This document shows positions 1 to 64,000 of a stretch of DNA of 64,000 nucleotides, piece after piece. Location: sequence record PV231353.1; one strand, given 5' to 3'. The position numbers were made by a program, and so were the translations under genes. Positions within the stretch are counted from its first letter, which is position 1. Every line of letters starts with the position of its first letter. The notes under the pieces were generated by a model, which searched no databases, was not told the DNA's origin, and worked only from the letters and a program-made list of their open reading frames with translations.

Positions 1-3000
1 GGGCCGAACTGGGCAAGGAACTGGGCAAGGACTGGGGCAAGGCCCTGGACTACGCGGGCACGCGCCAGTCGATCGTCAACGGCGCCCTGAAGTCGGCGGC
101 CGGCGACAGCGCCACCCCGCAGGGAGCCTCCGACAAATTGACCGAGGCGGCCCTGGCGCAGATGAAGGCCGCCGACCAGCAGGCCCTCGCCGCCGCCGAC
201 CTGAAGGACGCCACGGCGAACTTCAAGAAGGACCTGGAGCCGCTCAACTTCAACGACCTCTTCAAGCGCGCCTCGGCCCTGGCTGATGGTAGCTTCGCAC
301 GCACCGCCGCCGCGTCCAAGCCGGGCGGCGTGATGGCGTCGCCGGCCGTGGCGACCCAACAGACCGCCGCCACCATCAAGACCGTCATGGCCTCGATGGG
401 CGATCGCGTGTACGCGACGGCTGGTCAGCACCTCGGACAGACCGAGGCCAAGGATGCGGCGTCGCTGCAAGCCTACTTCAAGGCCAACGGCGTCACCATC
501 GACCCCAAGAAGCTCTCCTGGTGCGCGGCCTTCGTCAACGCGGTCCTGGCCCAGAACGGGCTCTCGGGCTCGGGCTCGCTGGCGGCTTCGTCCTTCAAGG
601 ACTATGGCGACGAGGTCTCGCGCACTGACGCCCGCAAGGGCGACATCGTCGTCCTCAAGCCCCAGGCGGCGGGCGCCACCGGTCACGTCGGCTTCCTCGA
701 CGGCTTTGACCGTCACGGCAACGTGCGCGTCCTGGGCGGCAACCAAGGCGCGGCCGGCGGCGGCGGCGTCAACGTCTCGACCTTCGCCTCCAATCAGGTC
801 GTCTCCTTCCGTCGCACGGGCAGCGGCGGGGCCTCCAACTTCCAGGGCGGCGGCATCACCGAGGCCCAGGGCGAAGAAGGCGGTTCGCTGTACGAACGTC
901 GGATGAATATGGTCAAGGCGCTTGGCACGATCACGGGCCAAGCCTCGCCTGCTGCCGACGCCATTTCTGAGTATCAATCGTCTCTCGAAAAGCTCCGTGA
1001 CGTCCTGGTGTTCGAAGAAGGACTGGCTAAGAAGGTGGGTCCGGAGTTCCAGTCCATCTTCAACGCCAAGGTCCTGGAAGAGACGGTCGCCGCCCAGAAG
1101 AAGTGGAACCGCTCGATCGTCGAGGCGCTCAACCCGATCGCCAAGGAATCCCGGACCCTGGCCGAGGCCAACGACGTTCTGCAACTGCGCGCCAAGGGCC
1201 TGTCGCAGGAAGCCGACTGGCAAGAGCGCCTGACCGAACTGCGCAACTCCGGCATCAATGTCGACCTGATGCAGGACGAGGCCAAGTGGACCCAGTACCT
1301 GAACGAGTTGAAGAAGCAGGGCCTGGAGATCGACGTCAAGGCCCTGCAACTGAAGCCGGACGAACTGCGCTACCAGCAGGGCCGCGCCGAGGCGCTCCAG
1401 GCTGAACTCGACCTGACCAAGGCGCTGAACGACGCCAAGCTGGCGGGCATCGCCCGCACCGGTTCCAGCTATGACCGCACCCTGTCGGGCCTCGTCGCCG
1501 GCAAGGGCCGCGACGGCGAGACGCTCGACCAGACCCGTCAGCGTCTGGCGGGCTCGGTCGGCAGCGACGGCCGCAGCGCGCTGGAAGCCCTGCAAGAGCA
1601 GGCCGGCGTGATGGAAGGCTCGCGCATGGCCGACGTCAAGGCCAGCATGCAGTCGCAGCTTGAGATCATGCGCGAGAGCGCGCGCCTCAACAACACCCAG
1701 CGCGGCATCTACGACGACTACCGCAATATCCTGGGCGAACTGCTGAACAAGCAGGGCGCCTCGCTGAAGGAATTGCTGGACTCGGCCGACGAGGAGACCA
1801 AGCGTCTCGCCCAGTCGTTCGTCCGCGCCAAGGCGGACTTCGAAAACCCGCCCGGCTTCCAGAAGTGGGCCGACTCCCTGGAGCCGCTGGACAAGCGCCT
1901 CCAGGACATCAAGGCCAACTTCCTCGACAACTTCTCCGGCGGCATCACCGATGCGCTGCTGGGTGAGAAGGTCGACTGGAAGGCGATGCTGCACGATACC
2001 TTCAAGCAGATGCTGCGCGCCCAGGTCGATGAGGGTCTGAAGAGCCTCACCTACAAGCTGCTCGGCCAAGGTGGCGACCAGGGCGCGGCCCAAACCCCCG
2101 AAGCCCAGGCGCTAGTCTCGGCGGCCGATGTCCAATTGCAAGCCGGCAACAGCCTGCAACAAGCCGCCGCCAGCCTGATGCAGGCGGCTCAGACCACCGC
2201 GACCGCCGGCGCGGGCGGCGGCCTGGGCGTGATGACGGGCGGACCCGCGATGGGCGGCCTGGGCGGTCTCCTGGGCGGTGGCGGCGCCATGGGTGGCGGT
2301 GGCGGCCTCGGCGCGCTCGCCGGCGTCCTGGGCGGCGGCGATGGCACGGCGACCAACCCCTTCTCGATCGCCGACTCGATCCTCTCGCCGCTGGTCGTCG
2401 ACCAAACGGGCGGACCGGGCTTCCAGGCGGCGGGCGCGGCGCTCCAGGGGCTGAACATCACCCCGCCGGGTGGCGGCGGCTTCCTGTCGGGCCTGGGCTC
2501 GATGTTCCAAGGCGGCCTGGGCTCGATGCTGCAAGGCGCCCTGAGCTTCGCCGGTCCGCTGCTGGGCGGCCTGCTGACGGGCGGCAAGAAGAGCCCCAAG
2601 ACGCCGGCGAGCTACCGCATGCCGGGCGGCGTCATCGGTCAGGCGAGCACCAACAGCGTCTCGGGCCGCGTGGTTGGCCCCAAGCAAAACCTGATCGGCT
2701 CTCTGGCGAACCTGGGCTTCCAGTTGTTCGCGGGCGGCATGGGCGGCGGCGGCGGCCTGATGAGCATGTTCGGCATGGGCGGCGCTGGCGGCGCGGGAAG
2801 CTTCATTGGCTTCAAGGAAGGCGGCCTGACGGGCGCGCCGGTCAACCGTTATACCGTCTCCTCGCTGGGCTCGATGTTCGCCAACGCTCCGCACTATGCC
2901 GAGGGCACCAGCAACACCAAGCTGGCCAATGGCGGCATGCCGGCGATCGTCCACCCGGACGAGGCGGTGATCCCGCTGTCGCGTGGCCGCAACGTCCCGG

Positions 3001-3167
3001 TGGAACTGAAGGGCGCCGGCGGCGGAAGCTCGACCACCGTGGTCTCGCCGATCACCGTCTACGCCAACGACGTCGACAGCTTCCGCCCGGCCCAGGCGCA
3101 GATCGCCCGCAAGCAGAACCGCACCCTGCGCCGCGCGGCCTTGCGCAACGCCTCGATGGTCAACTAG
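1..3167 (+). CDS. Tail tape measure protein, 3' part (5'-truncated by window), with embedded CHAP/TIGR02594-like peptidoglycan hydrolase domain
   Basis: Frame open from position 3. Ala/Gly/Leu-rich helical sequence with typical C-terminal 'GFKEGG...HYAEG...AIVHPDEAVIPL' segment; internal 'SWCAAFVN...GDIVV...GHVGF...LGGNQ' motif; lies directly upstream of distal tail gene. Confidence 0.9.
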   Translation, partial: AELGKELGKDWGKALDYAGTRQSIVNGALKSAAGDSATPQGASDKLTEAALAQMKAADQQALAAADLKDATANFKKDLEPLNFNDLFKRASALADGSFARTAAASKPGGVMASPAVATQQTAATIKTVMASMGDRVYATAGQHLGQTEAKDAASLQAYFKANGVTIDPKKLSWCAAFVNAVLAQNGLSGSGSLAASSFKDYGDEVSRTDARKGDIVVLKPQAAGATGHVGFLDGFDRHGNVRVLGGNQGAAGGGGVNVSTFASNQVVSFRRTGSGGASNFQGGGITEAQGEEGGSLYERRMNMVKALGTITGQASPAADAISEYQSSLEKLRDVLVFEEGLAKKVGPEFQSIFNAKVLEETVAAQKKWNRSIVEALNPIAKESRTLAEANDVLQLRAKGLSQEADWQERLTELRNSGINVDLMQDEAKWTQYLNELKKQGLEIDVKALQLKPDELRYQQGRAEALQAELDLTKALNDAKLAGIARTGSSYDRTLSGLVAGKGRDGETLDQTRQRLAGSVGSDGRSALEALQEQAGVMEGSRMADVKASMQSQLEIMRESARLNNTQRGIYDDYRNILGELLNKQGASLKELLDSADEETKRLAQSFVRAKADFENPPGFQKWADSLEPLDKRLQDIKANFLDNFSGGITDALLGEKVDWKAMLHDTFKQMLRAQVDEGLKSLTYKLLGQGGDQGAAQTPEAQALVSAADVQLQAGNSLQQAAASLMQAAQTTATAGAGGGLGVMTGGPAMGGLGGLLGGGGAMGGGGGLGALAGVLGGGDGTATNPFSIADSILSPLVVDQTGGPGFQAAGAALQGLNITPPGGGGFLSGLGSMFQGGLGSMLQGALSFAGPLLGGLLTGGKKSPKTPASYRMPGGVIGQASTNSVSGRVVGPKQNLIGSLANLGFQLFAGGMGGGGGLMSMFGMGGAGGAGSFIGFKEGGLTGAPVNRYTVSSLGSMFANAPHYAEGTSNTKLANGGMPAIVHPDEAVIPLSRGRNVPVELKGAGGGSSTTVVSPITVYANDVDSFRPAQAQIARKQNRTLRRAALRNASMVN

Positions 3168-3250
3168 CTGTCACCCACGACAGTCGTGAATCTTGACGTT
3201 CCTGGATGATCGTGGCATCCAGGGACACCTCCTTTCATGGTTAATGCCCG

Positions 3251-3901
3251 ATGCCGAGCTTCCACGACGTCCTGTTCCCCGAGACCATCAGCTACGGCTC
3301 GTCCGGTGGTCCGAAGTTCAAGACCACGATCTTCCAGGCCGACAGCGGCTTTGAGCAGCGCAACAAGGACTGGAGCGACATCCGCTGCGAGTACGATGTC
3401 GCCCAGTCGATCCGCTCGACCGAGGACATGGACGAGCTTCGCGCCTTCTTCATGGCCCGCAACGGCCGCGCCCACGGTTTCCGCTACAAGGACTGGGGCG
3501 ACTTCCGCCTCAAGAACCAGTTGATCGGCGTCGGCGACGGCGTCACCAAGGTCTTCCAGATCGTCAAGACCTATACCAGCGTCGCCCACGACGGCACCGA
3601 GTACACCTACACCCGCACGATCCGCAAGCCCAAGTGGGACTCGATCGCCGGCGTCAAGGTCGGCGCCGTGGTTCAGGTCGCCCCGACCAACTACGAGGTC
3701 GACTATTCGACCGGCCTGATGACCTTCGTCACCGCGCCGCCGGCCGACGCCCCGGTCACCATTGGCCTGGGCGAGTTCCACGTCCCCGTCCGCTTCGACA
3801 CCGACTTCATGGACGTCACCCAGGAGTTCTGGATGCGCGAGACGTGGCCCAACATCCCGATCGTCGAAATCCGTGACTGGCAAGAGGCCCTGACGCCGTG
3901 A
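3251..3901 (+). CDS. Distal tail protein (DUF2460/TIGR02217, GTA-like)
   Basis: 'FHDVLFP..ISYGSSGGP.F.T.I...SG.EQRN..W' and 'VPVRFDTD' motifs; synteny. Confidence 0.9.
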   Translation: MPSFHDVLFPETISYGSSGGPKFKTTIFQADSGFEQRNKDWSDIRCEYDVAQSIRSTEDMDELRAFFMARNGRAHGFRYKDWGDFRLKNQLIGVGDGVTKVFQIVKTYTSVAHDGTEYTYTRTIRKPKWDSIAGVKVGAVVQVAPTNYEVDYSTGLMTFVTAPPADAPVTIGLGEFHVPVRFDTDFMDVTQEFWMRETWPNIPIVEIRDWQEALTP

Positions 3902-5523
3902 AATCCGTCCCCGATGACCTGATGGCGCACCTCCAGGAGGAGGTGACCACGCTCGCGACGTGCATCACGATCGTGCGCCAGGACGGCAAGGCGTTCTTCA
4001 TGACCGACCACGATCGGCCGATCAAGTTCGAGAACCAGACCTACGTCCCCTACGACTCCTACCAGCGCACGTCGATCCTGATGTCGTCGGAACTGGAAGT
4101 CGACACCGCCGACATCACCGCCTTCCTGACCTCGAACGGGGTGACGCGCGACGACGTGGCCTCGGGCCTGTTCGACTACGCCGCGATCAAGGTCCAGTTG
4201 CTGAACTACGAGCGGCCCGAGGACGGGGCGATCCTGCTCCGCAAGGGCACGTTCGGCGAAGTGACCATGAACCAGGACGAGACCTTCTCGGCCGAAATCC
4301 GGGGCATGACCCAGGTCCTGACCTACCGGGTCGGGGAGACCTACGCGCCCGAGTGCCGGGCCGACCTGGGCGATCGCCGCTGCAAGATCGGCCTGATGCC
4401 TGAGGAGTGGCAGGCCAACAAATACTACGGCCTCGACGCCTGCGTGCTGGGCGAACTCGTCGCCCCTACGTCGTTCGTCAATCCCGTGGTCGTCAACGGC
4501 AACTTCGAGGACGGCGCCCTCAACGCCGTCGTCACCGCGCCGACGGGCTGGGTGGCCTATGGCGATCCGACCAGCCGCTGGGTCTACAAGCACGACTGGT
4601 ACAATCTGTCGCGCCCGCAGGTCGGCAACCAGTTCATCGCCGCCACCCGCACCTCGATCTCCGACAAGCAGGAAGTCGCGGGCATCTACCAGGACATCAA
4701 CCTCATTTCCGCCGGCGTGCCCGCCGCCGCGATCGACGGCGGCCTCTGCCGCGTGCGCTACAAGTCCTTCGCCGCCTGCCTCAACAACCGCGCCCAGTCG
4801 CGCGAACGCCTGACCTGCATCAAGGCTGACGGCTCGGTGGAGACGATCTGGGACACCGGCGAGATCAAGTACCCCGAGGACCGCTGGATCGCGGTCAACG
4901 CCGATGACATCCTGATCCCGGCCGGCACGCGTGTCCTGCGCATCGACCTGTGGTCCAAGAAACGCAGCGTCCACGAGGAGGGCGCGGCCTATGATGGGAT
5001 CAGCCTGTCGATCAACCTGCCGGCAGGCACCGCCGGCAACGCCCATGTCTATGGCGGGGTGATGTTCAAGTGCATCCAGGCGGGGATCAGCGGCGGCACC
5101 CAGCCGGCCTGGACTAACGAACTGGGCGCCACCTATACCGACGGCACGGTCATCTGGCAGTGCGTGGCCAACTACAAGAAGGTGGGCACGGTCGCCACGG
5201 TCGCCTCCAACAAGTCCTTCACCTCGACCGACATCACCGAGCCGGCCGGTCACTACGACGGCGGCGTGCTCTACTGGGAAACCGGCCGCAACGCCGGACG
5301 CGCCCAGGAGATCAAGACCTGGGCCGCCAACCTCTTCACGCTTTTCCAGCGCACCTACTATCCAATCACGGCGGGCGACCGCTTCGTGGTCTATCCCGGC
5401 TGCGACAAGCGCCGCGCCACCTGTGCCGACAAGTTCCACAATATCCACAATTTCCGCGCCGAGCCCGACGTGCCCGGTCAGGACATCTACTACCGCACGC
5501 CCAACGCTCCGGAGCAGGAATGA
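3898..5523 (+). CDS. Baseplate hub protein (DUF2163/BR0599-like) with large internal insertion
   Basis: N-terminal 'TLATC..I.R.DG...TDHD..I' and C-terminal 'GCDK...TC..KF.N..NFR.EP.VPG' motifs; GTGA overlap with upstream gene. Confidence 0.88.
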   Translation: MKSVPDDLMAHLQEEVTTLATCITIVRQDGKAFFMTDHDRPIKFENQTYVPYDSYQRTSILMSSELEVDTADITAFLTSNGVTRDDVASGLFDYAAIKVQLLNYERPEDGAILLRKGTFGEVTMNQDETFSAEIRGMTQVLTYRVGETYAPECRADLGDRRCKIGLMPEEWQANKYYGLDACVLGELVAPTSFVNPVVVNGNFEDGALNAVVTAPTGWVAYGDPTSRWVYKHDWYNLSRPQVGNQFIAATRTSISDKQEVAGIYQDINLISAGVPAAAIDGGLCRVRYKSFAACLNNRAQSRERLTCIKADGSVETIWDTGEIKYPEDRWIAVNADDILIPAGTRVLRIDLWSKKRSVHEEGAAYDGISLSINLPAGTAGNAHVYGGVMFKCIQAGISGGTQPAWTNELGATYTDGTVIWQCVANYKKVGTVATVASNKSFTSTDITEPAGHYDGGVLYWETGRNAGRAQEIKTWAANLFTLFQRTYYPITAGDRFVVYPGCDKRRATCADKFHNIHNFRAEPDVPGQDIYYRTPNAPEQE

Positions 5524-5945
5524 CCCGCGACGACATCGTGACCGAAGCGCGCCGCTATGTCGCGCTCCAAACCCCCTGGCGCCATCGAGGCCGCACCGAA
5601 CGCGGCCTCGACTGCATCGGGCTGGCCGTCATGATCTTCGAAAAGTTCAACCTGGAGTATATGGACCAGGACGGCTACGCGCGCACGCCCGACGGTGAGA
5701 AGTTCGTCGACGTGATCCGCCAGCACATGACCCTGGCCGATCCGACCGCGCTCAAGCCGGGCATGCTGCTGTTGTTCAACGACGATGCCCGGCCCTGTCA
5801 TGTCGGCATCCTGGCGCGCCAGCACGGGCGCCTGACCCTGATCCACGCGACCGCCGACAAGAAGCGGACGGTCGAGGAAGTCTATGACCGCCGCTATGCC
5901 GCCCGGTTCCGCATGGCCTTCGATTTTCCCGGCGTTGAGGACTAA
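5520..5945 (+). CDS. NlpC/P60 family tail-associated peptidase
   Basis: ATG at 5520 overlaps previous TGA; 'TPWRHRGR...GLDCIGL' and 'HVGI...LIHA' Cys/His motifs. Confidence 0.9.
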   Translation: MTRDDIVTEARRYVALQTPWRHRGRTERGLDCIGLAVMIFEKFNLEYMDQDGYARTPDGEKFVDVIRQHMTLADPTALKPGMLLLFNDDARPCHVGILARQHGRLTLIHATADKKRTVEEVYDRRYAARFRMAFDFPGVED

Positions 5946-5947
5946 TC

Positions 5948-8900
5948 ATGGCCGCCGCCATTGCCCTTCCGATCGTCTCCGCCATCGTCAGCACGGCGAT
6001 CAGCTACGCCTTCCCGAGCGATGGCCCGCGCCTGCGCGACACCAAGGTCTCGGCCTCGACCTACGGCAACGTGATCCCGGAAATCTACGGGACCGCGCGC
6101 GTCGGCGGCAACATGATCTGGTCCAAGCCGTTCACCGAGAAGAAGAAGAAGAAGCGGGCCGGCAAGGGCGGCTCCTACTACAACGAATACACCTACTACT
6201 GCGACTTCGCCATGGCCTTCTGCCGGGGGCCGGTCAAGGAAGTGCGCCGCATCTGGGCCGACGGTAAGGTGATCTATGACACCACCGGCGGCTCGGAGGT
6301 GATCGACAACAACAAGTACCGCTTCCGCTTCTATCCCGGCGACGAGACGCAGCTTCCCGACAGCCTCATCGTCGAGGACAAGGGCGCCGATTACGCCCCC
6401 GCCTACCGGGGCCTCTGCTACGTCGTGTTCGACGACTTCGCCCTGGCCGATTTCGGCAACCGCATCCCGCAGATCATGGCCGAGGTCTATGCCGGAGACG
6501 AAGGCGGCGCGGCGATCACCGACATCGTCCCGCTGCCGAGTTCGCCGGTCACTGGTGGGTCCTATCAGCTTGGCCAGATGATGATCGACGCTGACCGGGG
6601 CTATTTCTACCTCGTCGATTCGGTGTCCAACCCGGCAGGCACCGTTCTGCGCCGCTTCCTGCTGGCGAACGGCAAGGAGGATCGGCGCGAAATCGTCTCG
6701 ATCCCGCAGACCCAGTTCCCGCCCTCGGTCTATGACAGCCCCGATCTGACCTCGGTCCGGGCCGTCACTTCCAAGGGCGAGCTTCTCTGCGTCTTCGGCG
6801 GGGTCAACAACTACATGCGGATCGAGAAGCTCGATCCCTATTCCTGGCAGTCGCTGGGGACGATCGGCCGCAGCTATCCCTTCGCGGGCACGCCCGAAAA
6901 CAGCCTGGAGCACTCCAACACCAACTTCGAGATTTCGCGGGACGAGAAGGGCAACTATCTCTGCCTGACGCTCGGGGTGTTTGGTGAGTACAACATCTTC
7001 GATCCCTCCGACATGTCGTTCAAGGCTAAGGGCGAAATGGCGGGCTGGGGTGGTCCGGGCACGCCGATGTACATCTGCGCCCGCCAGGGCGGCTCGGCGG
7101 CCTCCCGCCGCTTCTACCACGTCACCTATACGGGCGGGGCGTCCTTGCAGGTGTGCAGCCTGAACGAGGTGCTCTACAATCATCCGCTTGATCATCCTGG
7201 AGATTCCCAGACCGCGACGTCCTGGGCCTTCTGGGACGAGGGCGATCCGGGGGTGGTCTTCTTCTATTCCGACGGCCCCAACCGCTACATCGCCAAGTGG
7301 TCCGAATCCACCGGCGTGCTGGCCTGGAAGACCCAGCTTCGCAACTCCGATCCGTTCTGCGGCTATGGGGTCTATGGCCTGCGCGCCCGGATCAAGGACA
7401 ACGAGTTCCACTGGGTCTACAACAAGCACCTGTTCTCGATCAACACCGCCACGGGGCAGTGGATCGACCGGACCTTCGACCAGGACTTCTACAAGAGCGA
7501 CAACGACAAGACCGCCGAACAGGTCAACGACGGCGACAAGGGCCTGCTGCTGCCGCGCGACATCTCCGAGGACTATGTCATCTACGATCCGCGCCGCAAC
7601 ATCGTGATTTGCGTCGGACAGATTCAGGGCCAAAACGGCATCGTCCACGTCGGCGGCTATACGGGCGGCAAGACCTCGGTGGGGGCCATTGTCGAGCGTC
7701 TTCTGGTCTCGACGGGGCAGATGACCTCGAACGACTACGACCTGACGCCGCTCTACGACATCCCGGTCTACGGGTACGGCTACGCCTCCTCGACCGACAT
7801 CAAGTCGATCATCGCCGAACTGCGCAACCTCTTCATGTTCGACCTCGTCGAAAGCGACGGTCGACTGGTCGCGCGCGTGCGCGGCGATCAGGACCCTGAC
7901 GCCGAGGTGCCCTGGAAGCTCCTGGGCTCCCAGAGCGGCCCGACCCCGGACAAGGCCGACTACTGGAAAGAGACCCGGATGTCGGAGTCCGATCTTCCGG
8001 CCTCGATCGACCTGACCTATTCGAACATCGACGACGATTACAACCCGTCGACGGCCAAGTCCAAGCGGATCGCCTCGCCGGTGGCGACCATGCTGTCGCG
8101 CCAGCAGGTCAAGGCCGAGTGCAACCTCGTCATGGACGCGACCGAGGCCAAAAACCGCGTCAACATCATGCTCTACACCCAGTGGGAGGAGCGCACGCAG
8201 CACCAGACGGCCCTTCCCTGGCTCTACGCCAATCTCGACGCCTCGGACCTGATCTCGGTGACCATGGAGGACGGCCGCAACTACTTCGAGCGGATCGGCT
8301 CGATCGAGTTCGGCGCCGACTTCTCCTCGCGTCTGGAAACCTACGGCACCGACAGCGGCGCCTACCTTTCGGACAAGACCGGCGACGGCGGCGGCGCTGG
8401 GCGGCCCACGGTCGTGCCGGCCCCCAAGCCGGTGGTGGGCTTCATCCTCAACACCCCGTTGCTGCGCGATACCCACGACAGCGGCGGCAACTTCTCCAAC
8501 TGGTATAGCGCCATCGGCGCCGGCGCGCCGGGCGTGTTCCTCGGCGGCACGATGTTCAAGTCCGCCAATTCGCAGGACTACGTTGATCTCTACCAGGAGC
8601 CGGAGAGCGCCGAGTGGGGCACCGTGATGGGTGTCGTGCCCTCGCCCTCGCACGGCTGGTTCGCGCTCGACTGGGAGACGCGCATCACCATCACGCCGGC
8701 GGTCGACTTCTTCGAACTGGAATCGATCACCGACGACGAGCTTTGGGAAGGCCTCAACCTCGTGATGATCGGCGACGAGGTCCTCCAGTTCCGCGACGCG
8801 GTGCAGAACGCCGACGGCACCTGGACGATCTGGAATCTGCTGCGCGGGCGCCGGGGCACGCAATATGCCTGCGACAATCACAAGGCCGGCGAGCGCTTCC

Positions 8901-9424
8901 TGTTCCTCGACGAGCGCTCGATCGAGTTCCAGGCCGAGAACCTCGACACCTCGGGCCAGAACCGCTGGTATAAGGCCGTCGGCTCGGGCATGTCGCTGTT
9001 CGAGACCGATCCGATCCAGATCAACTACCAGCCCCGCGACCTCATGCCCTACCGCCCGGCCGACATCCGTCGGGCGGTCGCGGGCGGCGACGTCACCGTG
9101 ACCTGGAAGCGCCGCACGCGCTTCACGGCCACGCTCAAGGATGGCACCGGCGAAGTCAGCCTCAACGAAGGCGCCGAAGCCTACGAGGCCTATGTGCTCG
9201 CCGCACCGTACTCGGGCGACCTGTCGCGTCAGGACGCGCCGGCCGTCTACCGCCGCAAATACACCCTGACGAGTCCGAGCTTCACCTACACGGCGGCCGA
9301 GCAGGCGGCCGACGGATTTGACGTGAATCTTGACACTCTGCACGTGGTGATCTATCAGTTGAGTTCGGTTGTTGGTCGGGGTTTCCCCGGCGCGCGCTCG
9401 ATTGAGTCCTGGCAGGACTTCTAA
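5948..9424 (+). CDS. Central tail fibre / host-specificity protein (GTA megatron-like)
   Basis: 'STYG..IP..YGT.R..GN.IW', 'PAYRG..Y.VF....L..FGNRIP', 'LLRGRRGT' motifs; synteny. Confidence 0.88.
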   Translation: MAAAIALPIVSAIVSTAISYAFPSDGPRLRDTKVSASTYGNVIPEIYGTARVGGNMIWSKPFTEKKKKKRAGKGGSYYNEYTYYCDFAMAFCRGPVKEVRRIWADGKVIYDTTGGSEVIDNNKYRFRFYPGDETQLPDSLIVEDKGADYAPAYRGLCYVVFDDFALADFGNRIPQIMAEVYAGDEGGAAITDIVPLPSSPVTGGSYQLGQMMIDADRGYFYLVDSVSNPAGTVLRRFLLANGKEDRREIVSIPQTQFPPSVYDSPDLTSVRAVTSKGELLCVFGGVNNYMRIEKLDPYSWQSLGTIGRSYPFAGTPENSLEHSNTNFEISRDEKGNYLCLTLGVFGEYNIFDPSDMSFKAKGEMAGWGGPGTPMYICARQGGSAASRRFYHVTYTGGASLQVCSLNEVLYNHPLDHPGDSQTATSWAFWDEGDPGVVFFYSDGPNRYIAKWSESTGVLAWKTQLRNSDPFCGYGVYGLRARIKDNEFHWVYNKHLFSINTATGQWIDRTFDQDFYKSDNDKTAEQVNDGDKGLLLPRDISEDYVIYDPRRNIVICVGQIQGQNGIVHVGGYTGGKTSVGAIVERLLVSTGQMTSNDYDLTPLYDIPVYGYGYASSTDIKSIIAELRNLFMFDLVESDGRLVARVRGDQDPDAEVPWKLLGSQSGPTPDKADYWKETRMSESDLPASIDLTYSNIDDDYNPSTAKSKRIASPVATMLSRQQVKAECNLVMDATEAKNRVNIMLYTQWEERTQHQTALPWLYANLDASDLISVTMEDGRNYFERIGSIEFGADFSSRLETYGTDSGAYLSDKTGDGGGAGRPTVVPAPKPVVGFILNTPLLRDTHDSGGNFSNWYSAIGAGAPGVFLGGTMFKSANSQDYVDLYQEPESAEWGTVMGVVPSPSHGWFALDWETRITITPAVDFFELESITDDELWEGLNLVMIGDEVLQFRDAVQNADGTWTIWNLLRGRRGTQYACDNHKAGERFLFLDERSIEFQAENLDTSGQNRWYKAVGSGMSLFETDPIQINYQPRDLMPYRPADIRRAVAGGDVTVTWKRRTRFTATLKDGTGEVSLNEGAEAYEAYVLAAPYSGDLSRQDAPAVYRRKYTLTSPSFTYTAAEQAADGFDVNLDTLHVVIYQLSSVVGRGFPGARSIESWQDF

Positions 9425-9496
9425 GCCCCCTTTCCACAATCCCGCGATCCCGGCCTGGGCGCCGGGATCGTCCCTTGTCATAAAAGTCGTGGAACG

Positions 9497-10339
9497 ATGA
9501 GCAATACGCCGATCCTGAGCATCCCCCAGGTTGCCCCCAACCAGAACCAAAAAGAAGACACGATCAACACGGGTCTGGCGATCCTGGAGGCGGCCCAGAA
9601 CGACGACATCCAACTGACGGTGTCGTCCGGCACCTACAATATCACCACCGTCCAGTTTACCCGCGCCTTCCTGCATCGCTATTCGGGCCATACCGACGCC
9701 ACGGTCGTGGCGGTTGTCCCCACCACCCCGCGCTGGTTCGCCGTCGCCAACGAAGGTGGCTTCGCGATGGGCCTGAAGGTCTTCGGGCAAACCCCGGTGA
9801 CGACGATCCAGCCGGGCAAGATCGTCCTCTTCCAGTCCGACGGGACCACGCTGCGGGCGGTCTCCGAGGGGGTCAGCCGCATCTTCGACCTCTCCGACGT
9901 CGATGGCTCCGACACGCCGTCCGACGGGCAGGTCCTGGTCTGGAGCACCACGACCAGTCGGTTCGAGCCGGCCGATCTGCCGGCCGACGTCGACTTCTGG
10001 ACGACAGGGGTGACCCCCAACGACGGGGTCGTCCTGCGCAAGCTCTTCCTGCGTCCGGTGCGATTCCTGGCCAACTTCCTGGGCTCGGTCGCCAAGGCCG
10101 GCGTCGCGGCGACCGCCAGCACCGTCTTCACGGTCAAGAAGACCACCGGCGTCACCACCACCACGGTTGGGACCATCACCTTCACGGGCTCTTCGGCCGC
10201 CTTCTCCACGGACCAGGGCAGCGGCGCGGTCACCGTCAACTTCGGGGCCGGCGACATCATGACCATCACCGGCCCGGCCTCCGCCGACGCCACCCTCGCT
10301 GACATCGTCGCTTCGCTCAAGGGCGTCATCCTGCAATGA
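9497..10339 (+). CDS. Tail fibre-associated protein (DUF2793-like N-terminus)
   Basis: 'TP.L..P.VA.NQNQKE.TIN..L..LE' N-terminus, shared with the next gene. Confidence 0.7.
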   Translation: MSNTPILSIPQVAPNQNQKEDTINTGLAILEAAQNDDIQLTVSSGTYNITTVQFTRAFLHRYSGHTDATVVAVVPTTPRWFAVANEGGFAMGLKVFGQTPVTTIQPGKIVLFQSDGTTLRAVSEGVSRIFDLSDVDGSDTPSDGQVLVWSTTTSRFEPADLPADVDFWTTGVTPNDGVVLRKLFLRPVRFLANFLGSVAKAGVAATASTVFTVKKTTGVTTTTVGTITFTGSSAAFSTDQGSGAVTVNFGAGDIMTITGPASADATLADIVASLKGVILQ

Positions 10340-13300
10340 CCGATTACACGCCGATCCTGAAGCTCCCTGAGGTCGCGCCGAACCAAAACCAGAAGGAAGA
10401 CACGATCAACACCGCGCTCGCCATCCTGGAGAGCGCGATGAACAACGTGAAGGTCTACACCCTCACCGGCGCGGGGCCGCGCAACCTCACCGAGGACGAC
10501 TACACCCGCTACTTCCTGCACCGGTTCTCGGGCCAGACCGCCGCCTACGAGGTCACCGTCCCGGCCGCCCTGCCGCGTTGGTTCGCGGTCGAGAACGCCG
10601 GCAGCTTCGCCATCACCGTGCGCTGCCAGGGCGTCACCGGCGGCCTGCCGTTCGAGGTGCCGCCCGGCAAGATCGGGCTGGCGGTCTCCGATGGTTCGGA
10701 CGTCCGCACCGTCGTGCCGCAGTCGGGCATGGGCCTGCTCCAGGACCTCTCGGACGTGTCGGGCGTGCCGACCGACAAACAGGTCCTGCGCTACGACGCC
10801 GCCACCAGTCTGTGGAAGCCCTCGACCTTCACGATGGCCTTCACCCAACTGACCGACGTGCCGGGCAGCTATTCGGCCCAGCAGGGCAAGCTTGTGGCGG
10901 TCAACGCCGCCGGCACGGGCCTGGAGTTCGTCACCTCGGCCTCCAACGTCAACGACTTCCTCGATCTCACCGACACGCCCAGTTCCTACGCGGGCGCGGC
11001 CGGCAAGACCGTCAAGGTCTCGTCGGGCGGCACGGGCCTCGTGTTCGGGAGCCCGACCTTCCTGGAGAGCACCGACACCCCGTCCAGCTACAGCGGCGGC
11101 GCCAACAAGTTCGTCCGGGTCAATCCCGGCTCCAGCGCCCTGATCTTCTCGGACGTCAAGCTGACCGACCTCTCGGACGGGCCGGGGACCTATACCGGCT
11201 TTGGGGGCATGTTCCTGCGCGTCAAGAACGACGGGACGGGGTTCGAATTCAACACCGGTTCGGGCGGCCCTGACAACTTCCTGGACCTGACCGACACGCC
11301 TGACGCGTACACGGGTCAGGCAAGCAAGGCCGTGCGCGTCAAATCCGACGTCTCGGGGCTGGAGTTCTATACCCCTAACTTCCTGCTGCTGTCGGACACC
11401 CCGGCTGATTACTCGGGCGCGGCCAACAAGGTCCTGCGCGTCAATGGCGCCGGCAACGCCGTCGTCTTCAGCACCTTGGCCTTCCAGGACCTCCAGAACG
11501 TCCCGACGGCCCAGGCCAACAAGTGGCTGCGCTGGAACCCGACCGCCACGGCGTTGATCAACGACACCCCGACCTTCTTGGGTCTGTCCGACACCCCGGC
11601 GGCCTATACGGGCAACGAGGGCAAGTACGTCTACGTCAAGGGGGATGGCTCGGGCCTGGGCTTCACCGCGACCTCGGCCAACCTGTCGTTCCTGGAGTTG
11701 AACGACACGATCGACACCACCTACGACTCCAAGACCGACATGGTGCCAATCGTCACCATCGTTTCGGGCTCGCCGGTCCTGCAACTGGGCTATTACGCCT
11801 TCGCCAAGCTGGCGGGGATCAGCCTGTCCTCGCCGACCAACGGGCAAATCCTCGGTTACAATTCGACCTCCGGCCTGTGGACCAACATCGACGCGCCCGA
11901 GGGCGGCGGCGGCGGCTCTATCGGCGTGCCGTCGTATGGGGCGCATCCCTATTGGCGCCTCCTCCTGCACGCCACCGACGGCTCGACCGTCGAGTACGGC
12001 ATCCAGGAGATCGAGTTCAAGCACACCAAGACGGGCGCTGATCTGGCCACTGGGGGTACCGCCTCGGCGTCCTCGACGGCCGAAGGCTCGCCGGACGGGG
12101 CGTTCGACGACACCGTGGGCGCGGCGTGGTTCTCCTCGACGGCGGCGGACGGCGAGTGGATCAAGTACCACTTCACCGCGCCGGTCGATGTGCGCTACCT
12201 GACCCTGAAGGGCTCGCAGTCGCGACCCAACGGCTCGCCCTCGGCCTTCTCGGTCCAGTACAGCGACGATGACTCGGTCTGGACCACCGCCTGGGAGGTG
12301 ACGGGCCAGACGGGGTGGGCGGCGGGTCAGACCCGCGAGTTCCACGCCCCGATCGACCTCTTCTTCACCGACCTCGCCGACGCCCCGCCCAGCTATATCG
12401 GGCAGGCGGGCAAGGCCCTGCGCGTCAACACCGGCGAGACGGCGCTGGAGTTCTTCACCCCCACCACGACGCTGGCGACCATGGGGGATGTCGACTTCAC
12501 CTTCCCGCCGACCGATGGCCAGTTCCTGCGCTATGACAACGCGACCGGCAAGTGGAAACCCTATACGCTGACGTCCGAAGGGCAGAAGGCGGCCTTCCGG
12601 GGCGAATGGTCCGGCTCGGGCGAGAACATCACCCTGACCTTTGACGCCTTGACCATTCCGAGCGTCCTGTCGCCGGACGCGCCGGGATGGACGATCGTCG
12701 GGCAGGCCGACGCGACGGCTGGCACCACGCAGGCGCTGAAGTCGCGCCCGATCGGCAATAGCGGGCTCTGCTACGTTGAGCAGACCGTCAATTTCGTCGG
12801 CGATACGCCGTTCAAGGTGCGCTACAAGGTCTCTTCCGAATCGGTCGACGTCTTCCGCATCCTGGTCGACGGCTCGGTCGTGCTTACCGACAGCGGCAAC
12901 AACGGGACGTTTGAAGAGTTCTCGACCACCCTGTCGGGTACGCACACCATCCGCTACCAGTACAGCAAGGACCCCAGCGTCGCGGTGGGGGACGACTGCG
13001 TCTATATCAGCCAGATCACCTACAAGAAGACGGCGGACACGCCGTTCATCTATGGTGACACCGTCACCTATCTCGGCAATACCTTCTTCTGCCTGATCGA
13101 CAACACCACCGAGACGCCGGGCGTGGGAACCGACTGGTCGATGTTCGGCGGCTCGGGCTCGGGCACCTTCCTGGGTCTCACCGACACCCCGGCCAGCTAT
13201 TCGGGACAGTCGCTCAAGGCCGTGCGGGTCAAGGCCGACGAGACGGGCCTGGAGTTCTACACCGCCGCGACGGGCGGGGGCGGTGGCTCGGGCGGCGCCC

Positions 13301-14577
13301 TGCCCGAGCGCACGCGCCTGCACCGCACCACCACCCAGTCGATCCCCTCGGCTACCTGGACGGCGGTCCAGTGGGATGCGGAACTGGAAGACCCGGTCGG
13401 GGCCTTCGTGTCGAGCGCTAATACACGCATCACCGTCCCGGCGGGCGTGCAGTATGCGCGGGTCACGGCCTATACGACCTGGAACACCAGCCCGACCAGC
13501 GCGACGATCGGTTTGGCGCTGCGCCGCAATGGCGTCGAAATCGGCGCCTCGGGCGGCACCAGCATCGCCGCTACCCGCACGGGTTTTGCCGAAAGCCACC
13601 TGAACCTCACCTCTGAATGGTTCCCGGTCACGGCGGGCGACTACTACGAGGTCTATGTCCTCCAGAACTCTGGCTCGGCCCAATCCCTGAACGGGCCGGT
13701 GACGAAGTTCGGCGAGAACTCCTATGTCCAGTTCGAGTGGGACGTGGGACCGGCGGCCCAGCAGTACGAAGCCCACGCCGCCCACAAGGGCTGGCGCGTG
13801 ATCGTCACCGAGAGCCAAACCGACACCTACGCGACCCTGGCGGAACTGAAGTTCTACGACCGGTCCGGAACCCTGGTCCCGACGACGGGCGGCAAGGTCT
13901 ACGACACCAACTCCCATGGGACCTATCCGGCCTCCCAGGCGTTCGACGGCAACACTGCCACCTACTGGTCGTCGTTGCAGCAGACCTCGACCGACCTTCC
14001 CGGCGGTCCGGGCTATATCTTCGCCTCGGGCGTCGACGTGGGGTCTTTCAAGATCACCACCACTGGCTCGGACTTCAACACCACCAACTCGCCCAAGAAC
14101 TTCTCGCTGCAATATACCGACGACGATGGCGCGTCGTGGAAGACCTACGCCGTCTACACCAACCAGACGGGTTGGGGCGTCAGCGAGGAGCGCACCTTCA
14201 CGGTCCCCGTCGTGGGTGTGGCGGCCAACGCACCGGGTGGGGGCGATACCACGGCCGACTTCGGCTCCTTCATCGCCGGCAAGCCCCTGGCCAATGAAAA
14301 GGCGATCCGCTTCGTGGTCGCCACCCCGTTCACGGTCACGACCGGCCTCCACCAGGGCTCGGCCGAGACGGCGGCGACGGCCTCGCGCACGTTCAGCTTC
14401 GCCAAGAATGGCGTCGAGTTCCTGACCGCGACCTTCGCGGCGGCGGGGACGGTGGCGACGTTCTCGGCCAACGCCGCCACGAGTTTTGCCGCCGGGGACG
14501 TGCTGATGATCACCGCCCCGTCGACCCAGGACGCCACCCTGGCGGACATTTCCTTCACGCTCAAGGGAACCCGATAG
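10336..14577 (+). CDS. Long tail fibre / receptor-binding protein with repeats and discoidin-like (F5/8C) domains
   Basis: 1413 aa; about 9 copies of 'FL.L.DTP.SY.G...K.V.V......LEF'; two related beta-sandwich domains ('HPYWRL...', 'HKGWRV...'). Confidence 0.8.
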   Translation: MTDYTPILKLPEVAPNQNQKEDTINTALAILESAMNNVKVYTLTGAGPRNLTEDDYTRYFLHRFSGQTAAYEVTVPAALPRWFAVENAGSFAITVRCQGVTGGLPFEVPPGKIGLAVSDGSDVRTVVPQSGMGLLQDLSDVSGVPTDKQVLRYDAATSLWKPSTFTMAFTQLTDVPGSYSAQQGKLVAVNAAGTGLEFVTSASNVNDFLDLTDTPSSYAGAAGKTVKVSSGGTGLVFGSPTFLESTDTPSSYSGGANKFVRVNPGSSALIFSDVKLTDLSDGPGTYTGFGGMFLRVKNDGTGFEFNTGSGGPDNFLDLTDTPDAYTGQASKAVRVKSDVSGLEFYTPNFLLLSDTPADYSGAANKVLRVNGAGNAVVFSTLAFQDLQNVPTAQANKWLRWNPTATALINDTPTFLGLSDTPAAYTGNEGKYVYVKGDGSGLGFTATSANLSFLELNDTIDTTYDSKTDMVPIVTIVSGSPVLQLGYYAFAKLAGISLSSPTNGQILGYNSTSGLWTNIDAPEGGGGGSIGVPSYGAHPYWRLLLHATDGSTVEYGIQEIEFKHTKTGADLATGGTASASSTAEGSPDGAFDDTVGAAWFSSTAADGEWIKYHFTAPVDVRYLTLKGSQSRPNGSPSAFSVQYSDDDSVWTTAWEVTGQTGWAAGQTREFHAPIDLFFTDLADAPPSYIGQAGKALRVNTGETALEFFTPTTTLATMGDVDFTFPPTDGQFLRYDNATGKWKPYTLTSEGQKAAFRGEWSGSGENITLTFDALTIPSVLSPDAPGWTIVGQADATAGTTQALKSRPIGNSGLCYVEQTVNFVGDTPFKVRYKVSSESVDVFRILVDGSVVLTDSGNNGTFEEFSTTLSGTHTIRYQYSKDPSVAVGDDCVYISQITYKKTADTPFIYGDTVTYLGNTFFCLIDNTTETPGVGTDWSMFGGSGSGTFLGLTDTPASYSGQSLKAVRVKADETGLEFYTAATGGGGGSGGALPERTRLHRTTTQSIPSATWTAVQWDAELEDPVGAFVSSANTRITVPAGVQYARVTAYTTWNTSPTSATIGLALRRNGVEIGASGGTSIAATRTGFAESHLNLTSEWFPVTAGDYYEVYVLQNSGSAQSLNGPVTKFGENSYVQFEWDVGPAAQQYEAHAAHKGWRVIVTESQTDTYATLAELKFYDRSGTLVPTTGGKVYDTNSHGTYPASQAFDGNTATYWSSLQQTSTDLPGGPGYIFASGVDVGSFKITTTGSDFNTTNSPKNFSLQYTDDDGASWKTYAVYTNQTGWGVSEERTFTVPVVGVAANAPGGGDTTADFGSFIAGKPLANEKAIRFVVATPFTVTTGLHQGSAETAATASRTFSFAKNGVEFLTATFAAAGTVATFSANAATSFAAGDVLMITAPSTQDATLADISFTLKGTR

Positions 14578-14787
14578 ATGGCCGACGGAACGGCTCGCGT
14601 TACACAGGAGACGGTGGAGGTCATCTCCACCGGCCCCAAGCCCGTTCGCCTCACCCAGGAGACGGTGGAGATCATCTCGACCTCCAAGCGCCCCGCCCGT
14701 TTGACCCAGGTCACCTTGGAGGTGATCCGATCGGTCGGGGTCGCGGCGGAGCGCCCGCGTCGCCTCATCTTCATGCTCGGAGCCTGA
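14578..14787 (+). CDS. Small tail-module protein with three internal repeats
   Basis: 'R(V/L)TQ(E/V)T(V/L)E(V/I)I(S/R)' three times; abuts both neighbours. Confidence 0.7.
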   Translation: MADGTARVTQETVEVISTGPKPVRLTQETVEIISTSKRPARLTQVTLEVIRSVGVAAERPRRLIFMLGA

Positions 14788-14788
14788 C

Positions 14789-15877
14789 ATGGCCTATATT
14801 TTCGTCGACGGCTGCGACAGCGGTAGCAACGCCAATAACACCGTGATGGCTCAGAAGTGGAGTTGGGCCGTCACCAACACGAGCTACCTTAACTGGGGCG
14901 GTACGGGACGCTTCGGCGGTCAGGCCTACTATGGCGGAGCCACCACGCTCAACATCTATGGCGCCGGGAAAGCCTTCCCGCTTACCGGGACGGCGGTCGG
15001 CACCGATGAGTTCTTCATGGGGTGCAGCCTCTACGCGGCCGGCACGACGAGCGGGGGCTACATCATGGCGTTCCAGAACTCGACTCCGGTGCTCGATGGG
15101 TCGGTCACCTTCAGCACGGGGTCGGCGCCCACCCAATTGTCGATCCGCCTGACCGGTTCGATGACTCTGGCGATCTATCGGGGCGCGACGCTCCTGGCGA
15201 CGGGCACCACGGTCCTGACGGCGGGCCAATGGTATCGCATCGAGGCGCGGATCGTGATCTCCAACACCGGGGTGTTCGATATTCGCCTGAACGGCAATCC
15301 CGAGATCACTTTCTCAGGCGACACTTACGATACGGGCGACCAGGGCGTGCGGCAGTTCTGCATCGTTCCGACCGCCAATACCTCCGCGTCGCTACGTTTT
15401 GACGACATCGTGCTCTACAACAGCGCGGCGGTCGAGGGCGAGCCGACGACGTGGCTGGGCGACCTACGGATCGACACCCTGCGGCCGACCGCCAACGGCG
15501 ACGTCGTCAACTCCACGCCGCTCTCGGGCGCGGCCTATGCGGCGGTCGACGAGGTGGCCTCCGACGGCGACACCACCTATACCGAGTCGACCAACATCGG
15601 CGACAAGGACCTCTACCAGCTTAGCGACCTGACCGAAACGCCGCAGACGATCCATGCCGTGGTCGTCACCGCGATGGCCAAGTCGACGGGCACGACCAAC
15701 CGGGCGATCAAGCTCAAGGTCAAGTCGAGCGTCGAGGGCGACAGCGCCGCCAAGACCGTGCCGCTGAGCGCCTATGGCGGCCTTCAAGCGACGTTCTCGC
15801 GCGATCCGGCGACGGCGGCGGCCTGGACCGCGACCGCCGTCAACGGCATGCAGGCGGGCTGGCAGGTCGATACCTGA
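14789..15877 (+). CDS. Putative tail protein with concanavalin A/LamG-like lectin fold
   Basis: beta-rich; 'QWYRIEARI...G.FDIRLNG', 'FDDI.L' motifs. Confidence 0.65.
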   Translation: MAYIFVDGCDSGSNANNTVMAQKWSWAVTNTSYLNWGGTGRFGGQAYYGGATTLNIYGAGKAFPLTGTAVGTDEFFMGCSLYAAGTTSGGYIMAFQNSTPVLDGSVTFSTGSAPTQLSIRLTGSMTLAIYRGATLLATGTTVLTAGQWYRIEARIVISNTGVFDIRLNGNPEITFSGDTYDTGDQGVRQFCIVPTANTSASLRFDDIVLYNSAAVEGEPTTWLGDLRIDTLRPTANGDVVNSTPLSGAAYAAVDEVASDGDTTYTESTNIGDKDLYQLSDLTETPQTIHAVVVTAMAKSTGTTNRAIKLKVKSSVEGDSAAKTVPLSAYGGLQATFSRDPATAAAWTATAVNGMQAGWQVDT

Positions 15878-15956
15878 CGAATGTCGTGAATCTTGACATC
15901 GGCAGGTTTCCGGACCATAGTCAAGACCTTAATTTTCAGCACTTCCGGAATTCAAC

Positions 15957-16598
15957 ATGCGTGTCTCCGACACCGGCCTGAAGCTGATCCAGGCCTGGGA
16001 AGGTCTGGGCGACGGGAATCCCGCCACGGTCGACCTGGAGCCTTACATCTGCCCGGCCAAGGTCTGGACGGTCGGCTGGGGGCACGCCCTGAAGACGCCG
16101 ACCGGTCAGATCATCGATGTCGACGTCTTCGGCGCCGCCAGGGCCAAGGTCCTGGCGGCCGAATCCATGCAGCGCAAGTTCGGCAAGGGCGCGATCACCC
16201 GTGATCAGGCCGTCGCCCTGCTGCGCGAGGATGTCACGGGCTTCGAGCGCTCGGTCGACAAGATGATCGGCGCGGCCGGCGCCACCCAGGCCCAGTTCGA
16301 CGCCCTGGTCTCGTTCGCCTTCAACTGCGGTTCGGCCAACCTCCAGTCCTCGACCCTCCTGCGCCTGCACAACGCCGGCAAGCGCGCGGTGGGCGACGTG
16401 TCGATGTCGGCGCTCTGCAAGGAGAGCAAGCTCTCCACGCCGATCGGCAACATCGCCGTGGCCTTCTCGCGCTGGAACAAGGTCAACAAGGTCTGGGCGC
16501 TGGGACTGTTCCGCCGCCGGCTGTCCGAGGTCCTGGTCTATGGCGGGCATAATCCCGACGAGGCGGTCAAGGCCGCCCAGGGCTTCAAGGGCTGCTGA
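15957..16598 (+). CDS. Endolysin (GH24 phage lysozyme)
   Basis: 'I..WEG...Y.CPA.VWT.GWGH', 'QFDALVSFAFN.G', 'GL.RRR..E'. Confidence 0.92.
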   Translation: MRVSDTGLKLIQAWEGLGDGNPATVDLEPYICPAKVWTVGWGHALKTPTGQIIDVDVFGAARAKVLAAESMQRKFGKGAITRDQAVALLREDVTGFERSVDKMIGAAGATQAQFDALVSFAFNCGSANLQSSTLLRLHNAGKRAVGDVSMSALCKESKLSTPIGNIAVAFSRWNKVNKVWALGLFRRRLSEVLVYGGHNPDEAVKAAQGFKGC

Positions 16599-16600
16599 TC

Positions 16601-17089
16601 ATGAGTCTGTTCGGTGTCATCGCCCTGGCCTGGAAGTTCTTCCTCAACCCGGCCGTCATGGGCGTCGTCTTCGCGGCGATCGCCGCCTTGACGGGATTGT
16701 GGCTGCTGGGCGGCCCGGTCCTGTTCTGGAAGGTGGTGCGCGACGCCCGGCTCTGGCTCGTCGTCGCCTGCGCGGCGGTGATCTTCGGCTACGCCCATCT
16801 CCAGACCAAGCTCGAAAAGGCCGAGCAGCGCCTGGAGGAGATCGCCGACCAGAAGCAGGCTCATGACGACGGCCAGGAGGTCGTCAAGAACAACATCAAA
16901 AAGCAGGTCAAGCGCGCCAAGCAGGCGGCCAAGTACCAAGAGGTTATTCACGATGCCCCGACTGGCGAAAAGCTCGACGCGCTCCTCGACGAGTTCGCGC
17001 GTGATCAAGGCGGTGCTGCTCCCGTCCCTGGTGATGCTCAGCCTGACCCTGGCGGCGTGTCAAACCGTCCCGGTCGGATTCTCCCCTGA
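16601..17089 (+). CDS. Inner-membrane spanin candidate (Rz-like)
   Basis: N-terminal TM helices then coiled coil; follows endolysin and overlaps a lipoprotein gene. Confidence 0.65.
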   Translation: MSLFGVIALAWKFFLNPAVMGVVFAAIAALTGLWLLGGPVLFWKVVRDARLWLVVACAAVIFGYAHLQTKLEKAEQRLEEIADQKQAHDDGQEVVKNNIKKQVKRAKQAAKYQEVIHDAPTGEKLDALLDEFARDQGGAAPVPGDAQPDPGGVSNRPGRILP

Positions 17090-17342
17090 CGACCTCTATC
17101 CCAAGGAACTGCGGACCTGCGCGCCCGCGCCGCAGGTTCCCCCGCGCCCGGCGCCCGGCGCGCCCCGCCCTGAGGACGTCCAGGCCGGCTACGTCAAGGA
17201 TGACCATCTCGCCGGCGCCGACTGCCGCGACAAGGTCGAATCCTGGAACGAGCGGGCTGTCAAGTACGAGGCCCAGTACAAGGCCATGAACGCCGGCCCG
17301 GTCGGCAAGTTCTTCGGCAAGCTCAAGGGAAAGACGCAGTGA
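17001..17342 (+). CDS. Outer-membrane lipoprotein spanin (Rz1-like)
   Basis: GTG start inferred; signal peptide with lipobox 'LAAC'; Pro-rich; overlaps the i-spanin 3' end in another frame. Confidence 0.75.
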   Translation: MIKAVLLPSLVMLSLTLAACQTVPVGFSPDDLYPKELRTCAPAPQVPPRPAPGAPRPEDVQAGYVKDDHLAGADCRDKVESWNERAVKYEAQYKAMNAGPVGKFFGKLKGKTQ

Positions 17343-17818
17343 CGCCACCCTGGATCGCCGCGCCGCTGCGGGTCTGCGGCAACTTCTTTCGCTGGGTCCG
17401 CTTGACCCTGGACACGCTCTGCGATCGCCCTGACCACCTCCAGCGCCTGTCGATCATCGGCTCGGGCATGGCGGCCTTCCCGCTGATCATCGGGATCATC
17501 GCGATCCTGGTGCATTTCGGTCTGCACGGGCCGGACAGCGCCGCCGCCCTGGCGACCATCCCGATCATCGGCAACATGGGCTATGGCGCCCTGGCGCTCT
17601 ACGCCCTCTCCCAGGTGGCGCTCCTGGGGATCATCAAGGGCGTGCGTCTTTCCGGTCCCGGCGGCGTCAATGTCGAGATCGAGACCACCTCGGGCGATGG
17701 CGACGGCCTGTCCGATACCCACACCACGATCGTCGAGCGCGGCCGGCGTCACGGCCGCGATCGCGATTGTGCCCCCAACCCTCAAGCCGGCTCTGGCGCC
17801 GGCGCTATCACGGAGTAG
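17339..17818 (+). CDS. Membrane protein, holin candidate
   Basis: Two hydrophobic helices and a charged C-terminus in the lysis cassette. Confidence 0.5.
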   Translation: MTPPWIAAPLRVCGNFFRWVRLTLDTLCDRPDHLQRLSIIGSGMAAFPLIIGIIAILVHFGLHGPDSAAALATIPIIGNMGYGALALYALSQVALLGIIKGVRLSGPGGVNVEIETTSGDGDGLSDTHTTIVERGRRHGRDRDCAPNPQAGSGAGAITE

Positions 17819-17823
17819 GGACC

Positions 17824-17997
17824 ATGCGCGAAGGCTTCATGCTGGAAGGCTATGGCGGTCTGAAGATCGGTCCGGGCGGCGGGGCTGGCCCGTACACGAC
17901 CTTGGGCGACGGCGGCTCGGAAGGCTGCATCCCGGTCAAGGACGACATCTCCGGCGACAGCGGGACCGAGATCATCTCCCCGCTCGGCTATGGCTAA
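17824..17997 (+). CDS. Small Gly-rich hypothetical protein
   Basis: GGAG RBS upstream of ATG 17824; codon bias like neighbours. Confidence 0.55.
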   Translation: MREGFMLEGYGGLKIGPGGGAGPYTTLGDGGSEGCIPVKDDISGDSGTEIISPLGYG

Positions 17998-18028
17998 CCT
18001 TGCGACATAACGTCGCATGTCATGATCC

Positions 18029-18057
18029 TTGACAGAACGACGATCTTCGAGTATGGT
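18029..18057 (+). promoter_or_regulatory. Sigma70-type promoter
   Basis: TTGACA-N17-TATGGT. Confidence 0.75.
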
Positions 18058-18061
18058 CGCG

Positions 18062-18355
18062 GCTCTTCGACGGCATCCCACCGTCACCCATGGCTCGCGA
18101 CCCACCGTTCGCAGGGAGATGCTCGCGACCAAGGCGGTAGCCGGAACGACGCTAGGCTGCAAAGCCAAGCCTCCGGAACACGCAGCAGCCGGCTGGAACG
18201 CTAGGCCGTTACGTCCAAACGGGGCCAGGACCTGTGAGGCGAAAGCCGAAAGGCCCCACCACCCGACAAGGGTTCACGCGTGATGCGGAAGAGGGACGTC
18301 AGTCCTGAAGTGTCTCAGGTGCAGAAGGCCCGCCGGTTTCCCGGCGGGCCTTTTT
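18062..18355 (+). ncRNA. Unassigned ~290-nt structured RNA
   Basis: Own promoter and terminator; 5'/3' pairing CTCTTC/GAAGAG; GNRA hairpins; loop ACGTCC complementary to GGACGT. Confidence 0.6.
18326..18355 (+). terminator. Rho-independent terminator
   Basis: aggcccgccgg-tttc-ccggcgggcct followed by T-run. Confidence 0.9.
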
Positions 18356-18374
18356 CTGGTCTGGGGACTAGGAC

Positions 18375-19175
18375 TTAGTCGACCGCTTCCAGGCGCCGGC
18401 GCTTGGGCGCGCTCGCCGGCAGGGACGGGGCCAGATCGCCGATCTTGCCGACCACCTTGCCGAGGAACACGATCCGCTTGGGATCAACGTCGACATGATC
18501 CTTCAGGTCGGCGCTATAGACCCGGAACGCGCCGCCCTTGGAGGGACGGGTGACGTGCGCGACCTGCATGACCTTGTCCAGGCCGTAGACGAACTCGCCG
18601 CCGGCGGTGCTGGGCTCGACATCGCGGCGGACCACCGCCATGTCGCCCGGCTTGAGGCCAGGGGCGAAGTCGTGGATCGGGGCCAGGGCCAGATCGGTCG
18701 GCTCGGCCTCGAAGCGCTCGCGAAGCCAGTCGGGATCGAGGTTCCAGGTCCGGGCGCGCTTGAACTCGCCAAGGCGGCCTTTGAAGGTCACTTCCTCGAC
18801 CGGGTTGGGCGCGCCGACCCCGAAGGTGATGTATTCGGGCGTCGTCTTCAGGACGTGGGCGATCTGCTCCAGCACGTCGATGTGCGGCTTGACGCTGTCG
18901 GACTCGTACATGATGTACGCCGTGCGCGCCAGCGGCCGGCGCTCGCCCGCCTGCTTCGGCTCCCAGCCCGGTTTGGTGCTGGAGTCCTTGCGGGAATTGC
19001 TCTGCTGGGTCAGGAAGATCATCTTGGCGACCTGTTCCTGAGTCAGGTCGAGGGCCTTCCGGCAGGCGGTGATCCGCTGCCCGATGGTCTGAGGATGCGC
19101 AAGATCGGCATCCTTGTGGATCAAGGAACGAGCGCGATGGGGCACCATCGGCTTCAGTTCGGCCACGGCTTGCAT
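18375..19175 (-). CDS. XRE-family HTH regulator with S24-like C-terminal domain
   Basis: 'IGQRI...RK.L.LTQEQVA' HTH, 'LEQIA.VL.TTPEYI.FG', C-terminal 'GKVVG'; GGAGGAG RBS. Confidence 0.75.
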   Translation of the reverse strand: MQAVAELKPMVPHRARSLIHKDADLAHPQTIGQRITACRKALDLTQEQVAKMIFLTQQSNSRKDSSTKPGWEPKQAGERRPLARTAYIMYESDSVKPHIDVLEQIAHVLKTTPEYITFGVGAPNPVEEVTFKGRLGEFKRARTWNLDPDWLRERFEAEPTDLALAPIHDFAPGLKPGDMAVVRRDVEPSTAGGEFVYGLDKVMQVAHVTRPSKGGAFRVYSADLKDHVDVDPKRIVFLGKVVGKIGDLAPSLPASAPKRRRLEAVD

Positions 19176-19351
19176 TTCGTTCTCCTCCGTCCGTCGGGAA
19201 CCGCGTCATTCGGTGTCGGGGTAACACCTGACATTTGCGATGGTTCCACGCCGCAACGTTTCCTTGTCGAAATTGACAAAGAGGGGATGTACACCCTCTT
19301 TGGCAACACATCAAGGCCAGAGATGAAAAAGTTGTTAACCCGACTTAAGGC

Positions 19352-19834
19352 TCAGGCGCCGGTCGAGCCGAAGCCGCCCGCGCCCCGTTCGGTGTCGTCC
19401 AGGCTATCGACCTCGACGACCGGCACGATCAGGCACTGTTCGAGGATGATCTGGGCGATGCGATCGCCGGGCTTGATCTCCACGGTCTCCCCGAAGAAGG
19501 GCGCGCCGAAGACGTCGGCCTGCTTGCCGTGGTGGGTCAGGATGACCTTGACCTCGCCGGTGTAATCCTCGTCCACCACGCCGGCCAGGACCCCGATGCC
19601 CTTGACGCCCAGGCCCGAGCGCGGGGCGACGCGGGCGTAGGTTCCCTCGGGCGCGGTGATCGAGAGGCCCGTCGACAGCAGGGCGCGATCGCCGGGGTTC
19701 AGGCGCACTGTCGTCTCGCCGTCGTAATAGACGTCCAGGCCGGCGGCCTTGGGCGAGCCCCGCGTCGGGAGCTTGGCGGTCTGGGTCAGGCGCTTGACCT
19801 TCAGGACCGGGCCGTCGTGCTTCACCTTGGTCAA
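19352..19834 (-). CDS. dut: dUTPase
   Basis: Motifs 'AAGLD', 'PRSGL', 'GV.D.DY.GE', 'GDRIAQ', 'RG.GGFGSTG'. Confidence 0.97.
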   Translation of the reverse strand: MTKVKHDGPVLKVKRLTQTAKLPTRGSPKAAGLDVYYDGETTVRLNPGDRALLSTGLSITAPEGTYARVAPRSGLGVKGIGVLAGVVDEDYTGEVKVILTHHGKQADVFGAPFFGETVEIKPGDRIAQIILEQCLIVPVVEVDSLDDTERGAGGFGSTGA

Positions 19835-20051
19835 ACCCCTCGCCTCCTCCCAGGACAGAAACTGGACGTCGCGCGTGAACCGCCCGTAGAGAGCGACGTT
19901 CTGGTCGACGCCTGAGCGGACGTCCGCCTCGATGCCGGCGCCCCGAAGGGCGTCGGCGAGGGTGTAGGCCTGCTCAGCTTGCGCAGCCCTTGATAGAAGA
20001 CGGTAGCTCGGCCGTAAAGGTGGGTCGGGGACATTATTTTCGGGCCTCTGG

Positions 20052-21485
20052 TTAACGGGGGATGTCGAGGTGATCGGCCAGGGCGTCGGCGCCTCCGATG
20101 AAGGCTTCCTCCTCGCCGCCCGCGTCCAGCAGGAAGATCATCGGCGAGGTGTTCCAGGTCGGGTGGCCCCAGTTCTGGCGGACGTCCTCGAACTTGGCGC
20201 GGCGGTCCTCGTCGCTGGGCTGGACGGCATCATAGGGGATGCCCTCACGATCCAGGTAGGCTTTGGCCCGGTCGCAGTGCGGGCAGTTGGCCTTGGTGTA
20301 GACCCGGTATTCCGGCGCGCCGGCCGGCGCGGTGACCGCCACCTCGTCGAGGCGCTTGACCGACCAGTAACGCGGCGTCTCGGGGATCGCGCAGACGCCC
20401 TCCTCGGCGCAGCCGTCGTCCTCGGGCGGCGGCGTCCAGACCGGACGCTGAAGGAAGCTGAACGCGCGCTCCCAGCCGGGGATTTCGCCCTTGCCGTACT
20501 CCGTCGAGCGCTGCTCGAAGAAGTTGGTGTGGGTCGGGGCGTTCATGATCCAGTCGAGCCAGTCGAACGGATTGTCCTTGACGCCGTAGTTGGGCTTCAG
20601 GCCCAGTTGCAGCAGCCGGCGGTCGGCGATGTAGCGGATGTACTGCTTGGTGTCCTCGGGCGTGACGCCCTCGATCTGGAGCTTGCGGAACTTGCCCGAG
20701 CGGCGCTCGGCGCGGTTCTTCGCCGCCGGCTTGGCCTCGGCCATGTCCGGGGCGATCGCGAAGGCCTGATCGATGAACGCATCTTCGAGGTCGACCATGG
20801 CGCGGCAGGCGTCGTAGATGCGCTTCTTGGTCTCGTCGTTCCAGGCGCGCGGGTGCTCCTTGATCAACTCGTGCAGGAGCTTGATCATCGACTCCACGTG
20901 GTGGCTCTCGTCGCGGATCGACCACTCGACGATCGTGGTCATGCCCTTCATGCGGTTGCGGCGCTGGAAGGACATCAGCAGGGCGAAGGACGAGAAAAGC
21001 TGCATCCCCTCCCCGAAGGCCGAGAACACGGCGATCTCGACCATCAGGTCGGCGATCGAGTTGCCGCTGTCCCGATTGAACATGTACTCGTGCTTCTCGC
21101 GCATCGCCTCGTAGTCGAGGAAGGCGCGGAACTCGACCTCGGGCAGGCCCAGGGTGTCGATCAGCGTCGAGTAGGCGTCGATATGGTTGGCCTCGGCGGC
21201 GATGAACGCGCCCAGCATCATCCGCACTTCCGGGTGCGGGAAGCGCGGGCCGTACTTCTCGAAGTAGCCGCGCGCCACGTCGACGTCGGCCTGGGTGAAG
21301 AACCGGAAGAGTTGCGTCAGCAGGGACTTCTCGTCCGGCGTCAGCTTCTCGTTCCAGTCCTGGATGTCCTGGTCCATGGGGGCTTCGTGCGGAAGCCAGT
21401 GCATGGCCTGCATGGTCTTGTAGGCCTCGTAGGCCCAGGGGTAGACGAACGGCTTGTAATAGTCGCGGGATTTGAGCAGGGACAT
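20052..21485 (-). CDS. nrdB: Ribonucleotide reductase class Ia beta subunit fused to C-terminal glutaredoxin
   Basis: Diiron motifs 'EANHIDAY', 'RDESHH', 'NFFEQR'; C-terminal 'YTKANCPHC...FIGG'. Confidence 0.95.
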   Translation of the reverse strand: MSLLKSRDYYKPFVYPWAYEAYKTMQAMHWLPHEAPMDQDIQDWNEKLTPDEKSLLTQLFRFFTQADVDVARGYFEKYGPRFPHPEVRMMLGAFIAAEANHIDAYSTLIDTLGLPEVEFRAFLDYEAMREKHEYMFNRDSGNSIADLMVEIAVFSAFGEGMQLFSSFALLMSFQRRNRMKGMTTIVEWSIRDESHHVESMIKLLHELIKEHPRAWNDETKKRIYDACRAMVDLEDAFIDQAFAIAPDMAEAKPAAKNRAERRSGKFRKLQIEGVTPEDTKQYIRYIADRRLLQLGLKPNYGVKDNPFDWLDWIMNAPTHTNFFEQRSTEYGKGEIPGWERAFSFLQRPVWTPPPEDDGCAEEGVCAIPETPRYWSVKRLDEVAVTAPAGAPEYRVYTKANCPHCDRAKAYLDREGIPYDAVQPSDEDRRAKFEDVRQNWGHPTWNTSPMIFLLDAGGEEEAFIGGADALADHLDIPR

Positions 21486-21538
21486 GAAGGGGTCTCAGGA
21501 AAAGGAGGGAAGGGGAGGATGAAGGGGCCGCCGGCCCC

Positions 21539-24346
21539 TTACCCCTCACATGCCAAGCAGTCGGACGAGGCCGTCGGATTGAGGGCCAGCATCGCGGCCT
21601 CCTCGGCGGAGCCCTCGGTCACGGGGTCCTCGGCGATCTCGATCTTCTTGCGCTCGACCTTGGCGTTGGTGTTCTCGGCCCGCTTGGGGGTCGACGAGCG
21701 CAGGTAGTAGAAGGACTTGACGCCGGCGCCCTCGCCCCAGCCCAGGAAGTGGAGTTCCGAGAGGTACTCGGCGTCCGCGTCGTGGGGCACGAAGACGTTC
21801 AGGGACTGGCCCTGGCAGATCGACTTGGAGCGGTCGACCGCGAGGGTCACGACCCAGCGCTGGTCCATCTCGCGGGCGGTCCGATAGACCTTCAGGAGAT
21901 GCAGGCGCTCGGCTTCCGGCATGGTCACGCCGTGCTCGGTCAGGAACTCGGGCGTGAAGTGCTGGATCGACCCCTCGGCCGCGACGATCGACTTCCAGAC
22001 CGCCTCGGTGTCCAGGCCCAGTTCGCCCAGGCGCTTCTTCAGCCAGCGGTTCTTGACGGCGAACGAGCCCGACAGGGTCTTGTGCAGGAAGGTGTTGGCC
22101 GGAATCGGCTCGATCGACGGCGAGGTGCCCCCGCAAAGGATCGAGGACGAGGCGTTGGGCGCCACGGCCAGCTTGTGGGCGAAGCGCTCGCCCGTGCCTT
22201 CCATGTCCGGAGCCTCGCCGCGTTCCTTGCCGAGCAGCAGGGAGGCCGCGTCGGCTTGCTTGCGCATGTGGACGAACAGTTCCAGGTTCAGCCGGCGGGC
22301 GGCGTGGCTCTCGAACGGGATGTCCAGCATCTGGAGCAGGGAGTGGAAGCCCAGGAGGCCCAGGCCCACCGAGCGCTCGCGGACGGCGCTGTAGGCGGCG
22401 CGGTGCATCTCGTCCGGCGCGTTGTCGATGAACACCTGGAGGCAGTTGTCCAACATACGCATGAGGTCTTCGATGAAGGTCGGGTGATCCCGCCATTCCG
22501 GCCACTTCTCGGCGTTGACGCTGGAGAGGCAGCAGACGGCGGTCCGCATCTTGCCGAAGATGTCGCGGCCCGAGCCCAGCATGATCTCCGAGCAGTTGCC
22601 CGTCAGATAGCCGTTGAAGACCAGACGGTGGCGCAGGGGCTCGGTCGCGCAGAAGACGTCGGCCTTGTGCGCGAGCGGATGGACGTCGGCGACCGTCGCC
22701 GCCAGGATCGAGGCCACCCCGATCGCGGCGTCGCGCGGCTCGATCGCGTGGGCCAGGACGATGCCGCGATCCGACAGATAGGCCACATCCCACTCGGCGA
22801 GCGAGAAGGCGCTGACCGTGTCGGTCAGGCGGATGCGCGGGTGCAGGCCGGACTCGATGGCCATGAGGCGCATCTGGCGGATCAGGTCGACGTCGGTCGA
22901 GCCCACGGTCAGCCAACGCACGCCGTCGATCTCGACCCACTCGCCGGCCGCGTCCAGGGCGCCGGCCAGCCACGTCAGGCGGCGTTCGACGGTCCAGGCG
23001 AATGGCACCACGCCGGGATTGATCACCTGCGGGTCAAAGCGCAGGGTCGTGCCGTGCTCGTCGCCTTCCAGGTTGGTCGACAGCGTCGACAGGCGCTTGA
23101 GCACCTCGCCCGGCAGGCTCGCGGGCACGAAGGCCGACAGCCGGTTCTTGTCGTCGAAGCCGGCGAAGGTCGTCCACCCGGCGGCATAGGCCTGCTCGAT
23201 CGGCGGCGTCGCCTCGGCCAGCCCCTCGATCACCGGCGCCTGGGCCTTGGCCAGCACGGTCCCGAGCTTCAGTTCGCCGGCCCGCACCTCCACGCCGTCC
23301 TGGGTGTAGAACTTGTGGTAGGGGGTGCAGTCGAGATAGTCGCCATCCTCGAACCAGACGCGCACCAGCGCGGCCTTCTCGTCGGTGGGGTTGGTCTGCT
23401 GGATCAGGACGCGGCTGAATTCCTCGCCGTTCCAGACGTCGTGGTATTCGCCCTTCAGGGCCTCGATCGGCAGGTGGCCGTTGCGGGTCAGGATTTCGGT
23501 CTCGCCGGTCACGCAGAGGTTCGACTGGCGGACCTTGAGGCCGAGCTTCTTCTGCGCCTCGGGGAAGTGGCGGTTGGAGGTGTCGATGAAGTGGATGTAG
23601 GGCTCGCCCGTCTGCATCCGCGTCTCGATCAGCAGGCGCCACAGTTCGCGCGCCCGCTCGACGCGGATCACCTCGCCGGTCTTGGGCGAGCGCAGGGCGA
23701 ACTCGGTGTCGTCGCGCACCGCGATCATGAACTCGTCGGTGACGTTGACGGCGTTGTGCAGGTTGGTGATCTTGCGGTTCTGGTCGCCGCCGGTAGGCTT
23801 GCGGGCCGTGATGAACTCGCGGATTTCCGGGTGGCTGATGTCCAGATAGACGGCGTTGGAGCCCCGGCGCGTGCCGCCTTGGCTGACGGCGAGAATCAGG
23901 CGATCGTCCACCGCCATGAACGGGATCACGCCGGTCGACTGCGAACCCTTCGAGGTCTTCTCGCCCAGGCCGCGCAGGGCGCCGTAGTAGGAGCCGATGC
24001 CGCCGCCCATCGACGAGAGCCAGATGACCTCGTCATAGTGCTCGGAGATCGACTCGCGGCTGTCCTCGATCGCGGTGAGGAAGCAGGAGATCGGCAGGCC
24101 GCGCGCGGACCCGCCGTTCGACAGCAGGGGCGTGGCGAACATGAACCAGAGGTTCGAGACATAGTCGTAGAGCCGCTGGCCGTGCTCGGCGTCATCCGCG
24201 AAGGCCGCACTCGCGCGCGCGAAGGCCTCCTGGGGCGAGCTTTCCCCAGGCAGCAGATAGCGTTCACGGAGGGTCTGAAGGGTGAAGTCGTCGAGCAGGG
24301 CGTCGCGGGTGAGATCGATCTTGATTTCGGAGGGTGCGACAGCCAT
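21539..24346 (-). CDS. nrdA: Ribonucleotide reductase class I alpha subunit (intein-containing)
   Basis: 'TPLLSN', 'PISCF', 'QGG.RRG', 'SNLC..E' split by intein, 'APNASS', C-terminal 'CLACEG'. Start placed at MAVAPS. Confidence 0.95.
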   Translation of the reverse strand: MAVAPSEIKIDLTRDALLDDFTLQTLRERYLLPGESSPQEAFARASAAFADDAEHGQRLYDYVSNLWFMFATPLLSNGGSARGLPISCFLTAIEDSRESISEHYDEVIWLSSMGGGIGSYYGALRGLGEKTSKGSQSTGVIPFMAVDDRLILAVSQGGTRRGSNAVYLDISHPEIREFITARKPTGGDQNRKITNLHNAVNVTDEFMIAVRDDTEFALRSPKTGEVIRVERARELWRLLIETRMQTGEPYIHFIDTSNRHFPEAQKKLGLKVRQSNLCVTGETEILTRNGHLPIEALKGEYHDVWNGEEFSRVLIQQTNPTDEKAALVRVWFEDGDYLDCTPYHKFYTQDGVEVRAGELKLGTVLAKAQAPVIEGLAEATPPIEQAYAAGWTTFAGFDDKNRLSAFVPASLPGEVLKRLSTLSTNLEGDEHGTTLRFDPQVINPGVVPFAWTVERRLTWLAGALDAAGEWVEIDGVRWLTVGSTDVDLIRQMRLMAIESGLHPRIRLTDTVSAFSLAEWDVAYLSDRGIVLAHAIEPRDAAIGVASILAATVADVHPLAHKADVFCATEPLRHRLVFNGYLTGNCSEIMLGSGRDIFGKMRTAVCCLSSVNAEKWPEWRDHPTFIEDLMRMLDNCLQVFIDNAPDEMHRAAYSAVRERSVGLGLLGFHSLLQMLDIPFESHAARRLNLELFVHMRKQADAASLLLGKERGEAPDMEGTGERFAHKLAVAPNASSSILCGGTSPSIEPIPANTFLHKTLSGSFAVKNRWLKKRLGELGLDTEAVWKSIVAAEGSIQHFTPEFLTEHGVTMPEAERLHLLKVYRTAREMDQRWVVTLAVDRSKSICQGQSLNVFVPHDADAEYLSELHFLGWGEGAGVKSFYYLRSSTPKRAENTNAKVERKKIEIAEDPVTEGSAEEAAMLALNPTASSDCLACEG
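22595..23515 (-). mobile_element. Intein (307 aa) with degenerate LAGLIDADG endonuclease
   Basis: Begins 'CVTGETEIL', ends 'NGYLTGN' before Cys; internal 'WLAGALDAAG'; splits the SNL/CSE active-site motif. Confidence 0.92.
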
Positions 24347-24508
24347 GGGGTCTCGTTCTCGCGTCGAGGCGCGATGCGTTAAAAAGCCCTGAGAAATCAG
24401 GGCCTTAGATTGACAGCAAAGGATGGTTAAGATAGCCTGAGGGGTCCCGAAAGTCAAGATTCACGACACTCGTGAACCCCTCAAAGATTCCTTGACAGCC
24501 CCTCGGAT

Positions 24509-24760
24509 TTACTCGTCGGCGAACTTCATTCCGGCCGCCTGGAGGATGTCCTTGGTATTGCAGGGCTTTCCATCCAGGAGGAAACAGAGGCGGGTTTCGC
24601 GGACCCGATCCCCCAGCGCGGCGATCGCGCGTTCGAGGACCGTCATCCCATCGCCGAGGGGAGCGATCAGGGCTCCGGTCTCGCGCGGAAGGCGAGGGCC
24701 GCTGCCCTTCGCCTCCTTCGGGGCCTTGCTCCGCTTACCGGACAACGCCAGCCACCCCAA
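24509..24760 (-). CDS. Hypothetical protein (start uncertain)
   Basis: ORF continuing the minus-strand operon. Confidence 0.5.
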   Translation of the reverse strand: MGWLALSGKRSKAPKEAKGSGPRLPRETGALIAPLGDGMTVLERAIAALGDRVRETRLCFLLDGKPCNTKDILQAAGMKFADE

Positions 24761-25082
24761 CCACCGCCTGGAACTCGGCCAGGGCTTGGTCGACGTCGTG
24801 CCCGGCGGCGATCTTCGCCGAGAGGTCCGCGACGGCGGTGTTGACCCGGTCGAGTTCGGCCTTGAAGTAGTCCGGGGTCTCCTTCAGGATGTTGACCAGC
24901 GCCAGGGTGACGATGTCGACCACCGGGATGCGGATGGTCTCGCCGTCGGCTTCGTTGAACGAGGCCAGCGACAGGCCGATGGTGAAGCCGCTCGGATTAT
25001 CCGGCGTCTCGGTCAGGGCCAGGACCGCTTGGGCGAGCGAGCGCTCTTCTTGGACCTGGATGTCTTCAGTGGGGGAGGTCAT
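24735..25082 (-). CDS. Hypothetical protein
   Basis: Coding-like ORF with RBS, operonic. Confidence 0.7.
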   Translation of the reverse strand: MTSPTEDIQVQEERSLAQAVLALTETPDNPSGFTIGLSLASFNEADGETIRIPVVDIVTLALVNILKETPDYFKAELDRVNTAVADLSAKIAAGHDVDQALAEFQAVVGVAGVVR

Positions 25083-25371
25083 GGGATTCCTGCTGCATGA
25101 GGAGGGTGATGCGGTTGACGGCGTCGACTTCGCTGATCGGCCCGGCCTTCAACAGGGCGTCGATCGTGTCGGCGATCACCCCCTGCTGGTCGAGGGTCAT
25201 GATCGCAAGGCCGTAGAGCAGCGCCTGGGACGCGTGGCGCCGGACGCTCGGAGTGGTGTGGTGGATGATCAGGTCGGCCTCGGCGCGATCCCCGCTGGCG
25301 GGCACGAAGGCCGAAAGCGAGAATTCCGGGGCCAGATCGTCCGGGATATCGAGAGGGGCGGGGGAGGACAT
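25066..25371 (-). CDS. Hypothetical protein
   Basis: Coding-like ORF with GGAG RBS. Confidence 0.7.
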   Translation of the reverse strand: MSSPAPLDIPDDLAPEFSLSAFVPASGDRAEADLIIHHTTPSVRRHASQALLYGLAIMTLDQQGVIADTIDALLKAGPISEVDAVNRITLLMQQESHDLPH

Positions 25372-25438
25372 GCTCGGCTCCGGTGATGTCGTGTCTCCTG
25401 ACGATTGATGTCAGGATTCACGACATCGGTCAACAAGG

Positions 25439-26398
25439 TTAATTCGCCGCAGGGGCGTCCCAGACGGCTTCGCCCGGCACGAACTTGCGGAACTGCTGGA
25501 AGCCCCGGAAATTGCCTTGGTGCGCCTTGGTCAGCGCGTCGCCCGGACGGGCGGCGCGGGCTTGGTGCTCCAGCGGCGAGGCGTGGACCGGCTGGGAGGC
25601 GGCCAGCTTCAGGAAGGTCCCGACGTCACGGGTGATCGAGGCCTTGGAGCCGTCGAAGTCGCGATAGCTGGCGCGCGCGCAGCGCGACGCCGACGAGACG
25701 ATCAGGAGGCGGTCGATCTCGGAGACCTCGCGCAGATTGACGAAGGCGAAGTCGATCAGGCCCAGATTGTAGTCGGCCTGAGCCCGCTCGTTGCGCAGGA
25801 AGCGCGAGATCGTGTCGATGTCCTCTTCCAGGTTGATGAACGGCAGGTGCCATTCGCCCGGCCGCAGCAGGCGCGGGGTCTGGGCGTACAGGTCCGCCTT
25901 GATCCGCCGCGCCAGGGTCTGGATTTCGTCCTGGGCGCCGGCGTCGTCGCGCAGGGTCAGGAAGTTGATCCAGTCGGTGGCCGAGACCACGACCGAGATG
26001 TAGCCGAACCATTCGGTGGCGCGGTTGACCCACTGCTTATGGATGTTGAGGCCGCCTTCCTCGCGCGGCAGGCCCAGCTTGGCGACGCCGGCGCGCACCG
26101 CGTCCGCCATCTCCATCCAGATCGCCTCGGCCGCCTCCTGGTCGGCGTTCGACAGATACTCGCCCGGTTGCATGCCCGGCTTGTTCTCGCGGAACAGCGG
26201 CACGTAGGGCTCGTCCAGCAGCATCTTCTTGAGCGGGATGGCCCGGCTCGACGAGGCGTTGCGGCTGAACACCCGATGGGTCATGAAGTCGGCGTGGACC
26301 ATGCGCGGATAGCGCAGCAGCAGACTGTCCAGGCGCTTGCCGTCCTGGGTGATCGACGCGGCCAGCGGCGTAGTTTGAACGAAATCGAGGGTCGGCAT
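25439..26398 (-). CDS. thyX: FAD-dependent thymidylate synthase
   Basis: 'THRVFSRNASSSRAIP' signature and 'HASPLEHQA'. Confidence 0.93.
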   Translation of the reverse strand: MPTLDFVQTTPLAASITQDGKRLDSLLLRYPRMVHADFMTHRVFSRNASSSRAIPLKKMLLDEPYVPLFRENKPGMQPGEYLSNADQEAAEAIWMEMADAVRAGVAKLGLPREEGGLNIHKQWVNRATEWFGYISVVVSATDWINFLTLRDDAGAQDEIQTLARRIKADLYAQTPRLLRPGEWHLPFINLEEDIDTISRFLRNERAQADYNLGLIDFAFVNLREVSEIDRLLIVSSASRCARASYRDFDGSKASITRDVGTFLKLAASQPVHASPLEHQARAARPGDALTKAHQGNFRGFQQFRKFVPGEAVWDAPAAN

Positions 26399-26401
26399 GG
26401 A

Positions 26402-26938
26402 TCAGTCCTGGTCGGCGTCGAGCACGATCATGGCGATCGCGTTGTGGAGATCGTCGATCCCCCGGTCGTTGGTGATGGTCCAGTCGGGGACGATCAGGTC
26501 CATCTCCAGTTCGGAGGCGTGCTGGGAGGCGGCGTCCTTGGTGACCTTGCGCGGGTCCTCGACGCGGATGATCCGGCCCTTCAGCGCCCGCACGGCGGCG
26601 GCCTCGTTCAGGAAGCGGCAGTCCGAGCAGACGACATGGCTGTAGCCGCCGGCCGCCCGCTTGAAGGCCTCGATCCAGGTGTCCGACTCATAGGAGCGGA
26701 ACATCTCGGTGCCGATCTTCTGGAGGATGTCGCGGGGGCTCTTGAAGGGGTAGCGGTCCAGGACCTGCTCCTTCAGCACGGGGTCCGACATCTCAAGGTC
26801 GGTCACCCCGTAGGCGATCTTGGCGATCTCCCGCAGCGGGTCGGCGAAGTTGATGTGGCGATAGCCGGCGGCTTCCAGGCGGCGCGCGGCCGTCGTCTTG
26901 CCGTGCCCGCGCTTGCCAGTGATGGCGATCAGGTCCAT
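26402..26938 (-). CDS. Deoxynucleoside monophosphate kinase
   Basis: 'ITGKRGHGKTT', 'FADPL', 'PR..LQ..GTE', 'SDCRF.NE', 'HASE'. Confidence 0.93.
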   Translation of the reverse strand: MDLIAITGKRGHGKTTAARRLEAAGYRHINFADPLREIAKIAYGVTDLEMSDPVLKEQVLDRYPFKSPRDILQKIGTEMFRSYESDTWIEAFKRAAGGYSHVVCSDCRFLNEAAAVRALKGRIIRVEDPRKVTKDAASQHASELEMDLIVPDWTITNDRGIDDLHNAIAMIVLDADQD

Positions 26939-26947
26939 GGGGGTCTC

Positions 26948-28282
26948 CTAGCGAAGGATGGTGAGGGTCTTGGCCGCGCGGGTGATGCCCGTGTAGAGCC
27001 ACTTGTCTTCGTCGGCCCGGAAGCAGCCGCTTTCGTCGATCAGGACGACGTCGTCCCACTGCGAGCCCTGGCTGGCGTGGCAGGTGATTGCGTAGGCCCA
27101 GTCGGCGACGATCGAGCTTTTCAGCGCCCGCCAAGCCTTCTGCTCGGGAGCGGTGTAGCCCTTGTTGGTGCGCGAGAAGTGCTCCTCGAACATCCCCTGG
27201 AACATCGTCTTGTCGTGGTACTCGACACCGTTCTCGTCGCTGAACGAGCCCAGGAACGTCGCGTCGCCGTGGGTGAACTCGACCGACTTGAGCGAGGTCA
27301 CCTCGGTGCCGTTGGTCAGGTCCGGGTTGTCGCGGACGTTCTTACGGATGATCAGCGGCTCGTTCTTCTGAGGCCCGACGCGTTCGCCGGGATAGTCGAC
27401 GTAGCCGAACTCCGAACGCAGTTGCTGATTGACGTTCCAGCGCGTCTTGTTGCGACCCACGATGAACTGCGGGCGGTCCTCGAAGTCGAAGACCTCCTCG
27501 TATTCGGCGCGGCGCATCACTTTGACGCCGCCTCCGTAGTCACGGAACGGCAGGTCCTTGCCCTCGCGCGCCAGGGTCGACAGGTGGATGATCGGATTGT
27601 CCTTGGCCTGCCGGTGGATTTCCGACAGGAAGAAGTCGGGGTCATTGGCGAGCAGGCCCGCGTCGTCCTCGACCGGCGGAAGCTGCCCCGGATCGCCCAT
27701 GGCGAAGATGGGCACCCCGTATTCCATCAGGTCGTCGGTCATCCGGCGCCCGACCATGGACGCCTCGTCGACGACGATCAGGCTCGCCAACTGGATGGCG
27801 CTGTCGGGGTTCAGTTGGAAGTTGATCTTGTCCTCGCGGTAGGCCGCGCTGAGTTCGGCCTCCAGGCGCTTGATCAGCTTCTTTTGCGTGAAGATGTGCT
27901 GGTCCTTGTCCGGATCGCCGCCTTCCATGGCGCAGATGTAGAGCGCTTCGCTGAGCGCTTCCCGGTGGTTTTCCAGGTCGGTTTCGAGTTGTGAGATCGG
28001 GGCCGGCTTGGCGCGGTAGATCGCCGAATGGATCGTGCCCGCGTTGGTGTTGGCGTAGCCCTGGGCCTTCAGCTTGGTCCGCATGACCTTGGCGGCCTTG
28101 CCCGTCGGGGCGACGAAGGCCACGGTCTCGGGCGCGATGCCGAGGCTGTCGAGAATGAACGGCAGGATGGTGGACTTGCCCGAGCCGGCGAAGCCGGTCA
28201 TCGTCGTCAGGGGTTGCCCGTCCTTGATCTTTTCGACAACGACCTTGCGGGCCGTGTCCTGTTGTGCGCTGAGCGTAGTCAT
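26948..28282 (-). CDS. RecD/Dda-like SF1B helicase
   Basis: 'GFAGSGKST', 'APTGKAA', 'VDEASM', 'GDPGQLPPV', 'YAITCHASQGS.W', 'YTGITRA'. Confidence 0.93.
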   Translation of the reverse strand: MTTLSAQQDTARKVVVEKIKDGQPLTTMTGFAGSGKSTILPFILDSLGIAPETVAFVAPTGKAAKVMRTKLKAQGYANTNAGTIHSAIYRAKPAPISQLETDLENHREALSEALYICAMEGGDPDKDQHIFTQKKLIKRLEAELSAAYREDKINFQLNPDSAIQLASLIVVDEASMVGRRMTDDLMEYGVPIFAMGDPGQLPPVEDDAGLLANDPDFFLSEIHRQAKDNPIIHLSTLAREGKDLPFRDYGGGVKVMRRAEYEEVFDFEDRPQFIVGRNKTRWNVNQQLRSEFGYVDYPGERVGPQKNEPLIIRKNVRDNPDLTNGTEVTSLKSVEFTHGDATFLGSFSDENGVEYHDKTMFQGMFEEHFSRTNKGYTAPEQKAWRALKSSIVADWAYAITCHASQGSQWDDVVLIDESGCFRADEDKWLYTGITRAAKTLTILR

Positions 28283-28355
28283 CGGAGACTTTCGGACGAG
28301 ACGAGGGAACCCGCCCGGCGCGTCCGGGCGGGTTGGTCGAAGGGATCAGGAGCGC

Positions 28356-29444
28356 TTAGAAGCGACCCCGGCCGCGCGAGGCGCGTTCGGTGCGCTCCTC
28401 GCCTTCGTCCTCGTCGTCGCGACCCCGGCCGCGCGTCGGACGCTCGTCACGCTCGTCCTCCTCGTCGCGGCTGCGACGGGCGGGACGCTCGTCACGTTCC
28501 TCGCGGTCGTCGTCGCGGCTGCGGCGAGCCGGGCGCTCGTCTTCCTCGTCGCGCGAGCGACGGGCCGGACGTTCGTCCTCGTCGTCACGGCTGCGGCGGG
28601 CGGGACGCTCTTCCGGTTCGTCGTCGCGCGCGGCGCGGCGGCTCGAACGCTCTTCGCGCTCCTCCGGCTCGTCATCGCGGCTGCGGCGGCTCGAACGCTC
28701 TTCGCGCTCTTCGCGGTCGTCGTCACGCGAACGACGGGCCGGACGCTCGTCCTCGTCGTCGCGGCTGCGACGCGAGCGCTTGTCCTCGACGGCCTTGGGC
28801 TTGTCGTCGTAGTCGTCCGGCGTGCCTTCCAGCAGCGCGGCCAGTTCCGTCTCCGGCATCCAGCGCACGATCTTGAACTTCGGCGCGTACTTGGTGACCT
28901 TCCGGCCGCCCTTGGTCTTGCCCTCGAAGGGGTTGGAGTCCAGGGCGATGATCGGCACCTCGCCGGGGTGGTTGCGGAAGCTGTTGCCGAAGTCCTTCAG
29001 GAACGCGGCCAGCGCCCGGCGCTTGGAGACGTTGTTGGCCTGGAAGACCATCTCGACGTAGGGCTCGTCGATCAGACGGAAATCGATCGTGTACTGCTCG
29101 ACCGGGCCGTCTTCCTCGCCGTAGGGACCGTGGTCCGGCAGGCTGTTCTTCGACGGCTGCGGGCCGTCTTGCAGGGCGACCATTTCTTCGTAGACGACCT
29201 TGCCGTCCACCCAGATCACCCAGCCGCGCTTGTAGGAGCGCAGGTTGGCGGCCATTTCGGTGCCGTTCTTCAGCGGCTCGTCTTCGGCGCCGTAGGAGTA
29301 CGTGCCGTCGTTGCCGTCGAACTTCATGAAGGCCTTGCCGTCGCCGCCGCCCTTGAGGTTGTTGGCCTCGTTGGCGATCGCGGCGTAGAAATCGTCCTGG
29401 CTGGCCAGATAGCCGCCGGCCGAACGCGTGGTGAGTTCACCCAT
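28356..29444 (-). CDS. Putative ssDNA-binding protein with mixed-charge R/D/E repeat tail
   Basis: N-terminal phage SSB-like domain ('FMKF...G...YG', 'KY.PKF.IV.W') in a replication cluster; repeated 'RRSRDDE.ER.A' tail. Confidence 0.6.
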   Translation of the reverse strand: MGELTTRSAGGYLASQDDFYAAIANEANNLKGGGDGKAFMKFDGNDGTYSYGAEDEPLKNGTEMAANLRSYKRGWVIWVDGKVVYEEMVALQDGPQPSKNSLPDHGPYGEEDGPVEQYTIDFRLIDEPYVEMVFQANNVSKRRALAAFLKDFGNSFRNHPGEVPIIALDSNPFEGKTKGGRKVTKYAPKFKIVRWMPETELAALLEGTPDDYDDKPKAVEDKRSRRSRDDEDERPARRSRDDDREEREERSSRRSRDDEPEEREERSSRRAARDDEPEERPARRSRDDEDERPARRSRDEEDERPARRSRDDDREERDERPARRSRDEEDERDERPTRGRGRDDEDEGEERTERASRGRGRF

Positions 29445-29556
29445 TTGCTGATACCTATTTTCTGTGGAGTTCCTCGGAGGCGCGAGTGCCTCCGAGGCTG
29501 TTACTAGGACTAGGCTGAGACTAGGCTAGGACTGGTGGAAGACTTCGTAAGTTGAG

Positions 29557-30693
29557 CTACTCCTCGTCCGCCTTCTGAGCACCCTTTTCAGAGATGTTCA
29601 GGCGACCGTGGCCTTCGCCTTCCCTCATGTAGTCTTCGATGTTGAGACCATTTTCCGCCAGCGCTTCGCGAACGGCGTTGGTGTCGAGGGTCTTGCGACC
29701 CTTGATCCACGAGATGGAGGCCTTGATCTTTCCGTCTGCCGACTTCGCGACCCGGACTCCGGTGTTGTGGAACCACTGCTTCAGAGCCTCCGAAGCAGCC
29801 TTGTGTCCCACTTCGGCCGCCTTTTTCGCAGCCGAGGCGCACCGCTCCTCGGCCACAAGGCGTTCGAATTCTTCCAGGATCGGCGCGGGCGTCGTCTTCG
29901 AGTTGGCCTCGCCGGTCGTGGGGGTGGACTTCTTGGTCGTCTGGGCGCAGGCGACCTTGAACGGGCAGTAGGTGCAGGAGCTATCGATCTTGCCCTCGGC
30001 CATGACCTCCGCCGGGTCCTTGATGGCGAAGACGTCGCGCGCGCGCTGCATGGCGACGTCGAACACCTTCTGGTCGAAGGGGACGACGAACACCTCGATG
30101 TCGTCGAAGAACGAAGCGTCGATGTAGATGATGACCGCGTAGTTGGGCCGCCAGGACGAAAGCTGGCGCGTCAATCCCATCTGGACGATCGTCTGACCCC
30201 TATGGATGCTTTTCTCCTCCTTCAGGTTCACCCGAGGATCGATCGACTTGATCTCCAGGTTGAAGCAGTTGGAGGGGTGCTCGACGTCCTTGCGCGAGCC
30301 GCCCAGGGAGGCGATGCCGTACTCGGCCAGGGCGTCATCGTCGGCGTAGATCACCAGACCGTCGGGCGTGGCCGACAGGGGCGCTTCGGGCGAGATGAGG
30401 GTCCGCTGGTTCGCGCCGCCCCAGATCAACTGGGCGTCGCGGGTCAGGTTCTCGGTGATCCACTTCACGCCGGGCTCGACGAAGTAGTTCTCGATCAGGT
30501 CGCCGCGTTGCAGCGCGCCCCAGGACTGCTCGTAGTCCGGGTCCTTCGGGGCGCCGTGCTTGGCGAACCACACCTTGCGCAGGCACCCGAACGCCTCCGA
30601 GGCGCCGACCGACTTGCTGCGGTCGTGCTTCCACACCTTCTGGTGGGCCTCGACGTATTCGTTAAACCCGGATTTGAAGTTGATCGCAGCCAT
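29557..30693 (-). CDS. Cas4-like/PD-(D/E)xK exonuclease
   Basis: 'GASE..GC.R', 'ATPDG', 'EIKS', 'Q...QMG', 'C.YCPF...C'. Confidence 0.8.
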   Translation of the reverse strand: MAAINFKSGFNEYVEAHQKVWKHDRSKSVGASEAFGCLRKVWFAKHGAPKDPDYEQSWGALQRGDLIENYFVEPGVKWITENLTRDAQLIWGGANQRTLISPEAPLSATPDGLVIYADDDALAEYGIASLGGSRKDVEHPSNCFNLEIKSIDPRVNLKEEKSIHRGQTIVQMGLTRQLSSWRPNYAVIIYIDASFFDDIEVFVVPFDQKVFDVAMQRARDVFAIKDPAEVMAEGKIDSSCTYCPFKVACAQTTKKSTPTTGEANSKTTPAPILEEFERLVAEERCASAAKKAAEVGHKAASEALKQWFHNTGVRVAKSADGKIKASISWIKGRKTLDTNAVREALAENGLNIEDYMREGEGHGRLNISEKGAQKADEE

Positions 30694-30764
30694 CGCGCAC
30701 CGTCACATTTCTCTGGTATCGTGACTTGGGTTCATCCAGGGTCACGGGCCTGGGGCGCGGCGCG

Positions 30765-30848
30765 CTAGGGGCGATCGAGCTTGTTACGCAGCCAGATCAG
30801 GAAGGCGGCCCCGATGCAGCCAACGGCGATCCAAAAGAGGTCGGTCAC
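30765..30848 (-). CDS. 27-aa single-TM peptide
   Basis: GTG start overlapping upstream stop; MTDLFWIAVGCIGAAFLIWLRNKLDRP. Confidence 0.45.
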   Translation of the reverse strand: MTDLFWIAVGCIGAAFLIWLRNKLDRP

Positions 30849-31474
30849 GCGGCCTTCTCCCGCATCTTGGCCGCGACCATGTCTTCCATGGCGTAGTAGC
30901 AGCGCTGGGTGGCGAGGACGTCGGCGATAGCGGTGTGGGCGTCCTCGAACCCCTCGCCGATCAGGTGCTTGTGGAGGTCGATCAGCTTGGGCTTGCGATA
31001 GCCGCCCTGCTTGGAGGGCAGCTTCATCAGCGGCATGCCGGCCAGGATCGTGTCGAACATCGCCTTGCCCGCGAACGGGTCGGCGTCCGGGCGGCCCAGG
31101 ACGCGCCGCACGACGTTGGTCATGATCTTGTTGTCGAAGGAGACGTGATTGTGCCCGACGACCAAGTCGGCGACCGCGACCATGTCGCAGAAGGCTTCCA
31201 CGACCAGGACCTCGGTGATCCCGATCTGCTCGGAAAGCTCGGGGCTGATCCCGTGGATGGCGGCGGCGCCGCCCTTGCCGTCCTTGCCGACGGTCCAGTC
31301 TTGCAGCACGTTGGCCGGCACGTCGCCGACCCGCAGGATCATGTCCAGGCGCTGCATTTCCCGGCGCTCCGGATTGGCCAGGATCGCCCCGAGTTGAACA
31401 ACGCGAGGCTGCTCGTCCAGGGAGCGTTTGCTGTCCGGAAAGCCGGTGGTTTCGGTGTCGTAGAAAAGGATCAT
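30845..31474 (-). CDS. DEDDh 3'-5' exonuclease (DnaQ-like)
   Basis: 'FYDTETTG', 'VGHN..FD', 'H.A.ADV'. Confidence 0.92.
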   Translation of the reverse strand: MILFYDTETTGFPDSKRSLDEQPRVVQLGAILANPERREMQRLDMILRVGDVPANVLQDWTVGKDGKGGAAAIHGISPELSEQIGITEVLVVEAFCDMVAVADLVVGHNHVSFDNKIMTNVVRRVLGRPDADPFAGKAMFDTILAGMPLMKLPSKQGGYRKPKLIDLHKHLIGEGFEDAHTAIADVLATQRCYYAMEDMVAAKMREKAA

Positions 31475-31545
31475 CGGGCGATCTCGTTCGGGAGTGTCTT
31501 GTTAACCAAGTTCCGGATGGGTGTCAAGATTCACGACATAGAAAG

Positions 31546-32220
31546 TCAGGAATCGCGACTTGCGGCCTCGGTCTTGATGATCTCGTAGATGCGCTGGGCC
31601 GACAGGCTGTAGGCCTCGGCCAGTTGCGACACCGGCTCGCCCTTGGCGTAGCAGTCGGCGATCTCGGCGTAGAAGCGCTTCTTGGCCTCGGCGCGGCGCA
31701 GCTTGGCCTCGGGCGCGTGGCGGTCGATGAAGCGATAGATCGCGATCCGGGTGACCCCATAGTCCTTGGCGATCAGAGGCACCGGCGCGTAGGCGGCGTA
31801 ATCTTCGATGATGGTGGCGGCGTGGTCGGCGAGGGCCATGGGAATCTCCAGGGTGTCGAGGGCGCGGTCGATCACCACCGCCGCGCGCTTGGAAGGATGC
31901 TTGGTCAGGAAGCCGCAGGGGCGGCCGGCGGCGTAGGGCGGCTCCAGGCCCGCGCAGAGGTACTGGTCGGCGGTCGGGTCCAGCCGCCAGCCCTCGCGCG
32001 TCCCCAGCCACCAGTGCGTCCCGCCGTCGGGGTCGGGAGCGACCATGCCGCGCCAGACGCTGGCCTTGGCGTCGAGCAGATGCCAGAGCGCCTCGGCGGC
32101 GACATAGCAGTGCCCGGCGGTCGGGTTCGAAGCCGTGTACGCGGAACGATAGGGCTCGCGCAGAAGCTCGGGCGTGAGGCCGGCCTGGACGGCGCTAAGG
32201 GATTGGAGCGGCGACAGCAT
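31546..32220 (-). CDS. Protein with transglutaminase/papain-like N-domain and tandem HTH (Mor-like) C-domain
   Basis: ATG at 32220 overlaps polymerase stop; 'GHCY...THWWL...DPTADQ'; C-terminal 'LA..Y.LS..RIY.II'; a separate start at 31839 is possible. Confidence 0.55.
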   Translation of the reverse strand: MLSPLQSLSAVQAGLTPELLREPYRSAYTASNPTAGHCYVAAEALWHLLDAKASVWRGMVAPDPDGGTHWWLGTREGWRLDPTADQYLCAGLEPPYAAGRPCGFLTKHPSKRAAVVIDRALDTLEIPMALADHAATIIEDYAAYAPVPLIAKDYGVTRIAIYRFIDRHAPEAKLRRAEAKKRFYAEIADCYAKGEPVSQLAEAYSLSAQRIYEIIKTEAASRDS

Positions 32221-34466
32221 CAGTGCGTCTCCGCCCAGGTCCGGCCCCACTTGACGTCGACATCGACCGGCAGGCGGAAGTCGAACCGCTCGCCCGCCTC
32301 CTTCGCCGCGTCGACGATGTTGCGGCGGCAGATTTCCTTGACCGCCGCATCGTCGCGCACCGCCACCTGCATTTCGTCGTGGACCCAGGCCAGGACGGCG
32401 TAGTCGCCGTGCCAGCCGTGGACCAGCCCGTCGTCCTCGTTGAAGGTCTCGAAGTTGACGCACCAGCCCTTGGCGATCGTGGCGCCGGCGCCCTGGAGCT
32501 TGGTGTTCAGCGCCGAGTGCTTGGCCCGCACGAAGAGATGGCGGCCGTCGAGGGCGTCGACATAGCCGCGCTTGGCTTCGCGCTGCACCGACTTGACCAC
32601 CTGTTGCAGGGCCGGGATGCGCGTCATGATCCGCCGGCGCATTTCCGAGCCCAGGGCCTTGGCCTTGGCGACGTTCATGGTCAGCGACGGGTCGACGGTG
32701 CAGCCCAGCTTGTAGTCCTGGGCGCCGTAGATCATGGCGTAGATGAAGGTCTTGGCGGTGTCGCGCGACTCCATCTCCATGGCCGCTTGGTGGACGCCGT
32801 GGACGTCGCCGTCGAGCACGATCTTGCCGTACTGCCCGTTGTCGAACTCCGCCATGAAGTGGGCCAGACAGCGCAGTTCGATACCGGCTTGGTCGGCGCC
32901 CATCAGGGTCCAGCCCTCGGGGACGTAGAAGAGGTCGCGGCAGTCCCAGCCGTGATCGCCCTCGCGGCCCTTCATCAGGACCTTCTTGGTGACCACCTCG
33001 CCCTTTTCGTTCAGGGTGAACTCGCCCTCGGGCGTCAGCACCGGGCGGCCCCGGATTTGCTTGCCGTCCGGGCCGAGCAACGGGATCGTCTTGGCCTCGT
33101 CCTTCCATTGCGGCGGCGACTTGAAGACGACGCGCGGGACCTGGGCGATGTTGGGGTTGGAGTGCGAGGCCCGGTTGGTCACCGTGCCGCCGACATTGAC
33201 GCGGCCGTGAATTTTGCCGTCGCCGTTCCACTCCTCGCACTTGACCAGCCAGCCGTTCTTGCCGTCGACCAACTGCCCCAGGCGCTTCTTGTAGTAGAAG
33301 ATTTCCGCCAGGGTCTCGCAGATCGGGATCACCAGCTTCTTGGTGTTCTCGTCCTCGGCCTTGGCCAGATCGCGCAGCACTTCGTCGTCCACCACCGGCG
33401 AGCCGGTTTCGGTGAACTCCTGGGGTTGCCAGCCATAGACCTTGGTCAAGCGGTCGATGATCTGCGGACGCGAGTTGGGGTTGAACTCGGTGATCTTGAC
33501 CGGGCAAAACGGCGCGCCGGCGGTGCGGTCGCCCTTCATCGGGTCCTTGTACTTGACATCGCGCGTCGGGACCGTCACCTCCGCCCAGTGCTCGCGGCTG
33601 TCGTCCTCGCCGAATTCGGGGCGCGGCTTGTAGGCGACCTGATCCTTCTCGGGCTTGCCGGTCTCGGGCGAGGTGTAGGTGGTCGACTTGTGGCGCTTGA
33701 GCCACTTGCCCGGCACCCACCAGGAGCCGAAGTGCGCGATCGCCTCGTCCGACATCTTGGTGTGCGCCGTGCGCAGTTCTTCTTCCAGGCGACGCGCTCG
33801 CTCGCGGTGGAACGGGAAGCCGTTGCGCTGCACCCGCTCCATCATGTCGTGGATCATGTGTTCGAGCGTGATCGCGGTCTTGGACCACGGCCGGCTCTCG
33901 ATCTTGCGCCACAGGGCCTCGGTGACCTCGACGTCCTGGATCGCGTAGTCTTCCATGTCCTGGTTCCAGGACCCCCAGACGTACTTGCTGATCTCGGCCT
34001 TGTCGGTGATGCCCTTGGCCTTGGCCTCTTCCTCGGCCACGTCGGCGTAGTCGCCCTTGGGGAAGCCCAGGCGCTGGCCCCAGGCGCCCAGTTCGTGCGA
34101 GCCGATGTAGCCGCCCCAGAGGTCGCCGCGCTTCCACATCCGGAAGTCGTCGTCCTTGAGGTCGGCGAACAGCATGCGCGTCATCACCAGGGTGTCGCGG
34201 ATGATCCCCTGGGGATTGAACTTGTTGCCATAGACCTTCCACAGGGCCTCGCAGTCGAAGCCGATGATGTTGTGGCCGATCAGCATGTCGGCGTCGTTCA
34301 GCATCGCGACGCCTTCGAGGATGTTGTCCTCGCGCTTGTTGCGGTGGAAGACCCAACGCTGACGGGTGTCGGCGTCCTTGATCACCAGGATGTGGATGCG
34401 CGTCAGTTGCAGCAGCAGCCCATCGGTTTCAAGGTCGAACAGGAGCCGGCGCTTACGGAGCTTCAT
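32220..34466 (-). CDS. DNA polymerase, family A (T7-like)
   Basis: Exonuclease 'FDLET', 'GHNI..FD', 'Y..QDV'; polymerase motifs 'DQAGIELR', 'R..AKTFIYA..YG', 'VHDE'. Confidence 0.97.
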   Translation of the reverse strand: MKLRKRRLLFDLETDGLLLQLTRIHILVIKDADTRQRWVFHRNKREDNILEGVAMLNDADMLIGHNIIGFDCEALWKVYGNKFNPQGIIRDTLVMTRMLFADLKDDDFRMWKRGDLWGGYIGSHELGAWGQRLGFPKGDYADVAEEEAKAKGITDKAEISKYVWGSWNQDMEDYAIQDVEVTEALWRKIESRPWSKTAITLEHMIHDMMERVQRNGFPFHRERARRLEEELRTAHTKMSDEAIAHFGSWWVPGKWLKRHKSTTYTSPETGKPEKDQVAYKPRPEFGEDDSREHWAEVTVPTRDVKYKDPMKGDRTAGAPFCPVKITEFNPNSRPQIIDRLTKVYGWQPQEFTETGSPVVDDEVLRDLAKAEDENTKKLVIPICETLAEIFYYKKRLGQLVDGKNGWLVKCEEWNGDGKIHGRVNVGGTVTNRASHSNPNIAQVPRVVFKSPPQWKDEAKTIPLLGPDGKQIRGRPVLTPEGEFTLNEKGEVVTKKVLMKGREGDHGWDCRDLFYVPEGWTLMGADQAGIELRCLAHFMAEFDNGQYGKIVLDGDVHGVHQAAMEMESRDTAKTFIYAMIYGAQDYKLGCTVDPSLTMNVAKAKALGSEMRRRIMTRIPALQQVVKSVQREAKRGYVDALDGRHLFVRAKHSALNTKLQGAGATIAKGWCVNFETFNEDDGLVHGWHGDYAVLAWVHDEMQVAVRDDAAVKEICRRNIVDAAKEAGERFDFRLPVDVDVKWGRTWAETH

Positions 34467-35511
34467 GGAGCACCTTGAGGATTTGATCGCCGATCCAGTC
34501 CACCATCGGGACGATCAGGCTGTTGCCGACGATGGTCCGGCGCTCGGTGTCCGAGAGCCCTTCGATCGCGGTGTGGCCGACGGGCATGCCCATCAGGCGC
34601 TCGTACTCGGACACGGTGTGATTGCGGATGCGCCAGTCCTCGCCTTCCTTGACGAGCAGCATGGCGACGCTGGAGCCGCCGCCGGCCGTGCGCAGGCAGT
34701 TGGCGATTACGCCGCGCTCTTCGATTTGCTGGTCGGGGCGTCCGCGAACAGCGAGGGATCGAGCCCGTGGGACAGGGCGGCCGTCAATTCCGGCGACAAG
34801 GTCCGACCGGCTCGGATCGCGTTGTTCAGGAGGGTCAAACGCCGGGACGGGCTCATGTACAATCCGGCGGGGATCGATTCCGGAGCGTCGAGTACACGCG
34901 ACAAGCACAAGCCGGGGGCGGGACTGGGGGATTCCGAACTGGGGACCGTCGAAGACCGTCCAGGCGATCGCGCGGCGCGGTCCCAGCACATAACCACAGT
35001 CCGGCCACCGATTCCCTGCCGTGTCGTCGTCACCTTCGGGCTTTCCGTAGGGATAGAGGGGTTCTCGCTCGCCGGCGAGGCGTCCGAGGAATTGTCCAAA
35101 GGCGTTGTCCTTGTTGGAGAGGAGCTTGACCACGTTCTCGAAGCAGAAGATCGGAGGATCGACCTCGTCGATCACCCGCAGGCCCGAAAGGGTCAGTTGT
35201 CCGCGCGGGTCGGCCAGACCCAGGCCCTTGCCAGCCTCGCTCCACGGCTGGCAGGGGAACGACGCCCACAGGACGTCGACCTTGCCCTCGTGGGGCGTGC
35301 CGTCGATCTGTTCGAGGTTCCCGAGGTTCGGGACGGCCTTCCAGTGCGTCTCCAGGAGACGGATCGGGGCCGAGGCGATCTCGCTGAAGAAGCGGGCCTT
35401 GCCGCCCTTCTTCTCCCACGCCACCGAGGGGACGTCGGCGCCGGAGCAAAGGGTCGCAAAGACCCACGGCGTGACGCCGGAGGCGTCCGCAGGGGAGGGG
35501 TTCGGGGACAT
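34453..35511 (-). CDS. C5-cytosine DNA methyltransferase
   Basis: 'ASFPCQPWS', 'FENV', 'PQSRPR', 'GNS'; motif I is atypical (LCSGAD). Confidence 0.85.
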   Translation of the reverse strand: MSPNPSPADASGVTPWVFATLCSGADVPSVAWEKKGGKARFFSEIASAPIRLLETHWKAVPNLGNLEQIDGTPHEGKVDVLWASFPCQPWSEAGKGLGLADPRGQLTLSGLRVIDEVDPPIFCFENVVKLLSNKDNAFGQFLGRLAGEREPLYPYGKPEGDDDTAGNRWPDCGYVLGPRRAIAWTVFDGPQFGIPQSRPRLVLVACTRRSGIDPRRIVHEPVPAFDPPEQRDPSRSDLVAGIDGRPVPRARSLAVRGRPDQQIEERGVIANCLRTAGGGSSVAMLLVKEGEDWRIRNHTVSEYERLMGMPVGHTAIEGLSDTERRTIVGNSLIVPMVDWIGDQILKVLHEAP

Positions 35512-35566
35512 GGCTCTATGGTTAACGGATGTCGTGAATCACGTCAAGAAATGTCGTCAACGACGA

Positions 35567-36355
35567 CTAATTCTTGTCGGCGGCGGGCTGACGCAGGCGC
35601 GCGTGCATGGCCTCGATCTCGTCGTCCGACAGCGGCCGGCGGCCCGTGGTCTTGACCTCGCCACGCCAGATGACGTCGGCGAGCTTGAGGAACGCCTTGG
35701 CGAGCTTCTGCTTGTCGGTGTGCCCGATCGCGCGCTGAAGGCCCTCGGGCCAGCGCGGCGGCAGGGCGTAGAAATACATCAGCCCCGGCCGGGTCCAGAC
35801 GTCGACGGCGAAGTCGCCCGCCTGCCGCTTTCCCACCGCGAACGACTGGTCGCCCAGCATCGCGACGTTGTTCTCGTCGTAGTAGCCGATCCCCAGCCTG
35901 ATCTTGTCGATCTCGCTGTCATAGGCCAGCCACAGGCAGCGCCCATCGCCCAGGGGGACGTTCTCGATCTCCCAGTCCTGGGGATGGCCCCAGACCGCGT
36001 CGTGGGCTTCGCGGATGGCGTCGGCCAGCATGCCGGTGATCGTCTTGGGCGAGACCGAATCCCCGACCACCAGGAACGAGCCGGGCTCGATCTCCAGGGT
36101 CTTGTCGACCCCGAAATGCTCGGCCAGCCGCCCGGCCTTGAACGAGAAGCCCTCGCGCTCGATGCGGTCGGCGATCTCGTAGGCGAATCCCGGCTTGAGG
36201 TTGAGCGTCATCACGTGCGAGACGTTCAGCCCCGAGGCCGATTCATGCCCGAGCCCGATCTGGATCGAATGGGTCTCGGACGTCACCAGGGCGTAGAGGA
36301 AGCCCCCGGAGGGCCGGGTCGGATAGGCGACCCGGCGGGAGAAGAGGAGGGTCAT
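35567..36355 (-). CDS. Hypothetical protein with internal duplication
   Basis: Two related segments, 'SETHSIQIGLG' and 'SEIDKIRLGIG'. Confidence 0.65.
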   Translation of the reverse strand: MTLLFSRRVAYPTRPSGGFLYALVTSETHSIQIGLGHESASGLNVSHVMTLNLKPGFAYEIADRIEREGFSFKAGRLAEHFGVDKTLEIEPGSFLVVGDSVSPKTITGMLADAIREAHDAVWGHPQDWEIENVPLGDGRCLWLAYDSEIDKIRLGIGYYDENNVAMLGDQSFAVGKRQAGDFAVDVWTRPGLMYFYALPPRWPEGLQRAIGHTDKQKLAKAFLKLADVIWRGEVKTTGRRPLSDDEIEAMHARLRQPAADKN

Positions 36356-36365
36356 GGGACCTCGC

Positions 36366-38070
36366 TTACAGGCGCCAGTGGCGGCCGTTGAAGGTGATCA
36401 GCGCCCGCTTGCCGTTCGGGTACTGCACGCAGTGGGTGTGCGCCCAGGACGAGGGGCCGGTGTTGTAGCCCATGTCCAGCTTCGAGGTCGTGCCGGTGTT
36501 GTAGGCGCTCTCGAAAATGCCGGGCGAGTGAGTGTGGCCAAACGTAGTCTTCGGGCCGATCTTGGCGAACTGCTGGATGTTGCCGCGCGAGCCGTTGGCG
36601 CCGTTGTGACCGTGGTTGGAGTGCTCGACCCCACCGACGACGCAGGATTCGTCCTCGCGCAGGAACTTCACGCCGTTGCAGTTCCAGACGTCGAAGGCGT
36701 TGGTCATCACCTCCTCGAAGATCGAGAAGTTCTTCTCGCCGGTCCGGATCGAGGCGTAGACCGCCCGCTGACAGGTGAGGAAGAACTCGGCATTGACCGG
36801 GTCGGCGCGGTAGTCGGCCGTCTTCAGCCACTTGTTGAGCGCCAGATCGTGGTTGCTCTCAACCACCGTGACCTTCGAGTCCGGGGCCTGCCGACCCAGG
36901 ATGGTCAGGAACATCGCCACCTCGCGCAGTTCCTGCTCGACGCTTTCGGAGCCCTTGACATAGAGCCGGAAGCGGTCGTGCGGATCGGCGATGTTGTGGT
37001 GGTTGCGCGCCCGGAAGTCGGAGACGTCGTGGACGAAGATGTGCTCGGGCCGCAGGACGTCGATCATCGACGGCGTCGCCACGCTGCCCCACACCCGGCT
37101 CCCGTCGGCCGAGCGCTGCTCGGTCGGGAAGAAGCCGAAGGTGGCGGCCGAGACCTCGGGATCGATCTGCGCCACGTGGACGTCGCCGGGCGTCAGGCAG
37201 GCCACGCGATGGCCCTCGGTGACCACGCCGTCCTTGACGAAGACGTCCAGGTCGTAGAACGAGCCATCGGTGTCGCCCAGAAGGTGGCGGCAGAAGAACT
37301 TGCCGTCCTCGTCGACCTCGACCAGCACCGCGCCCAACTGGTGGTGGAAGCTGGCCTTGATCCCGGCCTTCTTGGGGACGTAGTTCGGCTTGGTGACCGC
37401 GCCCGTCGTCATGATCTGCTTGGACGGGGTGTGCTTCATCGTCGGAACGCTGACGAGTTGCACCTTGGCGTGGGGGAAGATGCCCCAGCGCTCGCGGGTG
37501 TAGGAGTGGAAGCCCGACAGCGGATTCTCGGCCGTGGGGAGGGTGTTCATCTCGCCGCAGAAGTCGATCCGGTCGGCGATCCGCACGCGCTCGGCGACGA
37601 GGTATTCCATCACCCGCTTGTGGAAGAACGCCGCGTGCTTGGCGTGGTCCTCGAACAGGCGCTTGGAGTAGGTGAAGCCAGCGATCATGATCTCGCACGG
37701 CGCGTCCTGGCGCAGGTGCTCGGCATAGGCCTCCAGGTTGTCGACGAACTCCTCGTGGATGTGCGTCGAGATCCTGGGCCGAGGACAGGATGAACCGCCG
37801 GCGCCCGGTGGTCTCATCCACCGGCACGGTCCGGGCGGCGGGCGCCGGGCGGTGCGACAGCGGGTCCTTGCGCATCGAGTAGAGGCGGTTCTGGAGCGTC
37901 GTGCGCTTGACGCTGTACTTGCGCGAGAACGCCCGTTGACCGCCGGCCTTCTTGACCATCGCGTTCAGTTCTTCCGGCGACACCGAGTAGATGTCGAACG
38001 GACCCTCGGCCGGCAGGGCGGCCTTGGGCTTCTTGCCCGCCTTGGAAGCGTGTTCGAACTCAGCCGGCAT
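36366..38070 (-). pseudogene. Calcineurin-like metallophosphoesterase with N-terminal HTH, interrupted by a frameshift near 37770
   Basis: N-part MPAEF...ILSSAQD (from 38070) continues in a different frame as STHIHEEF; motifs GDVH, HD, SNHD, HGH, GHTH. Confidence 0.75.
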
Positions 38071-38761
38071 AGAGAAGCTCCGGTTTGGCGCTGACCGGCT
38101 TGGACCACGACCAGACGTACCAAGCATAGGCGAAGCGCGGGGCGCCCTTGGTGCCGGCGATCCAGCGGGGGCGGTGACGAAGGGTGACCTTCGCGGTGAA
38201 GGCGGGGTGATCGAACAGGTCCGCGCGCGAGCGCGCCGCGTCCCATTCGTGGCGGCAGAGGAAGGCCACAAGGCCCTGGTCGGCCTCCATCAGGTCCAGC
38301 GCGTGGCGCGCGGCGCGCTCGGCGTCCTTGCCGTAGGGCGGGTTGGTGACGATCGCGTCCGGGCGCGGCGGCAGCGGCGTGTTCTTGCGCTCCTCGCCTT
38401 TCTCGTCGACAACCGTCTCGGGGCGGGCCTTCAGCGCGCCCAGGCGGTCGAGGTCGGCCGGTGTCAGCTTGAAGAAGTCCTCGACCGCGTCGACCTCGAA
38501 GCCCTCGTAGCGGTGGATGTCCGTGGCGAGGACCTCCTGCACGAAGGGCTTGAGCGGCGTGGCGATGGCGCCGTTGCCGGCGAAGGGCTCCCAGGCGAAG
38601 AACGGGGCGAAGTCATCGCCCAGGGCCTCGATCAGGGCGTCGAAGGCCGGCCGAGGAGTCGGGTAAAAGTCCAGCGGGGTCCTGGCATATCCGGAGGCGC
38701 CCAGCATGGAGGGGTCTTTGCGACCAGCATCGGAGAGAGACATGGTCGTGAGGGATGTCAT
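38060..38761 (-). CDS. Putative N6-adenine DNA methyltransferase
   Basis: 'DFYPTP', 'EPFAGNGAI', 'TNPPY'. Confidence 0.8.
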   Translation of the reverse strand: MTSLTTMSLSDAGRKDPSMLGASGYARTPLDFYPTPRPAFDALIEALGDDFAPFFAWEPFAGNGAIATPLKPFVQEVLATDIHRYEGFEVDAVEDFFKLTPADLDRLGALKARPETVVDEKGEERKNTPLPPRPDAIVTNPPYGKDAERAARHALDLMEADQGLVAFLCRHEWDAARSRADLFDHPAFTAKVTLRHRPRWIAGTKGAPRFAYAWYVWSWSKPVSAKPELLYAG

Positions 38762-38791
38762 GGTTAACGAAGGGTGTCAAGATTCACGACA

Positions 38792-38820
38792 TTGACTGTC
38801 GTGACGCAGCACGTTAATCA
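38792..38820 (+). promoter_or_regulatory. Sigma70-type promoter for the ROOL-like RNA
   Basis: TTGACT-N17-TAATCA, divergent from the methyltransferase promoter. Confidence 0.7.
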
Positions 38821-38829
38821 GGAGGCAAC

Positions 38830-39446
38830 GGGCCGTCCTTCTGCATTAGCCCCGCCGTCGCGCCTTCCAGGCGGCACGGGCCGGGACGGTGGTTGGTGAC
38901 GAGCAGGCCGAGGCAGCGGCGGGCGAGTCGAAGGAGAACCCGGCGAGCGGCGGAAGGCGTCGTTGACGCCCTCGGACTCGACAAGCACGGGGTGATGCCG
39001 GAAATCACCGCGATCGCGCGGACGTCTGGACGTTGCTAGGCGTAAGGCAGGCCTGCCGAGAAGTGGAAACGGCCGGGGCGGGCGGGACTTGATCTCGTCC
39101 GCCTTTCCGCCTAAGCTTCCCTCATTGCAGGCGCAGCACCGCCCTTCGCTAACGGCCCCGAGGGGTACGCAAGGGCTAGAAGCCTTGCCTGGGACAGGAC
39201 TGCCTCTGATCCAGGAACGCCCTGGGCCGCGTAGCGCCCATGACGCGAACGCCGGCCGAGAATGGGCGACTAGGCGTGACGGCGGCCAGAGGCCGCAGCG
39301 ACATTCCAAGCTCGATAGAGCGATCGGCGGGCCGGGGCGAAAGCCCTGTTTCGAGAGCCAGGGCAACCCGTCATAGGTCCTGGTCGGGCGACGAGGCAGC
39401 AAGTCCCGCGAACGGAGCCTCTGAGGCGGCGTCACCAAGATGCAGC
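38830..39446 (+). ncRNA. ROOL-like large ornate RNA (core 38893-39438)
   Basis: Perfect 9-bp closing stem TTGGTGACG/CGTCACCAA; ordered blocks GTTGCTAGGC..AAGG, CTAAGC..TCATTG, TAGC..C..GACGC, TTCCAA, CTGTT..GAG.GC, ATAGGT resemble ROOL as recalled; own promoter and terminator. Confidence 0.7.
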
Positions 39447-39451
39447 AGACG

Positions 39452-39486
39452 CAAAAAGGCCCCGATCGCGAGATCGGGGCCTTTTC
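39452..39486. terminator. Bidirectional Rho-independent terminator
   Basis: aaaaaggccccgatc-gcga-gatcggggcctttt. Confidence 0.9.
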
Positions 39487-39490
39487 ATGT

Positions 39491-39579
39491 TGGAGCTTCG
39501 GGAGGGACTCGAACCCTCATAGGTGTTCCCACCAGCAGAGATTTGCAATCCCGCGCCTAACCTCTCAGTCCACCGAAGC
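39491..39579 (-). tRNA. tRNA-Cys(GCA) with long variable arm
   Basis: 7-bp acceptor GCTTCGG/CCGAAGC, U73, encoded CCA, T-loop TTCGAGT, anticodon loop TTGCAAA, variable stem GGTG-GGAA-CACC. Confidence 0.9.
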
Positions 39580-39626
39580 ACAAAAGGACCTCGACGCCCG
39601 AAGGCCCGAGGTCCGATCCGTAACCA

Positions 39627-39754
39627 GGGGAGGGCCGTAGCTGTCCCCTGACCCTGAACGACAGGTGGCGGGCTTGGTCGTCATCCCGTCAGGCTCGCGG
39701 CGCCGCTCGCCTGAACCGCCGATATGCCACGAGGGCAGTGATCCGCAGGTCCCC
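39627..39754. ncRNA. ~128-nt rod-shaped RNA, 6S-like candidate
   Basis: GGGGA/TCCCC ends, stem-bubble-stem architecture, GTCCCCTGA and CCTGAACC blocks; hairpins on both sides; strand unresolved. Confidence 0.35.
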
Positions 39755-39763
39755 ATAAATAGC

Positions 39764-39798
39764 AAAAAGGCCACGATCCGCGAGGACCGTGGCCTTTT
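39764..39798. terminator. Bidirectional terminator
   Basis: aaaaaggccacg...cgtggcctttt. Confidence 0.85.
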
Positions 39799-39804
39799 CG
39801 TTTT

Positions 39805-40676
39805 CCGATGGGCTGAGACTACACCCATCAGCAATCCCGCTTCGAGGATTATTCCCCAGGTGCGACCCCAGGTATTCCCTCGACGTCCACCAGACCCCTT
39901 GCGGTAGTCCAGTCCGAGATCATCGCCGCCGTTCTTGCGCACCCCGAAGGGATTGCGGGTCTGGCGTTTGACCCATCATGGCGAACTACTCGACAGTTCC
40001 TTCCCCGCTGGGCTTGCGACCCACTCACCGGCGCTAACCGGCTGACGAAGCTCTTCCTATCGACACCTCGCGGGCTTGCGACCCTTGAGATGACTCCGTT
40101 ACCCGAAGGCCGGAGCATTTGGCGACTTACGTCCGCCACTGGACCAGTCTTTGCGTTTTTCATCGAAGCGGGGATTGAACCCGCGACCGACAGCTTAAGA
40201 GGCTGTTGCACTACCACTGTGCTATTCGCAAACCCACCAAGACGTGCTGGTCCAGTTGTTCCCAGAGCTTTTGACCCCAGAAATGCAACACGCCTCATAT
40301 CTTTCGCCTTGCGGGCTACTCGACTGCTCTTCAGGACCCCGTCTCCCCCAACCTTTCGGCCAGGATGCCCAGCACCCCTCGAACTGAAGCAAAGCTCTTC
40401 ACCGCGAAGTGTCGAACCCTGCAACCCAAACGGTTATCCGTACTCCCTAGACACGCTTGCACGGGATAGTCCGCTTGCGACGGACTGGCGGTTAAAGCCT
40501 CGGAGTTACCCCGGCCCCGCCTTGTCTCCCACGGTCTTCAGGTCTATCCCCTTTTGCAAGAGGCGGCCAGCTTCCCAGCCCGGACCCGTCGGCTTCCTCT
40601 GTCCTCTTGCGAGGTCGGGCGGCCTATGGGAGACCGTCCCTGTCACCCCGTCGCCGGGGCTTTCGTCAGAAGCGAC
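39805..40676 (-). ncRNA. GOLLD-like giant ornate RNA
   Basis: About 870 nt between a promoter and a terminator; many GNRA-capped hairpins on the minus strand; 3' blocks GAGUAGUUCG, AGGGAAUACC, GAAUAAUCC, GUGUAGUCUCAGC; tRNA body inserted in the middle. Confidence 0.7.
40161..40231 (-). tRNA. tRNA-Lys(CUU)-like body embedded in the GOLLD-like RNA (degenerate acceptor, no CCA)
   Basis: Intact D arm GCAC/GTGC, anticodon arm ACAGC-CTCTTAA-GCTGT, T arm GCGGG-TTCAATC-CCCGC; only 4 contiguous acceptor pairs. Confidence 0.8.
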
Positions 40677-40682
40677 GATGAC

Positions 40683-40711
40683 GTTCTAGCGACAGCCAAA
40701 GTCGTCGTCAA
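40683..40711 (-). promoter_or_regulatory. Sigma70 promoter for the GOLLD-like RNA
   Basis: TTGACG-N15-GCTAGAAC on the minus strand, matching the Caulobacter sigma70 consensus. Confidence 0.8.
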
Positions 40712-40767
40712 CGACTTTTTTCGTCTCGCCCTCGAAATTTTTCGACAGTCGTGGGTGACGACAGTGC

Positions 40768-40796
40768 TTGACATTCTCGGAGCCGCGTGCTAGGTG
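40768..40796 (+). promoter_or_regulatory. Sigma70 promoter for tmRNA/tRNA transcript
   Basis: TTGACA-N17-TAGGTG (GCTAGG). Confidence 0.75.
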
Positions 40797-40799
40797 TCG

Positions 40800-41175
40800 G
40801 AAATCGTTGTAATTCGGACAACGGAACTGGCGGCAAGACAGGGGTGCGAATCCCCTCGCCTCCACCATCGACGCCCGGCGCTGGGAGTACGCGACTCCTG
40901 GGCAGGGAGTGTTACCCTGGCGGGCTGCGGCCCGAGCCAAAGGTAGCCGGGCGTCGTTGATGGGGGCGACTAGCTTTCGATTGGCGCTCGGGACTGAAAG
41001 ACGCAACGGTGGGTGACCTCCACATCGGCTTGCCGGTGATCGGGTCAGGCAACAGTAAATGTCGCCGCCAATGACAACGACGTCGTGGCTTTCGCCTCGG
41101 CTCGTGAAGCCATCGCCGCCTAATAAGCGGTAGAGGAGCCCGCCGGGAGCTTGGCAACAGAATCCCGGCAACCCC
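40800..41175 (+). ncRNA. ssrA: Two-piece (permuted) alphaproteobacterial-type tmRNA
   Basis: Acceptor piece ends CGCCTCCACCA (40867); coding piece starts GGGGGCG (40962), giving G3:U70; tag frame 41061-41123 VAANDNDVVAFASAREAIAA*; inter-piece helix CGGCAAG/CTTGCCG. Confidence 0.93.
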
Positions 41176-41304
41176 CTTTCGCAGGCGGGAACACCAACAG
41201 GCGATCTGTCGGGCGACCGATTTCCGATCCGTGTTCCCGTCTTCGAAAGGTGGTCAGGCCTACCCTCTTGGTGTGCTATCCAAGGGTCTGGCCACTTTAC
41301 AGAA

Positions 41305-41383
41305 CGCGGGGTAGAGGAGTCCGGTTGTCCTCGTCTGGCTCATAACCAGGAGATCGTGGGTTCAAATCCCACTCCCGCTCCCA
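41305..41383 (+). tRNA. tRNA with CAU anticodon (Met; fMet-like C1:U72 mismatch)
   Basis: Cloverleaf, anticodon loop CTCATAA, encoded CCA; lacks the three consecutive anticodon-stem G-C pairs of initiators. Confidence 0.9.
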
Positions 41384-41388
41384 ATGCG

Positions 41389-41651
41389 AACGCCGGCTGT
41401 TGAGAACGACGGCGTGACAAGCTCGGAGAGAACGAGCACTCCAGTCCGGGGTATGAGGCCGGACTAGCGGACGCCGTAGCGATTGCAGGCGTGACACCCG
41501 GAGATAGCGGGACCGATTTTCCAGGCTCCATGCCCGGCGCGTCGGGGGCGGACAGTTAATCCGCCCGGCGTCAGAGGATGAGGCTAGTTCTCGGCGATGA
41601 AGCTGCGCGCGCAGTGAGAAAGCCAGGGCATGGCGCTTGGAAAGTCGGTTC
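41389..41651 (+). ncRNA. Unassigned structured RNA region (hairpin array plus long multibranch stem)
   Basis: Four or five tandem hairpins at 41389-41505; long stem GACCGATTTTCCA/TGGAAAGTCGGTT and CCATGCCC/GGGCATGG at 41511-41650. Confidence 0.45.
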
Positions 41652-41667
41652 GCGGTTCGTCCGCTAC

Positions 41668-41748
41668 GAGATGGAGATGTCGCCGGTTCGAGTCCGGCAG
41701 GTCCCCCAAAAGGAGGCCTTAGCTCAGTCGGTAGAGCGCTCCTATCCC
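41668..41748 (+). ncRNA. Circularly permuted tRNA-like element (YrlA Y-RNA-like architecture)
   Basis: Order T arm (GCCGG-TTCGAGT-CCGGC), acceptor stem closed by a CCAAAA loop, TA, D arm (GCTC-AGTCGGTA-GAGC), closed by GATGGAG/CTCCTATC. Confidence 0.7.
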
Positions 41749-41754
41749 ACCTTT

Positions 41755-41839
41755 GGTACGGTGGCTCGACAGGTAAGGCATCGGCCTCATAAGCCGAGGG
41801 TTCGTCCCAATCCTGGTTCAAATCCAGGTCGTACCTCCA
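41755..41839 (+). tRNA. tRNA with CAU anticodon (Met or Ile2) and extended variable arm
   Basis: Acceptor GGTACGG/TCGTACC, U73, CCA; anticodon arm TCGGC-CTCATAA-GCCGA; 14-nt variable region GGGTTCGTCCCAAT. Confidence 0.88.
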
Positions 41840-41911
41840 AATTGACGCTTGACCCCAGGCCGCAGGCTGCTAAGCTTCCCCGGTCGGGATCGTCCCGCGT
41901 CCTTTCCAAGG

Positions 41912-41945
41912 TCAAGCCCCCGGAGCCTCGCTTCGGGGGCTTTTC
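41912..41945 (+). terminator. Rho-independent terminator
   Basis: aagccccc-gg...tc-gggggctttt. Confidence 0.8.
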
Positions 41946-42297
41946 AGTTCTTGACCACCCGCAGGCGCCGGGCCTCGTTGGCGCGCTCCTCCGCCGCCAC
42001 GCGCGAGACGTCTTGCAGATGCGCCTTGGCGATCAGGTCGGGCGCGCCCACGGCCCGGAAGGGCACCTTGACGGAGAGGTCAACATAGCGCCGCAAGAGC
42101 GGCTCGAACTCCAGGCCTCGCGCCTGGGCGATCCGCGACAGTGCGCCGGCGACGATCGCCACGACCAGGACGTTGGTCGGTGTCTCCTTGGTCAGGGTCC
42201 AGATGCCCGGTATAGACTGCCCAGGATGAAGTTCCTGCCGCGCCACGTCATCGGCGGCGGCGCGGAAGAGGTTCTCGTAAGGGACGTTTTCGAGCAT
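41944..42297 (-). CDS. Hypothetical protein
   Basis: ATG 42297 with upstream GAGGG; coding-like. Confidence 0.65.
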   Translation of the reverse strand: MLENVPYENLFRAAADDVARQELHPGQSIPGIWTLTKETPTNVLVVAIVAGALSRIAQARGLEFEPLLRRYVDLSVKVPFRAVGAPDLIAKAHLQDVSRVAAEERANEARRLRVVKN

Positions 42298-42376
42298 ACG
42301 ACAACGATAGCGATCTTTTGCCGCCTGTCTACCCTCTACTCTTGATAGTAGTAAAGCCCCGATTTCAACATAAGAG

Positions 42377-42763
42377 CTAAAGCCGTCCGCCGTAATAGTC
42401 CCGCCACATTCCCTCCCAATAGTCGATGTGCTTCTCGGTGCAGTCCGGGCAATACCGACGGTCCCGGTTGGGGTCCTCGCCCTTGCCATCCCAGTGGTAG
42501 CAGGTCATTGAGCCGACCATCCCCAGGCGCCAGAACGTCCCGCAGTGTTCGCATCCCCCAAGGGCGATGTTCTGCATCGTCCGGTGGTGGTTCCACTTGC
42601 AGAGCCAGTTGAACCAGAGTTCATAATAGAGGGCGTCGCGGATGCTGCTGTACTGGGTGAGGCGGACCTGAACGACCTTGCGCCGGCCGTTAGGCTTCAG
42701 GTCGCGGTCATAGGTCGGCCTGTAGAAGACCTTGATCTTCGGGAACCAGCGGCGCTTCTTCAC
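42377..42763 (-). CDS. Hypothetical protein with two CxxC motifs
   Basis: GTG start overlapping helicase stop; 'CEHC', 'CPDC'. Confidence 0.6.
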   Translation of the reverse strand: MKKRRWFPKIKVFYRPTYDRDLKPNGRRKVVQVRLTQYSSIRDALYYELWFNWLCKWNHHRTMQNIALGGCEHCGTFWRLGMVGSMTCYHWDGKGEDPNRDRRYCPDCTEKHIDYWEGMWRDYYGGRL

Positions 42764-44706
42764 GTGTCCATGACCCTTGCGATATTGTCCTCCTTCTCCT
42801 TGGCGGCCTGGGCGATGCGCGCGTCGAGCGAGCCGTTCGCCACCAGGAAGAAGCACATGATTTTCTCGGCCGTCTGCCCGATCCGGCAGGCGCGGTCCTC
42901 GGCCTGCTCGATCAGGGTCGGCGTCCAGTCCCCCTCGGCGAACGCCACGTCGTGCGCCCGCGTCATGGTGAAGCCTACACCGGCGGCCTGGAGGTTGCAA
43001 ACGATGACCCGGCAGGACTCGTCGTCCTGGAACTTGTCGACCTGAAGCTGGCGCTTGTTGACGGGGGTCCCGCCATAGATCATCGCCGGATTGTAATCCG
43101 CCAGCGCCTCGGCGAGCGCCTTGACGACGTCGGAGTGGTAGGCGAACAGGATCAGCTTGTCGCCGCCGTCGAGGAAGTTCTTGACCCAGGGAATGATCGC
43201 CGGGAGCTTGGCCATCCCCAGTTCACGGCGGACGGCGGCGATCTCCTCGAAGAGCACCGCCACGGCCGGCGGCGCGAGCCCCAGCACGGCGGCGGCGTAG
43301 TCGAGATTGAGCGCCCGCGAGTTGGGCTTGTCAGGATCACCGTCCTGTCCCACCGCCTTGTCGAAGCCGTAGCGCTGGGCCGTCTCCAGGATCGACAGAC
43401 CCAGGCGGATGTCGCGCTGGTCCTCGGTCTCGTTCTCGCCGGCCAGCACCGTGGCCTCGTAGAGCTTCAGCGCCTGGGAAAGCTCGTCCTCGCGCGCCAC
43501 GACCTCGCGGATTTCCGGGCTGTCGAGGAGGACGATCTGGCGGAACTTCGGCGGAAGCTCGGGTAGCACCTCGCGCTTGTTCCGCCGCACCATGAAGGTC
43601 GAGCGCAGCCGATAGCCCAGTTCCTCCAGGTTGGAGGCCCCGGTGAAATTGTAGGCGCCGTGCTTGCCACGCGTGTTGTCGAACCAGCCGTCGCAGTAGC
43701 GGTAGCCGAAGTCGTTATAGCTCTTCCCCAGGCCGTCGGGATCGAAGGCCTTGACGATCGACCACATCTCGATCGGGCGGTTCATCATCGGCGTGCCCGA
43801 CAGGAACACGCGGCGCTTGGCGTCGACCGGGTTGAACCAGATGTCGGCCAGCACCGGCTCGCGGTTCTCGGCCTCGGCCTTCTTGATCTCGGCGGCGTTG
43901 GCTTCCTTGCGCTTCTTGCGCACCGCCGCCTTCGAGCGCGCATCCATCTGCTCGCCGCCGAGGATGAAGATCGTGCGCCCGCTGTCGGGGGTCTTGATCG
44001 CGTGACATTCGTCGCAGACCAGGAGGTCCCACGGCTGCTCGTGGATTTCCTTGGAGAAGCGCTCCAGGATGTCGTAGTTGATGATCACGACATCGGTCTT
44101 GGGCCACCAGCGCGGGTGGACGACCTTCTTGAAACGCGGCTTGCCGTTCTTGTAGAAGCCGTCGCGCACGGTCTCGCGATAGCGCGTCTCGGCGATCCCG
44201 ACGCTCAGGCCCTTGCTGCACCAGAGCAGCCATTCGCGCCGCCAGTTCTCCTTCAGCGAGGCGGGGACCACCACCAGCACGCGGCGGATTTTCTTGATCG
44301 CGTTGGAGACGCCAATCGCCTGGATCGTCTTGCCCAGACCCGGCGGATCGGCGATCAGGGTGTCGCGCCGCCCCGGCAGGGTGGCGAAGTCGATCCCGGC
44401 GCGCTGGAAGGGCTTGAAGTCCCAGCCCTTGGCCTCGACCGCCTTGGAGATCGGCGGCCAGAAATCACAGTCGGCCTTGTAGGACAGCGCCCGGCTGATA
44501 TTGGCCAGATGCTCGCGGCGCCCCAGTTCGTCGAGCGCGTTGCTCTTCCAGACCACGCCGGGCACTGCCAGGGCTACGGCCGGGTTGTGGGTGATCAGCG
44601 CCCGGCGCGGCGGGCTCCAGGTGAAGCCGGCCTCCTGGAACCGCTTGCGGTCTTCCCATTCGGTGACGGCCCAGAAGTAGCCGTCGCGATAGTCGATAAA
44701 AGCCAT
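42760..44706 (-). CDS. SNF2/HARP-like helicase
   Basis: 'AD.PGLGKT', 'VPASLK.NW', 'DECH', 'LSGTP..N', 'G.GF...RA', 'QAEDRACRIGQ'. Confidence 0.93.
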   Translation of the reverse strand: MAFIDYRDGYFWAVTEWEDRKRFQEAGFTWSPPRRALITHNPAVALAVPGVVWKSNALDELGRREHLANISRALSYKADCDFWPPISKAVEAKGWDFKPFQRAGIDFATLPGRRDTLIADPPGLGKTIQAIGVSNAIKKIRRVLVVVPASLKENWRREWLLWCSKGLSVGIAETRYRETVRDGFYKNGKPRFKKVVHPRWWPKTDVVIINYDILERFSKEIHEQPWDLLVCDECHAIKTPDSGRTIFILGGEQMDARSKAAVRKKRKEANAAEIKKAEAENREPVLADIWFNPVDAKRRVFLSGTPMMNRPIEMWSIVKAFDPDGLGKSYNDFGYRYCDGWFDNTRGKHGAYNFTGASNLEELGYRLRSTFMVRRNKREVLPELPPKFRQIVLLDSPEIREVVAREDELSQALKLYEATVLAGENETEDQRDIRLGLSILETAQRYGFDKAVGQDGDPDKPNSRALNLDYAAAVLGLAPPAVAVLFEEIAAVRRELGMAKLPAIIPWVKNFLDGGDKLILFAYHSDVVKALAEALADYNPAMIYGGTPVNKRQLQVDKFQDDESCRVIVCNLQAAGVGFTMTRAHDVAFAEGDWTPTLIEQAEDRACRIGQTAEKIMCFFLVANGSLDARIAQAAKEKEDNIARVMDT

Positions 44707-44844
44707 GGGCGCCGCACGTGGTTAACGCGCGGACTGTCGCCCATCACGACACTAGATGTCAAGATTCATGACTTGACCCAAGGCGTTAACCATGTCACGT
44801 TCGCCGCACGGCCGAGAGATCGGCCGGTCACAAGGAGAACTATC

Positions 44845-45144
44845 ATGACCCTGATCGTCAAGATCATGTCGGGCGAGGACCTGCCCGACACCGCGCCCGA
44901 AAAGCGCTTCACCCTCCACGCCGGCGTCAAGTCCTTCCATCCGGTGGTCCAGCCCCCGGAGGTTCCCGGCGGCCAGCCCTACTGCTATGTCCGGCTCTAC
45001 ATCGCCGATCCGGTCAAGACCGCCGCCGTGCCCGGCTTTGTCGAGCATGAGGTCACGGTCGAGGCGCCGGGCAACGTCTACGTGATGAACGAGGCCGGCA
45101 AGACTATCGCCACCTGGACCCCGCCCTGCGGCAAGCCGTACTAG
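44845..45144 (+). CDS. Hypothetical protein
   Basis: AAGGAG RBS, own divergent promoter. Confidence 0.7.
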   Translation: MTLIVKIMSGEDLPDTAPEKRFTLHAGVKSFHPVVQPPEVPGGQPYCYVRLYIADPVKTAAVPGFVEHEVTVEAPGNVYVMNEAGKTIATWTPPCGKPY

Positions 45145-45371
45145 ATTTGCGCAGCGGCTTCCGGGTCTTCCGGATGCCATCCCAAACGTTGAAGGGCGGC
45201 CACGACATCAAGGGCGGGGCCGCCCTTTTTCTCGGTGCCCAGCAGGAGGAAGACGAAGCGCTCGCCCTTGGGCGCCTTGAACGTCGCCCGGAAGGGACCC
45301 ATCTCGGTGTCCATCTCGATCGTGCAGTTGGTCATGGTGGCGCAGTCGCCGGTCTTCATCGCGATCATCAC
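45141..45371 (-). CDS. Hypothetical protein
   Basis: Operonic overlap with upstream gene. Confidence 0.6.
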   Translation of the reverse strand: MMIAMKTGDCATMTNCTIEMDTEMGPFRATFKAPKGERFVFLLLGTEKKGGPALDVVAALQRLGWHPEDPEAAAQI

Positions 45372-45937
45372 GCGGCCTCCTTGATTTCCCGAGCCCGCTC
45401 GGTCCAGATCATCAGGTCGTAGTCGGCCGGGCTCATCCCGGCGCGATCGGCCAGCGCCAGGAAGGCCTCCTCCAGCCGCCGATAGACCTTGGCGTTGCCC
45501 GGCGTGGCCTTGGGGACCTCGATCCCGTGTTCGGCCAGATGCGCCAGGATGTGGGTGTCGAGCGCCGAGAGCCGTTGATCCGCCCGCGAGTGTAGCAGGA
45601 AGAACCGCGCGGTCTTCGGACCCACGCCGGGGATCGCCTCAAAGGCTTCGACCGGATCGTGTCTCAGGTCGAGGTCCAGGCTGTAGGCGAAGCACTTCAG
45701 CAGGCGGTTGTACTGCCCGATGCCGCGCATCTCCATGTTCAGGCGCAAGGTGTCGTAATGTAGCGCCTCGCGCACTTTGTCGAACGGGGAATCTCCCAGC
45801 ATAGTCGAAAGCATCGCTTCGAGCTTGCGAGCCTGGATGTCGGCGGTCTTACCAGCGACGATGCAGCAGAACAGCCAGAATTCCTCCAACTCGGCGTCGG
45901 TGCGGTCGAACTTGGTGACGTTGCGCGGGTCGATCAT
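45368..45937 (-). CDS. HhH-GPD DNA glycosylase-like protein
   Basis: 'IPGVGPKTARFFL' helix-hairpin-helix followed by 'LDTHIL'. Confidence 0.8.
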   Translation of the reverse strand: MIDPRNVTKFDRTDAELEEFWLFCCIVAGKTADIQARKLEAMLSTMLGDSPFDKVREALHYDTLRLNMEMRGIGQYNRLLKCFAYSLDLDLRHDPVEAFEAIPGVGPKTARFFLLHSRADQRLSALDTHILAHLAEHGIEVPKATPGNAKVYRRLEEAFLALADRAGMSPADYDLMIWTERAREIKEAA

Positions 45938-46416
45938 CAGGGGGCCTTTGCGGCGGGGGTGGTCTTGTACTTCTTGGCGTGGCGCAGACCCTTCCACGAG
46001 GCCTTGTAGCCGTCGAGGTTGCGCCAGCCGCCACAACAGGGCGCGCCGCAGGAACAGCGCATGTAGGCCTTCTCGGCGTGCCCGCGATTGACTAGGACCT
46101 TCATCGCCGAGGCGGTGTATTCGTCCGGCGTGGGAAAGACCTTCTCGGGGTCGGCCGCCATCTCGATCAGCAGCCGCTTGGGGCCGTCGTTTTGGCACCT
46201 GCGGCAGTAGGCGACCTCGTCATAGGCCAGGGCCTCGGCCTCTAGCTCGGCCTGGGCCTTGACCTCCTCGACGAGTTCCTCGTAGGTCTGAGCCCCGCTC
46301 AGGTAACGCGAGACCTCGTGGGTCCTCGGGAGCGCCTTGGCGCAATCCCGACAATGGACGGTGTAGGTCGCCGTCCAGGCGGCGCGCTCGATATCGTCGA
46401 GATCGTAGGCTGTCAC
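45937..46416 (-). CDS. Hypothetical Cys-rich protein
   Basis: CxxC pairs and 'CSCG..CC'; operonic. Confidence 0.6.
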   Translation of the reverse strand: MTAYDLDDIERAAWTATYTVHCRDCAKALPRTHEVSRYLSGAQTYEELVEEVKAQAELEAEALAYDEVAYCRRCQNDGPKRLLIEMAADPEKVFPTPDEYTASAMKVLVNRGHAEKAYMRCSCGAPCCGGWRNLDGYKASWKGLRHAKKYKTTPAAKAP

Positions 46417-46862
46417 AGGTGCGGAGCCAGTTCGCGGTCCATGCGGTCGAGTTCGCCCCGCTTGTGGAGTTCGGCGACCCGGTGCAGGGCGATCAGTTTC
46501 TGCTCAATATAGGTCATGGTCGCCGGCGAGCGGGTCGGGAGTTCCGACAGGCCCGTGCCGATGCCGTCCGAGGGCCAGACCACGATGCCGCCTTTCTTGA
46601 CGTGGGTGAAGAGCCGGCGGAAGTCCTCGTCGATCGACCGGCACTGGGCGTCGACCGCCACCGGATCGTCGCCGAAGAAGTCGGTGTCGTGCATGCCCGG
46701 CGTGCGCTTGGTCGCCACGCCCACGGCGTTGGGCTCCCCGCGCATGTGCCCGGCTTGGCCGCCCATGCCCTTGCGGATCATGTTGTCGCCGAACACGTAG
46801 AGCACGTCGGGATTGCGGCGCAGGTCTTCGCGGAAGATGCGGTGTTGGTAGATGAGGGGCAT
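46413..46862 (-). CDS. Conserved phage protein ('YVFGDN...GQA' family)
   Basis: 'LYVFGDN....G.GGQA..MRG.PNA.G..TK...' motif typical of phage proteins; function unknown. Confidence 0.7.
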   Translation of the reverse strand: MPLIYQHRIFREDLRRNPDVLYVFGDNMIRKGMGGQAGHMRGEPNAVGVATKRTPGMHDTDFFGDDPVAVDAQCRSIDEDFRRLFTHVKKGGIVVWPSDGIGTGLSELPTRSPATMTYIEQKLIALHRVAELHKRGELDRMDRELAPHL

Positions 46863-46920
46863 CGGGCGATCCTTGAAAAGGCGGGGACCGGCGAACCGGT
46901 CCCCTGGAGGTGGGGTTCTG

Positions 46921-48549
46921 TTAGGCGCCGTGCGCCGCGACATAGGCCTTGGCGTAGGCCTCGCGATAGGCCGCTTCGTGGATGACGCCGGCCTCGTCGG
47001 TGAGGTCTTCGAACGCCTCGAAGTGGTCGCCGGTGGAGGCGTCCAGGTCGAAAACGCCGTCGAGCCGAGCCTGCTGGGCGTCGGCGCGCCCGTCGATGTC
47101 ACCGACGAGCTTGGCCCAGGCCGCGTACTGCGCCTCGATCACCGCGTCGAAGGCGGCGATATAGGCGTTGCTCATCGTCGCATCGATGTCGAGCGGCGAT
47201 TCGGTGACGTCGTTGTAGCGCTCGCCCTCGAAGCCGTCGAGGATATCGACGATCGCGTCGGCCAACGCGTCCTCGTCGGTTTCGGCCATCGCCTCGGCGA
47301 TCGCCTTATGGGCGTCCTGCTCGCCCCAGGTCCGAGCGATGCTCTCGCCCAAGACCGCGTCCTCGGTCGGGAAGCCGTTCTCGTCGAGCACCGGATCGGT
47401 GCTTTCGGCCGTTTCTTCGTCCTCGGCTTCGGGGCCGGGGTCGGTTTGCTCGGCGTCAGCCTTACCGGCGGCGAAGGCCTCGCCATAGCCGCGCACATAG
47501 CCCTCCGAGTAGGCTTGCCGGGCCGAATCGGGGCCGTCGCTGAGTTCGCCCGGCATGTCGAAAGACGCGTCATACTCCCAGCCGTTCTCGGCGTCGGCGG
47601 CCCCGGCCTTGCGACCAGCTTCTTCGCCGGCCTTATCCCAGTTGGTCTCGACGTCGTCGAACGACACCGACACCTCGGCGGTGGTCGCGGCTTCCGGCGC
47701 CGAGGCCGTCACGGTCACGCCGTCGGCGGCGGTGGCGTCGGTGGCGTCTTCCGGGTCCTCGACCGGCGCGGCGGCCTTTTCCTCGGCGAAGCGCCGCTCG
47801 ACGGCGGCCGAGAAGTAGTTCTTGGCGTCGGCCTCGGGGATTTCGGCCAGCACTTCCATCTTGCAGCAGCGCAGCTTGGCTTGGTTGTAGTCGGTCGGGA
47901 TCGCCGTCACGTCGCTCGGATTGATCTCGACGATGATGATCTTGCCGACGCCGTTGTGGAACTGGAGCAGGTAGTCGAACGAGCAGGCGTGCAGGCCACG
48001 CGAGCAGAGCGCATTGCGGTTGGGGTCGCACTTGTCGCGGTCCATCTCGACCGTCGAGCCGATCTTGTATTCGACCGTGCCCGAGTGGTGGTCGAAGAAG
48101 TCGGCGCGCACGCGCTTGAAGGCGTGGAAGTTGCCGTCCGGGGTCAGGGGCAGGCGACCCTTCTCCAGGAAGGCGTAGAGGTCCGCCGCGATCGACTTGT
48201 CGGGGTTGAGGTGAACCTTCTCGATGAACTTGGTCAGCGGCTCGATGTCGAAGCCTTCGGACAGCACGCGCTTGAAAGTGCCGGCCGCCACGTAGTCGAT
48301 CACGTGGCCGTCCAGGCGCAGCCGGTCGCGGTCGTCGAGGATGACGCGCCCGAACGACTGGGCCGCGACATAGGCGGCGACGTCGGCGATCAGGCGGATT
48401 TCGTCGATGTCCTGCGGCACCTTGCGCAGGGCTTCCTCCAGCTTCTTGGCCTGGGCCGAGGCGCGGGGAAACACGCGGTAGCGACCATCGAGCGTGATCG
48501 AGATCACGTCGTTGGTGATCGTCGACGCGATCTTCTTGGGGGTGGTCAT
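46921..48549 (-). CDS. rIIB: rIIB-like protein with acidic C-terminal extension
   Basis: 'LY.FL....LP.T.DG.F.AFK.V..D..D.HSG', 'CS.GLH.CS..YL', 'V.INP.DV..IP.DY...K.RCC'. Confidence 0.9.
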   Translation of the reverse strand: MTTPKKIASTITNDVISITLDGRYRVFPRASAQAKKLEEALRKVPQDIDEIRLIADVAAYVAAQSFGRVILDDRDRLRLDGHVIDYVAAGTFKRVLSEGFDIEPLTKFIEKVHLNPDKSIAADLYAFLEKGRLPLTPDGNFHAFKRVRADFFDHHSGTVEYKIGSTVEMDRDKCDPNRNALCSRGLHACSFDYLLQFHNGVGKIIIVEINPSDVTAIPTDYNQAKLRCCKMEVLAEIPEADAKNYFSAAVERRFAEEKAAAPVEDPEDATDATAADGVTVTASAPEAATTAEVSVSFDDVETNWDKAGEEAGRKAGAADAENGWEYDASFDMPGELSDGPDSARQAYSEGYVRGYGEAFAAGKADAEQTDPGPEAEDEETAESTDPVLDENGFPTEDAVLGESIARTWGEQDAHKAIAEAMAETDEDALADAIVDILDGFEGERYNDVTESPLDIDATMSNAYIAAFDAVIEAQYAAWAKLVGDIDGRADAQQARLDGVFDLDASTGDHFEAFEDLTDEAGVIHEAAYREAYAKAYVAAHGA

Positions 48550-48570
48550 GGTCGTCTCCTTGAGACCGGC

Positions 48571-50694
48571 TTAGCTGAACGCCAGGGTGAGCGGGATGGC
48601 CTTGATCAGGCCGGGCAGGGCCTTGATGCAGGCGGTGATCTGCGCCTCGGTCGAGGCGTGGTTCATCATGTCCAGGTACTTCCGGACCGGATGGTTGTAG
48701 TGCTTGTAAACCTTCTGGTGGCCCTCTTCGATGATCTGGATCGTCTTGCTCTTGGGCGGGGCCTTGTAGGAGCCGTTCTCCTCATAGAGCGACTTGAGGT
48801 AGGAGCGCTCGCGCTCGGTCCACTCGGCGATGTTCGCCGCCAGGAACGGCTTGAGCGCCACGAAGAAGGCCGCCAGCGGCGAGGAGGTCATGCGGCCCAG
48901 GGCGTCGTATTCCGCCGGGCAGTGCTTGACCGCGCGGGTGAAGAACCCGAAGGCCGTCGACGAGGAGGAGAACTTCCCCAGCAGATTGACGCACTCGTCG
49001 AGCGTGATCTTGTGCTTGGCTTGCAGGGCCGCGTCCACGGCCGCGCGCAGCGACGGGATGTTGGCCTCCTCGACGTGCTTCTGGGCGGTCGGCGAGGCGA
49101 TGTAGATGTGCTTGATCCCGAACTTGTTGGCCACCACGAAGGTGTCCTCGGGCTTCTTGCGGTACTGGTCCGACGTCACCCAGGCCACGCCGCCGTCGAG
49201 ATCGGTCTCGACCTCGACCACCGCCCGCTGCTCGCCCGCCCGCTTGGCCAGGGCCAGACCCCGGATCGGCGGGGTGTAGACCGCCTGCGGCTTCTTGCCC
49301 TCGACCCGGCGCGGCACCACGCCGCGCAGGTCATCGATGTCGACCTCAACGAACTTGGCCTTCGGCAGGGCGCATTGCCAGAACTTGGCGGGCTTGTCGA
49401 ACGCCAGCAGGAAGTCGCCGGACTTCACCTTCAGCTTCTCCTCCAGGTAGAGGCGGAAGAGCCGGGCCAGACGGCGGGTCTCGCTCTGGCTGAACTCGCT
49501 CTGCGTCGAGGCGTCGCGCGAGGGGTCCATCAGGTCGGAGACGTCGCGGATCACGTAGAAGGTTCGCTCGGCGTCATTGTCGAGCGACAGGGTCTTCTCG
49601 ATGCGGTAGCCCCAGCGCTCGCGGTACTGGTCGAACGTGGCCTTGTAGATGCACGACACGCCCGAGAAGGAGATGCTGGAGGTGGTCAGGCCCGTCGCCG
49701 GATGGGTCACCGACTTATTGAGGAACTGCGGCTTGAGCTTGTTGTAGGTCTTGAAGAACTCGACCACCGGCTCGATGTCCTTGACCTTGTCCCAGATCAC
49801 CATCTCGACCTCGGTGGTGATCTCGCCGATCTTCTTGATCAGGGCCTCGACCGCGTCGGGCTTGTACTGAATCTCTTCCCGCGACGGGATCGGCTCCACC
49901 GTGCCGATCGGCACCGTGATCAGCCATTTGCGGCCCATGTCGTGCGGCAGCGTCAGCCCGCCCTTATTGGCCAGCGGATAGATCACGCAGCCCTGGCGCA
50001 CGTTCCAGGTCGAGGGCAGCGACGAATTCTCATAGGCCGCCCAGGTGCCGTCGGTGGCCTCGAACTGCGGGGTCCCCAGGCCCTGTCCCAGGTCAATGTT
50101 GGTGTCGAACATCGGCGAGTAGCCGAGCGCGACGTTGCGGATCGCCTTCTCGAAGGCGGGGAAGTCCTTGGCCGCCACGCCGACCGTGACGCGCACCCCG
50201 ACCGGCTCTGCGCACTCCTCGGTGCCCTGGAGCATGATCCGGGGCCGCCCGCCCTCGCCGATCGCGGCGGTATAATGACGCACCACGTCGCCGTCATAGC
50301 AGGACACCGAGAACTGGCTGGTGTAGGCGAACGGGCTCTTGGAGCCCAGGCCGAAGGCGCCGACCAGATCGTCGGTCTGGTCCTTGTCCGACTCGAACAG
50401 CGTCGAGTAGAGGAACATCACCTTCTCGTGGTTCATGCCAACGCCGTAGTCGCGGACGTAGAATTCCGGACGCAGTTCGTTCGGAGCGTGGACGAAGAAG
50501 GTGCCCTTGTAGCCCGAAACCAGTTGGGAGTCGTAGGCGTTGGTGGTGACTTCGCGCACCATCGAGCCGATCTTGTCCGAATAGAGGCCGTCGATCAGCA
50601 TCCGGAAGGCCTTGCCGGAGGCCTTGATCGTGAACTCCTGCTCCTCCTCGACCCCGATGGTTTCAAGGATGACGGGCTCGGCTCCAAGACGCAT
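48571..50694 (-). CDS. rIIA: rIIA-like protein (GHKL ATPase domain)
   Basis: 'LYSDK...VRE...NA.D', 'VRDYG.GM', 'G.FGLGSKSPF.Y'; adjacent to rIIB. Confidence 0.92.
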   Translation of the reverse strand: MRLGAEPVILETIGVEEEQEFTIKASGKAFRMLIDGLYSDKIGSMVREVTTNAYDSQLVSGYKGTFFVHAPNELRPEFYVRDYGVGMNHEKVMFLYSTLFESDKDQTDDLVGAFGLGSKSPFAYTSQFSVSCYDGDVVRHYTAAIGEGGRPRIMLQGTEECAEPVGVRVTVGVAAKDFPAFEKAIRNVALGYSPMFDTNIDLGQGLGTPQFEATDGTWAAYENSSLPSTWNVRQGCVIYPLANKGGLTLPHDMGRKWLITVPIGTVEPIPSREEIQYKPDAVEALIKKIGEITTEVEMVIWDKVKDIEPVVEFFKTYNKLKPQFLNKSVTHPATGLTTSSISFSGVSCIYKATFDQYRERWGYRIEKTLSLDNDAERTFYVIRDVSDLMDPSRDASTQSEFSQSETRRLARLFRLYLEEKLKVKSGDFLLAFDKPAKFWQCALPKAKFVEVDIDDLRGVVPRRVEGKKPQAVYTPPIRGLALAKRAGEQRAVVEVETDLDGGVAWVTSDQYRKKPEDTFVVANKFGIKHIYIASPTAQKHVEEANIPSLRAAVDAALQAKHKITLDECVNLLGKFSSSSTAFGFFTRAVKHCPAEYDALGRMTSSPLAAFFVALKPFLAANIAEWTERERSYLKSLYEENGSYKAPPKSKTIQIIEEGHQKVYKHYNHPVRKYLDMMNHASTEAQITACIKALPGLIKAIPLTLAFS

Positions 50695-50821
50695 GGCAAA
50701 CTCCGAAAGGCAGGCTTGAGTGAATGTGTTGCCGATCCTTCTAGCGAGGCGTTCTGGCTCTGTCAACACACTCCAGCCTGCCGGGATGTCGTGAATCTTG
50801 ACGTTCCGCGACGCCTGAGGC

Positions 50822-51073
50822 ATGCTCGTATTCATGCGGAACATCACGGCTGAAGCGACGGGCAAGACCCGCACTTGCACGTCCGAGGATTATCCCTGGC
50901 CCCCGCGCGGGTCCGAGGGATGCGATTGCATGGAAAAGTCCAGAAACCCCAAGCGTGACTTCATGCTGATCGCCGACCGCACCGGTGTAATCGTATGGTA
51001 CGCGAGGATGACATGCCCGATTCACGGCCCGAAGATCAAGACGTCGGACGTCGCAACCGAATCCACGACCTGA
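50822..51073 (+). CDS. Small Cys-containing hypothetical protein
   Basis: Follows the motif promoter at 50788; 'CTSE', 'CDC', 'CPIHG'. Confidence 0.5.
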   Translation: MLVFMRNITAEATGKTRTCTSEDYPWPPRGSEGCDCMEKSRNPKRDFMLIADRTGVIVWYARMTCPIHGPKIKTSDVATESTT

Positions 51074-51420
51074 TCGTCGGCGACCCTCGGGAGGACGCCC
51101 GCTACGCCCGCAAGCTCAGCAACCGCGACAAGACGATGTTCGTCTGCGGGGTCCTCAACCATCCCGCCTCGGCCTTCGATCTCGATCTCCCGTTCCCGAT
51201 CGAGGACTGGATCGCCTCGGACGACAATTCCCTGGTCTGCGCCGGGCTCTACCTGACCGATCTGCGCCTCCAGTTCTACAAGGCCCTGGCGCCGGCCCAG
51301 GACGACGAGCAGGCCTTCGTCCGCCAGGGCGAGGCCGAGTTCTGGTATCACCGCTTCAACGTCATGATCGAGCGGCGCGCCCACGGCGTGCTGGTCACCG
51401 ACGGGCGCGTCCTCCATTGA
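51013..51420 (+). CDS. Hypothetical protein
   Basis: GAGG RBS, coding bias. Confidence 0.7.
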   Translation: MPDSRPEDQDVGRRNRIHDLIVGDPREDARYARKLSNRDKTMFVCGVLNHPASAFDLDLPFPIEDWIASDDNSLVCAGLYLTDLRLQFYKALAPAQDDEQAFVRQGEAEFWYHRFNVMIERRAHGVLVTDGRVLH

Positions 51421-51791
51421 GCAGCGATCTGCCCCTCTACGATGGCGCGCTGACGGGCAAGCTCGTCGGCCGCTTCGTGCGCGCCGGGCAGGCCTTCGAC
51501 GTCGTGCGTCCCGGCTTCGACGCCCAGGGGATCAAGCGCCAGACCTGGACCCAGATCGTCCATGGCGGCGTTCCCGTCTTCGAGGTCAAGGTCCGCACCG
51601 ATCTCGACAACGTGATCGACCGCTTCGACGAACTGTGGGAGCGCCATATCGGCGAGGACGAGGACCTGCTCGCCCGCGCCCTGGCCTCGGTCAAGAAGGA
51701 GCGGACCGCCAAGTTCCGGGATGGCAAGTCGGGGGTCACGCCGGCCCCGACCGTCCACGACGTCCGCATCCCCACCGCCTATAGCGGTTGA
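51417..51791 (+). CDS. Hypothetical protein
   Basis: TTGA overlap with upstream stop. Confidence 0.7.
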   Translation: MSSDLPLYDGALTGKLVGRFVRAGQAFDVVRPGFDAQGIKRQTWTQIVHGGVPVFEVKVRTDLDNVIDRFDELWERHIGEDEDLLARALASVKKERTAKFRDGKSGVTPAPTVHDVRIPTAYSG

Positions 51792-51870
51792 CATTTTGTT
51801 GGCGTTCGAGGGTTGACAGCCCGGATTTCATGACTTAGATGCCTCCTCGACGACAACGAAGGAGGTTCTC

Positions 51871-52497
51871 ATGCCCAAGCGGATCAAAGGCAAGCGCATC
51901 GCCCTGCACCGGGCCAAGGTGCTCGACGCCGACGAGTTCAACAACCTGATCGAAGGCGTGTCCCGCCGCGAGCACGGTCTGCGTGACCGCGTGCTCTTCA
52001 AGCTCTCCTTCTATTGCGGCCTGCGCGTCGCCGAGATCGCCGGCCTGGAGTGGCGCAAGCACCTGCTGGACGCCAGCGGCCGTCTGCGTCCCGCCATCCA
52101 CGTCACCCACGACATCGGCAAGAACTCGGTCGAGCGCTTCATCCCGATCGAAGCCTCGCTGGCCGAGGACCTGCGCGCCCTGCGCAAGACCTGCCGCGAC
52201 AAACGCTTCGTCATCTACCCCCTGCGCGTGACCATGCGCGGTGGCCCGGAGAAGACCGACGCCAACACCCTGGCGCAATACATGCGCCGGACGTTCCTGG
52301 AGTTCGGCCTGGACGGCGCCTCGTCGCACTCGGGCCGCCGCACCTTCATCACCGATCTCGCGCGGAAAGCGAACCTCGTGGGTTGCTCGCTCCGGGACAT
52401 CCAGGGCATGGTGGGTCACAAGCGGATCGAGACCACCGGCAGCTATATCGAGACCAGCCGGCAGCAGGACCAACTTGTCGCCCTGGTCCTGCGATAG
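51871..52497 (+). CDS. Tyrosine recombinase (catalytic domain only, XerC/D-like)
   Basis: 'GLRVAEI', 'K', 'HSGRR', 'GH..IETT..Y' catalytic residues. Confidence 0.92.
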
Positions 52498-52506
52498 GAG
52501 GGCGCG

Positions 52507-52920
52507 ATGACCTATGTCTGCACCACCGAGACCGACGAGATCATCAACGCCCAGCCCGTCGATCTGGACGCGGCCGAGGCCCTGCTGCGTCCGCGTCCGA
52601 ATTTCGCCAAGGCCAGGGGCGTCTGCCGCGAGTGCGGCGCGCCCAAGAACGAACGGCGCCTGGGTGCGGACTTCTGCTCGACCCGCTGCCGCTCGGATTT
52701 CCACAACCGGGCCAAGATCGAGGGCGCGTCGCTGATTCACATCGTCAAGCGCTGGCGGCGCTATCGTCGCCCTGGCGACTTCGCCCTGATGACCAAGATG
52801 GCGGACGACCTGATCCGCGCCGACAAGCTCGCCAACCGCAACTTCTATCCCGACCCGCCGGCCACGGCTCACGCCAAGGTCGTCGCCACCAACATCGCCG
52901 GGCGCCGCAAGGCCCGCTAG
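52507..52920 (+). CDS. Hypothetical protein with zinc finger
   Basis: 'CRECG...FCSTRCR'. Confidence 0.7.
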   Translation: MTYVCTTETDEIINAQPVDLDAAEALLRPRPNFAKARGVCRECGAPKNERRLGADFCSTRCRSDFHNRAKIEGASLIHIVKRWRRYRRPGDFALMTKMADDLIRADKLANRNFYPDPPATAHAKVVATNIAGRRKAR

Positions 52921-52934
52921 TTCAGGAGTACAGT

Positions 52935-53189
52935 TTGACCACACCGAACCAAGTCCCCGTCCACACCGTCGAGAGCGGTGGTCACCTCTTCCAGGTCTAT
53001 GCGGCCCCGGAGAACCACACCCACCGCTACCTCGGCTATTGCGACGGGGCGATCAGCGTCAGCGGCTCCAGCGTTGACGTCGTCCTGCGGGCCTTGGTGA
53101 CCAAACATCCGGCGGTGCGGCCCAGCGGCGAGGTGATCGATTTCACCGCCTATCGCCTCAAACGCCTGGGCGAGGAGTTCGCCGCCTGA
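52935..53189 (+). CDS. Hypothetical protein
   Basis: AGGAG RBS with TTG start. Confidence 0.6.
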   Translation: MTTPNQVPVHTVESGGHLFQVYAAPENHTHRYLGYCDGAISVSGSSVDVVLRALVTKHPAVRPSGEVIDFTAYRLKRLGEEFAA

Positions 53190-53280
53190 CGTCGTGATTT
53201 AACACTGTCATGAATCTTGACACCTGTCGGGATTGGAGGCTAGATGGCTCCCGCCTTTCACCCCCGTCCCGACAGGCTTC

Positions 53281-56200
53281 ATGTCCCACTCTTTCGATTT
53301 CCTCGCCGCGCTGTTCGCGGCGCATGAAGGCCCGATCGCCTTCGAGCACAACAACAAGACCGTCAAGACCCGCGATCCCGCGTTCGTGGAAGAGCACGAC
53401 GGCGAACTCTATGTCTCTCCGACGACCCCGGACGGCCGCGTGGCCTTCGTGTTCGGCACGGACCAGGACGTCGACGCCGACGTCTGGGAGGCGTTTCGCC
53501 TCAAACCGACCGTCGTCCTGTACAAGGAAAAGACCGGCGACATGATCGTGGCCTGGGCCTTCGAGGAGACCCAGGAGATCGACGACGTGCGCCGCCTCGC
53601 CGAGGCGCTGGGCATGGCCGATCTGGAAGAGCCGATCCCGCTGCCCGGCACCAACGGCTGGTCGCTGGTCCGCGCCGAGGAGAGCGACTACTACCTCCTC
53701 GACGAGGTCGAGCGCGTCTATGCCCCGGCCAAGAAGACCGGCTACGACGACCCGCCGAAGAACCGGCAAGAAAATCGGCAAATTTCTGACACGCAATCGG
53801 CGCAAGCTTCGGAAAAGGCTGGCAAAAAAGCCTCTTCCAAGACCGGCAAAAAGACCGGCGCCGACACGCCGCCGTGGGACGAGGACCTCGGGACCTACGC
53901 CGACGCCGTGATCAAGCGTCCCTATGACGAGGGCGACCCGGCGCTGGCCCAGGAGATCATCGTCTCCGTCGGGGCCAACAGCAAGTCGATGAACTGGCAA
54001 CCCAAGGCCATGCCGCTGGGCGCGTTCGTCGCCCAGTTCTGCCAGCACCGCGAGGGCGCCAAGGACGGCGTCTCCTTCGTGCTGGGCGACATGGTGCCGG
54101 GCCAGCGCAAGAAGACGGCGATCAAGGCCCTCTACGCCGTGGGCCTGGACGTCGACGTGGGCATGTCCTCGGCGGCGATCGACGCGGCCCTGGCCAAGTT
54201 CGGGCGCATGGCCGTCCGCTATACGACCCATTCCCACCTGAAGGCGGTCACCGACGTCAAGAAGGACGTCCTGATCAAGTGGTGCGAGCAGGAAGCCGAC
54301 GGCGCCGACTACGAGGAGGACGAGGTCCTCCAGCGCTACTTCCTGGCCAAGGAACTGATGACCCCGGACGTCGCCAAGACGGTCGAGTTCAACGGGACCG
54401 AGCACAAGGACGGCGGCATCATGGTCACCGTCAAGCACGCGCCGATCGCCAAGCACCGGATCATCGTCCCCCTGGCGGCGGCCTTCGACATCTCCAAGGT
54501 CGCGCCGACCCAGAAGGAGGCGATGGACAAGTGGGCCAAGGTCCCGACCGCGCTCGCCCGCGAACTGGGCGTGCCGCTGGACAAGTCGTGCCTGGACCCC
54601 TCGCGCCTGTTCTATCTGCCGCGCCACGCCAAGGGCAAGCCGTTCGAGATCAGCCTGTTCGGCGGCGATCTGTTCGACTGGAAGAGCCTGACTCTCGACG
54701 ATCCGTTCGAGGCCGAGATCGCCAAGCTGACCAAGGGGACCAGCAAGTCCAAGACCGAGGCCGGTCGCAACCTGGGCCGCTGGTCGATGAAGGCCGCCCA
54801 CGGCTTCCAGGTCGTCCAGGTCATGGAGGAGCACTGCCCCGACAAGCTGCGCCACCAAGTCTCGGCCGGCTACGAGATCGAGTGCCCGTTCGACGAGCTT
54901 CACTCCAACGCCGGCGACACCGAGGATCGCGCCTGTCTGGCGGTCAACGCCGGCGATGGTCCGAGCGAGTGGTTCACCGTCCGCTGCCAGCACGAGTCCT
55001 GCCGCGAGTTCACCAATCTCGACATGCTCGGCAAGATGGTCGAGGACGGCTGGTTCGACCGCGACGTGCTCGACGACGAGACCTACAACATCGTCGAGGC
55101 CGAGAACGCCCCCAACCCGCAGGCGGCCAAGAAGATCGAGAAGGAGGACAAGGCCAAGGAAGCCTATATGCAGGCGATCTTTGACCTCCCGAGATCCGAC
55201 TTCACCGACGACGACGTTGAGAAGGTCCTGCGCGTCTGCTGCGAGGCCAATCTGGGGACCCTGGCCGAGAACAAGGCCAAGGAAGCCCTCAAGGCGCGCC
55301 TGGGCGTCACCGGCACGGTGATCAACAAGATGTTCAAGGACATGAAGGCCACGGTCGCGCGCGAGCAGAACGCCGAGGGCGCGGTCAAGGACCCGCTGGG
55401 CCGCAGCATCTTCGCCTATGCGGGCGAGTTCAACTTCGACGAGGCCTTCGCCTGCTGCTTCCGCGCGCTGGTCAACACCAACCGCGAGAAGGATCAGCCG
55501 ATCTTCTCCTGCTTGCAGGACAAGCCCGTGCGCATGGCGCCCGAGCCGGATGGTCGTCTGAAGTTCACCGAGATCGGCACGGCCGCCTCCATGGGGGCCG
55601 AACTGAACGAGCTTGTCACCTTCGTGCGCAAGAACGAGCAGGGCCAGGGCGCGCGCGGAAGGGTTCCCGACGACGTGGCGCGCCACGTGTTCGAGAAGGC
55701 CTACACCCGCCTGCCGCGCACGCCCGAGATCATGTACACCCCGATCTATACGGCCGAGGGTGACCTGATCCGCAAGCCCGGCTGGTATCAGAACCTCGAC
55801 ATCCTGATGGCCGACATCGGCTTCGACGTTCCGAAGGTGTTCAGCGATCCGACGCCCGAGGAGGTCGAGGACGCCGTGAAGCTCCTGACCGACGAGGTCC
55901 TGATCGACTTCCCGTTCCTGGACTATGACACCGCCGGCAACGAGCGGCGCGAGCCGTCCATGGCCAACGCCCTGGCGATGCTGATCACCCCGTTCATGCG
56001 CCGCATGATCGATAGTTGCACGCCGGTGTTCTTCGTCTCCAAGCCGACGCCGGGCACGGGCGGGACCTTCCTGGGGATGGTGCCGATCATCCTGTTCGAC
56101 GGCGAGGAGCCGGCCCCGATTCGCTACACCCAGAACGAAGAGGAAATGCAGAAGGCGCTTTTGGCTTCTCTCATGAATTCAAAGGCTTACCTCTTCTTCG

Positions 56201-56937
56201 ACGACGTCAAGGAGTTCAACAACCGGGTGTTGCTGATGGCGATCACCTCGCGTTATATTGGTGGTCGCGTCCTCGGCTCCTCGAAGAACATCGAGATGCC
56301 GAACAACTCGATCTGGATCGCCACGGGCAACAACCCGCTGATCTCCTCGGAAATGGCCCGGCGGGTGGTCGACATCCGCCTCAACGCCAAGACCTCGGAC
56401 ATCCAGAAGCGCACCTACAAGCACCCCGACTACGTCCAGTGGCTCAAGGCCAATCGCGGCGAGATCGTCCACGCGATCCTCACCCTGATCGCCCATTGGA
56501 TCAACTGCGGCATGCCGAAGTTCACGGCCCGCAAGCGCGCGTCGTTCGAGGACTGGTCCGAGAAGGTGGGCGGCGTGCTGATGTGCGCCAACATCGAGGG
56601 CTTCCTGGACAACCGCCGCTCGGTCGCCGCCGACATGGATGAGGCCGCGATCAAGCAACTGGTCCGCGATTGGCTGCTCAAGTGGGGCGAGAAGACCCAG
56701 GTCAAGATCGCCGACCTGTGGAGCTACGCCTACGACATGGAACTCGACATCGTTTCGGGGGCCAACGACGACCAGAAGAAGGCCCGCTTCATGCGCATCC
56801 TTCCAACCCTGGACGGCCGGACGTTCAAGATGCCGCGCGGCGACTGCATGGTCCGCGCCGGCTCCGACGCCGACGGCAATGTCACCTATCATCTGGAGCG
56901 CCTGAGCGCGACGGAGGAGGTCCTGGAGACTGCCTGA
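53281..56937 (+). CDS. Large primase/helicase-like replication protein
   Basis: PrimPol-like 'D.SR.FYLP.H', Zn-binding 'ECPF...H...C...CQHESC', C-terminal SF3/VirE-like domain ('PTPGTGGT', 'LFFDDV', 'ATGNN'). Confidence 0.7.
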   Translation: MSHSFDFLAALFAAHEGPIAFEHNNKTVKTRDPAFVEEHDGELYVSPTTPDGRVAFVFGTDQDVDADVWEAFRLKPTVVLYKEKTGDMIVAWAFEETQEIDDVRRLAEALGMADLEEPIPLPGTNGWSLVRAEESDYYLLDEVERVYAPAKKTGYDDPPKNRQENRQISDTQSAQASEKAGKKASSKTGKKTGADTPPWDEDLGTYADAVIKRPYDEGDPALAQEIIVSVGANSKSMNWQPKAMPLGAFVAQFCQHREGAKDGVSFVLGDMVPGQRKKTAIKALYAVGLDVDVGMSSAAIDAALAKFGRMAVRYTTHSHLKAVTDVKKDVLIKWCEQEADGADYEEDEVLQRYFLAKELMTPDVAKTVEFNGTEHKDGGIMVTVKHAPIAKHRIIVPLAAAFDISKVAPTQKEAMDKWAKVPTALARELGVPLDKSCLDPSRLFYLPRHAKGKPFEISLFGGDLFDWKSLTLDDPFEAEIAKLTKGTSKSKTEAGRNLGRWSMKAAHGFQVVQVMEEHCPDKLRHQVSAGYEIECPFDELHSNAGDTEDRACLAVNAGDGPSEWFTVRCQHESCREFTNLDMLGKMVEDGWFDRDVLDDETYNIVEAENAPNPQAAKKIEKEDKAKEAYMQAIFDLPRSDFTDDDVEKVLRVCCEANLGTLAENKAKEALKARLGVTGTVINKMFKDMKATVAREQNAEGAVKDPLGRSIFAYAGEFNFDEAFACCFRALVNTNREKDQPIFSCLQDKPVRMAPEPDGRLKFTEIGTAASMGAELNELVTFVRKNEQGQGARGRVPDDVARHVFEKAYTRLPRTPEIMYTPIYTAEGDLIRKPGWYQNLDILMADIGFDVPKVFSDPTPEEVEDAVKLLTDEVLIDFPFLDYDTAGNERREPSMANALAMLITPFMRRMIDSCTPVFFVSKPTPGTGGTFLGMVPIILFDGEEPAPIRYTQNEEEMQKALLASLMNSKAYLFFDDVKEFNNRVLLMAITSRYIGGRVLGSSKNIEMPNNSIWIATGNNPLISSEMARRVVDIRLNAKTSDIQKRTYKHPDYVQWLKANRGEIVHAILTLIAHWINCGMPKFTARKRASFEDWSEKVGGVLMCANIEGFLDNRRSVAADMDEAAIKQLVRDWLLKWGEKTQVKIADLWSYAYDMELDIVSGANDDQKKARFMRILPTLDGRTFKMPRGDCMVRAGSDADGNVTYHLERLSATEEVLETA

Positions 56938-56965
56938 CGGGGGTGAGTGCTCCAGGCCCACGAGA

Positions 56966-56995
56966 AAGGCCCCAGGATCGCTCCTGGGGCCTTTT
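56966..56995. terminator. Bidirectional terminator
   Basis: aaaggccccagga-tcgc-tcctggggcctttt. Confidence 0.88.
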
Positions 56996-57015
56996 GAGTG
57001 TCTGAGGCTGGCCGA

Positions 57016-57360
57016 CTAGAGCCAGATGATCTGAGGGGCCTTGCCGCGCTTCCTGACGATCTGCACGAGGCCTTCGGCGACGAGCTTGCCGTACAACCGG
57101 TCGAGCGAGGCGGTCTTGGTCCGGCCTTTGTCCCCGGCTTGCTGGCGCCGCCGCGCCTTGCGGTTCATCGCCTCCCGTCCGTAGGTCATCTCGATCCCGG
57201 TCTGGAGGTCCTGGCGCGTCAGCTTGCCGCTGGCGAGGGCTTGATCGAGCACCTCCACGGCCTCGGGCGGGTACTTCTCCCGCGCGGCCTTCAGATAGGC
57301 CGCCTTCTCCTCGGGGGATAGAGTTTCGACGGGGTCTTGTTCGGGGGTCGGCGCGGTCAT
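57016..57360 (-). CDS. Hypothetical protein
   Basis: GGAG RBS, coding bias. Confidence 0.65.
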   Translation of the reverse strand: MTAPTPEQDPVETLSPEEKAAYLKAAREKYPPEAVEVLDQALASGKLTRQDLQTGIEMTYGREAMNRKARRRQQAGDKGRTKTASLDRLYGKLVAEGLVQIVRKRGKAPQIIWL

Positions 57361-57475
57361 GAAAATCTCCAGGCGCGGGAATGTCACCCCTGATGACACA
57401 CCCAGCACGAGACGTAAAGTGTTGACAGACGACACTCGCAGCCGGTATTGAACCTCCTGTACGGTAAGGGAAAAC

Positions 57476-58075
57476 ATGATCGACGACGAGTCAGACTGGC
57501 AGGAAGGCGAGCTTTCGCCGCCCCGCGCCCCGATCACCACCAAGGACCTGACGGCCGCCGCCCAGAGCGTCGCCGGCGGGCGCATGGCGGCGATGCGGGC
57601 GGCTGGAGAATCCCATCGACGCGATTTCCTGATCCTGCGTGGACCGCTGGGCGTTGTCCGGCTCTCGTTCGCGCATGTTCCGGTCCTCCAGGCGCTTTGG
57701 CGTGTCTGGGCTCGCAAGCGGCTCCAGCGGATCGATGATCCCGGCGCCAATCTTGCAGAGATCGGAGCCGAGATGGGTTTGGAGGTCAGCGCGGTCCGCC
57801 CGGTGATCACCAGCCTGCACAAGAACCGACTGATCCGCACGCGCCGCAGCCACCACGGCTGGCAGGGCGTGCGGGCGACCTACTACCCGTCGGAGATCGC
57901 CGTCCAGGCCCTGGGCTTGGCGGAGGTCCTCGGCCCTGGTCACGCCGTCCAGGTGGGGCGTAACGCCTCGGCCTGGGCGAGCCGCAGCCAGACCGAGCCC
58001 GGCAACCTGTTCCAACACGCCGCGCTGTTGCGGGGCGGGGCTCATGCCAGGGCCTACGATTCGGAGTATTCATGA
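57476..58075 (+). CDS. Winged-HTH DNA-binding protein
   Basis: 'LAEIGAEMGLEVSAVRPVITSLHKNRLI' HTH-like segment. Confidence 0.6.
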   Translation: MIDDESDWQEGELSPPRAPITTKDLTAAAQSVAGGRMAAMRAAGESHRRDFLILRGPLGVVRLSFAHVPVLQALWRVWARKRLQRIDDPGANLAEIGAEMGLEVSAVRPVITSLHKNRLIRTRRSHHGWQGVRATYYPSEIAVQALGLAEVLGPGHAVQVGRNASAWASRSQTEPGNLFQHAALLRGGAHARAYDSEYS

Positions 58076-58076
58076 A

Positions 58077-58493
58077 ATGCCGCAAACCGCGAAAGACCTC
58101 AAAGCCGCCGACGTCCAGCCCGCCGGGGCTAAGGGAAGCGCGCAGCCTGGAGGTGCTGAAGGGGCGACCTCCACGGGTGCGGTCCTTCTGAGCAAGGAGG
58201 CCATCGGCCAGATCGGGGAAGCCCTCGGCGGCCGGACCCATTGGCAGGCCTCGATCGCGCGTCGGGTCGGCGTCTCCAAGTCGCAGATCACCCGCTATCT
58301 CAATGGCGATCGCACGCCCAACACCGCCCTGGGCGACATCTTCATGGACCTGATCGTCGGGAACATCGAGGAACTGTCCGACCTCCTGAGCACGCCCGGC
58401 CTGCCCGAGGCCGAGGGCGCGGTGGTCGCCGAAGCCCAGCGCCACATCCAGCAAGCCGTGCAGTTGCTGCGCGACAAAATCCTGTATTCCTGA
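58077..58493 (+). CDS. XRE-like HTH protein
   Basis: 'WQASIARRVGVSKSQITRYLNG.R.P'. Confidence 0.7.
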   Translation: MPQTAKDLKAADVQPAGAKGSAQPGGAEGATSTGAVLLSKEAIGQIGEALGGRTHWQASIARRVGVSKSQITRYLNGDRTPNTALGDIFMDLIVGNIEELSDLLSTPGLPEAEGAVVAEAQRHIQQAVQLLRDKILYS

Positions 58494-58501
58494 GGTCCCG
58501 C

Positions 58502-58972
58502 ATGTCCCTGATTGAGAAGCTCAACAACGACGCCCTGGCCGCCCGCAAGGCGGCGATGCGCAAGGAAGCCGGCGGCGAGCACGCCGTTCTCCTGGCGACG
58601 GTCGCGGCGGACGCCGCCATGATCGCCAAGAACGACCGCCAGAACCCCGGCCGCGACGTCACGGACGAGGACGTCGTCGCCACGCTGAAGAAGCACATCG
58701 GCGGCATCGACACCACCCTGGCGGAACTGACCAAGCGCGGCCGGTCCGAGGAGGAGCAGTCGCGCTTCATCGTCGAGCGCCGGCGCCTGGAGGCCTATCT
58801 GCCCCAGACCCTGTCGGGCGGCGATCTGACCGACGCGATCCACGCCACGGCCGCCAAGCTCGGCGTCGACCTGCACGTCAAGAGCACCAAGGCGATCGTC
58901 GCCGATCTGCAAGAGCAGTTCCCTGGCCAGATTGATTCTTCGGAAGTCGCGCGCTATCTTAAGAACGTCTGA
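58502..58972 (+). CDS. GatB/YqeY-domain protein
   Basis: 'VTDEDVV..LKK', 'E...LEAYLPQ.LS..DL'. Confidence 0.8.
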   Translation: MSLIEKLNNDALAARKAAMRKEAGGEHAVLLATVAADAAMIAKNDRQNPGRDVTDEDVVATLKKHIGGIDTTLAELTKRGRSEEEQSRFIVERRRLEAYLPQTLSGGDLTDAIHATAAKLGVDLHVKSTKAIVADLQEQFPGQIDSSEVARYLKNV

Positions 58973-58999
58973 TCCCAGACGAAATCCCAGTCAGAACTT

Positions 59000-59030
59000 A
59001 AAAGGCCCCGGAGCGATCCGGGGCCTTTTT
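59000..59030. terminator. Bidirectional terminator
   Basis: aaaaggccccgga-gcga-tccggggccttttt. Confidence 0.88.
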
Positions 59031-59050
59031 CTATTGGTGGACGGGGCGCC

Positions 59051-60112
59051 TCACGCCGCTTCCGTCTCGGGACCATCCTTGATCCAGGCCGCGTAGAGGT
59101 CTTCCAGGACCTTGACGCGCGCCGGGTCCATGTCGGACGGATCGCGGATGCCTTCGAAGACCCCATGGCGCGGCAGGTCGTAGTCGCCAGCCAGGGCGTA
59201 GCTCATCTTGATGAACTTCCCCAGCGGCGGGTTGTCATAGAATTCCGCCTTCTGCTTGGCGTTGAGCCCCGAGGCGACCCTGGCGACCTTGCCGGGCCAT
59301 TCAGGGAAGATGACCAGCAGGCCGCCGGCGATGCCCTTGCCGACCTTGCCCGCCTTGTGGGTCGAGCGCTTGGTGTAGCCGCGCTCGTCGAGCGTGGCCT
59401 CGTTGGTGTTGGCCTTCTCCTCGTAGCGCCCGACGCAGACGCCCTCCAGGTCGGCCTTGTCCTTGGCCTTGACGTTGAACCCCTCCAGCACGGTCGAGCG
59501 GCCGGGCTTGTAGGGGCCGTCGATCGCGCAGAAGATCAGCCCCTCGTCGTCGTTCTCCAAGGCCTCGTAGAACATCGCCACGGCCTGCTCGGCGGTTTCG
59601 AGCAGGCGCTGCTCCAGGACGATGACCCAGGGCGGCAGGTCCCCTTCCAGCGCCTTGAGGGCGGCGAGACGCTCGGCCTTGCCGCCCGGCGCCAGGAAGT
59701 GCTCGAAGACGTAGTAGCGGATGTCCGGCTCGCCCTCCTGGGTCATGACCGCCGAGGTCGAGCCCCGGAAGTTCAGCTTGCCGTCGGTCAGGATGCCGAT
59801 TTCGCCATCCAGGCCGTGCGGCAGGGTCGACAGGAGCCGGCGCACGTGGTGATTGGGGATGTACTTGAGCGAGCGAGTGATCCCGTGTCCGATCTCATCG
59901 ACCTCGGTCGTCACCCAGCCCTGCTCCGTATGGATCAGCGCCGCCTCGATCTTGTCGGGATGCACCGGAGAGACGCTGGCCCGCACCCCGTCTTTCTTGA
60001 ACGAGGCATAGCACGGGAATTTGATCCGCGCGGCGAACTCGCTCGGCTTGACCGAGTCGGTGTCGGCCAGGGCGATGCGGAATCGCTTGTAGGGCTTGAA
60101 CGGCTTGCTCAT
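59051..60112 (-). CDS. ATP-dependent DNA ligase
   Basis: 'SFKKDGVRA' adenylation motif, 'LDGEI', 'EGL', 'YK.GRST', 'LPRHGVF'. Confidence 0.9.
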   Translation of the reverse strand: MSKPFKPYKRFRIALADTDSVKPSEFAARIKFPCYASFKKDGVRASVSPVHPDKIEAALIHTEQGWVTTEVDEIGHGITRSLKYIPNHHVRRLLSTLPHGLDGEIGILTDGKLNFRGSTSAVMTQEGEPDIRYYVFEHFLAPGGKAERLAALKALEGDLPPWVIVLEQRLLETAEQAVAMFYEALENDDEGLIFCAIDGPYKPGRSTVLEGFNVKAKDKADLEGVCVGRYEEKANTNEATLDERGYTKRSTHKAGKVGKGIAGGLLVIFPEWPGKVARVASGLNAKQKAEFYDNPPLGKFIKMSYALAGDYDLPRHGVFEGIRDPSDMDPARVKVLEDLYAAWIKDGPETEAA

Positions 60113-60561
60113 CTCAACTTTCCCTCGATCAGTTTGAGGCCGGGCTGATCCCGGTTCATTTGGTAGACGGCGTAGCGATCGCCATTGAACTCGACGCTGT
60201 AGACGGTCATGTCGGCGTTGAGGCACTGCATCCACATGTTCCGCGTGCCCGGCCCGCCAGGGAAGGCCACGCAGACATCGGCCCCGCTCTCCACGCGCAT
60301 CCGGGTGTTGCGGTTCTTCGGCGCGTCGTCGCCTTCGCCGTCCAGGGCCGGATCGACGGGATAGACCTCGATGCCAAAGCCCCATTTCTCGGCCCAGGCG
60401 CGGCAGAGCCGGTCATAGCCCTCGGCGTCGCCGTCGACCCAGACCATGTCGCGCGGCCAGCGAAGCATCGACACCAGGGCCGAAAGTACCAGTCGCGGGG
60501 CCTGCTCGACGACCCCGACCCGGCCGCCGCAGACCACCGCCTTGAACGGATCAGGCTTCAT
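60109..60561 (-). CDS. DUF2493/SLOG-like protein
   Basis: 'VVCGGR', 'G.A.G.D......WA', 'RN..M', 'AFPGG.GT..M'. Confidence 0.8.
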   Translation of the reverse strand: MKPDPFKAVVCGGRVGVVEQAPRLVLSALVSMLRWPRDMVWVDGDAEGYDRLCRAWAEKWGFGIEVYPVDPALDGEGDDAPKNRNTRMRVESGADVCVAFPGGPGTRNMWMQCLNADMTVYSVEFNGDRYAVYQMNRDQPGLKLIEGKLR

Positions 60562-61270
60562 CGCCGAAAATCTCCGGATCGAGCACGTCTTCCTCCATGT
60601 CGATGAACCCCTGTAGCGGCTGGCGCGGCTCGACGCGCCTGTTCTCCAGCATGATCTCGTCATGCACCCGCATCTGCGGGATGTAGTCGTACTCGAAGCG
60701 CCGCTGCCGGAGGCCGAGCGCGTCGAGGCTCATGTGCCGGCCGTGATGGCGCTGGGCGTCGGACAGGAATTCCTGATAGGCGGCCCGCGTCGAGGTGGCA
60801 TGGCGGGCGGCGTCGGACAGCGCGGCGGTCAGGGGCTTGAACGAGGTGGCCCCGTCGCTCATCTCGGTGATGGTGTCGAAGAAGGGCTCCAGGTCCGCCA
60901 CCCCGCGCGGGCCGATCCCCAGCCATCCCGCCAGTCGTTCAGGCTTGACGTCGTAGCACGAGCCGTCGATCGCCCAGGCGCCCTCCTTGGGGTCCCAGGT
61001 CCAGGGCGCGTCGTTCATCGTCGCCAACACCCCGAAGGCGTCGCAGCGGTCCTTGCCGTCGCGCAGCACCCCGTAGCCGAACTTGGCCTTGCCAAGCATC
61101 GTGGTCCATTCGAGCAACACCGTCGGCTCGATGTTCAGCGCCGAAAGATGCCGGGCCAGACGGCGCGTGTTGGCGGAGGCCGGCGAGGAAATGCCCAGCA
61201 CGTCGTGCTCGAAGATCGCCCAGTCCTCGTAGTCGGCGAACCGGCAATGTTCGGGATAGTCCTCGAACAC
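60551..61270 (-). CDS. Hypothetical protein (true start probably upstream)
   Basis: Coding-like frame extends to about 61315 without ATG. Confidence 0.6.
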   Translation of the reverse strand: MFEDYPEHCRFADYEDWAIFEHDVLGISSPASANTRRLARHLSALNIEPTVLLEWTTMLGKAKFGYGVLRDGKDRCDAFGVLATMNDAPWTWDPKEGAWAIDGSCYDVKPERLAGWLGIGPRGVADLEPFFDTITEMSDGATSFKPLTAALSDAARHATSTRAAYQEFLSDAQRHHGRHMSLDALGLRQRRFEYDYIPQMRVHDEIMLENRRVEPRQPLQGFIDMEEDVLDPEIFGDEA

Positions 61271-61310
61271 GCGGTCGCGGTCGTATTTCGGGTCGTAGAT
61301 GTCGCGGAAG

Positions 61311-62186
61311 TCATAGTGCCGCCCGCCACCGCAGAATCAAGGTGGGGTTCGTGTTGAGCCTCAGGGCGTAGCCGAGTTCGATGTAGCGATTTTGGCGCTC
61401 GGCCGCGCGCCCCAGCGTCGAGGAATCAGGCATCCAGCATCCGGTCCACTCCCCTTCCGGCCCCCAGATGAACAACTGCGCGATCTCCGGGCGGATGTTG
61501 CGCAGGTGCGGCTCGGTGGGCGGCAAGTAATAGGCCAGATCACCGATCTTGACCCGCATGCTCTGGACGTGATGCTCGTAGCGGCGCACGGCGTCGTTAT
61601 AGCGACCGCCTGAAAAAGGCTCGATCATCCTGGTCGCCATCGCGTAGTCCTTACTCATCAGCCAGTCCATGGCTTGCTTCTGATAGGGGTAGGGCTGAAA
61701 GGCCTTGACCATCTTCTGGCTTATGACCGTCTCGGACTTCAGTATCTGGGCCATGGTCTCCTGGAGGCGCGACTTGCCGGCTTGCCGGGGCGCGACGAGG
61801 AGGTCTCCCAGGCCCAGGGTGGTGTCCTCGATGATCTTGAGGTCGTTCCAGGACGTCGCGTGCGTGGTGACGCTCCCCACGGGCGAGGCGGGGTCGACCC
61901 CGAGGATCATCTTGCCGATCTTGTGGTCGAACGCCGCCACGATCTGCTCGATCTTCGAGAGCGGCGCGGTGTCGTCGAGCGGATAGGCCACGTCGAGCGT
62001 GCTCGACGGCAGCGGCGGCTTGGCGTAGGCTTCCCGCAGCTTCATGAGCGCGTCGGCCGCCTTGCCGGTTGGGGCGATGACCTGGGCGATCGCCGTTTCC
62101 GGCGGACGGGCGGTCTTGCCGCCCAGGCCCAGATTGCTCAGGAAGGCCGGCTCAGGCGGAACGGAGGGGGACGACAGGCTGATCAC
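61311..62186 (-). CDS. Hypothetical protein (start uncertain)
   Basis: Long ORF; contains terminase-like 'APRQAGKS' and 'PYPYQKQ' fragments. Confidence 0.5.
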   Translation of the reverse strand: MISLSSPSVPPEPAFLSNLGLGGKTARPPETAIAQVIAPTGKAADALMKLREAYAKPPLPSSTLDVAYPLDDTAPLSKIEQIVAAFDHKIGKMILGVDPASPVGSVTTHATSWNDLKIIEDTTLGLGDLLVAPRQAGKSRLQETMAQILKSETVISQKMVKAFQPYPYQKQAMDWLMSKDYAMATRMIEPFSGGRYNDAVRRYEHHVQSMRVKIGDLAYYLPPTEPHLRNIRPEIAQLFIWGPEGEWTGCWMPDSSTLGRAAERQNRYIELGYALRLNTNPTLILRWRAAL

Positions 62187-62790
62187 CTCGGAGATAGAGG
62201 GGATGGCGCGGGTGGCCGTCCTTGGACTTCCCGAGGCACTTGACCTCGACCCCGGTGATTTCCGCCTGTTGGACCGCGCCATAATCCTGATCCTTGAACT
62301 CTCCATGCACGCCCCAGGCGGCGATCACGTCGGCGCCGGCGGTCATGGCATATTCGAACACGTGCTGGAGGACGCGGGCGTTCATCGGCCCGATCGGGTC
62401 CTCGGCGGCCTTCATCTCCGCCGGCGAGGGCGAGCGGAAGGCGAAGAGATTGGCGACGATGATCCCGCCATAGTCGTCCCGACGCGCGAAGCCCATGCAG
62501 CGGCGGATCGTCGGATCGTCCAGCCGCGCCGTCGCGGTCGACGGGTTCAGCATCAGGAAGATCAGCAGCGGCTTGCCAGGGTCCCAGACCCGCATGAGGA
62601 GATAGCGGAAGGTCTCGCACCGCGACAGCAGGGCGGCTTTGATCACGCCATCCTCCACCACCGCGTCGCCGTAGACGTCGGTCAGGTCGGGATCGAACAC
62701 GGCCTCCAGCGAGGTTCCATCCAGGACCTGGAGCAGGCCCTTCCAGGTGGCTTCCACCGCCTCGGCGGTGATCTGGGGTGCTGTCGTCAT
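62152..62790 (-). CDS. DUF1643 family protein
   Basis: 'FRY.L.R.WD', 'MLNPSTA....DD.TI.RC..FA', 'NLFA.RS..P', 'HP.HPLY'. Confidence 0.9.
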   Translation of the reverse strand: MTTAPQITAEAVEATWKGLLQVLDGTSLEAVFDPDLTDVYGDAVVEDGVIKAALLSRCETFRYLLMRVWDPGKPLLIFLMLNPSTATARLDDPTIRRCMGFARRDDYGGIIVANLFAFRSPSPAEMKAAEDPIGPMNARVLQHVFEYAMTAGADVIAAWGVHGEFKDQDYGAVQQAEITGVEVKCLGKSKDGHPRHPLYLRGDQPVVPLRSA

Positions 62791-62837
62791 TCCTGACATT
62801 TGCCCTGAAATACCAGGGTCTGTCAACGCTTGAAATC

Positions 62838-62868
62838 AAAAGGGCCGCCCCAGCGGGACGGCCCTTTC
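62838..62868 (-). terminator. Rho-independent terminator
   Basis: agggccgtccc-gctg-gggcggccctttt on the minus strand. Confidence 0.75.
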
Positions 62869-63088
62869 TCGATCTTGTCGAACTTCGCCGATCCGAAACC
62901 GGGGCTTCCCGGCGACCGCCTCGGAGTTCGACCTTGTAGCGCCTCTAACGCTTGCCCCGCGTCGCGGCTTGGGAGCACCGAGCCTTGACGCTGATCTAGT
63001 GGGCGGCAGGTGATCGCGGCGGTCATTGCCTCCTTCAAGGGCGAGGCCCTCTCATGCCCGCGCAGCTTAGGCGGCGGCGCGGATCACG

Positions 63089-63451
63089 TCAATCCCCCGG
63101 ATAGCTGGCGCAGACCTCGCGCAGGATAGAGCGCAGCGGCTCGCCCGGCACCGCCAGGGGCTTGAGCTTGCGGCTCTCGTCCCAGGCCATGGCGTTGGCG
63201 TGCAGAAGCCAGAGCACGAAGGCGCGCAGGTCCTTGACCCCGTCGGGCAGCGGGATGCCGCGCGCGGTGGGGACGTGGAAGACCCGCCCATCATCCGTGT
63301 ACGCGAGAACCTCGTCGAGCACCGTGGCCCGCTTCTTGGCCTCGGCGAGGACAGCGACACCTTTCTGGAATTCGCTGACCTGGATGAGCGCCCGGCGCTC
63401 CTTAGGGAAGTGGGTCTTGGTCCACCAGGAGGGCTTGCTGTTTGAGGACAC
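63089..63451 (-). CDS. Hypothetical protein (start uncertain)
   Basis: Coding-like from about 63390. Confidence 0.5.
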   Translation of the reverse strand: MSSNSKPSWWTKTHFPKERRALIQVSEFQKGVAVLAEAKKRATVLDEVLAYTDDGRVFHVPTARGIPLPDGVKDLRAFVLWLLHANAMAWDESRKLKPLAVPGEPLRSILREVCASYPGD

Positions 63452-63665
63452 GGTTACGCTCCAGGAGGGCACGCAGCGAGGGGATGTCGCCGTCCGCCAT
63501 CTGGTAGAGGCGGACGAACTCGTCGTAGTCGTACTCGTTGATGAGGTCCCGCATCGCCTGCGGGAGCTTGTCGATGGTCTTGAAGAGCCGGCGCCGATAG
63601 CGCTGGGCCTCCATGCGCCGGCGGATGGCGGCGTGGCGCGTCTTGGCCGCCCGAACGCGCCGCAT
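63402..63665 (-). CDS. Hypothetical basic protein
   Basis: ATG overlaps upstream TGA. Confidence 0.6.
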   Translation of the reverse strand: MRRVRAAKTRHAAIRRRMEAQRYRRRLFKTIDKLPQAMRDLINEYDYDEFVRLYQMADGDIPSLRALLERNRVLKQQALLVDQDPLP

Positions 63666-64000
63666 CAGGCCGCCGGGGCGATCCAGTCCTCGCGGTCGTC
63701 GGCGTAGAGCACCGCCGCCAGCTTCCCCGTGCCGATGTCGCACTTGGCCGCCGCCTCGACCGCCTGGGGCGCGGTGGCCCCCATATGGAGCGCGCCCAAG
63801 GCCGACCACGTGCCCGAGCCGAAGGCGTAGAACGGCGCGCGCATGGTGTAGGCCGGCGCGCCGCTCTCGAACCGCAGGCAAAGACCATCGGGCAGGATGA
63901 TGTAGCCGTTGGTCTCCTTGTCCGGCTTCTCGGGGCGCCCCATGTCGCAATAGGCGTCGCGCCCGCCGCTGGCCAGCCACTCGTCGAAGGCCGGCGAGCG
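63665..64000 (-). CDS. HslV/proteasome-subunit-like protein, 3' part (truncated by window)
   Basis: 'FYAFGSG...ALGAL..GA.A.QAV..A...D..TG' Ntn-hydrolase-like motif. Confidence 0.6.
   Translation of the reverse strand, partial: RSPAFDEWLASGGRDAYCDMGRPEKPDKETNGYIILPDGLCLRFESGAPAYTMRAPFYAFGSGTWSALGALHMGATAPQAVEAAAKCDIGTGKLAAVLYADDREDWIAPAA

Follow-up and report, generated by a model that had tools for sequence, protein, structure and literature searches.

Which promoters does a phiCbK-like phage place before its structural and replication genes, and does a GANTC sequence joined to the -35 box make them sensors of DNA methylation? Work on the Caulobacter cell cycle uses phiCbK as its standard phage. 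In the literature that we searched, we found no description of phiCbK promoters: Gill 2012 uses the word 'promoter' once, Mascolo 2022 deals with CtrA boxes only, and the XRE study gives timing and no promoter motifs; a literature search with the motif string itself likewise returned nothing relevant. The question is raised by a 64,000-nucleotide stretch (the window; positions 144415-208414 of record PV231353.1) of the phiCbK-like Caulobacter phage RBC57, in which an initial annotation had described a repeated motif that fuses a GANTC site to the -35 box, and had proposed that methylation by host CcrM, read by GcrA, gates the corresponding promoters.

A repeated motif precedes structural and replication genes

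We found 8 exact matches to GTCRTGAATCTTGAC in the window (3183+, 15883+, 24453-, 31523-, 38776-, 44758-, 50788+ and 53207+), against 0.00 expected from 100 shuffles, and 11 matches when up to two mismatches were allowed, against 0.15 expected. The copies gained with mismatches are 9320+ (GACGTG..), 18019+ (..GATCC..) and 25410- (..CCTGAC). The roughly 11 repeats originally counted are thus 8 exact and 3 mismatched copies, and the -10-like hexamer that had been reported 17 nt after TTGACN in most of them is present in all 11. The hexamers that had been named are CATAGT at 15916-15921, TATCTT at 24434-24429, TAACAA at 31504-31499, CATGCT at 50821-50826 and TATCAG at 9353-9358, each where it had been placed. 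Copies also stand, as had been claimed, at both structural and replication genes: in the tail and lysis clusters on the + strand and in the replication clusters on the - strand.

Ten of the 11 copies lie in an intergenic gap, or at its 3' edge, and the annotated gene that immediately follows has the same orientation; the exception, 18019+, lacks GANTC and is directed into a convergent gap. The whole genome holds 24 copies, always before structural, lysis, tRNA or replication genes, and all 13 that lie outside the window are upstream of genes and co-oriented with them. In this 24-copy set, the 15-mer and one base on either side have high information content, which is about zero beyond. An independent scan of 15000-27000 for the sigma70 consensus returned 3 sites, against 1.0 expected, and all three were motif copies.

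Host origin was considered and rejected: among the matches listed from 596 Gb of genomes, the exact 15-mer gave scattered single matches at chance level, and no Caulobacter genome among those listed contained multiple exact copies. In IMG/VR, multiple exact matches were found in three contigs only, each about the size of a phiCbK-like genome (220,934, 223,720 and 221,828 bp).

Two predicted promoter families

This phage has two predicted promoter families, and the motif would form the upstream half of the promoters in one of them, here called class II (Table 1). Class II sequences contain the elements that define a sigma70/sigma73 promoter, namely a TTGACA-like -35, a spacer of 16-18 nt and a -10 with A at its second position. 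The -35 is an intact, sigma73-type TTGAC (TTGAC(N) in the window copies, with one CTGAC) that is always preceded by TC or CC, and the spacer is 17 nt long in 11/11 copies. The -10 that follows is weak and reads (C/T)A(T)nnT; its second base is A in 9 of the 11 window copies. Immediately 5' of the -35, and fused to it, lies a 10-bp upstream element, GTCRTGAATC, at about -45 to -36. The promoter half of the original proposal is well supported by the anatomy of the sites, by where they lie and which way they point, and by their conservation in several phage genera; its mechanistic half, methylation sensing, gained no support from our tests and is discussed below. Judged by their sequence, class II sites would be sites of transcription start, with transcripts beginning about 7 nt past the -10. 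Four public RNA-seq runs from 2023 contain a 98.6%-identical phage, as assembled Logan contigs only; at this contig level, a 6-kb stretch forms a single contig of flat depth with no ends.

The other family, class I (GTGTTGACA-N17-TAGAAG), has 22 copies in the genome, and its upstream context is conserved too, but unlike that of class II. It occupies the small-gene arms and early regulators, a territory complementary to that of class II; because the two families occupy separate gene sets, the motif would mark a second promoter class. Replication genes are reported to be early and structural genes middle or late. Class II promoters precede both, and one activator alone would thus be insufficient to explain the timing. 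With their complementary territories, the two families amount to a transcription-unit map of the phage, correct some gene starts, and provide ready parts for reporters.

Table 1. Predicted promoters and candidate readers in the window
Feature	Position	Strand	Sequence	-10	Context	Orthologs
Class II promoter	3183..3221	+	GTCGTGAATCTTGAC, spacer 17	CATCCA	Gene start 3251, next after the tape measure gene; predicted TSS ~3228	Colossus 82961+, BL9 3328+, Bajun 13142+
Class II promoter	9320..9358	+	GACGTGAATCTTGAC	TATCAG	Within 3' end of tail gene 5948-9424; next gene start 9497	Bajun 21647+, BL9 13239+ (spacer and -10 retained, GANTC absent)
Class II promoter	15883..15921	+	Exact motif	CATAGT	Gene start 15957, lysis cassette	
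Class II variant	18019..18057	+	GTCATGATCCTTGAC, without GANTC	TATGGT	Convergent gap 17997-18375, antisense to XRE-like gene 18375-19175	Bajun 29211+ (likewise without GANTC)
Class II promoter of nrdA	24429..24467	-	Exact motif	TATCTT	Leader of 76 nt with terminator-like hairpin	
Class II variant	25386..25424	-	GTCGTGAATCCTGAC	CGACAT	Gene start 25371	
Class II promoter	31499..31537	-	Exact motif	TAACAA	Gene start 31474, exonuclease; degenerate tandem copy GTCGCGATTCCTGAC beside it at 31545-31559	
Rearranged promoter, C5-methylase gene	35517..35566	-	TCTTGAC 35551-35545, TTGACG-N17-TAACCA; spacer holds inverted element GATTCACGAC, 35540-35531	TAACCA	ATG 35511, near-leaderless	Bajun 46777- (matching arrangement)
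Class II promoter	38752..38790	-	Exact motif	CATCCC	Predicted TSS ~2 nt 5' of ATG 38743, putative NPPY DNA methyltransferase	
Class II promoter	44734..44772	-	GTCATGAATCTTGAC	CGACAG	DNA helicase gene start 44706	
Class II promoter	50788..50826	+	Exact motif	CATGCT	Next + gene 51013; back to back with class I promoter on the opposite strand	
Class II promoter	53207..53245	+	GTCATGAATCTTGAC	CTAGAT	Gene start 53281, 1218-aa protein	
Class I promoter of rIIA-like gene	50737..50769	-	GTGTTGACA-N16-CTAGAA, consensus sigma73 type	CTAGAA		
Class I promoter	57419..57452	+	GTGTTGACA...GGTATTGAA		Ahead of operon of two DNA-binding proteins	
Candidate readers (inferred only)	57476..58493	+			Winged-helix 57476-58075, XRE-type HTH 58077-58493	

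The upstream element and its conservation in related phages

The 10-mer behaves as a module independent of the -35: 14 of its 19 copies are fused to a -35, and the rest are inverted, tandem or in a spacer. One rearranged copy, absent from the initial annotation, has the element inverted within the promoter spacer at 35551-35517(-). In addition, 7 further GTCGTGA half-sites are found no more than 70 bp from a class II site, against 0.58 expected.

At orthologous promoters in five genera, namely those of nrdA, those after the tape measure gene and those of the tail and lysis regions, we found TCTTGAC. The hexamer upstream of it is lineage-specific: GTCGTG in phiCbK, Rogue, BL57 and Bajun, TGCCAG in Colossus and PW, and GTGACG in BL9. 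RBC57, Colossus and BL9 have CB15 as their host, and Bajun has Brevundimonas. The three CB15 phages conserve three different G+C-rich hexamers, each near-invariant within its own genome. Concerted evolution could account for part of this conservation where 15-mers are identical within one genome.

A phage DNA-binding protein as candidate reader

Our preferred explanation, to which we assign a probability of roughly 0.55, is that class II promoters depend on sigma73 and that a DNA-binding protein of the phage reads their 10-bp upstream element. The -35 and -10 of class II would be recognised by the host polymerase carrying sigma73, and the upstream element would bind a phage protein expressed from class I promoters. 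Once bound, this protein would lie next to both sigma region 4 and the C-terminal domain of alpha, where it would set promoter activity; GANTC would belong to its site in this lineage and would not be a methylation switch. Both the existence of such a phage reader and the choice of candidates for it are inferences here. The lineage-specific hexamer offers a convenient starting point in the search for the regulator that turns on the replication and virion genes.

The candidate readers are encoded at 57476-58075 (winged-helix) and 58077-58493 (XRE-type HTH). Both are conserved across all Dolichocephalovirinae, and their two-gene operon has a plain TTGACA promoter upstream in every lineage checked. 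The recognition helix of the winged-helix protein shows no clean covariation with the hexamer, since by its helix BL9 falls into one group with RBC57; covariation of HTH_3 with the hexamer is based on five sequences. In Kikimora and Bajun, orthologs of the winged-helix protein bear the label 'MotA', which we rejected: the MotA Pfam domain is absent in five orthologs, the PDB search gave no sequence match of the protein to MotA, and the fold is that of a winged helix. The core of its AF2 model (pLDDT 80-94) matches the winged helices of MarR, PadR and TFE, and the protein is retained only as a candidate DNA binder.

A further candidate for the reader, the early XRE repressor TgrL (CbK gp216), was rejected, since its published PWM gave a mean best score of 5.49 near class II sites, against 5.53+/-2.39 for random windows.

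Possible promoter function without a dedicated factor

Alternatively, class II promoters may need no dedicated factor. GTCRTGAATC would then be an extended -35 or a promoter-proximal UP-like element that tightens binding by host RNA polymerase alone, and the lineage-specific hexamers would have arisen by drift and by the copy-and-paste spread of promoter cassettes in each genome. In its placement the element does coincide with the proximal UP subsite (about -46 to -38), and A/T-rich bases adjoin TCTTGAC in every lineage, with only an A/T-rich stretch upstream of it in Kikimora. Furthermore, the class II -35 is perfect and could function unaided, and the replication genes behind class II promoters are already on at the earliest sampled time point. 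However, an UP element is an A/T-rich tract from -40 to -60 that the alpha C-terminal domain reads, whereas here GTCGTG is followed by only AAT, and the positions farther upstream carry no information. We consider an unaided promoter unlikely, given the three conserved G+C-rich hexamers in phages of the same host, the different conserved upstream context of class I in the same phage, and the presence of the 10-mer in detached, inverted and clustered form.

GANTC, CcrM and GcrA

In the mechanism originally proposed, the -35-adjacent GANTC would be methylated by host CcrM and read by GcrA, and the promoters would track methylation or the cell cycle; we considered with it the variants in which the methylase or the GcrA protein comes from the phage. 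GANTC is indeed present in 20/24 genome copies and in 8/8 Colossus copies. RBC57 has a GcrA-family protein of its own (gp222; Pfam 9.6e-25), whose sigma-interacting domain is conserved and which aligns to PDB 7ye1/5yix; its gene is the second of a leftward operon from a divergent region that has class I promoters on the + strand. The element tolerates either orientation and a position in the spacer (GANTC centre about -26 in the rearranged promoter, context TGATTCA), as expected of a tethered monomeric DNA-binding domain. The ccrM mRNA persists in infection (1.3-1.5x), and a putative NPPY adenine methylase lies behind a class II promoter.

Several observations conflict with this mechanism. Known GcrA boxes are positioned at -20+/-1, at -30+/-2 or at +5..+30, whereas the GANTC centre in the 15-mer class is at about -38, outside these windows. 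The near-consensus GcrA context is YGAKTCK; the class II context, TGAATCT (= AGATTCA), departs from it, ranks 32/32 among GcrA contexts, and has been used experimentally as a low-affinity mutant. The N of GANTC is restricted, mainly to A or T (A 19, T 4, C 1 and G 0 across the 24 copies of a 65% GC genome), a bias beyond what CcrM recognition would require. Nor is GANTC kept wherever the promoter is kept: it is missing from 4/24 RBC57 copies, which retain GTC..G and CTTGAC, and from 5/9 copies in Bajun, 5-6/8 in the same-host phage CcrBL9 and 4/5 in Kikimora, with TCTTGAC and the hexamer still in place. GAATCTTGAC is retained in Colossus and Bajun, in neither of which tblastn found a GcrA homolog, and the GcrA homolog of RBC57 differs at 3/4 methyl-pocket residues (R33K, N34S, I37C). 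The window encodes a C5 methylase and a putative methylase of the NPPY type (38060-38743), and no beta-class CcrM homolog was seen there. The tests that we ran thus lend no support to CcrM/GcrA methylation sensing, which conflicts with position, context, N bias, conservation and the GcrA-less phages, and we judge it distinctly unlikely. More generally, GANTC alone does not amount to a CcrM/GcrA signal; position, context and conservation need checking.

The phage GcrA homolog could itself be a phage-specific sigma73 cofactor whose tethered domain reads GTCGTGAATC at -38 or, inverted, at -26. Such a cofactor would keep the sigma-domain-2 anchor and have an altered methyl pocket, and its context would be one that host GcrA avoids; it might act independently of CcrM, or after methylation by the phage NPPY methylase. 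If this long shot were true, phage middle transcription and the GcrA regulon of the host would form orthogonal systems.

We regard as least probable a repressor operator, in which a dimeric phage or host protein on the near-palindrome GTCnnGAnTCnnGAC across the -35 would keep the promoters silent for a time, either delaying them early or shutting them off late: the 15-mer is symmetric at 5/7 base pairs, as is TGCCAGGAATCTTGAC of Colossus, inverted half-sites lie nearby (TTCACGA-N3-TCGTGAA at 24453-, CACGAC-A-GTCGTG at 3183+), one copy is inside a spacer and TTAACC boxes lie within the RNAP footprint, but little symmetry is left when the palindrome intrinsic to GANTC is set aside, TgrL, the only characterised phage repressor, has a mismatched PWM, and the fixation of 14/19 copies to the -35 is more like the positioning requirement of an activator.

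Comparison with known systems

Class II promoters share with the methylated, GcrA/CcrM-dependent sigma70 promoters described in Caulobacter by Haakonsen 2015 and Wu 2018, 2023 a sigma73-type sequence and a GANTC near core elements, and RBC57 carries a GcrA-family gene. Unlike those host promoters, class II promoters have GANTC at about -38 and in the lowest-ranked context, dispense with it in relatives, and carry it in GcrA-less phages. As in the middle promoters of T4 (MotA box with sigma appropriation by AsiA/MotA), a phage-specific box above a host-type -10 would define a second temporal class here, and an early phage protein presumably reads it. In T4, however, the box replaces the -35 at about -30, whereas class II retains a TTGAC -35 and has its box at -45..-36. 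The likeness to T4 MotA is one of name, through the annotation of the winged-helix orthologs in Brevundimonas phages; the phage 'MotA' lacks the MotA Pfam domain, and its model fits MarR/PadR winged-helix folds. Activator sites that touch or overlap the -35, such as class II CRP-type sites and the lambda CII site at PRE, also combine a short element at a fixed distance from the -35 with a weak -10, but the phage element is asymmetric, 10 bp long, and found inverted and in a spacer as well.

CtrA promoters have been described in the same phage group, with complete CtrA boxes concentrated close to the terminal repeats and GcrA sites without positional signal; the class II motif is not described there (Mascolo 2022). 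In RBC57, TTAACC(A/C)(T) boxes, which resemble CtrA half-sites, lie near many class II promoters. The phage NPPY methylase is itself among the genes with a predicted class II promoter.

Promoter-like anatomy of the motif copies

The window matches record positions 144415-208414 of Caulobacter phage RBC57 (PV231353.1) at 100% identity. This phage is a phiCbK-like giant siphovirus of the Dolichocephalovirinae with a genome of 208,414 bp and C. vibrioides CB15 as its host. In order, the window holds the end of the tape measure gene, tail and lysis genes (+ strand), a replication module (- strand, 18.4-50.9 kb) and a further block of mostly unnamed genes. The initial annotation had claimed about 11 copies of a 15-base motif, joining the CcrM site GANTC to a -35 box, upstream of structural and replication operons. 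We found 8 exact matches to GTCRTGAATCTTGAC in the window (0.00 expected) and 11 with at most two mismatches (0.15 expected), which bears out the count; 10 of the 11 lie directly 5' of a co-oriented annotated gene, so the claimed gene context stands as well. A -10-like hexamer follows TTGACN by 17 nt in every one of the 11 copies, the five hexamers quoted earlier all being present in their places, and the predicted leaders measure 2 to 180 nt. When 15-27 kb was scanned for generic sigma70 promoters, three sites were returned (1.0 expected), and all three were motif copies.

For genome-wide counts, the full RBC57 genome was assembled from the public record. It contains 24 sites of the type GTC-R-Y-G-N3-C-T-T-G-A-C (class II), spanning record 74.8 to 197.6 kb and all co-oriented with the next gene; these genes belong to the portal, head, tail, tRNA-cluster, lysis and replication functions. 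Information content is high across the 15-mer and its two flanking bases (T on the 5' side, A on the 3' side) and approximately zero beyond; G1, C3, G6, C10, T12, G13, A14 and C15 are invariant (n=24). The -10 types vary: TAGGGT/TAGGTT-like hexamers occur at head and tail promoters, and TATCTT, TAACAA and CATCCC at replication promoters. We put the probability that class II is a promoter family at roughly 90%. A phage-specific promoter class as such is a familiar kind of thing; no description of this motif was found in the literature searched.

At gene starts 38743, 35511 and 25371 (- strand), transcription is predicted to begin 0-8 nt before the ATG, and the mRNAs are therefore predicted to be leaderless or near-leaderless and translated as such. 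One class II promoter, 18019+, fires into a convergent gap of 380 bp (18019-18375, +) with no convincing ORF and points towards the 3' end of an XRE-like repressor-type gene (18375-19175, -). The same promoter occurs in Bajun, and its transcript is possibly an antisense or small RNA.

A second promoter family with a separate territory

K-mer enrichment revealed a second family, class I, of the form (T/C)TGGC-N7-GTGTTGACA-N16-CTAGAA; a conserved leader, GACGACAAC, and GGAGG come next. Almost all of its 22 copies in the genome lie at record 5-73 kb, in two divergent small-gene arms. Class I agrees in sequence with the sigma73 consensus of Caulobacter; class II shares its -35 but has a weaker -10 and an extra upstream block. 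Because the motifs are distinct and occupy separate regions, we conclude that the phage has two sharply distinct promoter families whose territories complement each other.

In the record, the rIIA-like gene (- strand) starts at 50874, which is upstream of the gene's own class I promoter and makes it overlap a class II motif at 50788. The class I promoter is consistent with an ATG at 50694 that has GGAG before it, so this CDS is probably annotated 60 codons too long.

The class II GANTC does not resemble a GcrA site

The initial annotation had proposed that these promoters are gated by CcrM methylation and read by the sigma70 cofactor GcrA, which is anchored on sigma domain 2 (Haakonsen et al., PMC4647560; Wu et al., PMC9976885). 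GcrA-activated promoters place the GANTC centre at -20+/-1, -30+/-2 or +5 to +30, in the preferred context YGAKTCK (PMC4647560, PMC9976885). In class II the centre lies at about -38 and the context is TGAATCT (AGATTCA on the other strand), which Haakonsen et al. ranked 32nd of 32 and used to build a low-affinity mutant promoter (PMC4647560). CcrM is indifferent to the N of GANTC, yet this base (position 8 of the 15-mer) is A in 19 copies, T in 4 and C in 1, so that 23 of the 24 copies have A or T there despite a genome of 65% G+C. Four probable class II promoters have no GANTC at all (see table). On sequence grounds, methylation gating thus appears to fail on position, context and conservation.

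GANTC is rarer than expected across the RBC57 genome (273 observed, 429 expected), and ccrM mRNA during infection stands at 1.3-1.5x of the uninfected level. The phage has a C5 methylase gene (see table). A second gene (38060-38743, -), placed immediately after a class II promoter and predicted to start almost leaderless, codes for a 227-aa 'hypothetical protein' in which the motifs FAGNG and NPPY occur. The protein hits PHROG 799 (DNA methyltransferase) at E 3.5e-51 and shares 47% identity with the 'DNA methylase' gp162 of Colossus; from its methyltransferase motifs, we take it to be most likely an N6-adenine methylase.

Conservation points to a lineage-specific upstream element

We compared orthologous promoters and longer stretches of related phages (see table). 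Orthologs of the promoters at 3183 and 24453 are among the Colossus copies. At the promoter lying within the tail gene (9320), spacer and -10 are near-unchanged in Bajun and BL9, in which CCATTC and GTCAATC stand in place of the TGAATC of RBC57. By this comparison, the invariant class II core is a W-rich stretch plus TCTTGAC, preceded by a hexamer specific to the phage lineage. Three phages of one host strain have three different conserved hexamers, and the RBC57 hexamer is common to a phage of another genus. Such a pattern would not be predicted by a host-encoded reader (CcrM, GcrA or RNAP itself); it would be predicted by a phage-encoded reader, or by concerted evolution within genomes.

The upstream block also behaves like a candidate protein-binding module. 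The 10-mer GTCG(T/C)GA(A/T)TC occurs 19 times, 14 of them fused to (T/C)TGAC, and 7 additional GTCGTGA half-sites (0.58 expected) lie no more than 70 bp from a class II site. The best-supported mechanism is a sigma73 promoter combined with an upstream element that differs between phage lineages and would bind a protein. Outside the window, record 101722-101994, 5' of the portal gene, packs four copies of GTCGTGA(A/T)TC into 270 bp. They lie in both orientations, and one of them sits in a terminator-like hairpin; this stretch looks like a regulatory hub at the border of small-gene arm and virion genes.

Positions and forms of promoter elements and other features (window coordinates unless marked)
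Feature	Location	Details
Class I copies in window	50737-50769 (-); 57419-57452 (+)	
Class II without GANTC	record 74769, 133228, 135562; window 18019	GTC..G and CTTGAC kept
TTAACC(A/C)(T) boxes	window 3238, 24425, 31500, 38765, 44720 and others	
Non-fused 10-mer	record 101977 (-)	upstream of displaced TTGAC, opposite strand; back to back with class II promoter at record 101985+
Further non-fused 10-mers		one tandem second copy; one detached from any -35; one inside hairpin
Inverted 10-mer	promoter window 35551-35517 (-)	inside spacer, C5 methylase gene promoter; same arrangement in Bajun
C5 methylase	34453-35511	
'MotA'-labelled orthologs of 57476-58075	Kikimora 4433-5023; Bajun 356-997	coordinates of stretches examined
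GOLLD RNA	39810-40296 (-)	tRNA embedded at 40164-40228
Permuted tmRNA	40805-41123 (+)	among tRNA genes
nrdA leader hairpin	24370-24400 (-)	10-bp hairpin, then UUUUU
Inverted GTCAAGGAATC	~24490-24500	~35 nt upstream of nrdA promoter
Class II form	RBC57, Rogue, BL57 (Caulobacter)	GTCGTGAATCTTGAC upstream of nrdA; GANTC kept 20/24 in RBC57
Class II form	Colossus, CcrPW (Caulobacter)	TGCCAGGA(A/T)TCTTGAC; GANTC kept 8/8 in Colossus
Class II form	CcrBL9 (Caulobacter CB15)	GTGACG(C/T)(A/T)A(T)TCTTGAC; GANTC kept 2-3 of 8
Class II form	Bajun (Brevundimonas)	CGTCG(T/C)(G/C)(A/G)(A/T)TCTTGAC; GANTC kept 4/9
Class II form	Kikimora (Brevundimonas)	A/T-rich stretch + TCTTGAC; GANTC kept 1/5

Candidate readers of the element

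The best candidate reader is a two-gene operon, 57476-58075 and 58077-58493. The first protein was found in 49 of 49 related records, falls into about 40 clusters at 50% identity, and is 42% identical to its Kikimora ortholog; in all five lineages checked, its gene has a plain TTGACA-type promoter that lacks the block typical of class II. Brevundimonas phage records label the ortholog 'middle transcription regulatory protein MotA', an identity that we reject, as the protein is without the MotA Pfam domain and neither PDB sequence nor fold search supported it. Its AlphaFold model (core pLDDT 80-94) matches MarR/PadR/TFE winged helices, and it is thus a predicted winged-helix (MarR/PadR-like) protein. 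The second is an XRE-type HTH protein. Bajun, which shares the RBC57 hexamer, has exactly the same recognition helix, SKSQITRYLNG; the helix shows 2-3 differences in Kikimora and Colossus and is almost wholly different in BL9. This apparent covariation of helix and hexamer, across five sequences, is suggestive.

The GcrA-family protein of RBC57 (record 36183-36731, -; Pfam E 9.6e-25), the ortholog of CbK gp222, aligns to host GcrA across the DNA-binding and sigma-interacting domains and keeps W120, F130, Y142, Y151 and the zinc cysteines. Of the four methyl-pocket (m6A) residues that Wu et al. 2018 described, however, three differ (R33K, N34S, I37C). Its gene is second in a leftward operon, for which no promoter was identified, leaving a divergent region with class I promoters on the + strand. 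By tblastn, the homolog was found only in the phiCbK, Rogue, BL10 and BL57 groups, and not in Colossus, PW, BL9/SC or the Brevundimonas phages (see also Gill 2012). As GAATCTTGAC is present in Colossus and Bajun, which have no homolog, this protein cannot be the general reader; it may have a lineage-specific role at the motif. For TgrL, an XRE repressor made early by phiCbK, the published PWM rules out a role as the reader.

Timing and second inputs

Replication genes are expressed early, peaking by 15 min, the first point sampled, and structural and lysis genes are middle or late (McLaughlin et al.). Because genes of both groups have class II promoters in front of them, timing cannot be set by the upstream element alone. 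We found 13 TTAACC(A/C)(T) boxes near class II sites (0.6 expected); in many class II promoters such a box falls inside the RNAP footprint, 8 to 41 nt 3' of TTGAC. These boxes resemble the CtrA half-site TTAACCAT. It is plausible that they and the -10 types serve as second inputs.

Other RNAs and repeats

The full-length GOLLD RNA (Rfam 169 bits, gathering score 150, E 8e-46) and the permuted tmRNA (RF04321, 71 bits) are both unannotated in the record; immediately 5' of the GOLLD RNA there is neither a class I nor a class II motif. The nrdA leader (-23 kcal/mol) contains a terminator-like hairpin, conserved in RBC57, Rogue, Colossus, PW, BL9, Bajun and Kikimora, which is possibly an attenuator or a short RNA; the inverted GTCAAGGAATC is also conserved. 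In Colossus one hairpin, GAGTCACGTTTC-loop-GAAACGTGACTC, recurs unchanged about ten times where genes end (39.6, 48.8, 71.6, 75.5 kb and others), and at least one copy (48.8 kb) coincides with an annotated terminator. The same genome has about 19 copies of CTATTTCTTAACAAGAGG, like that hairpin a repeated, putative regulatory word.

Follow-up and report, generated by a model that had tools for sequence, protein, structure and literature searches.

Between positions 18029 and 18355 of the window, by which the whole analysed stretch of 64,000 nucleotides from the phiCbK-like Caulobacter phage RBC57 is meant, lies what is almost certainly a genuine gene for a structured non-coding RNA. As founding member it stands for an RNA family of the phiCbK-like (Dolichocephalovirinae) phages that had not been described before. 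The 377-bp gap which holds it carries no annotation in any of the 26 phiCbK-like genomes deposited, and the literature on phiCbK, its genome paper and the Dolichocephalovirinae makes no mention of an RNA at this locus. The original prediction of a new class of non-coding RNA, transcribed from its own gene, was borne out by a conserved, covarying fold and by the lack of any corresponding family in Rfam 15.

The locus and the signals of the gene are compiled in Table 1. The promoter TTGACA-N17-TATGGT had been proposed from the sequence of RBC57, and a regular-expression scan of the 64-kb window for TTGAC[AG]-N16-18-TAnnnT retrieved it as the sole site; by chance 0.1 sites of such quality are expected (shuffles of the 2.5-kb region). 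Both hexamers, -35 and -10, are invariant across eight phiCbK-like phages, and an equivalent TTGAC(A/G)-N17 promoter is present in every member of the RNA family. The strong terminator, likewise foreseen, folds into a 14-bp G+C-rich hairpin (about 18323-18352) followed by U5; it was missing from the output of a simple terminator scan, and a rho-independent terminator is annotated at the homologous place in the GenBank records of CcrSwift and phiCbK. As modelled, it is probably bidirectional. Between its end and the stop codon of the gene for an HTH regulator, which converges on it, there are 20 nt; this regulator gene lies outside the RNA gene and serves as synteny anchor. Upstream, the small ORF closing the lysis cassette has a homologue that precedes the RNA in the metagenomic contig L031. 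The arms of the inverted repeat between this ORF and the promoter are invariant in the eight phiCbK-like phages, its spacer being variable, and inverted repeats of other sequence occupy the same place in Brevundimonas phage Bajun (CGACGC/GCGTCG) and the contigs L166 (ACGTCGG/CCGACGT) and L159 (CGTCAC/GTGACG); the repeat either belongs to the mRNA of the lysis operon as its 3' hairpin or serves as operator for a protein.

Table 1. Features of the RNA locus of phage RBC57, with positions in the window.
Feature	Position	Strand	Basis or remark
Small ORF closing the lysis cassette	17825-17997	+	annotated in relatives
Inverted repeat TGCGAC-N5-GTCGCA	18002-18018	.	just upstream of the -35 hexamer
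Promoter, sigma-70-type, TTGACA-N17-TATGGT	18029-18057	+	10/12 consensus positions
Inferred transcript, ~290 nt	18064-18355	+	5' end from position of -10 hexamer, 3' end from U-tract of terminator
H1, 5' hairpin GACGG-CAUCCCA-CCGUC	18069-18085	+	invariant in 8 phiCbK-like phages
Core module P1-P2-P3, three hairpins, family-defining	18086-18220	+	covariance-model matches, covariation
P1: UGG/CCA base, bulged C, UCGCGA/UCGCGA, CCC/GGG, loop containing GUUCGCA	18091-18131	+	
P2: base helix GCGGU / AC(A)CGC with bulged A, CCGGA/UCCGG, GCU/AGC, GGCU-GCAA-AGCC	18134-18183	+	
P3: GCCGGC/GCU(A)GGC hairpin, invariant loop UGGAAC at 18194-18199	18188-18206	+	
P4: GGGGCC/GGCCCC hairpin with GGC-GAAA-GCC	18221-18257	+	covariation, helices 8-9
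P5: ACCC-GACAA-GGGU hairpin	18261-18273	+	kept in relatives with stem re-sized
Conserved 3' block GGGUUCACGCGUGAUGCGGAAGAG	18270-18293	+	invariant in 8 phiCbK-like phages
H6: GGGAC-GUCA-GUCCU hairpin	18293-18306	+	helix 12, 2/4 pairs compensatory
Intrinsic terminator	18321-18355	+	fold; stem covaries among relatives
XRE/cI-like HTH regulator gene, phiCbK gp109 homologue	18375-19175	-	Pfam HTH_3 / HTH_19

The core of 135 nt is the segment of the locus with the highest conservation (88-91% identity to BL10, Rogue and BL57; flanking genes 52-88%). It carries the signature GGCU...(A)CCAA-N-CGGUA...ACACG...UGGRA, convergent to an XRE/cI-like gene, and its invariant unpaired or junction nucleotides are GGCU, CAA, CGGUA, ACACG with a bulged A, and the U-G-G-R-A loop. 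Among 14 sequences 96.5% of the cells were paired and 24 of 35 pairs had changes on both sides, counts that lean towards the structure of the model because they come from model-fitted alignments, in which close relatives make up six of the 14 sequences; none of 500 shuffles was as good, and slid controls reached 29-40% of cells paired and at most nine pairs changed on both sides. In P1 (helices 1-2) compensatory changes were found in six of 12 pairs, as in UCUUGA/UCAAGA of contig L154, in P2 (helices 3-5) in 13 of 17 and in P3 (helix 6) in five of six. Within P2, L031 and L160 have A-U in place of a G-C pair of the base, and L184 has GUCU/AGAC as base helix; the hairpin GGCU-GCAA-AGCC (18155-18166), already seen in the single sequence, recurs as GACC-GCAA-GGUC in relatives. 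The P3 loop reads UGGAA in 13 of the 14 members and UGGGA in L184. G-U pairs are frequent in the core (at one P3 pair seven GC stand beside seven GU), and since these would be A-C mismatches if read on the other strand, they point to an RNA of the plus strand. The single-sequence fold energy was no better than chance (z = -1.42); the evidence for the structure is comparative, drawn from the aligned relatives.

On both sides of the core further hairpins are present. H1 occurs in L154 as GACGG-AAGACCA-CCGUC. The predicted hairpin GGC-GAAA-GCC (18238-18247) within P4 was confirmed by covariation, being GCC-UUCG-GGC in relatives: in BL10, Rogue and RBC63 C-G is changed to U-A, GGC/GCC to GCC/GGC and GAAA to UUCG. 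P5, predicted as CCC-GACAA-GGG, exists as well, as (A)CCC-GACAA-GGG(U), and is found as CCUC-GCAA-GAGG in relatives (ACCUC-GCAA-GAGGU in the BL10 group); its stem is re-sized and not compensatory, for which reason the MAFFT columns score an unpaired pair in three of eight sequences and no compensatory change. Bajun and the bertelyviruses also possess a hairpin immediately ahead of the 3' block, of which the counterpart in Bajun is GGGUUCACGCGCGAUGCGG and a bertelyvirus look-alike GGGUUCACGCGGCGUGCGGUGAAG; a mini-hairpin CGC-GUGAU-GCG may form at 18277-18287 inside the block. H6 takes the form GGGCU-GAAA-AGCCC in BL10. Beyond the phiCbK-like phages the 3' half of the RNA is poorly conserved, and from core to terminator the lineages have 70 to >300 nt of variable, independently structured RNA.

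Several other pairings did not withstand the comparison. The ends had been expected to pair through CUCUUC/GAAGAG (18063-18068 / 18288-18293); the complementarity is present in the sequence, yet it has no compensatory change, is 83% paired in the eight phiCbK-like phages and can form in the BL10 group only if the register is slipped; the closing 5'/3' helix is a candidate. A proposed CCUGA/UCAGG hairpin is broken in three of eight relatives. The long-range pseudoknot between ACGUCC (18211) and GGACGU (18294) had to be abandoned as a conserved feature: complementary in RBC57, it has no compensatory change, three to four of eight relatives have lost two of the six base pairs, and its 3' arm doubles as the 5' strand of the covarying GGAC-GUCA-GUCC hairpin (18294-18305). 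A long-range helix suggested by RNAalifold (CACGC/GCGUG + UCCG/CGGA) conflicts with the covarying P2 and its base helix and, being invariant within the phiCbK-like phages, is uninformative there. Kissing between the loops of P1 (GUUC) and P3 (GAAC) was rejected as a general feature because the P1 loops of L166, L160 and the first copy in L031 are unrelated or tetraloops, and the GUAG/AACA internal loop was not accepted as a loop E or bulged-G motif, its 3' strand lacking conservation.

The core was found in nine phage lineages, namely the phiCbK-like phages, Bajun and seven metagenomic contigs (L031, L154, L159, L160, L166, L182, L184), of which L031 bears two tandem copies. Covariance-model scores (models R1 and R2) amounted to 139-160 bits at 18086-18220 and 33-102 bits in the eight other lineages, and the matches were always located between the lysis genes and the cI-like regulator gene, on the strand convergent to the latter. 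A pattern scan of 185,579 bacterial and archaeal species genomes detected no copy of the core. With a three-block module pattern, genome contigs gave 14 matches, about the chance estimate, none of them model-positive; the best one (L172) sits within a reading frame open across the stretch inspected. In IMG/VR exact-pattern scans for two conserved blocks recovered only isolate genomes and chance matches in coding DNA, and a looser two-block pattern gave >119 chance matches with no true member among the matches listed. Searches by blastn with the RNAs of Bajun and L154 added no further cultured phages. The bertelyviruses (BL9, SC, C2, BL47) have RNAs at the same position and in the same promoter context, which share the look-alikes CCGACUGGAA and GGGUUCACGCG..GUGCGG and are no fit to the model of the core (8.7 bits; nhmmer E = 0.75); they are possible distant relatives.

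With regard to known RNAs, the original prediction had found no likeness to RNase P, SRP RNA or tmRNA, and this applies to Rfam 15 altogether. None of its 4227 models, which include RNase P, SRP, tmRNA, 6S, riboswitches, ribozymes, GOLLD, ROOL, HEARO and OLE, matched 18000-18374 at its gathering threshold. When the limit was relaxed to E up to 10, the RNA gave sub-threshold, terminator-driven matches only, and permissive searches (E up to 0.01 or 1) of the homologues in Bajun, L031, L154, L159, L160 and L166 yielded nothing consistent. ARAGORN reported nothing tRNA-like on the RNA, and YrlA or Y RNA models did not match it even at E up to 10.

The Y RNAs are among the nearest known systems. 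They are protein-binding scaffold or decoy RNAs, and a gene for their partner TROVE/Ro60 is situated at the same locus in Colossus, PW, Brevundimonas jumbo phages and the contigs L162, L163, L164 and L183. By tblastn the Colossus TROVE protein matched, among Caulobacter phages, only Colossus and PW, in addition to seven Brevundimonas phages; the gene is absent from the phiCbK-like phages, Bajun and the bertelyviruses. Sub-threshold matches to YrlA (Rfam RF02553) adjoin the TROVE gene in CcrColossus, CcrPW and Brevundimonas phage Gurke (31-42 bits versus a gathering score of 69), and the core model has no significant match at the TROVE loci. YrlA with Ro60/Rsr is likewise a phage-borne structured non-coding RNA, and in these phages it shares the locus and the HTH gene upstream. 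Neither a tRNA-like T-arm (GUUCGAAUC) nor a demonstrable long terminal Ro-binding stem was seen in the phiCbK-like RNA, whose strand with respect to the HTH gene is the opposite one.

Other comparisons are more distant. GOLLD and ROOL are also large, intricately folded phage RNAs found by comparative analysis, but they match the new RNA neither in sequence nor in structure, and the latter is smaller (~290 nt, core 135 nt) and narrowly distributed in one phage subfamily and metagenomic relatives. The OOP RNA of phage lambda is a small promoter-to-terminator RNA convergent to a regulator in the switch of a temperate phage. The phiCbK-like RNA resembles it as a short independent unit convergent to a cI/cII-like gene with the terminator beside its 3' end; yet it would be antisense to the HTH coding sequence only upon terminator read-through, exceeds OOP greatly in size, and has conserved a folded core, not an antisense stretch. 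With CsrB/RsmZ and 6S RNA, which sequester proteins and are built of repeated modules, it has in common a stand-alone gene of the abundant type, conserved GGA-containing hairpin-loop motifs and a variable module number (one copy in RBC57, two in L031). However, the core is matched by none of the Csr/Rsm and 6S models (a terminator in L166 gave the sole CsrC match), the GGA count is by a rough estimate near chance, and the long duplex with central bubble of 6S RNA is absent from the covariation-supported structure.

Four other explanations were weighed. The region might contain no RNA gene at all, being instead a small protein gene, the 3' UTR of the lysis operon or some other element at the level of DNA, for example an array that binds proteins, as the overlapping ORFs of 60-128 aa (84 aa, 60 aa, and 128 aa on the minus strand) and the inverted repeat upstream could suggest. 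In high-G+C DNA ORFs of this kind arise readily. The 84-aa ORF, noted from the start to lack an RBS and phage codon bias, begins within the -35 hexamer and is frameshifted or stopped in BL10, BL57 and RBC63, and depending on the ORF all three are broken in BL10, BL57, RBC63, Rogue or phiCbK, so that a small protein gene was rejected. Variable columns were distributed 18:22:23 over the codon positions, that is, with no third-position excess and no codon periodicity, and no conserved coding signal was found. As compensatory changes with strand-specific G-U pairs point to a plus-strand RNA and a dedicated promoter is conserved in all lineages, we regard an explanation without an RNA gene as very improbable. 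That the RNA is self-cleaving or otherwise catalytic, which had been considered along with the new RNA class, is hardly credible. A conserved structured RNA with invariant junction nucleotides is the only trait that recalls a ribozyme; Rfam 15 ribozyme families gave no match even at E up to 10, the pseudoknot once proposed lacks conservation, there is no repeat, intron, retro-element or rolling-circle context, and no sign of catalysis was seen.

The other two explanations are regulatory modes. An own promoter and an intrinsic terminator with U-tail are the usual build of small RNAs, which would pair, with or without a chaperone, through a short exposed segment with host or phage mRNAs and keep their hairpins mainly for stability; the short conserved unpaired stretches CCAAG, UGGAAC and AAGUGU could be taken for such segments. 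This is rather improbable, however, since an RNA of ~290 to >450 nt with at least eight helices is far larger and more ornate than seed-type small RNAs, the conservation is strongest in the structured junction and not in a linear seed of at least 7 nt (conserved unpaired runs do not exceed 5-6 nt and are all in junctions or loops), and the 3' region, where a seed might be placed, differs between lineages. Multi-helix junctions with invariant nucleotides and an occurrence in tandem are both familiar traits of aptamers, the tandem glycine riboswitch being an example, and the core, a junction of this type which may occur in tandem, could be a sensor whose ligand state controls the terminator; read-through antisense into the cI-like gene would set the level of the latter as small antisense RNAs do in lambdoid circuits. 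The distance of 20 nt between the terminator and the stop codon of the convergent HTH gene, found in all lineages, would suit such a sensor. A switch of the regulator would make sense, as persistence as episomal pseudolysogens has been reported for Dolichocephalovirinae (PMC12195562). We nevertheless hold a sensor to be quite improbable: 70 to >300 nt between core and terminator are unlike a normal expression platform, neither a conserved anti-terminator alternative pairing nor an Rfam aptamer match was seen, and the terminator appears strong and bidirectional. Nor does the RNA form the 5' UTR of an ORF on its strand, as a riboswitch or cis-regulatory leader does; a convergent gene follows its terminator.

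A stand-alone RNA gene acting in trans by binding a protein or RNP is the explanation we prefer, with a probability of about 0.5 for the explanation as a whole. Host RNA polymerase would transcribe the RNA, which would then act in its folded state as scaffold or decoy for a protein or RNP partner, and not by antisense pairing, cis-regulation or catalysis; the conserved junction and the P3 loop would provide the binding surface, and the variable 3' domain would be a lineage-specific decoration. An action in trans with a binding partner is suggested by the plus strand beyond the terminator, where no ORF follows the RNA. A binding partner is further suggested by the conserved letters, which stand in junctions and loops with no long single-stranded seed, by the capacity of the core module for tandem duplication, and by the TROVE/Ro60 genes that sister phages carry at the same locus, in some with YrlA-like matches. 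For the binding of a protein or RNP by itself, which is argued by analogy, we would give slightly less than even odds. The either/or distribution with Ro60 and YrlA may reflect a mere hotspot of RNA genes; the bertelyviruses have a tmRNA and tRNAs at the same locus. We consider it unlikely, if worth stating, that the core is the RNA half of a new RNP or decoy system of phages which takes the functional place of the Ro60/Y-RNA cassette. Junction and U-G-G-R-A loop would then dock a factor of host RNA metabolism, a factor related to tRNA, or an RNA resembling tRNA, and the infection would thereby redirect RNA turnover or translation in the host. The U-G-G-R-A loop of P3 fits the five-nucleotide T-loop consensus.

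Because the RNA is conserved, strongly covarying and equipped with a consensus promoter, its function appears to be under selection across a subfamily of jumbo phages. phiCbK is a classic among the laboratory phages of Caulobacter crescentus, a bacterium that ranks with the best-developed model organisms, and as phage and host are both easily manipulated, the function of the RNA is directly testable. If it proves to be a sensor, or to bind protein as decoy or scaffold, a new class would join the few understood phage non-coding RNAs; as an RNP alternative to Ro60 the RNA would represent a functional class new among viral non-coding RNAs, in a phage-host pair that is genetically tractable. Even with a minor role, databases and genome annotation would gain a new RNA family whose secondary structure is well supported. 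The same phages are already rich in RNA genes, with tRNAs, tmRNA and GOLLD, and with Y-RNA-like RNAs in relatives; in RBC57 itself the GOLLD RNA is encoded at 39810-40296.

The stretch 18029-18355 is a gene in its own right for a structured, non-coding RNA, the fold of which is under purifying selection. It sits inside a 377-bp intergenic gap (17998-18374), annotated in deposited records only with a predicted terminator, and is flanked by a lysis cassette and a convergent HTH gene, beyond which dUTPase and ribonucleotide reductase genes follow. Caulobacter phage RBC57 is 100% identical to the window, and CcrSwift, Karma, Magneto and phiCbK (genus Shapirovirus, subfamily Dolichocephalovirinae) show 96-98% identity. 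The promoter and strong terminator named in the original prediction were both recovered: such a promoter is expected by chance 0.1 times in the surrounding 2.5 kb and was the only site of its type in a regex scan of the 64-kb window, and the terminator folds as a G+C-rich hairpin of 14 bp and then U5, is annotated in two GenBank records and was absent from the output of a simple terminator scan. The hairpins listed in that prediction were also found where it had placed them. Folding of the single sequence was not superior to that of shuffles (z = -1.42), so evidence for structure has to be comparative.

The RNA region was found in 26 of 26 phiCbK-like records. Among eight aligned representatives (mean column identity 87%) the -35 and -10 hexamers are invariant, and two-sided changes convert GGCU-GCAA-AGCC to GGCC-GUAA-GGUC or GACC-GCAA-GGUC, GGC-GAAA-GCC to GCC-UUCG-GGC and GGGAC-GUCA-GUCC to GGGCU-GAAA-AGCCC. 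The hairpin ACCC-GACAA-GGGU is preserved as ACCUC-GCAA-GAGGU; because this change involves an indel, one pair was scored as unpaired in three of eight sequences and not as compensatory. The most conserved stretch of the locus, 18086-18220 (the 135-nt core), shares 88-91% identity with BL10, Rogue and BL57, compared with 52-88% for the flanking genes; in BL10 and Rogue the 3' part (18221-18320) falls to 60-64% identity, with hairpins retained. The proposed non-coding status held as well: the overlapping 84-aa ORF, whose start is the TTG within the -35 hexamer, is interrupted by frameshifts or stops in BL10, BL57 and RBC63; a 60-aa ORF has stops in Rogue and BL57; on the minus strand an ORF meets a stop in phiCbK and a frameshift in BL57; and variable columns fall on codon positions 1:2:3 as 18:22:23.

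Distant loci were anchored on the convergent HTH gene and sampled from syntenic regions of more distant Dolichocephalovirinae, metagenomic regions located by a protein-profile scan and contigs encoding HTH homologues from a large protein collection. Brevundimonas phage Bajun has a homologue, detected with an nhmmer profile (E = 2e-11), and inspection by eye showed that soil contig L031 has the AUGGCUC, CCAAAGCGGU and ACACGC blocks and the UGGAAC hairpin in common. Core matches were scored with a covariance model of the core (R1) and its rebuild on a wider sequence set (R2). In every match the RNA and the HTH gene converge, the RNA being preceded by a TTGAC(A/G)-N17 promoter and ending in an intrinsic terminator adjoining the HTH stop codon. 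The opposite side, in loci with enough flanking sequence, has small ORFs on the convergent strand; lysis genes were identified there in phiCbK-likes, Bajun (spanin and holin) and contig L182 (M15-type peptidase).

Coordinates of features in the window and in fetched loci (L-numbers)
Feature	Sequence	Position	Strand	Remarks
Lysis cassette	window	small ORF ends 17997		endolysin, spanins, holin, small ORF
Promoter	window	18029-18057		TTGACA-N17-TATGGT
XRE/cI-like HTH gene	window	18375-19175	-	convergent
P1	window	18091..18131		GG/CC base, bulged C, variable stem beginning U-A
P1-P2 junction	window			CAA and one purine
P2	window	18134..18183		conserved base helix RCGGU with AC(A)CGY, bulged A; variable hairpin on top
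P2-P3 spacer	window			3-5 nt across the core family
P3	window	18188..18206		hairpin, loop UGGAA(C); UGGGA in L184
Core match	phiCbK-likes	window 18086-18220 and homologous positions		131-160 bits
Core match	L154	2413-2543		88-102 bits
Core match	Bajun (L012)	3499-3613		68-69 bits
Core matches, two tandem copies	L031	1146-1261; 1262-1341		65; 32 bits
Core match	L160	1095-1201		65 bits
Core match	L159	2499-2609		63 bits
Core match	L166	2430-2539		58 bits
Core match	L182	2303-2391		39 bits
Core match	L184	2504-2618		33 bits
Second 3'-domain block	L154; L160; L184	~2255-2300; ~955-1000; ~2395-2430	-	longer members
Terminator-like hairpin	L166	~2575-2610	-	between promoter and core
Inverted repeat	window	18002-18018		immediately upstream of -35 hexamer
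Equivalent inverted repeats	Bajun (L012); L166; L159	~3684-3705; ~2653-2675; ~2725-2750	-
Bertelyvirus RNAs	L017; L025; L026 and L027	~3035-3275; ~2040-2340; ~2170-2475	-
TROVE gene	L014	from 4512 onwards
YrlA-like stretches	L014; L015; L016	3521-3634, 3719-3815; 3505-3615; 4026-4124
Non-coding stretch	L033	1502-1815	-	freshwater contig
Site of the outer-membrane spanin ORF	window	16863-17342	+	embedded in/overlapping inner spanin gene
GOLLD RNA	window	39810-40296	-	169 bits, gathering score 150
tRNA match in GOLLD RNA	window	40164-40228
Permuted (two-piece) tmRNA gene	window	40805-41123	+	71 bits
tRNA genes	window	41305-41380; 41755-41836; 39494-39579	+; +; -

In the 14-sequence core alignment 96.5% of cells are paired, two-sided changes occur in 24 of 35 pairs (52 cells) and none of 500 column shuffles reached any of five measures, figures that are somewhat generous, the alignment being model-fitted and six of its 14 rows close relatives. 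When 3' partners were slid by 1-3 columns as a control, 29-40% of cells were paired, with at most nine two-sided pairs. The contrast between real and control alignments is large, and compensatory events arise in separate lineages, for instance UCGCGA/UCGCGA to UCUUGA/UCAAGA in contig L154, CCGGA/UCCGG to GCAGG/CCUGC, and GCG/CGC to ACG/CGU or GUCU/AGAC. G-U pairs are frequent, which identifies the plus strand as the functional one. Invariant letters in an earlier 12-sequence version were A-N-GGCU, A-C-CAA, CGGUA, ACACG and UGGA-A, from several of which L184 deviates.

The long-range architecture originally sketched fared less well. The pseudoknot ACGUCC/GGACGU showed no compensatory changes, lost two of six pairs in three to four of eight close relatives and would need melting of H6, a covarying local hairpin (18293..18306); it is regarded as unsupported. 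The CCUGA/UCAGG hairpin is disrupted in the BL10 group. Pairing of the ends (CUCUUC/GAAGAG) is possible, perfect in the phiCbK clade and, in the BL10 group, dependent on a slipped register; by sequence inspection a different 7-bp helix can form at the equivalent positions in Bajun. The end pairing has no statistical support. An alternative long helix proposed by RNAalifold was rejected because it conflicts with P2, which covaries.

Rfam gave nothing for the gap region, whether gathering thresholds or a limit of E up to 10 was applied, weak matches there being all terminator-driven, so that the predicted lack of a known family was confirmed; the RNA is without annotation in the 26 phiCbK-like genomes and unmentioned in the phiCbK genome paper and the searchable literature. 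On these grounds it is treated as a new RNA family, newness referring to family and fold and not to a demonstrated new mechanism. This is a real new family of structured phage ncRNA, with a fold different from that first drawn; the original observation is partly confirmed and its interpretation partly supported. Exact-pattern scans of IMG/VR yielded, among the matches listed, isolate genomes and chance matches only, and a three-block pattern, run on one genome from each of 185,579 species of bacteria and archaea, had 14 matches, about our estimate of the chance number, none of which fitted the model. From these scans the core family looks confined to phiCbK-like phages and uncultured soil and freshwater relatives.

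Other occupants were found at the locus. Bertelyviruses have an RNA in the same position and promoter context, with two look-alike motifs and no fit to the core model. These unannotated promoter-to-terminator RNAs, convergent to the HTH gene in CcrBL9, CcrSC, C2 and BL47, share CCGACUGGAA and GGGUUCACGCG..GUGCGG with the phiCbK RNAs, and one stem covaries between BL9 (CCUGCUC.../...GAGCAGG) and C2 (CCCGCCC/GGGCGGG). In CcrColossus, CcrPW, seven Brevundimonas jumbo phages and contigs L162, L163, L164 and L183 a TROVE/Ro60 gene lies downstream of the HTH gene instead; contig L161 resembles this arrangement, its downstream gene being cut by the contig end and without a Pfam call. The TROVE-group loci that were scanned with the core model gave no significant match, and none of the core-bearing phages was found to have a TROVE gene. 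YrlA matches below the Rfam gathering value occur in the gap of Colossus, PW and Gurke; the stretches are not annotated as such RNAs, and in Colossus one overlaps an annotated tRNA-Gln. On contig L033 a structured-looking, terminator-ended stretch, cut by the contig end, occupies the same convergent position beside a related HTH gene; no match to it was obtained with the core model or with the Rfam families searched.

As to function, host polymerase would transcribe the gene from its consensus-type promoter, and the RNA would act in trans as a folded particle. By analogy, it may work by binding a protein or RNP partner, as scaffold or decoy (probability roughly 0.4-0.45). This reading is favoured because conservation lies in junctions, the bulged A and the hairpin loop and not in a linear seed, because the core can duplicate in tandem, because no regulable element lies downstream on the RNA's strand, and because sister phages carry in this slot Ro60 and Y-RNA-like RNAs, a classic pairing of protein and RNA. 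A seed-type sRNA is unlikely; a sensor governing antisense read-through into the cI-like gene, whose stop codon the terminator adjoins, is slightly more doubtful still. Reading frames overlap the gene and are broken in relatives, and a protein gene or DNA-level element is very improbable; the ribozyme that had been offered as an option, for which no evidence of catalysis was found, is the least credible. The P3 loop U-G-G-R-A fits the general five-nucleotide T-loop pattern; this likeness is a lead, not a result. T-loop pairs have been described as tRNA-elbow docks in a review that offers no testable consensus (PMC4810234).

Several minor features accompany the gene. The longer members L154, L160 and L184 carry a second conserved block in the 3' domain, CC(N)CCGGAYUAGGCU..G.GGUGUC with a GGNC-UGCGG-GNCC hairpin, both missing from phiCbK-likes. 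The hairpin preceding the L166 core, GGCCCGCC-GUCCA-GGCGGGCC followed by UUUU, might mean that this core is made through read-through only or that a separate short RNA precedes it. The arms of the upstream inverted repeats change in sequence between lineages with complementarity kept; the repeat may serve as a 3' hairpin for the mRNA of the lysis operon, or else as an operator co-evolving with its protein. The outer-membrane spanin ORF is annotated in CcrSwift and phiCbK and not in the matching RBC57 record (PV231353.1), where the entire lysis cassette is labelled 'hypothetical'. About 22 kb from the RNA gene, a full-length GOLLD RNA with an embedded tRNA match, a tmRNA gene and tRNA genes form an RNA-gene island.

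Follow-up and report, generated by a model that had tools for sequence, protein, structure and literature searches.

Organization of the island

Sequence record PV231353.1 belongs to the phiCbK-like Caulobacter phage RBC57 (100% identity), and the whole 64 kb stretch of it analysed here is referred to as the window. Bases 38790–41945 of the window (∼3.1 kb) form a protein-free island with at least 11 structured RNA elements, placed in the replication gene module with a DNA methylase gene on one side and a helicase module on the other. Besides a GOLLD RNA and a two-piece tmRNA, the island comprises three atypical tRNAs, a circularly permuted tRNA-like module, the RNAs designated A1, A2, B and G, and a recurring GA motif, and the sign of its GC skew agrees with the strand assigned to each transcript. 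An earlier sequence-only reading of this DNA had proposed at least eight structured RNAs, as well as GOLLD-like, tmRNA and tRNA-type genes, and both proposals held, with Rfam and ARAGORN matching GOLLD, a permuted tmRNA and four tRNA-model sites. Taken as a whole, the region is probably best explained as an RNA-gene island kept in the phiCbK-like phages (Dolichocephalovirinae) and lacking ROOL.

The same reading had denied the presence of any credible coding sequence in 38790–41945 and named conserved protein ORFs as the alternative account of the region; Pfam, PHROG and codon-position analyses found none that was credible. Nine ORFs of 106–255 aa within or overlapping the island gave no Pfam match, and the sole PHROG match inside it was phrog_13461 (E = 1.7e-100), obtained with a minus-strand ORF of 206 open codons (region A, 38818–39438) that is annotated as a hypothetical protein in Karma (gp130) and phiCbK (gp128) and as a ‘DNA transfer protein’ in RBC8. 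The open frame and the PHROG match would favour a gene. However, this PHROG family is made up of the annotated sister-phage copies of this very ORF, the annotated lengths disagree (582, 573, 591, 513 and 414 nt), the ORF is found in neither the RBC57 nor the BL10 annotation, and it was itself among those without a Pfam match. Close relatives differ within it by frame-breaking 1 nt indels, substitutions showed no third-position excess in comparisons with phiCbK (4/11/12 at codon positions 1/2/3) or Magneto (16/27/22), the homologous segments of BL57 and Rogue contain stops in all three minus-strand frames, and the compensatory RNA pairs sit on the opposite strand. The indels, the stops and the flat codon positions ruled out region A as coding, and a protein product from it is exceedingly improbable.

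Promoters and terminators

Five putative promoters, all of the host RpoD type and four of them sharing one pattern, were the only ones found in the island. P1 (38792–38819, + strand) consists of TTGACT, a 15 nt spacer and GTTAATC and is invariant in nine phages, its −10 element in phiCbK reading CGCTAGAC; P2 (39089–39114, +) was detected as a pattern match in which CTTGA and CTA are invariant in nine phages. The GOLLD promoter (40686–40711, −) reads TTGACGA, then GCTAGAAC, and, like P1, fits the Caulobacter RpoD consensus as quoted in PMC8144410. P3 (40768–40793, +), recognized by its sequence and by the pattern, precedes the tmRNA and tRNA transcript, and P4 (41849–41873, +), again a pattern match, is kept in Shapirovirus and BL57. 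The pattern TTGAY-N16-17-CTAR had six matches in 64 kb, where 0.53 were expected, and four of the six lie inside the island. The promoters that had been proposed beforehand at 38792 (+), 40711 (−) and 40768 (+), together with a candidate at 41849, were all true pattern matches, to which the one at 39089 (+) was added; likewise, the claim of several terminators was substantiated by nine terminator-like hairpins against 4.4 ± 2.1 expected, including a hairpin of 17 pairs after GOLLD (39763–39800, −).

As no promoters other than P1–P4 and that of GOLLD were found, transcription of RNA B and tRNA-Cys in RBC57 would have to continue through two terminator-like hairpins. The RpoD type of the promoters suggests that the host polymerase would transcribe the island early in infection, producing transcripts from both strands, and these may be cut into separate RNAs at the tRNA ends, the hairpins and the GA motif; the transcript ends, their processing and their timing are predictions from the sequence.

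RNAs A1 and A2

The ∼700 nt interval between 38790 and 39490 holds two separate promoter-driven structured RNAs of an undescribed family. RNA A1 (∼260 nt, 38826–39088, +; its 5′ end presumably set by P1) keeps 26 of its 69 predicted pairs through changes on both sides across seven phages, and its 3′ part contains a weak GA-motif-like element, with weak matches to the motif model R1 at the same place in Rogue and BL57. RNA A2 (∼365 nt, 39121–39487, +) harbours GA motif copy 1 and terminates in a bidirectional terminator (39455–39487). Nineteen of its 98 pairs were compensatory, compared with a mean of 9.8 after shuffling, none of 500 shuffles reaching 19, and with 2–5 in slid controls.

The sequence-only reading had claimed a ROOL-like RNA, for which it gave no coordinates, and that the island carries both ROOL and GOLLD. 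GOLLD is present, but nothing in the island matched ROOL. The Rfam model (RF03087) gave no match at E ≤ 10 in 38000–42800, none in 38810–39495 (686 nt) searched alone with laxer filters and none that reached the gathering score anywhere in the window, nor did it match any of six relatives at the gathering score or four of these at E ≤ 0.5. An RNA of ROOL size would fit 38790–39490, where ∼660 nt separate P1 from the terminator, and the stretch adjoins tRNA genes, as ROOL often does (PMC12286853); the likeness is confined to this phage tRNA-gene context and, should A1 and A2 be taken for a single RNA, to overall length. Instead of a single ∼580 nt RNA with a nested multi-pseudoknot fold, two RNAs fold independently on either side of the conserved promoter at 39089, and the entries listed for the published ROOL alignment, in the part accessible to us, include no Caulobacter, as against at least 24 in the GOLLD file. 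The absent model match, the internal promoter and the presence of two RNAs refute ROOL family membership of 38790–39490, and it is very doubtful that the island bears a ROOL-like RNA as well as a GOLLD-like one.

GOLLD RNA and its tRNA-like arm

The conserved 3′ domain of GOLLD (39810–40296, −) matched RF02032 over the full length of the model (positions 1–416 of 416) with 169.4 bits, above the gathering score of 150 (E = 8e-46). It is continuous with a variable 5′ domain (40297–40679, −), kept in Shapirovirus and BL57, and ∼380 nt, conserved in relatives, separate the promoter at 40711 from the start of the model; the 5′ end of the RNA was placed provisionally from the promoter position. The 5′ domain starts with a GA-motif-like element (40626–40673; R1, 15.9 bits), and the optional linker tRNA of the family is represented by a tRNA-like arm (40159–40232, −) annotated as tRNA-Lys CTT. 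This arm scored 56 bits with the Rfam tRNA model, at model positions 4–67 only, and, with an acceptor stem of just four Watson-Crick pairs, no CCA and a variable loop, it differs from decoding-type tRNAs. The GOLLD RNAs of RBC57 and phiCbK are distinguished by 10 substitutions in ∼930 nt, five of which fall on consecutive positions in the arm's anticodon loop (40195–40201); the body of the arm is identical in five phages, the loop being swapped. Since phiCbK and BL57 have lost U33 from this loop, and given the incomplete acceptor stem and missing CCA, the arm is unlikely to decode. The GOLLD of Bajun has no tRNA arm, and GOLLD is absent from Poindextervirus, Colossusvirus and Kabachok.

Published work on GOLLD records its proximity to tRNA islands, a linker tRNA and the formation of cages (PMC12286853; PMC6582537). 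As in other phage and prophage members of RF02032, a full-length 3′ domain, a variable 5′ domain and a linker tRNA-like element occur here in a phage context with tRNA neighbours. Unlike the known examples, the RBC57 version is found in an Alphaproteobacteria host clade, its linker arm has a shortened acceptor stem and a loop swapped between sister phages, and the gene, patchily distributed across the phage subfamily, has its own host-type promoter and terminator. A multimeric RNA-only cage is known for one GOLLD (PMC12286853); by homology with this solved structure, RBC57 GOLLD would be a multimeric RNA assembly carrying its tRNA-like arm, and it may act as in other phages.

tmRNA, tRNAs and the permuted tRNA-like module

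A complete, permuted two-piece tmRNA (40805–41214, +) was identified by RF04321 (71.4 bits, gathering score 47) and by ARAGORN, which placed it at 40775–41214 with the tag VAANDNDVVAFASAREAIAA and a tag frame closed by two stop codons. tmRNA was found in all relatives examined. It shares the permuted order, the CCA-ended acceptor piece and the tag frame with stops with alphaproteobacterial two-piece tmRNA (RF04321, RF01849), but is phage-encoded and subfamily-wide and belongs to the same transcription unit as tRNAs and new RNAs. The spacer between the tmRNA and the following tRNA (41215–41304, +) appears from its sequence to form a long imperfect hairpin.

The atypical tRNAs noticed earlier were confirmed by ARAGORN, Rfam and folding; there are three, and all encode CCA. 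The initiator-like tRNA (CAT, 79 nt, 41305–41383, +) has a 5 bp D stem, a 9 nt D loop and a 1:72 mismatch, whereas long variable arms characterize tRNA-Cys (GCA, 89 nt, 39491–39579, −; 33.8 bits with Rfam tRNA) and a second tRNA with CAT anticodon (85 nt, 41755–41839, +). Each of the three has the cloverleaf, U33 and 7 bp acceptor stem of decoding-type tRNAs (RF00005). Across distant relatives their anticodons and U33 are fixed, the remaining loop is nearly so and the stems change in a compensatory manner, as seen for tRNA-Cys in eight phages; judged by this pattern, the initiator-like tRNA and the GCA and CAU long-arm tRNAs are under decoding-type constraint. The tmRNA, the initiator-like tRNA and the two other decoding-type tRNAs are conserved throughout the phage subfamily. 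The tRNA gene arrays of large phages likewise combine clustered tRNA genes with structured spacers, but in the RBC57 island the tRNAs are few and atypical and the non-tRNA structured RNAs more numerous.

A permuted tRNA mimic, also put forward in the sequence-only reading, was verified by folding as a circularly permuted tRNA-like module (41668–41747, +) with the order closing stem, T arm, loop-closed acceptor stem and D arm. Colossus and PW have a module of the same topology at the corresponding position, and Poindextervirus and BL57 have none. The four phages with the RBC57 version are 100% identical in it and therefore offer no covariation. As GOLLD and the permuted module are each missing from some relatives, the island is not one obligatory machine.

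RNAs B and G and a short 3′ RNA

RNA B (39580–39762, −), a conserved small RNA upstream of tRNA-Cys, ends in a hairpin (39586–39607), and 16 of its 39 pairs were compensatory across Shapirovirus, Poindextervirus and Bajun. RNA G (41511–41651, +) consists of a ∼30 bp closing helix and a conserved apical hairpin; in a 297 nt alignment spanning it, 8 of 69 pairs had changed on both sides, five of them in the closing helix (141, 142, 149, 153 and 154). A short RNA of ∼65 nt (41880–41945, +), with a folding z-score of −3.9 and a compensatory change in BL57, ends in a terminator common to a convergent gene. Covariation across relatives had been named beforehand as a test of the island, and compensatory pairs were indeed seen in A1, A2, B and the 297 nt G alignment, the covariation being drawn from 7–9 genomes of three or four clades. 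RNAs A1, A2, B and G are lineage-specific structured RNAs.

The GA motif

The GA motif is a ∼65 nt unit of two hairpins that recurs in the island and is covered by no Rfam family. Copy 1 (39236–39300, +; R1, 82 bits, with covariation) is built of hairpin 1, ACGCC/GGCGU with GA on both flanks, followed by GAC and by hairpin 2 with an AGA loop. Copy 2 (41377–41441, +), which scored 17.9 bits with R1 and E = 7e-5 when the island was searched, begins at the 3′ end of the initiator-like tRNA and is conserved in seven phages, and a divergent copy 3 (41456–41515, +) scored 8.5 bits (E = 0.036), its Rogue ortholog reaching 20 bits. The motif occurs in the 3′ parts of A-type RNAs and also directly after the initiator-like tRNA. 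Every copy with E < 0.01 maps to the transcribed strand within the island, and three matches elsewhere in the window had E values of 0.5–0.7. Among 13 sequences, 97% of cells were paired and 5 of 11 pairs had changed on both sides; the respective values for 52 distinct sequences, in an alignment that was fitted to the model and whose outside members were pre-selected by sequence pattern, were 96% and 9 of 11. None of 500 shuffles matched either result. Relatives carry tandem arrays, with at least nine copies in one metagenomic relative, and in Colossus, PW and L019 the motif directly adjoins either a promoter or tRNA-Cys, the latter on its 5′ side. It was also found in 24 unrelated viral contigs, often next to tRNA genes. 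The GA motif may serve as a common handle for one protein or for one processing or stabilizing step.

Discussion

The claim that this combination of RNAs had not been described is correct in part. GOLLD matches in phiCbK, Ccr34 and others appear in the accessible part of Supplementary File S3 of Kretsch et al. (2025), and for phage Bajun a tmRNA had already been annotated, as one had been counted for phage Shash; our literature search found no paper treating the island as a unit or describing its other RNAs. New here are the GA motif, its spread in relatives and 24 viral contigs, and the swap of the GOLLD anticodon loop.

The core set of tmRNA and three tRNAs would sustain translation in the infected cell by ribosome rescue, initiation and decoding, and translation support, possibly with decoys against tRNA-targeting defence, may be the function of the island; its content is compatible with the coordinated module, for maintaining translation or countering defence, that the sequence-only reading had envisaged. 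A more specific proposal, tentative though a real possibility, is counter-defence by mimicry, in which host nucleases that cut tRNA anticodon loops would be offered the GOLLD arm and the permuted module as decoys or alternative substrates, with the ensuing harm to translation mended by the tmRNA and extra tRNAs. The concentration of half of the RBC57–phiCbK GOLLD substitutions in consecutive anticodon-loop bases, the identity of the remaining arm in five phages and its unsuitability for decoding all point this way, as does the independent recurrence of the permuted module in Colossus, PW and Kabachok. Conversely, the loop swap could be one recombination event, the arm is dispensed with in Bajun, pseudo-tRNAs within other GOLLDs have no decoy role attached to them (PMC6582537), and our analysis linked no defence system or nuclease to the island.

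Two other accounts have less in their favour. The GA-motif RNAs might be Y-RNA-like partners of a Ro60/Rsr protein, with the permuted module as a YrlA-type domain, since the minimum-free-energy fold of 41660–41754 has the YrlA topology (T arm, loop-closed acceptor-like stem, D arm), the module weakly matches YrlA (RF02553; model positions 23–85 of 114, E = 0.0017), and in Rogue, BL10 and Bajun the motif has a 5′ strand, GGCGAACG, that fits the GNCGAAN0-1G element of PMC4201824. We consider this unlikely, as the score of 29.7 bits is far below the gathering score of 69, neither a long Ro60-binding stem nor an adjacent rsr gene was seen, the motif and the module are separate rather than nested, the RBC57 copy is without the first G of the element, and so short an element may match by chance; the phiCbK genome paper mentions no TROVE gene. 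Position within the replication gene module would suit an element acting mainly as DNA, for instance an origin of replication or a regulatory region, with the RNAs incidental. This is very unlikely, because conservation tracks RNA base pairs, which change in a compensatory manner, each element is specific to one strand and has promoters and terminators around it, and no iteron-like arrays were found.

Returning to counter-defence, we would suggest, as a speculation that in its full form is much more likely to be wrong than right, that the island serves as a kit, made of RNA alone, for counter-defence and translation rescue, with an undescribed, widespread phage RNA motif, the GA motif, at its core and the GOLLD arm as decoy. 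If so, the GA motif would define a group of fast-diversifying, promoter-driven structured RNAs that form arrays next to tRNA and tmRNA genes, with two units in RBC57 and three to four in Colossus and PW, and the exchange of anticodon loops between sister phages would be what is expected of a decoy for anticodon-cutting nucleases.

Setting of the RNA island and absence of protein genes

The window, at 100% identity, proved to be the final 64 kb of the genome record of Caulobacter phage RBC57 (PV231353.1), a phiCbK-like siphophage, with the island of RNA genes at window positions 38790–41945 lying at about 183.2–186.4 kb of that record. Across the region RBC57 shares 96–98% identity with its close relatives Karma, phiCbK, Ccr10, Magneto and Swift and ∼90% with BL57, while the alignment with the Poindextervirus group (Rogue, BL10 and RBC8) covers only a third of it. 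In all of these phages the island is situated inside the replication module, with a DNA methylase gene on one side and the small-gene and helicase block on the other, and the same flanking layout was found in the distant phages Colossus and PW, in the Brevundimonas phages Bajun and Kabachok and in the metagenomic contig IMGVR_UViG_3300033068_001629 (L019). A replication origin was considered as an explanation of the island and rejected, as the island contains no iterons.

The sequence-only reading had seen no credible coding sequence here, and the searches bore this out. Nine ORFs of 106–255 aa in or overlapping the island gave no match in Pfam, and the single PHROG match within the island was that of a 206-codon ORF at 38818–39438 (minus strand) to phrog_13461, a family whose members are annotated copies of this very ORF from sister phages. 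This ORF is interrupted by 1-nt indels relative to phiCbK, Ccr10 and Magneto, its substitutions are distributed over the three codon positions as 4/11/12 against phiCbK and 16/27/22 against Magneto, and in the homologous segment of BL57 and Rogue each of the three minus-strand frames contains stops. Existing annotations give it five different lengths or leave it uncalled. As the ORF failed every coding test (indels, codon positions and stops), a coding reading of region A, the stretch holding the structured RNAs A1 and A2, was rejected, and phrog_13461 appears to have been built from mis-annotated RNA genes. ORF calls overlapping the RNA genes at 38818–39438 and 41584–41709 (minus strand) include Karma gp130, phiCbK gp128 and RBC57 XTP78829.1, and the same overlap carries the label ‘DNA transfer protein’ in RBC8 and BL64.

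Promoters, terminators and transcript strands

A scan for E. coli-type sigma-70 promoters recovered none of the island promoters, which instead fit the Caulobacter RpoD consensus TTGaCgS + GCtANAWC (quoted in PMC8144410). The pattern TTGAY-N16-17-CTAR has six matches in the 64-kb window where 0.53 would be expected, and four of the six lie inside the island, at 39089 (+), 40711 (−), 40768 (+) and 41849 (+); the other two are on the minus strand at 50741–50766 and 63067–63092. The promoter at 38792 (+) has the same build as these matches and is invariant in nine phages. All sites proposed from the sequence alone (38792, 40711, 40768 and, as a candidate, 41849) conform to the Caulobacter pattern. 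Terminator-like hairpins occur at about twice the expected frequency, and the sign of the GC skew tracks the assigned transcript strands, being positive across region A and −0.2 across GOLLD.

GOLLD and its tRNA-like arm

The Rfam GOLLD model matched end to end at 39810–40296 (minus strand) with 169.4 bits (cut-off 150), so that the RNA previously described as GOLLD-like carries a full-length match above the cut-off, and a match to the tRNA model was detected inside its linker. About 380 nt separate the model match from the promoter at 40711, and a terminator is located at 39763–39800; judged from the model match, the stretch to the promoter and the terminator, the whole GOLLD RNA would be ∼900 nt long. 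GOLLD was found in Shapirovirus and BL57, and in Bajun below the Rfam cut-off (104 bits, E 3e-26; L006 6713–7131, minus strand). The linker of the Bajun copy is without a tRNA, and annotation by gathering score would miss this copy. Search with the Rfam model did not find GOLLD at the island locus in Rogue, Colossus, PW or Kabachok. In the GOLLD 5′ domain the Bajun sequence was too diverged for alignment, and the attempt at covariation analysis gave no firm structure.

The tRNA-like arm of GOLLD has an acceptor stem with only four Watson–Crick pairs and lacks CCA, and there is no difference in its body among five phages. The anticodon loop, at 40195–40201 on the minus strand, is that of Lys-CUU in RBC57, Karma and Magneto and reads UCC without U33 in phiCbK, Ccr10 and BL57. 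Over about 930 nt of GOLLD, ten substitutions separate RBC57 from phiCbK, and five of these are consecutive anticodon-loop bases.

RNAs A1, A2, B and G

ROOL, which had also been proposed for the island without coordinates, was rejected, since two permissive searches gave no ROOL match at E ≤ 10. The ROOL-sized stretch at 38790–39490 consists of invariant islands between stems with compensatory changes and has an internal promoter at 39089; because of this conservation pattern and the internal promoter it was interpreted as two RNAs, A1 (38826–39088, plus strand) and A2 (39121–39487, plus strand). Single-sequence folding of region A gave z ∼ −1.8 on both strands alike.

Comparison across relatives revealed compensatory changes in all four structured RNAs, the covariation being drawn from few clades. 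In A1, both partners have changed in 26 of the 69 predicted pairs without loss of pairing, and in A2 the corresponding number is 19 of 98, against a shuffled mean of 9.8, with none of 500 shuffles reaching 19 and slid controls giving 2–5. RNA B (39580–39762, minus strand), upstream of tRNA-Cys, exhibits compensatory changes at 16 of 39 pairs, Bajun included. RNA G (41511–41651, plus strand) has a closing helix of ∼30 bp, to which five of the eight pairs changed on both sides in a 297-nt alignment spanning this RNA belong.

A recurrent two-hairpin motif

A 55-nt core of A2 recurs at 83–93% identity in Colossus, PW, Bajun and Kabachok, phages with little other DNA in common with RBC57, and is present there in three or four copies spaced 225–265 nt, each followed by a TTGAC promoter or tRNA-Cys. 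In the ∼65-nt motif to which this core belongs, here designated the GA motif, hairpin 1 is formed by an ACGCC/GGCGU stem and a variable loop; GA precedes and GA follows this hairpin, an arrangement that would allow stacking of two G-A pairs on the stem. Next come a C and hairpin 2, with a freely covarying stem and an AGAG-containing loop. Among 13 sequences 97% of cells pair, and five of 11 pairs are changed on both sides. When the window was searched with R1, a covariance model built from the motif, all convincing copies (E below 0.01) lay on the transcribed strand of the island, and three matches outside it had E values of 0.5–0.7. Within the island, matches are located at 39236–39300 (82 bits), at 41377–41441 (17.9 bits), from the 3′ terminus of the initiator-like tRNA onwards, and at 41456–41515 (8.5 bits), and further GA-motif-like elements are found at the GOLLD 5′ end and the A2 3′ end. 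No Rfam family overlaps any of the copies. PW alone has an annotated 198-codon ORF, gp171 (L005 5232–5825), between two GA-motif units.

The island of contig L019 (960–7100) carries at least nine copies over about 4 kb, ahead of a tRNA-Cys, tmRNA and tRNA set like that of RBC57; the order of its island, GA-motif units, tRNA-Cys, tmRNA and two tRNA-Met, is as in RBC57. Exact-pattern scans for the core, covering bacterial genomes and metagenomes, gave mostly chance-like matches without flanks and hairpin 2, only those at L019, L056 and perhaps a third locus, L070, looking real. A looser pattern scan of IMG/VR yielded 85 loci, 73 of them new, with convincing copies in 24 of the 73, and subsequent use of R1 gave 26 matches in 24 unrelated viral contigs, the hairpin 2 stems of which are complementary even though the pattern did not demand it. 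tRNA genes are present at nine of these 24 loci, in most on the strand of the motif and in several within about 20 nt. Examples of such outside copies are L103 5440–5509, L081 22–77, L131 1157–1225 and L128 6756–6813, with 20 more IMG/VR loci; some sit between small ORFs and others beside tRNA genes. Two of the outside copies, when compared with isolate phages by BLAST, gave no match. With 52 distinct sequences, in an alignment fitted to the model, nine of 11 pairs are changed on both sides, a number reached in none of 500 shuffles.

tmRNA, tRNAs and the permuted module

The tmRNA seen in the sequence-only reading is of the permuted, two-piece form, scores 71.4 bits against a cut-off of 47, has a tag frame with two stop codons and is present in every relative examined. 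The atypical tRNAs are three in number, all encoding CCA: tRNA-Cys (GCA; 89 nt) with a long variable arm, an initiator-like tRNA (CAT; 79 nt) with an enlarged D arm and a 1:72 mismatch, and a second tRNA (CAT; 85 nt) with a long variable arm. Across eight or seven distant genomes their anticodons and U33 are invariant, the remaining loop is nearly so and the stems show compensatory changes; by these sequence features they behave like decoding tRNAs, unlike the GOLLD arm. A 14-nt string of the tmRNA 3′ part (41129–41142) recurs at 13 of 14 bases in the D arm of the initiator-like tRNA (41310–41323).

The segment at 41668–41747 folds into a closing stem, a T arm, a loop-closed acceptor stem and a D arm, a topology in keeping with the permuted tRNA mimic suggested before. 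The YrlA model matched it weakly (29.7 bits, E 0.0017; cut-off 69). The authors of the YrlA study warned that two adjacent tRNAs can imitate such a match, whereas here both halves of the module are predicted to pair together. The module is identical in RBC57, Karma, phiCbK and Ccr10, is missing from BL57 and Poindextervirus and is replaced in Magneto; Colossus and PW have a different sequence with the same permuted topology in the same place. Kabachok has a YrlA-like permuted tRNA module elsewhere, ∼4 kb upstream of the island (L007 3446–3516, E 0.12).

Possible functions and implications

With the parts, strands, conservation and pairing of the island RNAs as observed, we propose that host polymerase would read the five promoters early in infection and that tRNA-processing enzymes, together with the hairpins, would release the individual RNAs from the transcripts by cutting. 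The core set of tmRNA and three tRNAs would support translation, GOLLD may be a multimeric scaffold bearing its tRNA-like arm, and the GA motif could serve as a common handle, recognised by one protein or used in one step of end formation. A role of the island in counter-defence draws its main support from the anticodon-loop swap in the GOLLD arm and from the recurrence of tRNA mimics, and we consider it rather improbable, if worth keeping in mind. Some copies of the GA motif, RBC57's own not among them, fit the GNCGAAN0-1G element (PMC4201824), which gives no more than a lead towards a link with Ro60 and Y RNAs.

The island itself is real and richer in content than the sequence-only reading had described, with one of its five labels, ROOL, being wrong. 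The claim that the combination is undescribed holds in part, since GOLLD and tmRNA of these phages were already public and no account of the island as a unit was found. Kretsch et al. (2025) already list the GOLLD matches of these phages in their supplementary alignment of this RNA, and the 2012 phiCbK genome paper reported tRNAs as the only RNAs. No earlier description was found of the GA motif, of RNAs A1, A2, B and G or of the anticodon-loop swap, nor of the island as a unit.

A1, A2, B, G and the GA motif are candidate RNA families missing from Rfam. Among the GenBank calls in this region, several labelled ‘hypothetical protein’ or ‘DNA transfer protein’ are mis-annotated RNA genes. The island documents a phage-encoded two-piece tmRNA together with two conserved long-variable-arm tRNAs with Cys or Met anticodons, features that to our knowledge are unusual in bacterial systems. 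The structures of GOLLD and similar giant phage RNAs have been solved, and we know of no function established for them. The host of phiCbK, Caulobacter crescentus, is a well-developed laboratory model. An RNA-seq time-course of phiCbK infection is public (PMC10688885). With its own promoter, its terminator and natural variants of the arm loop, GOLLD presents the question of its function in a form that is approachable in phiCbK and C. crescentus.
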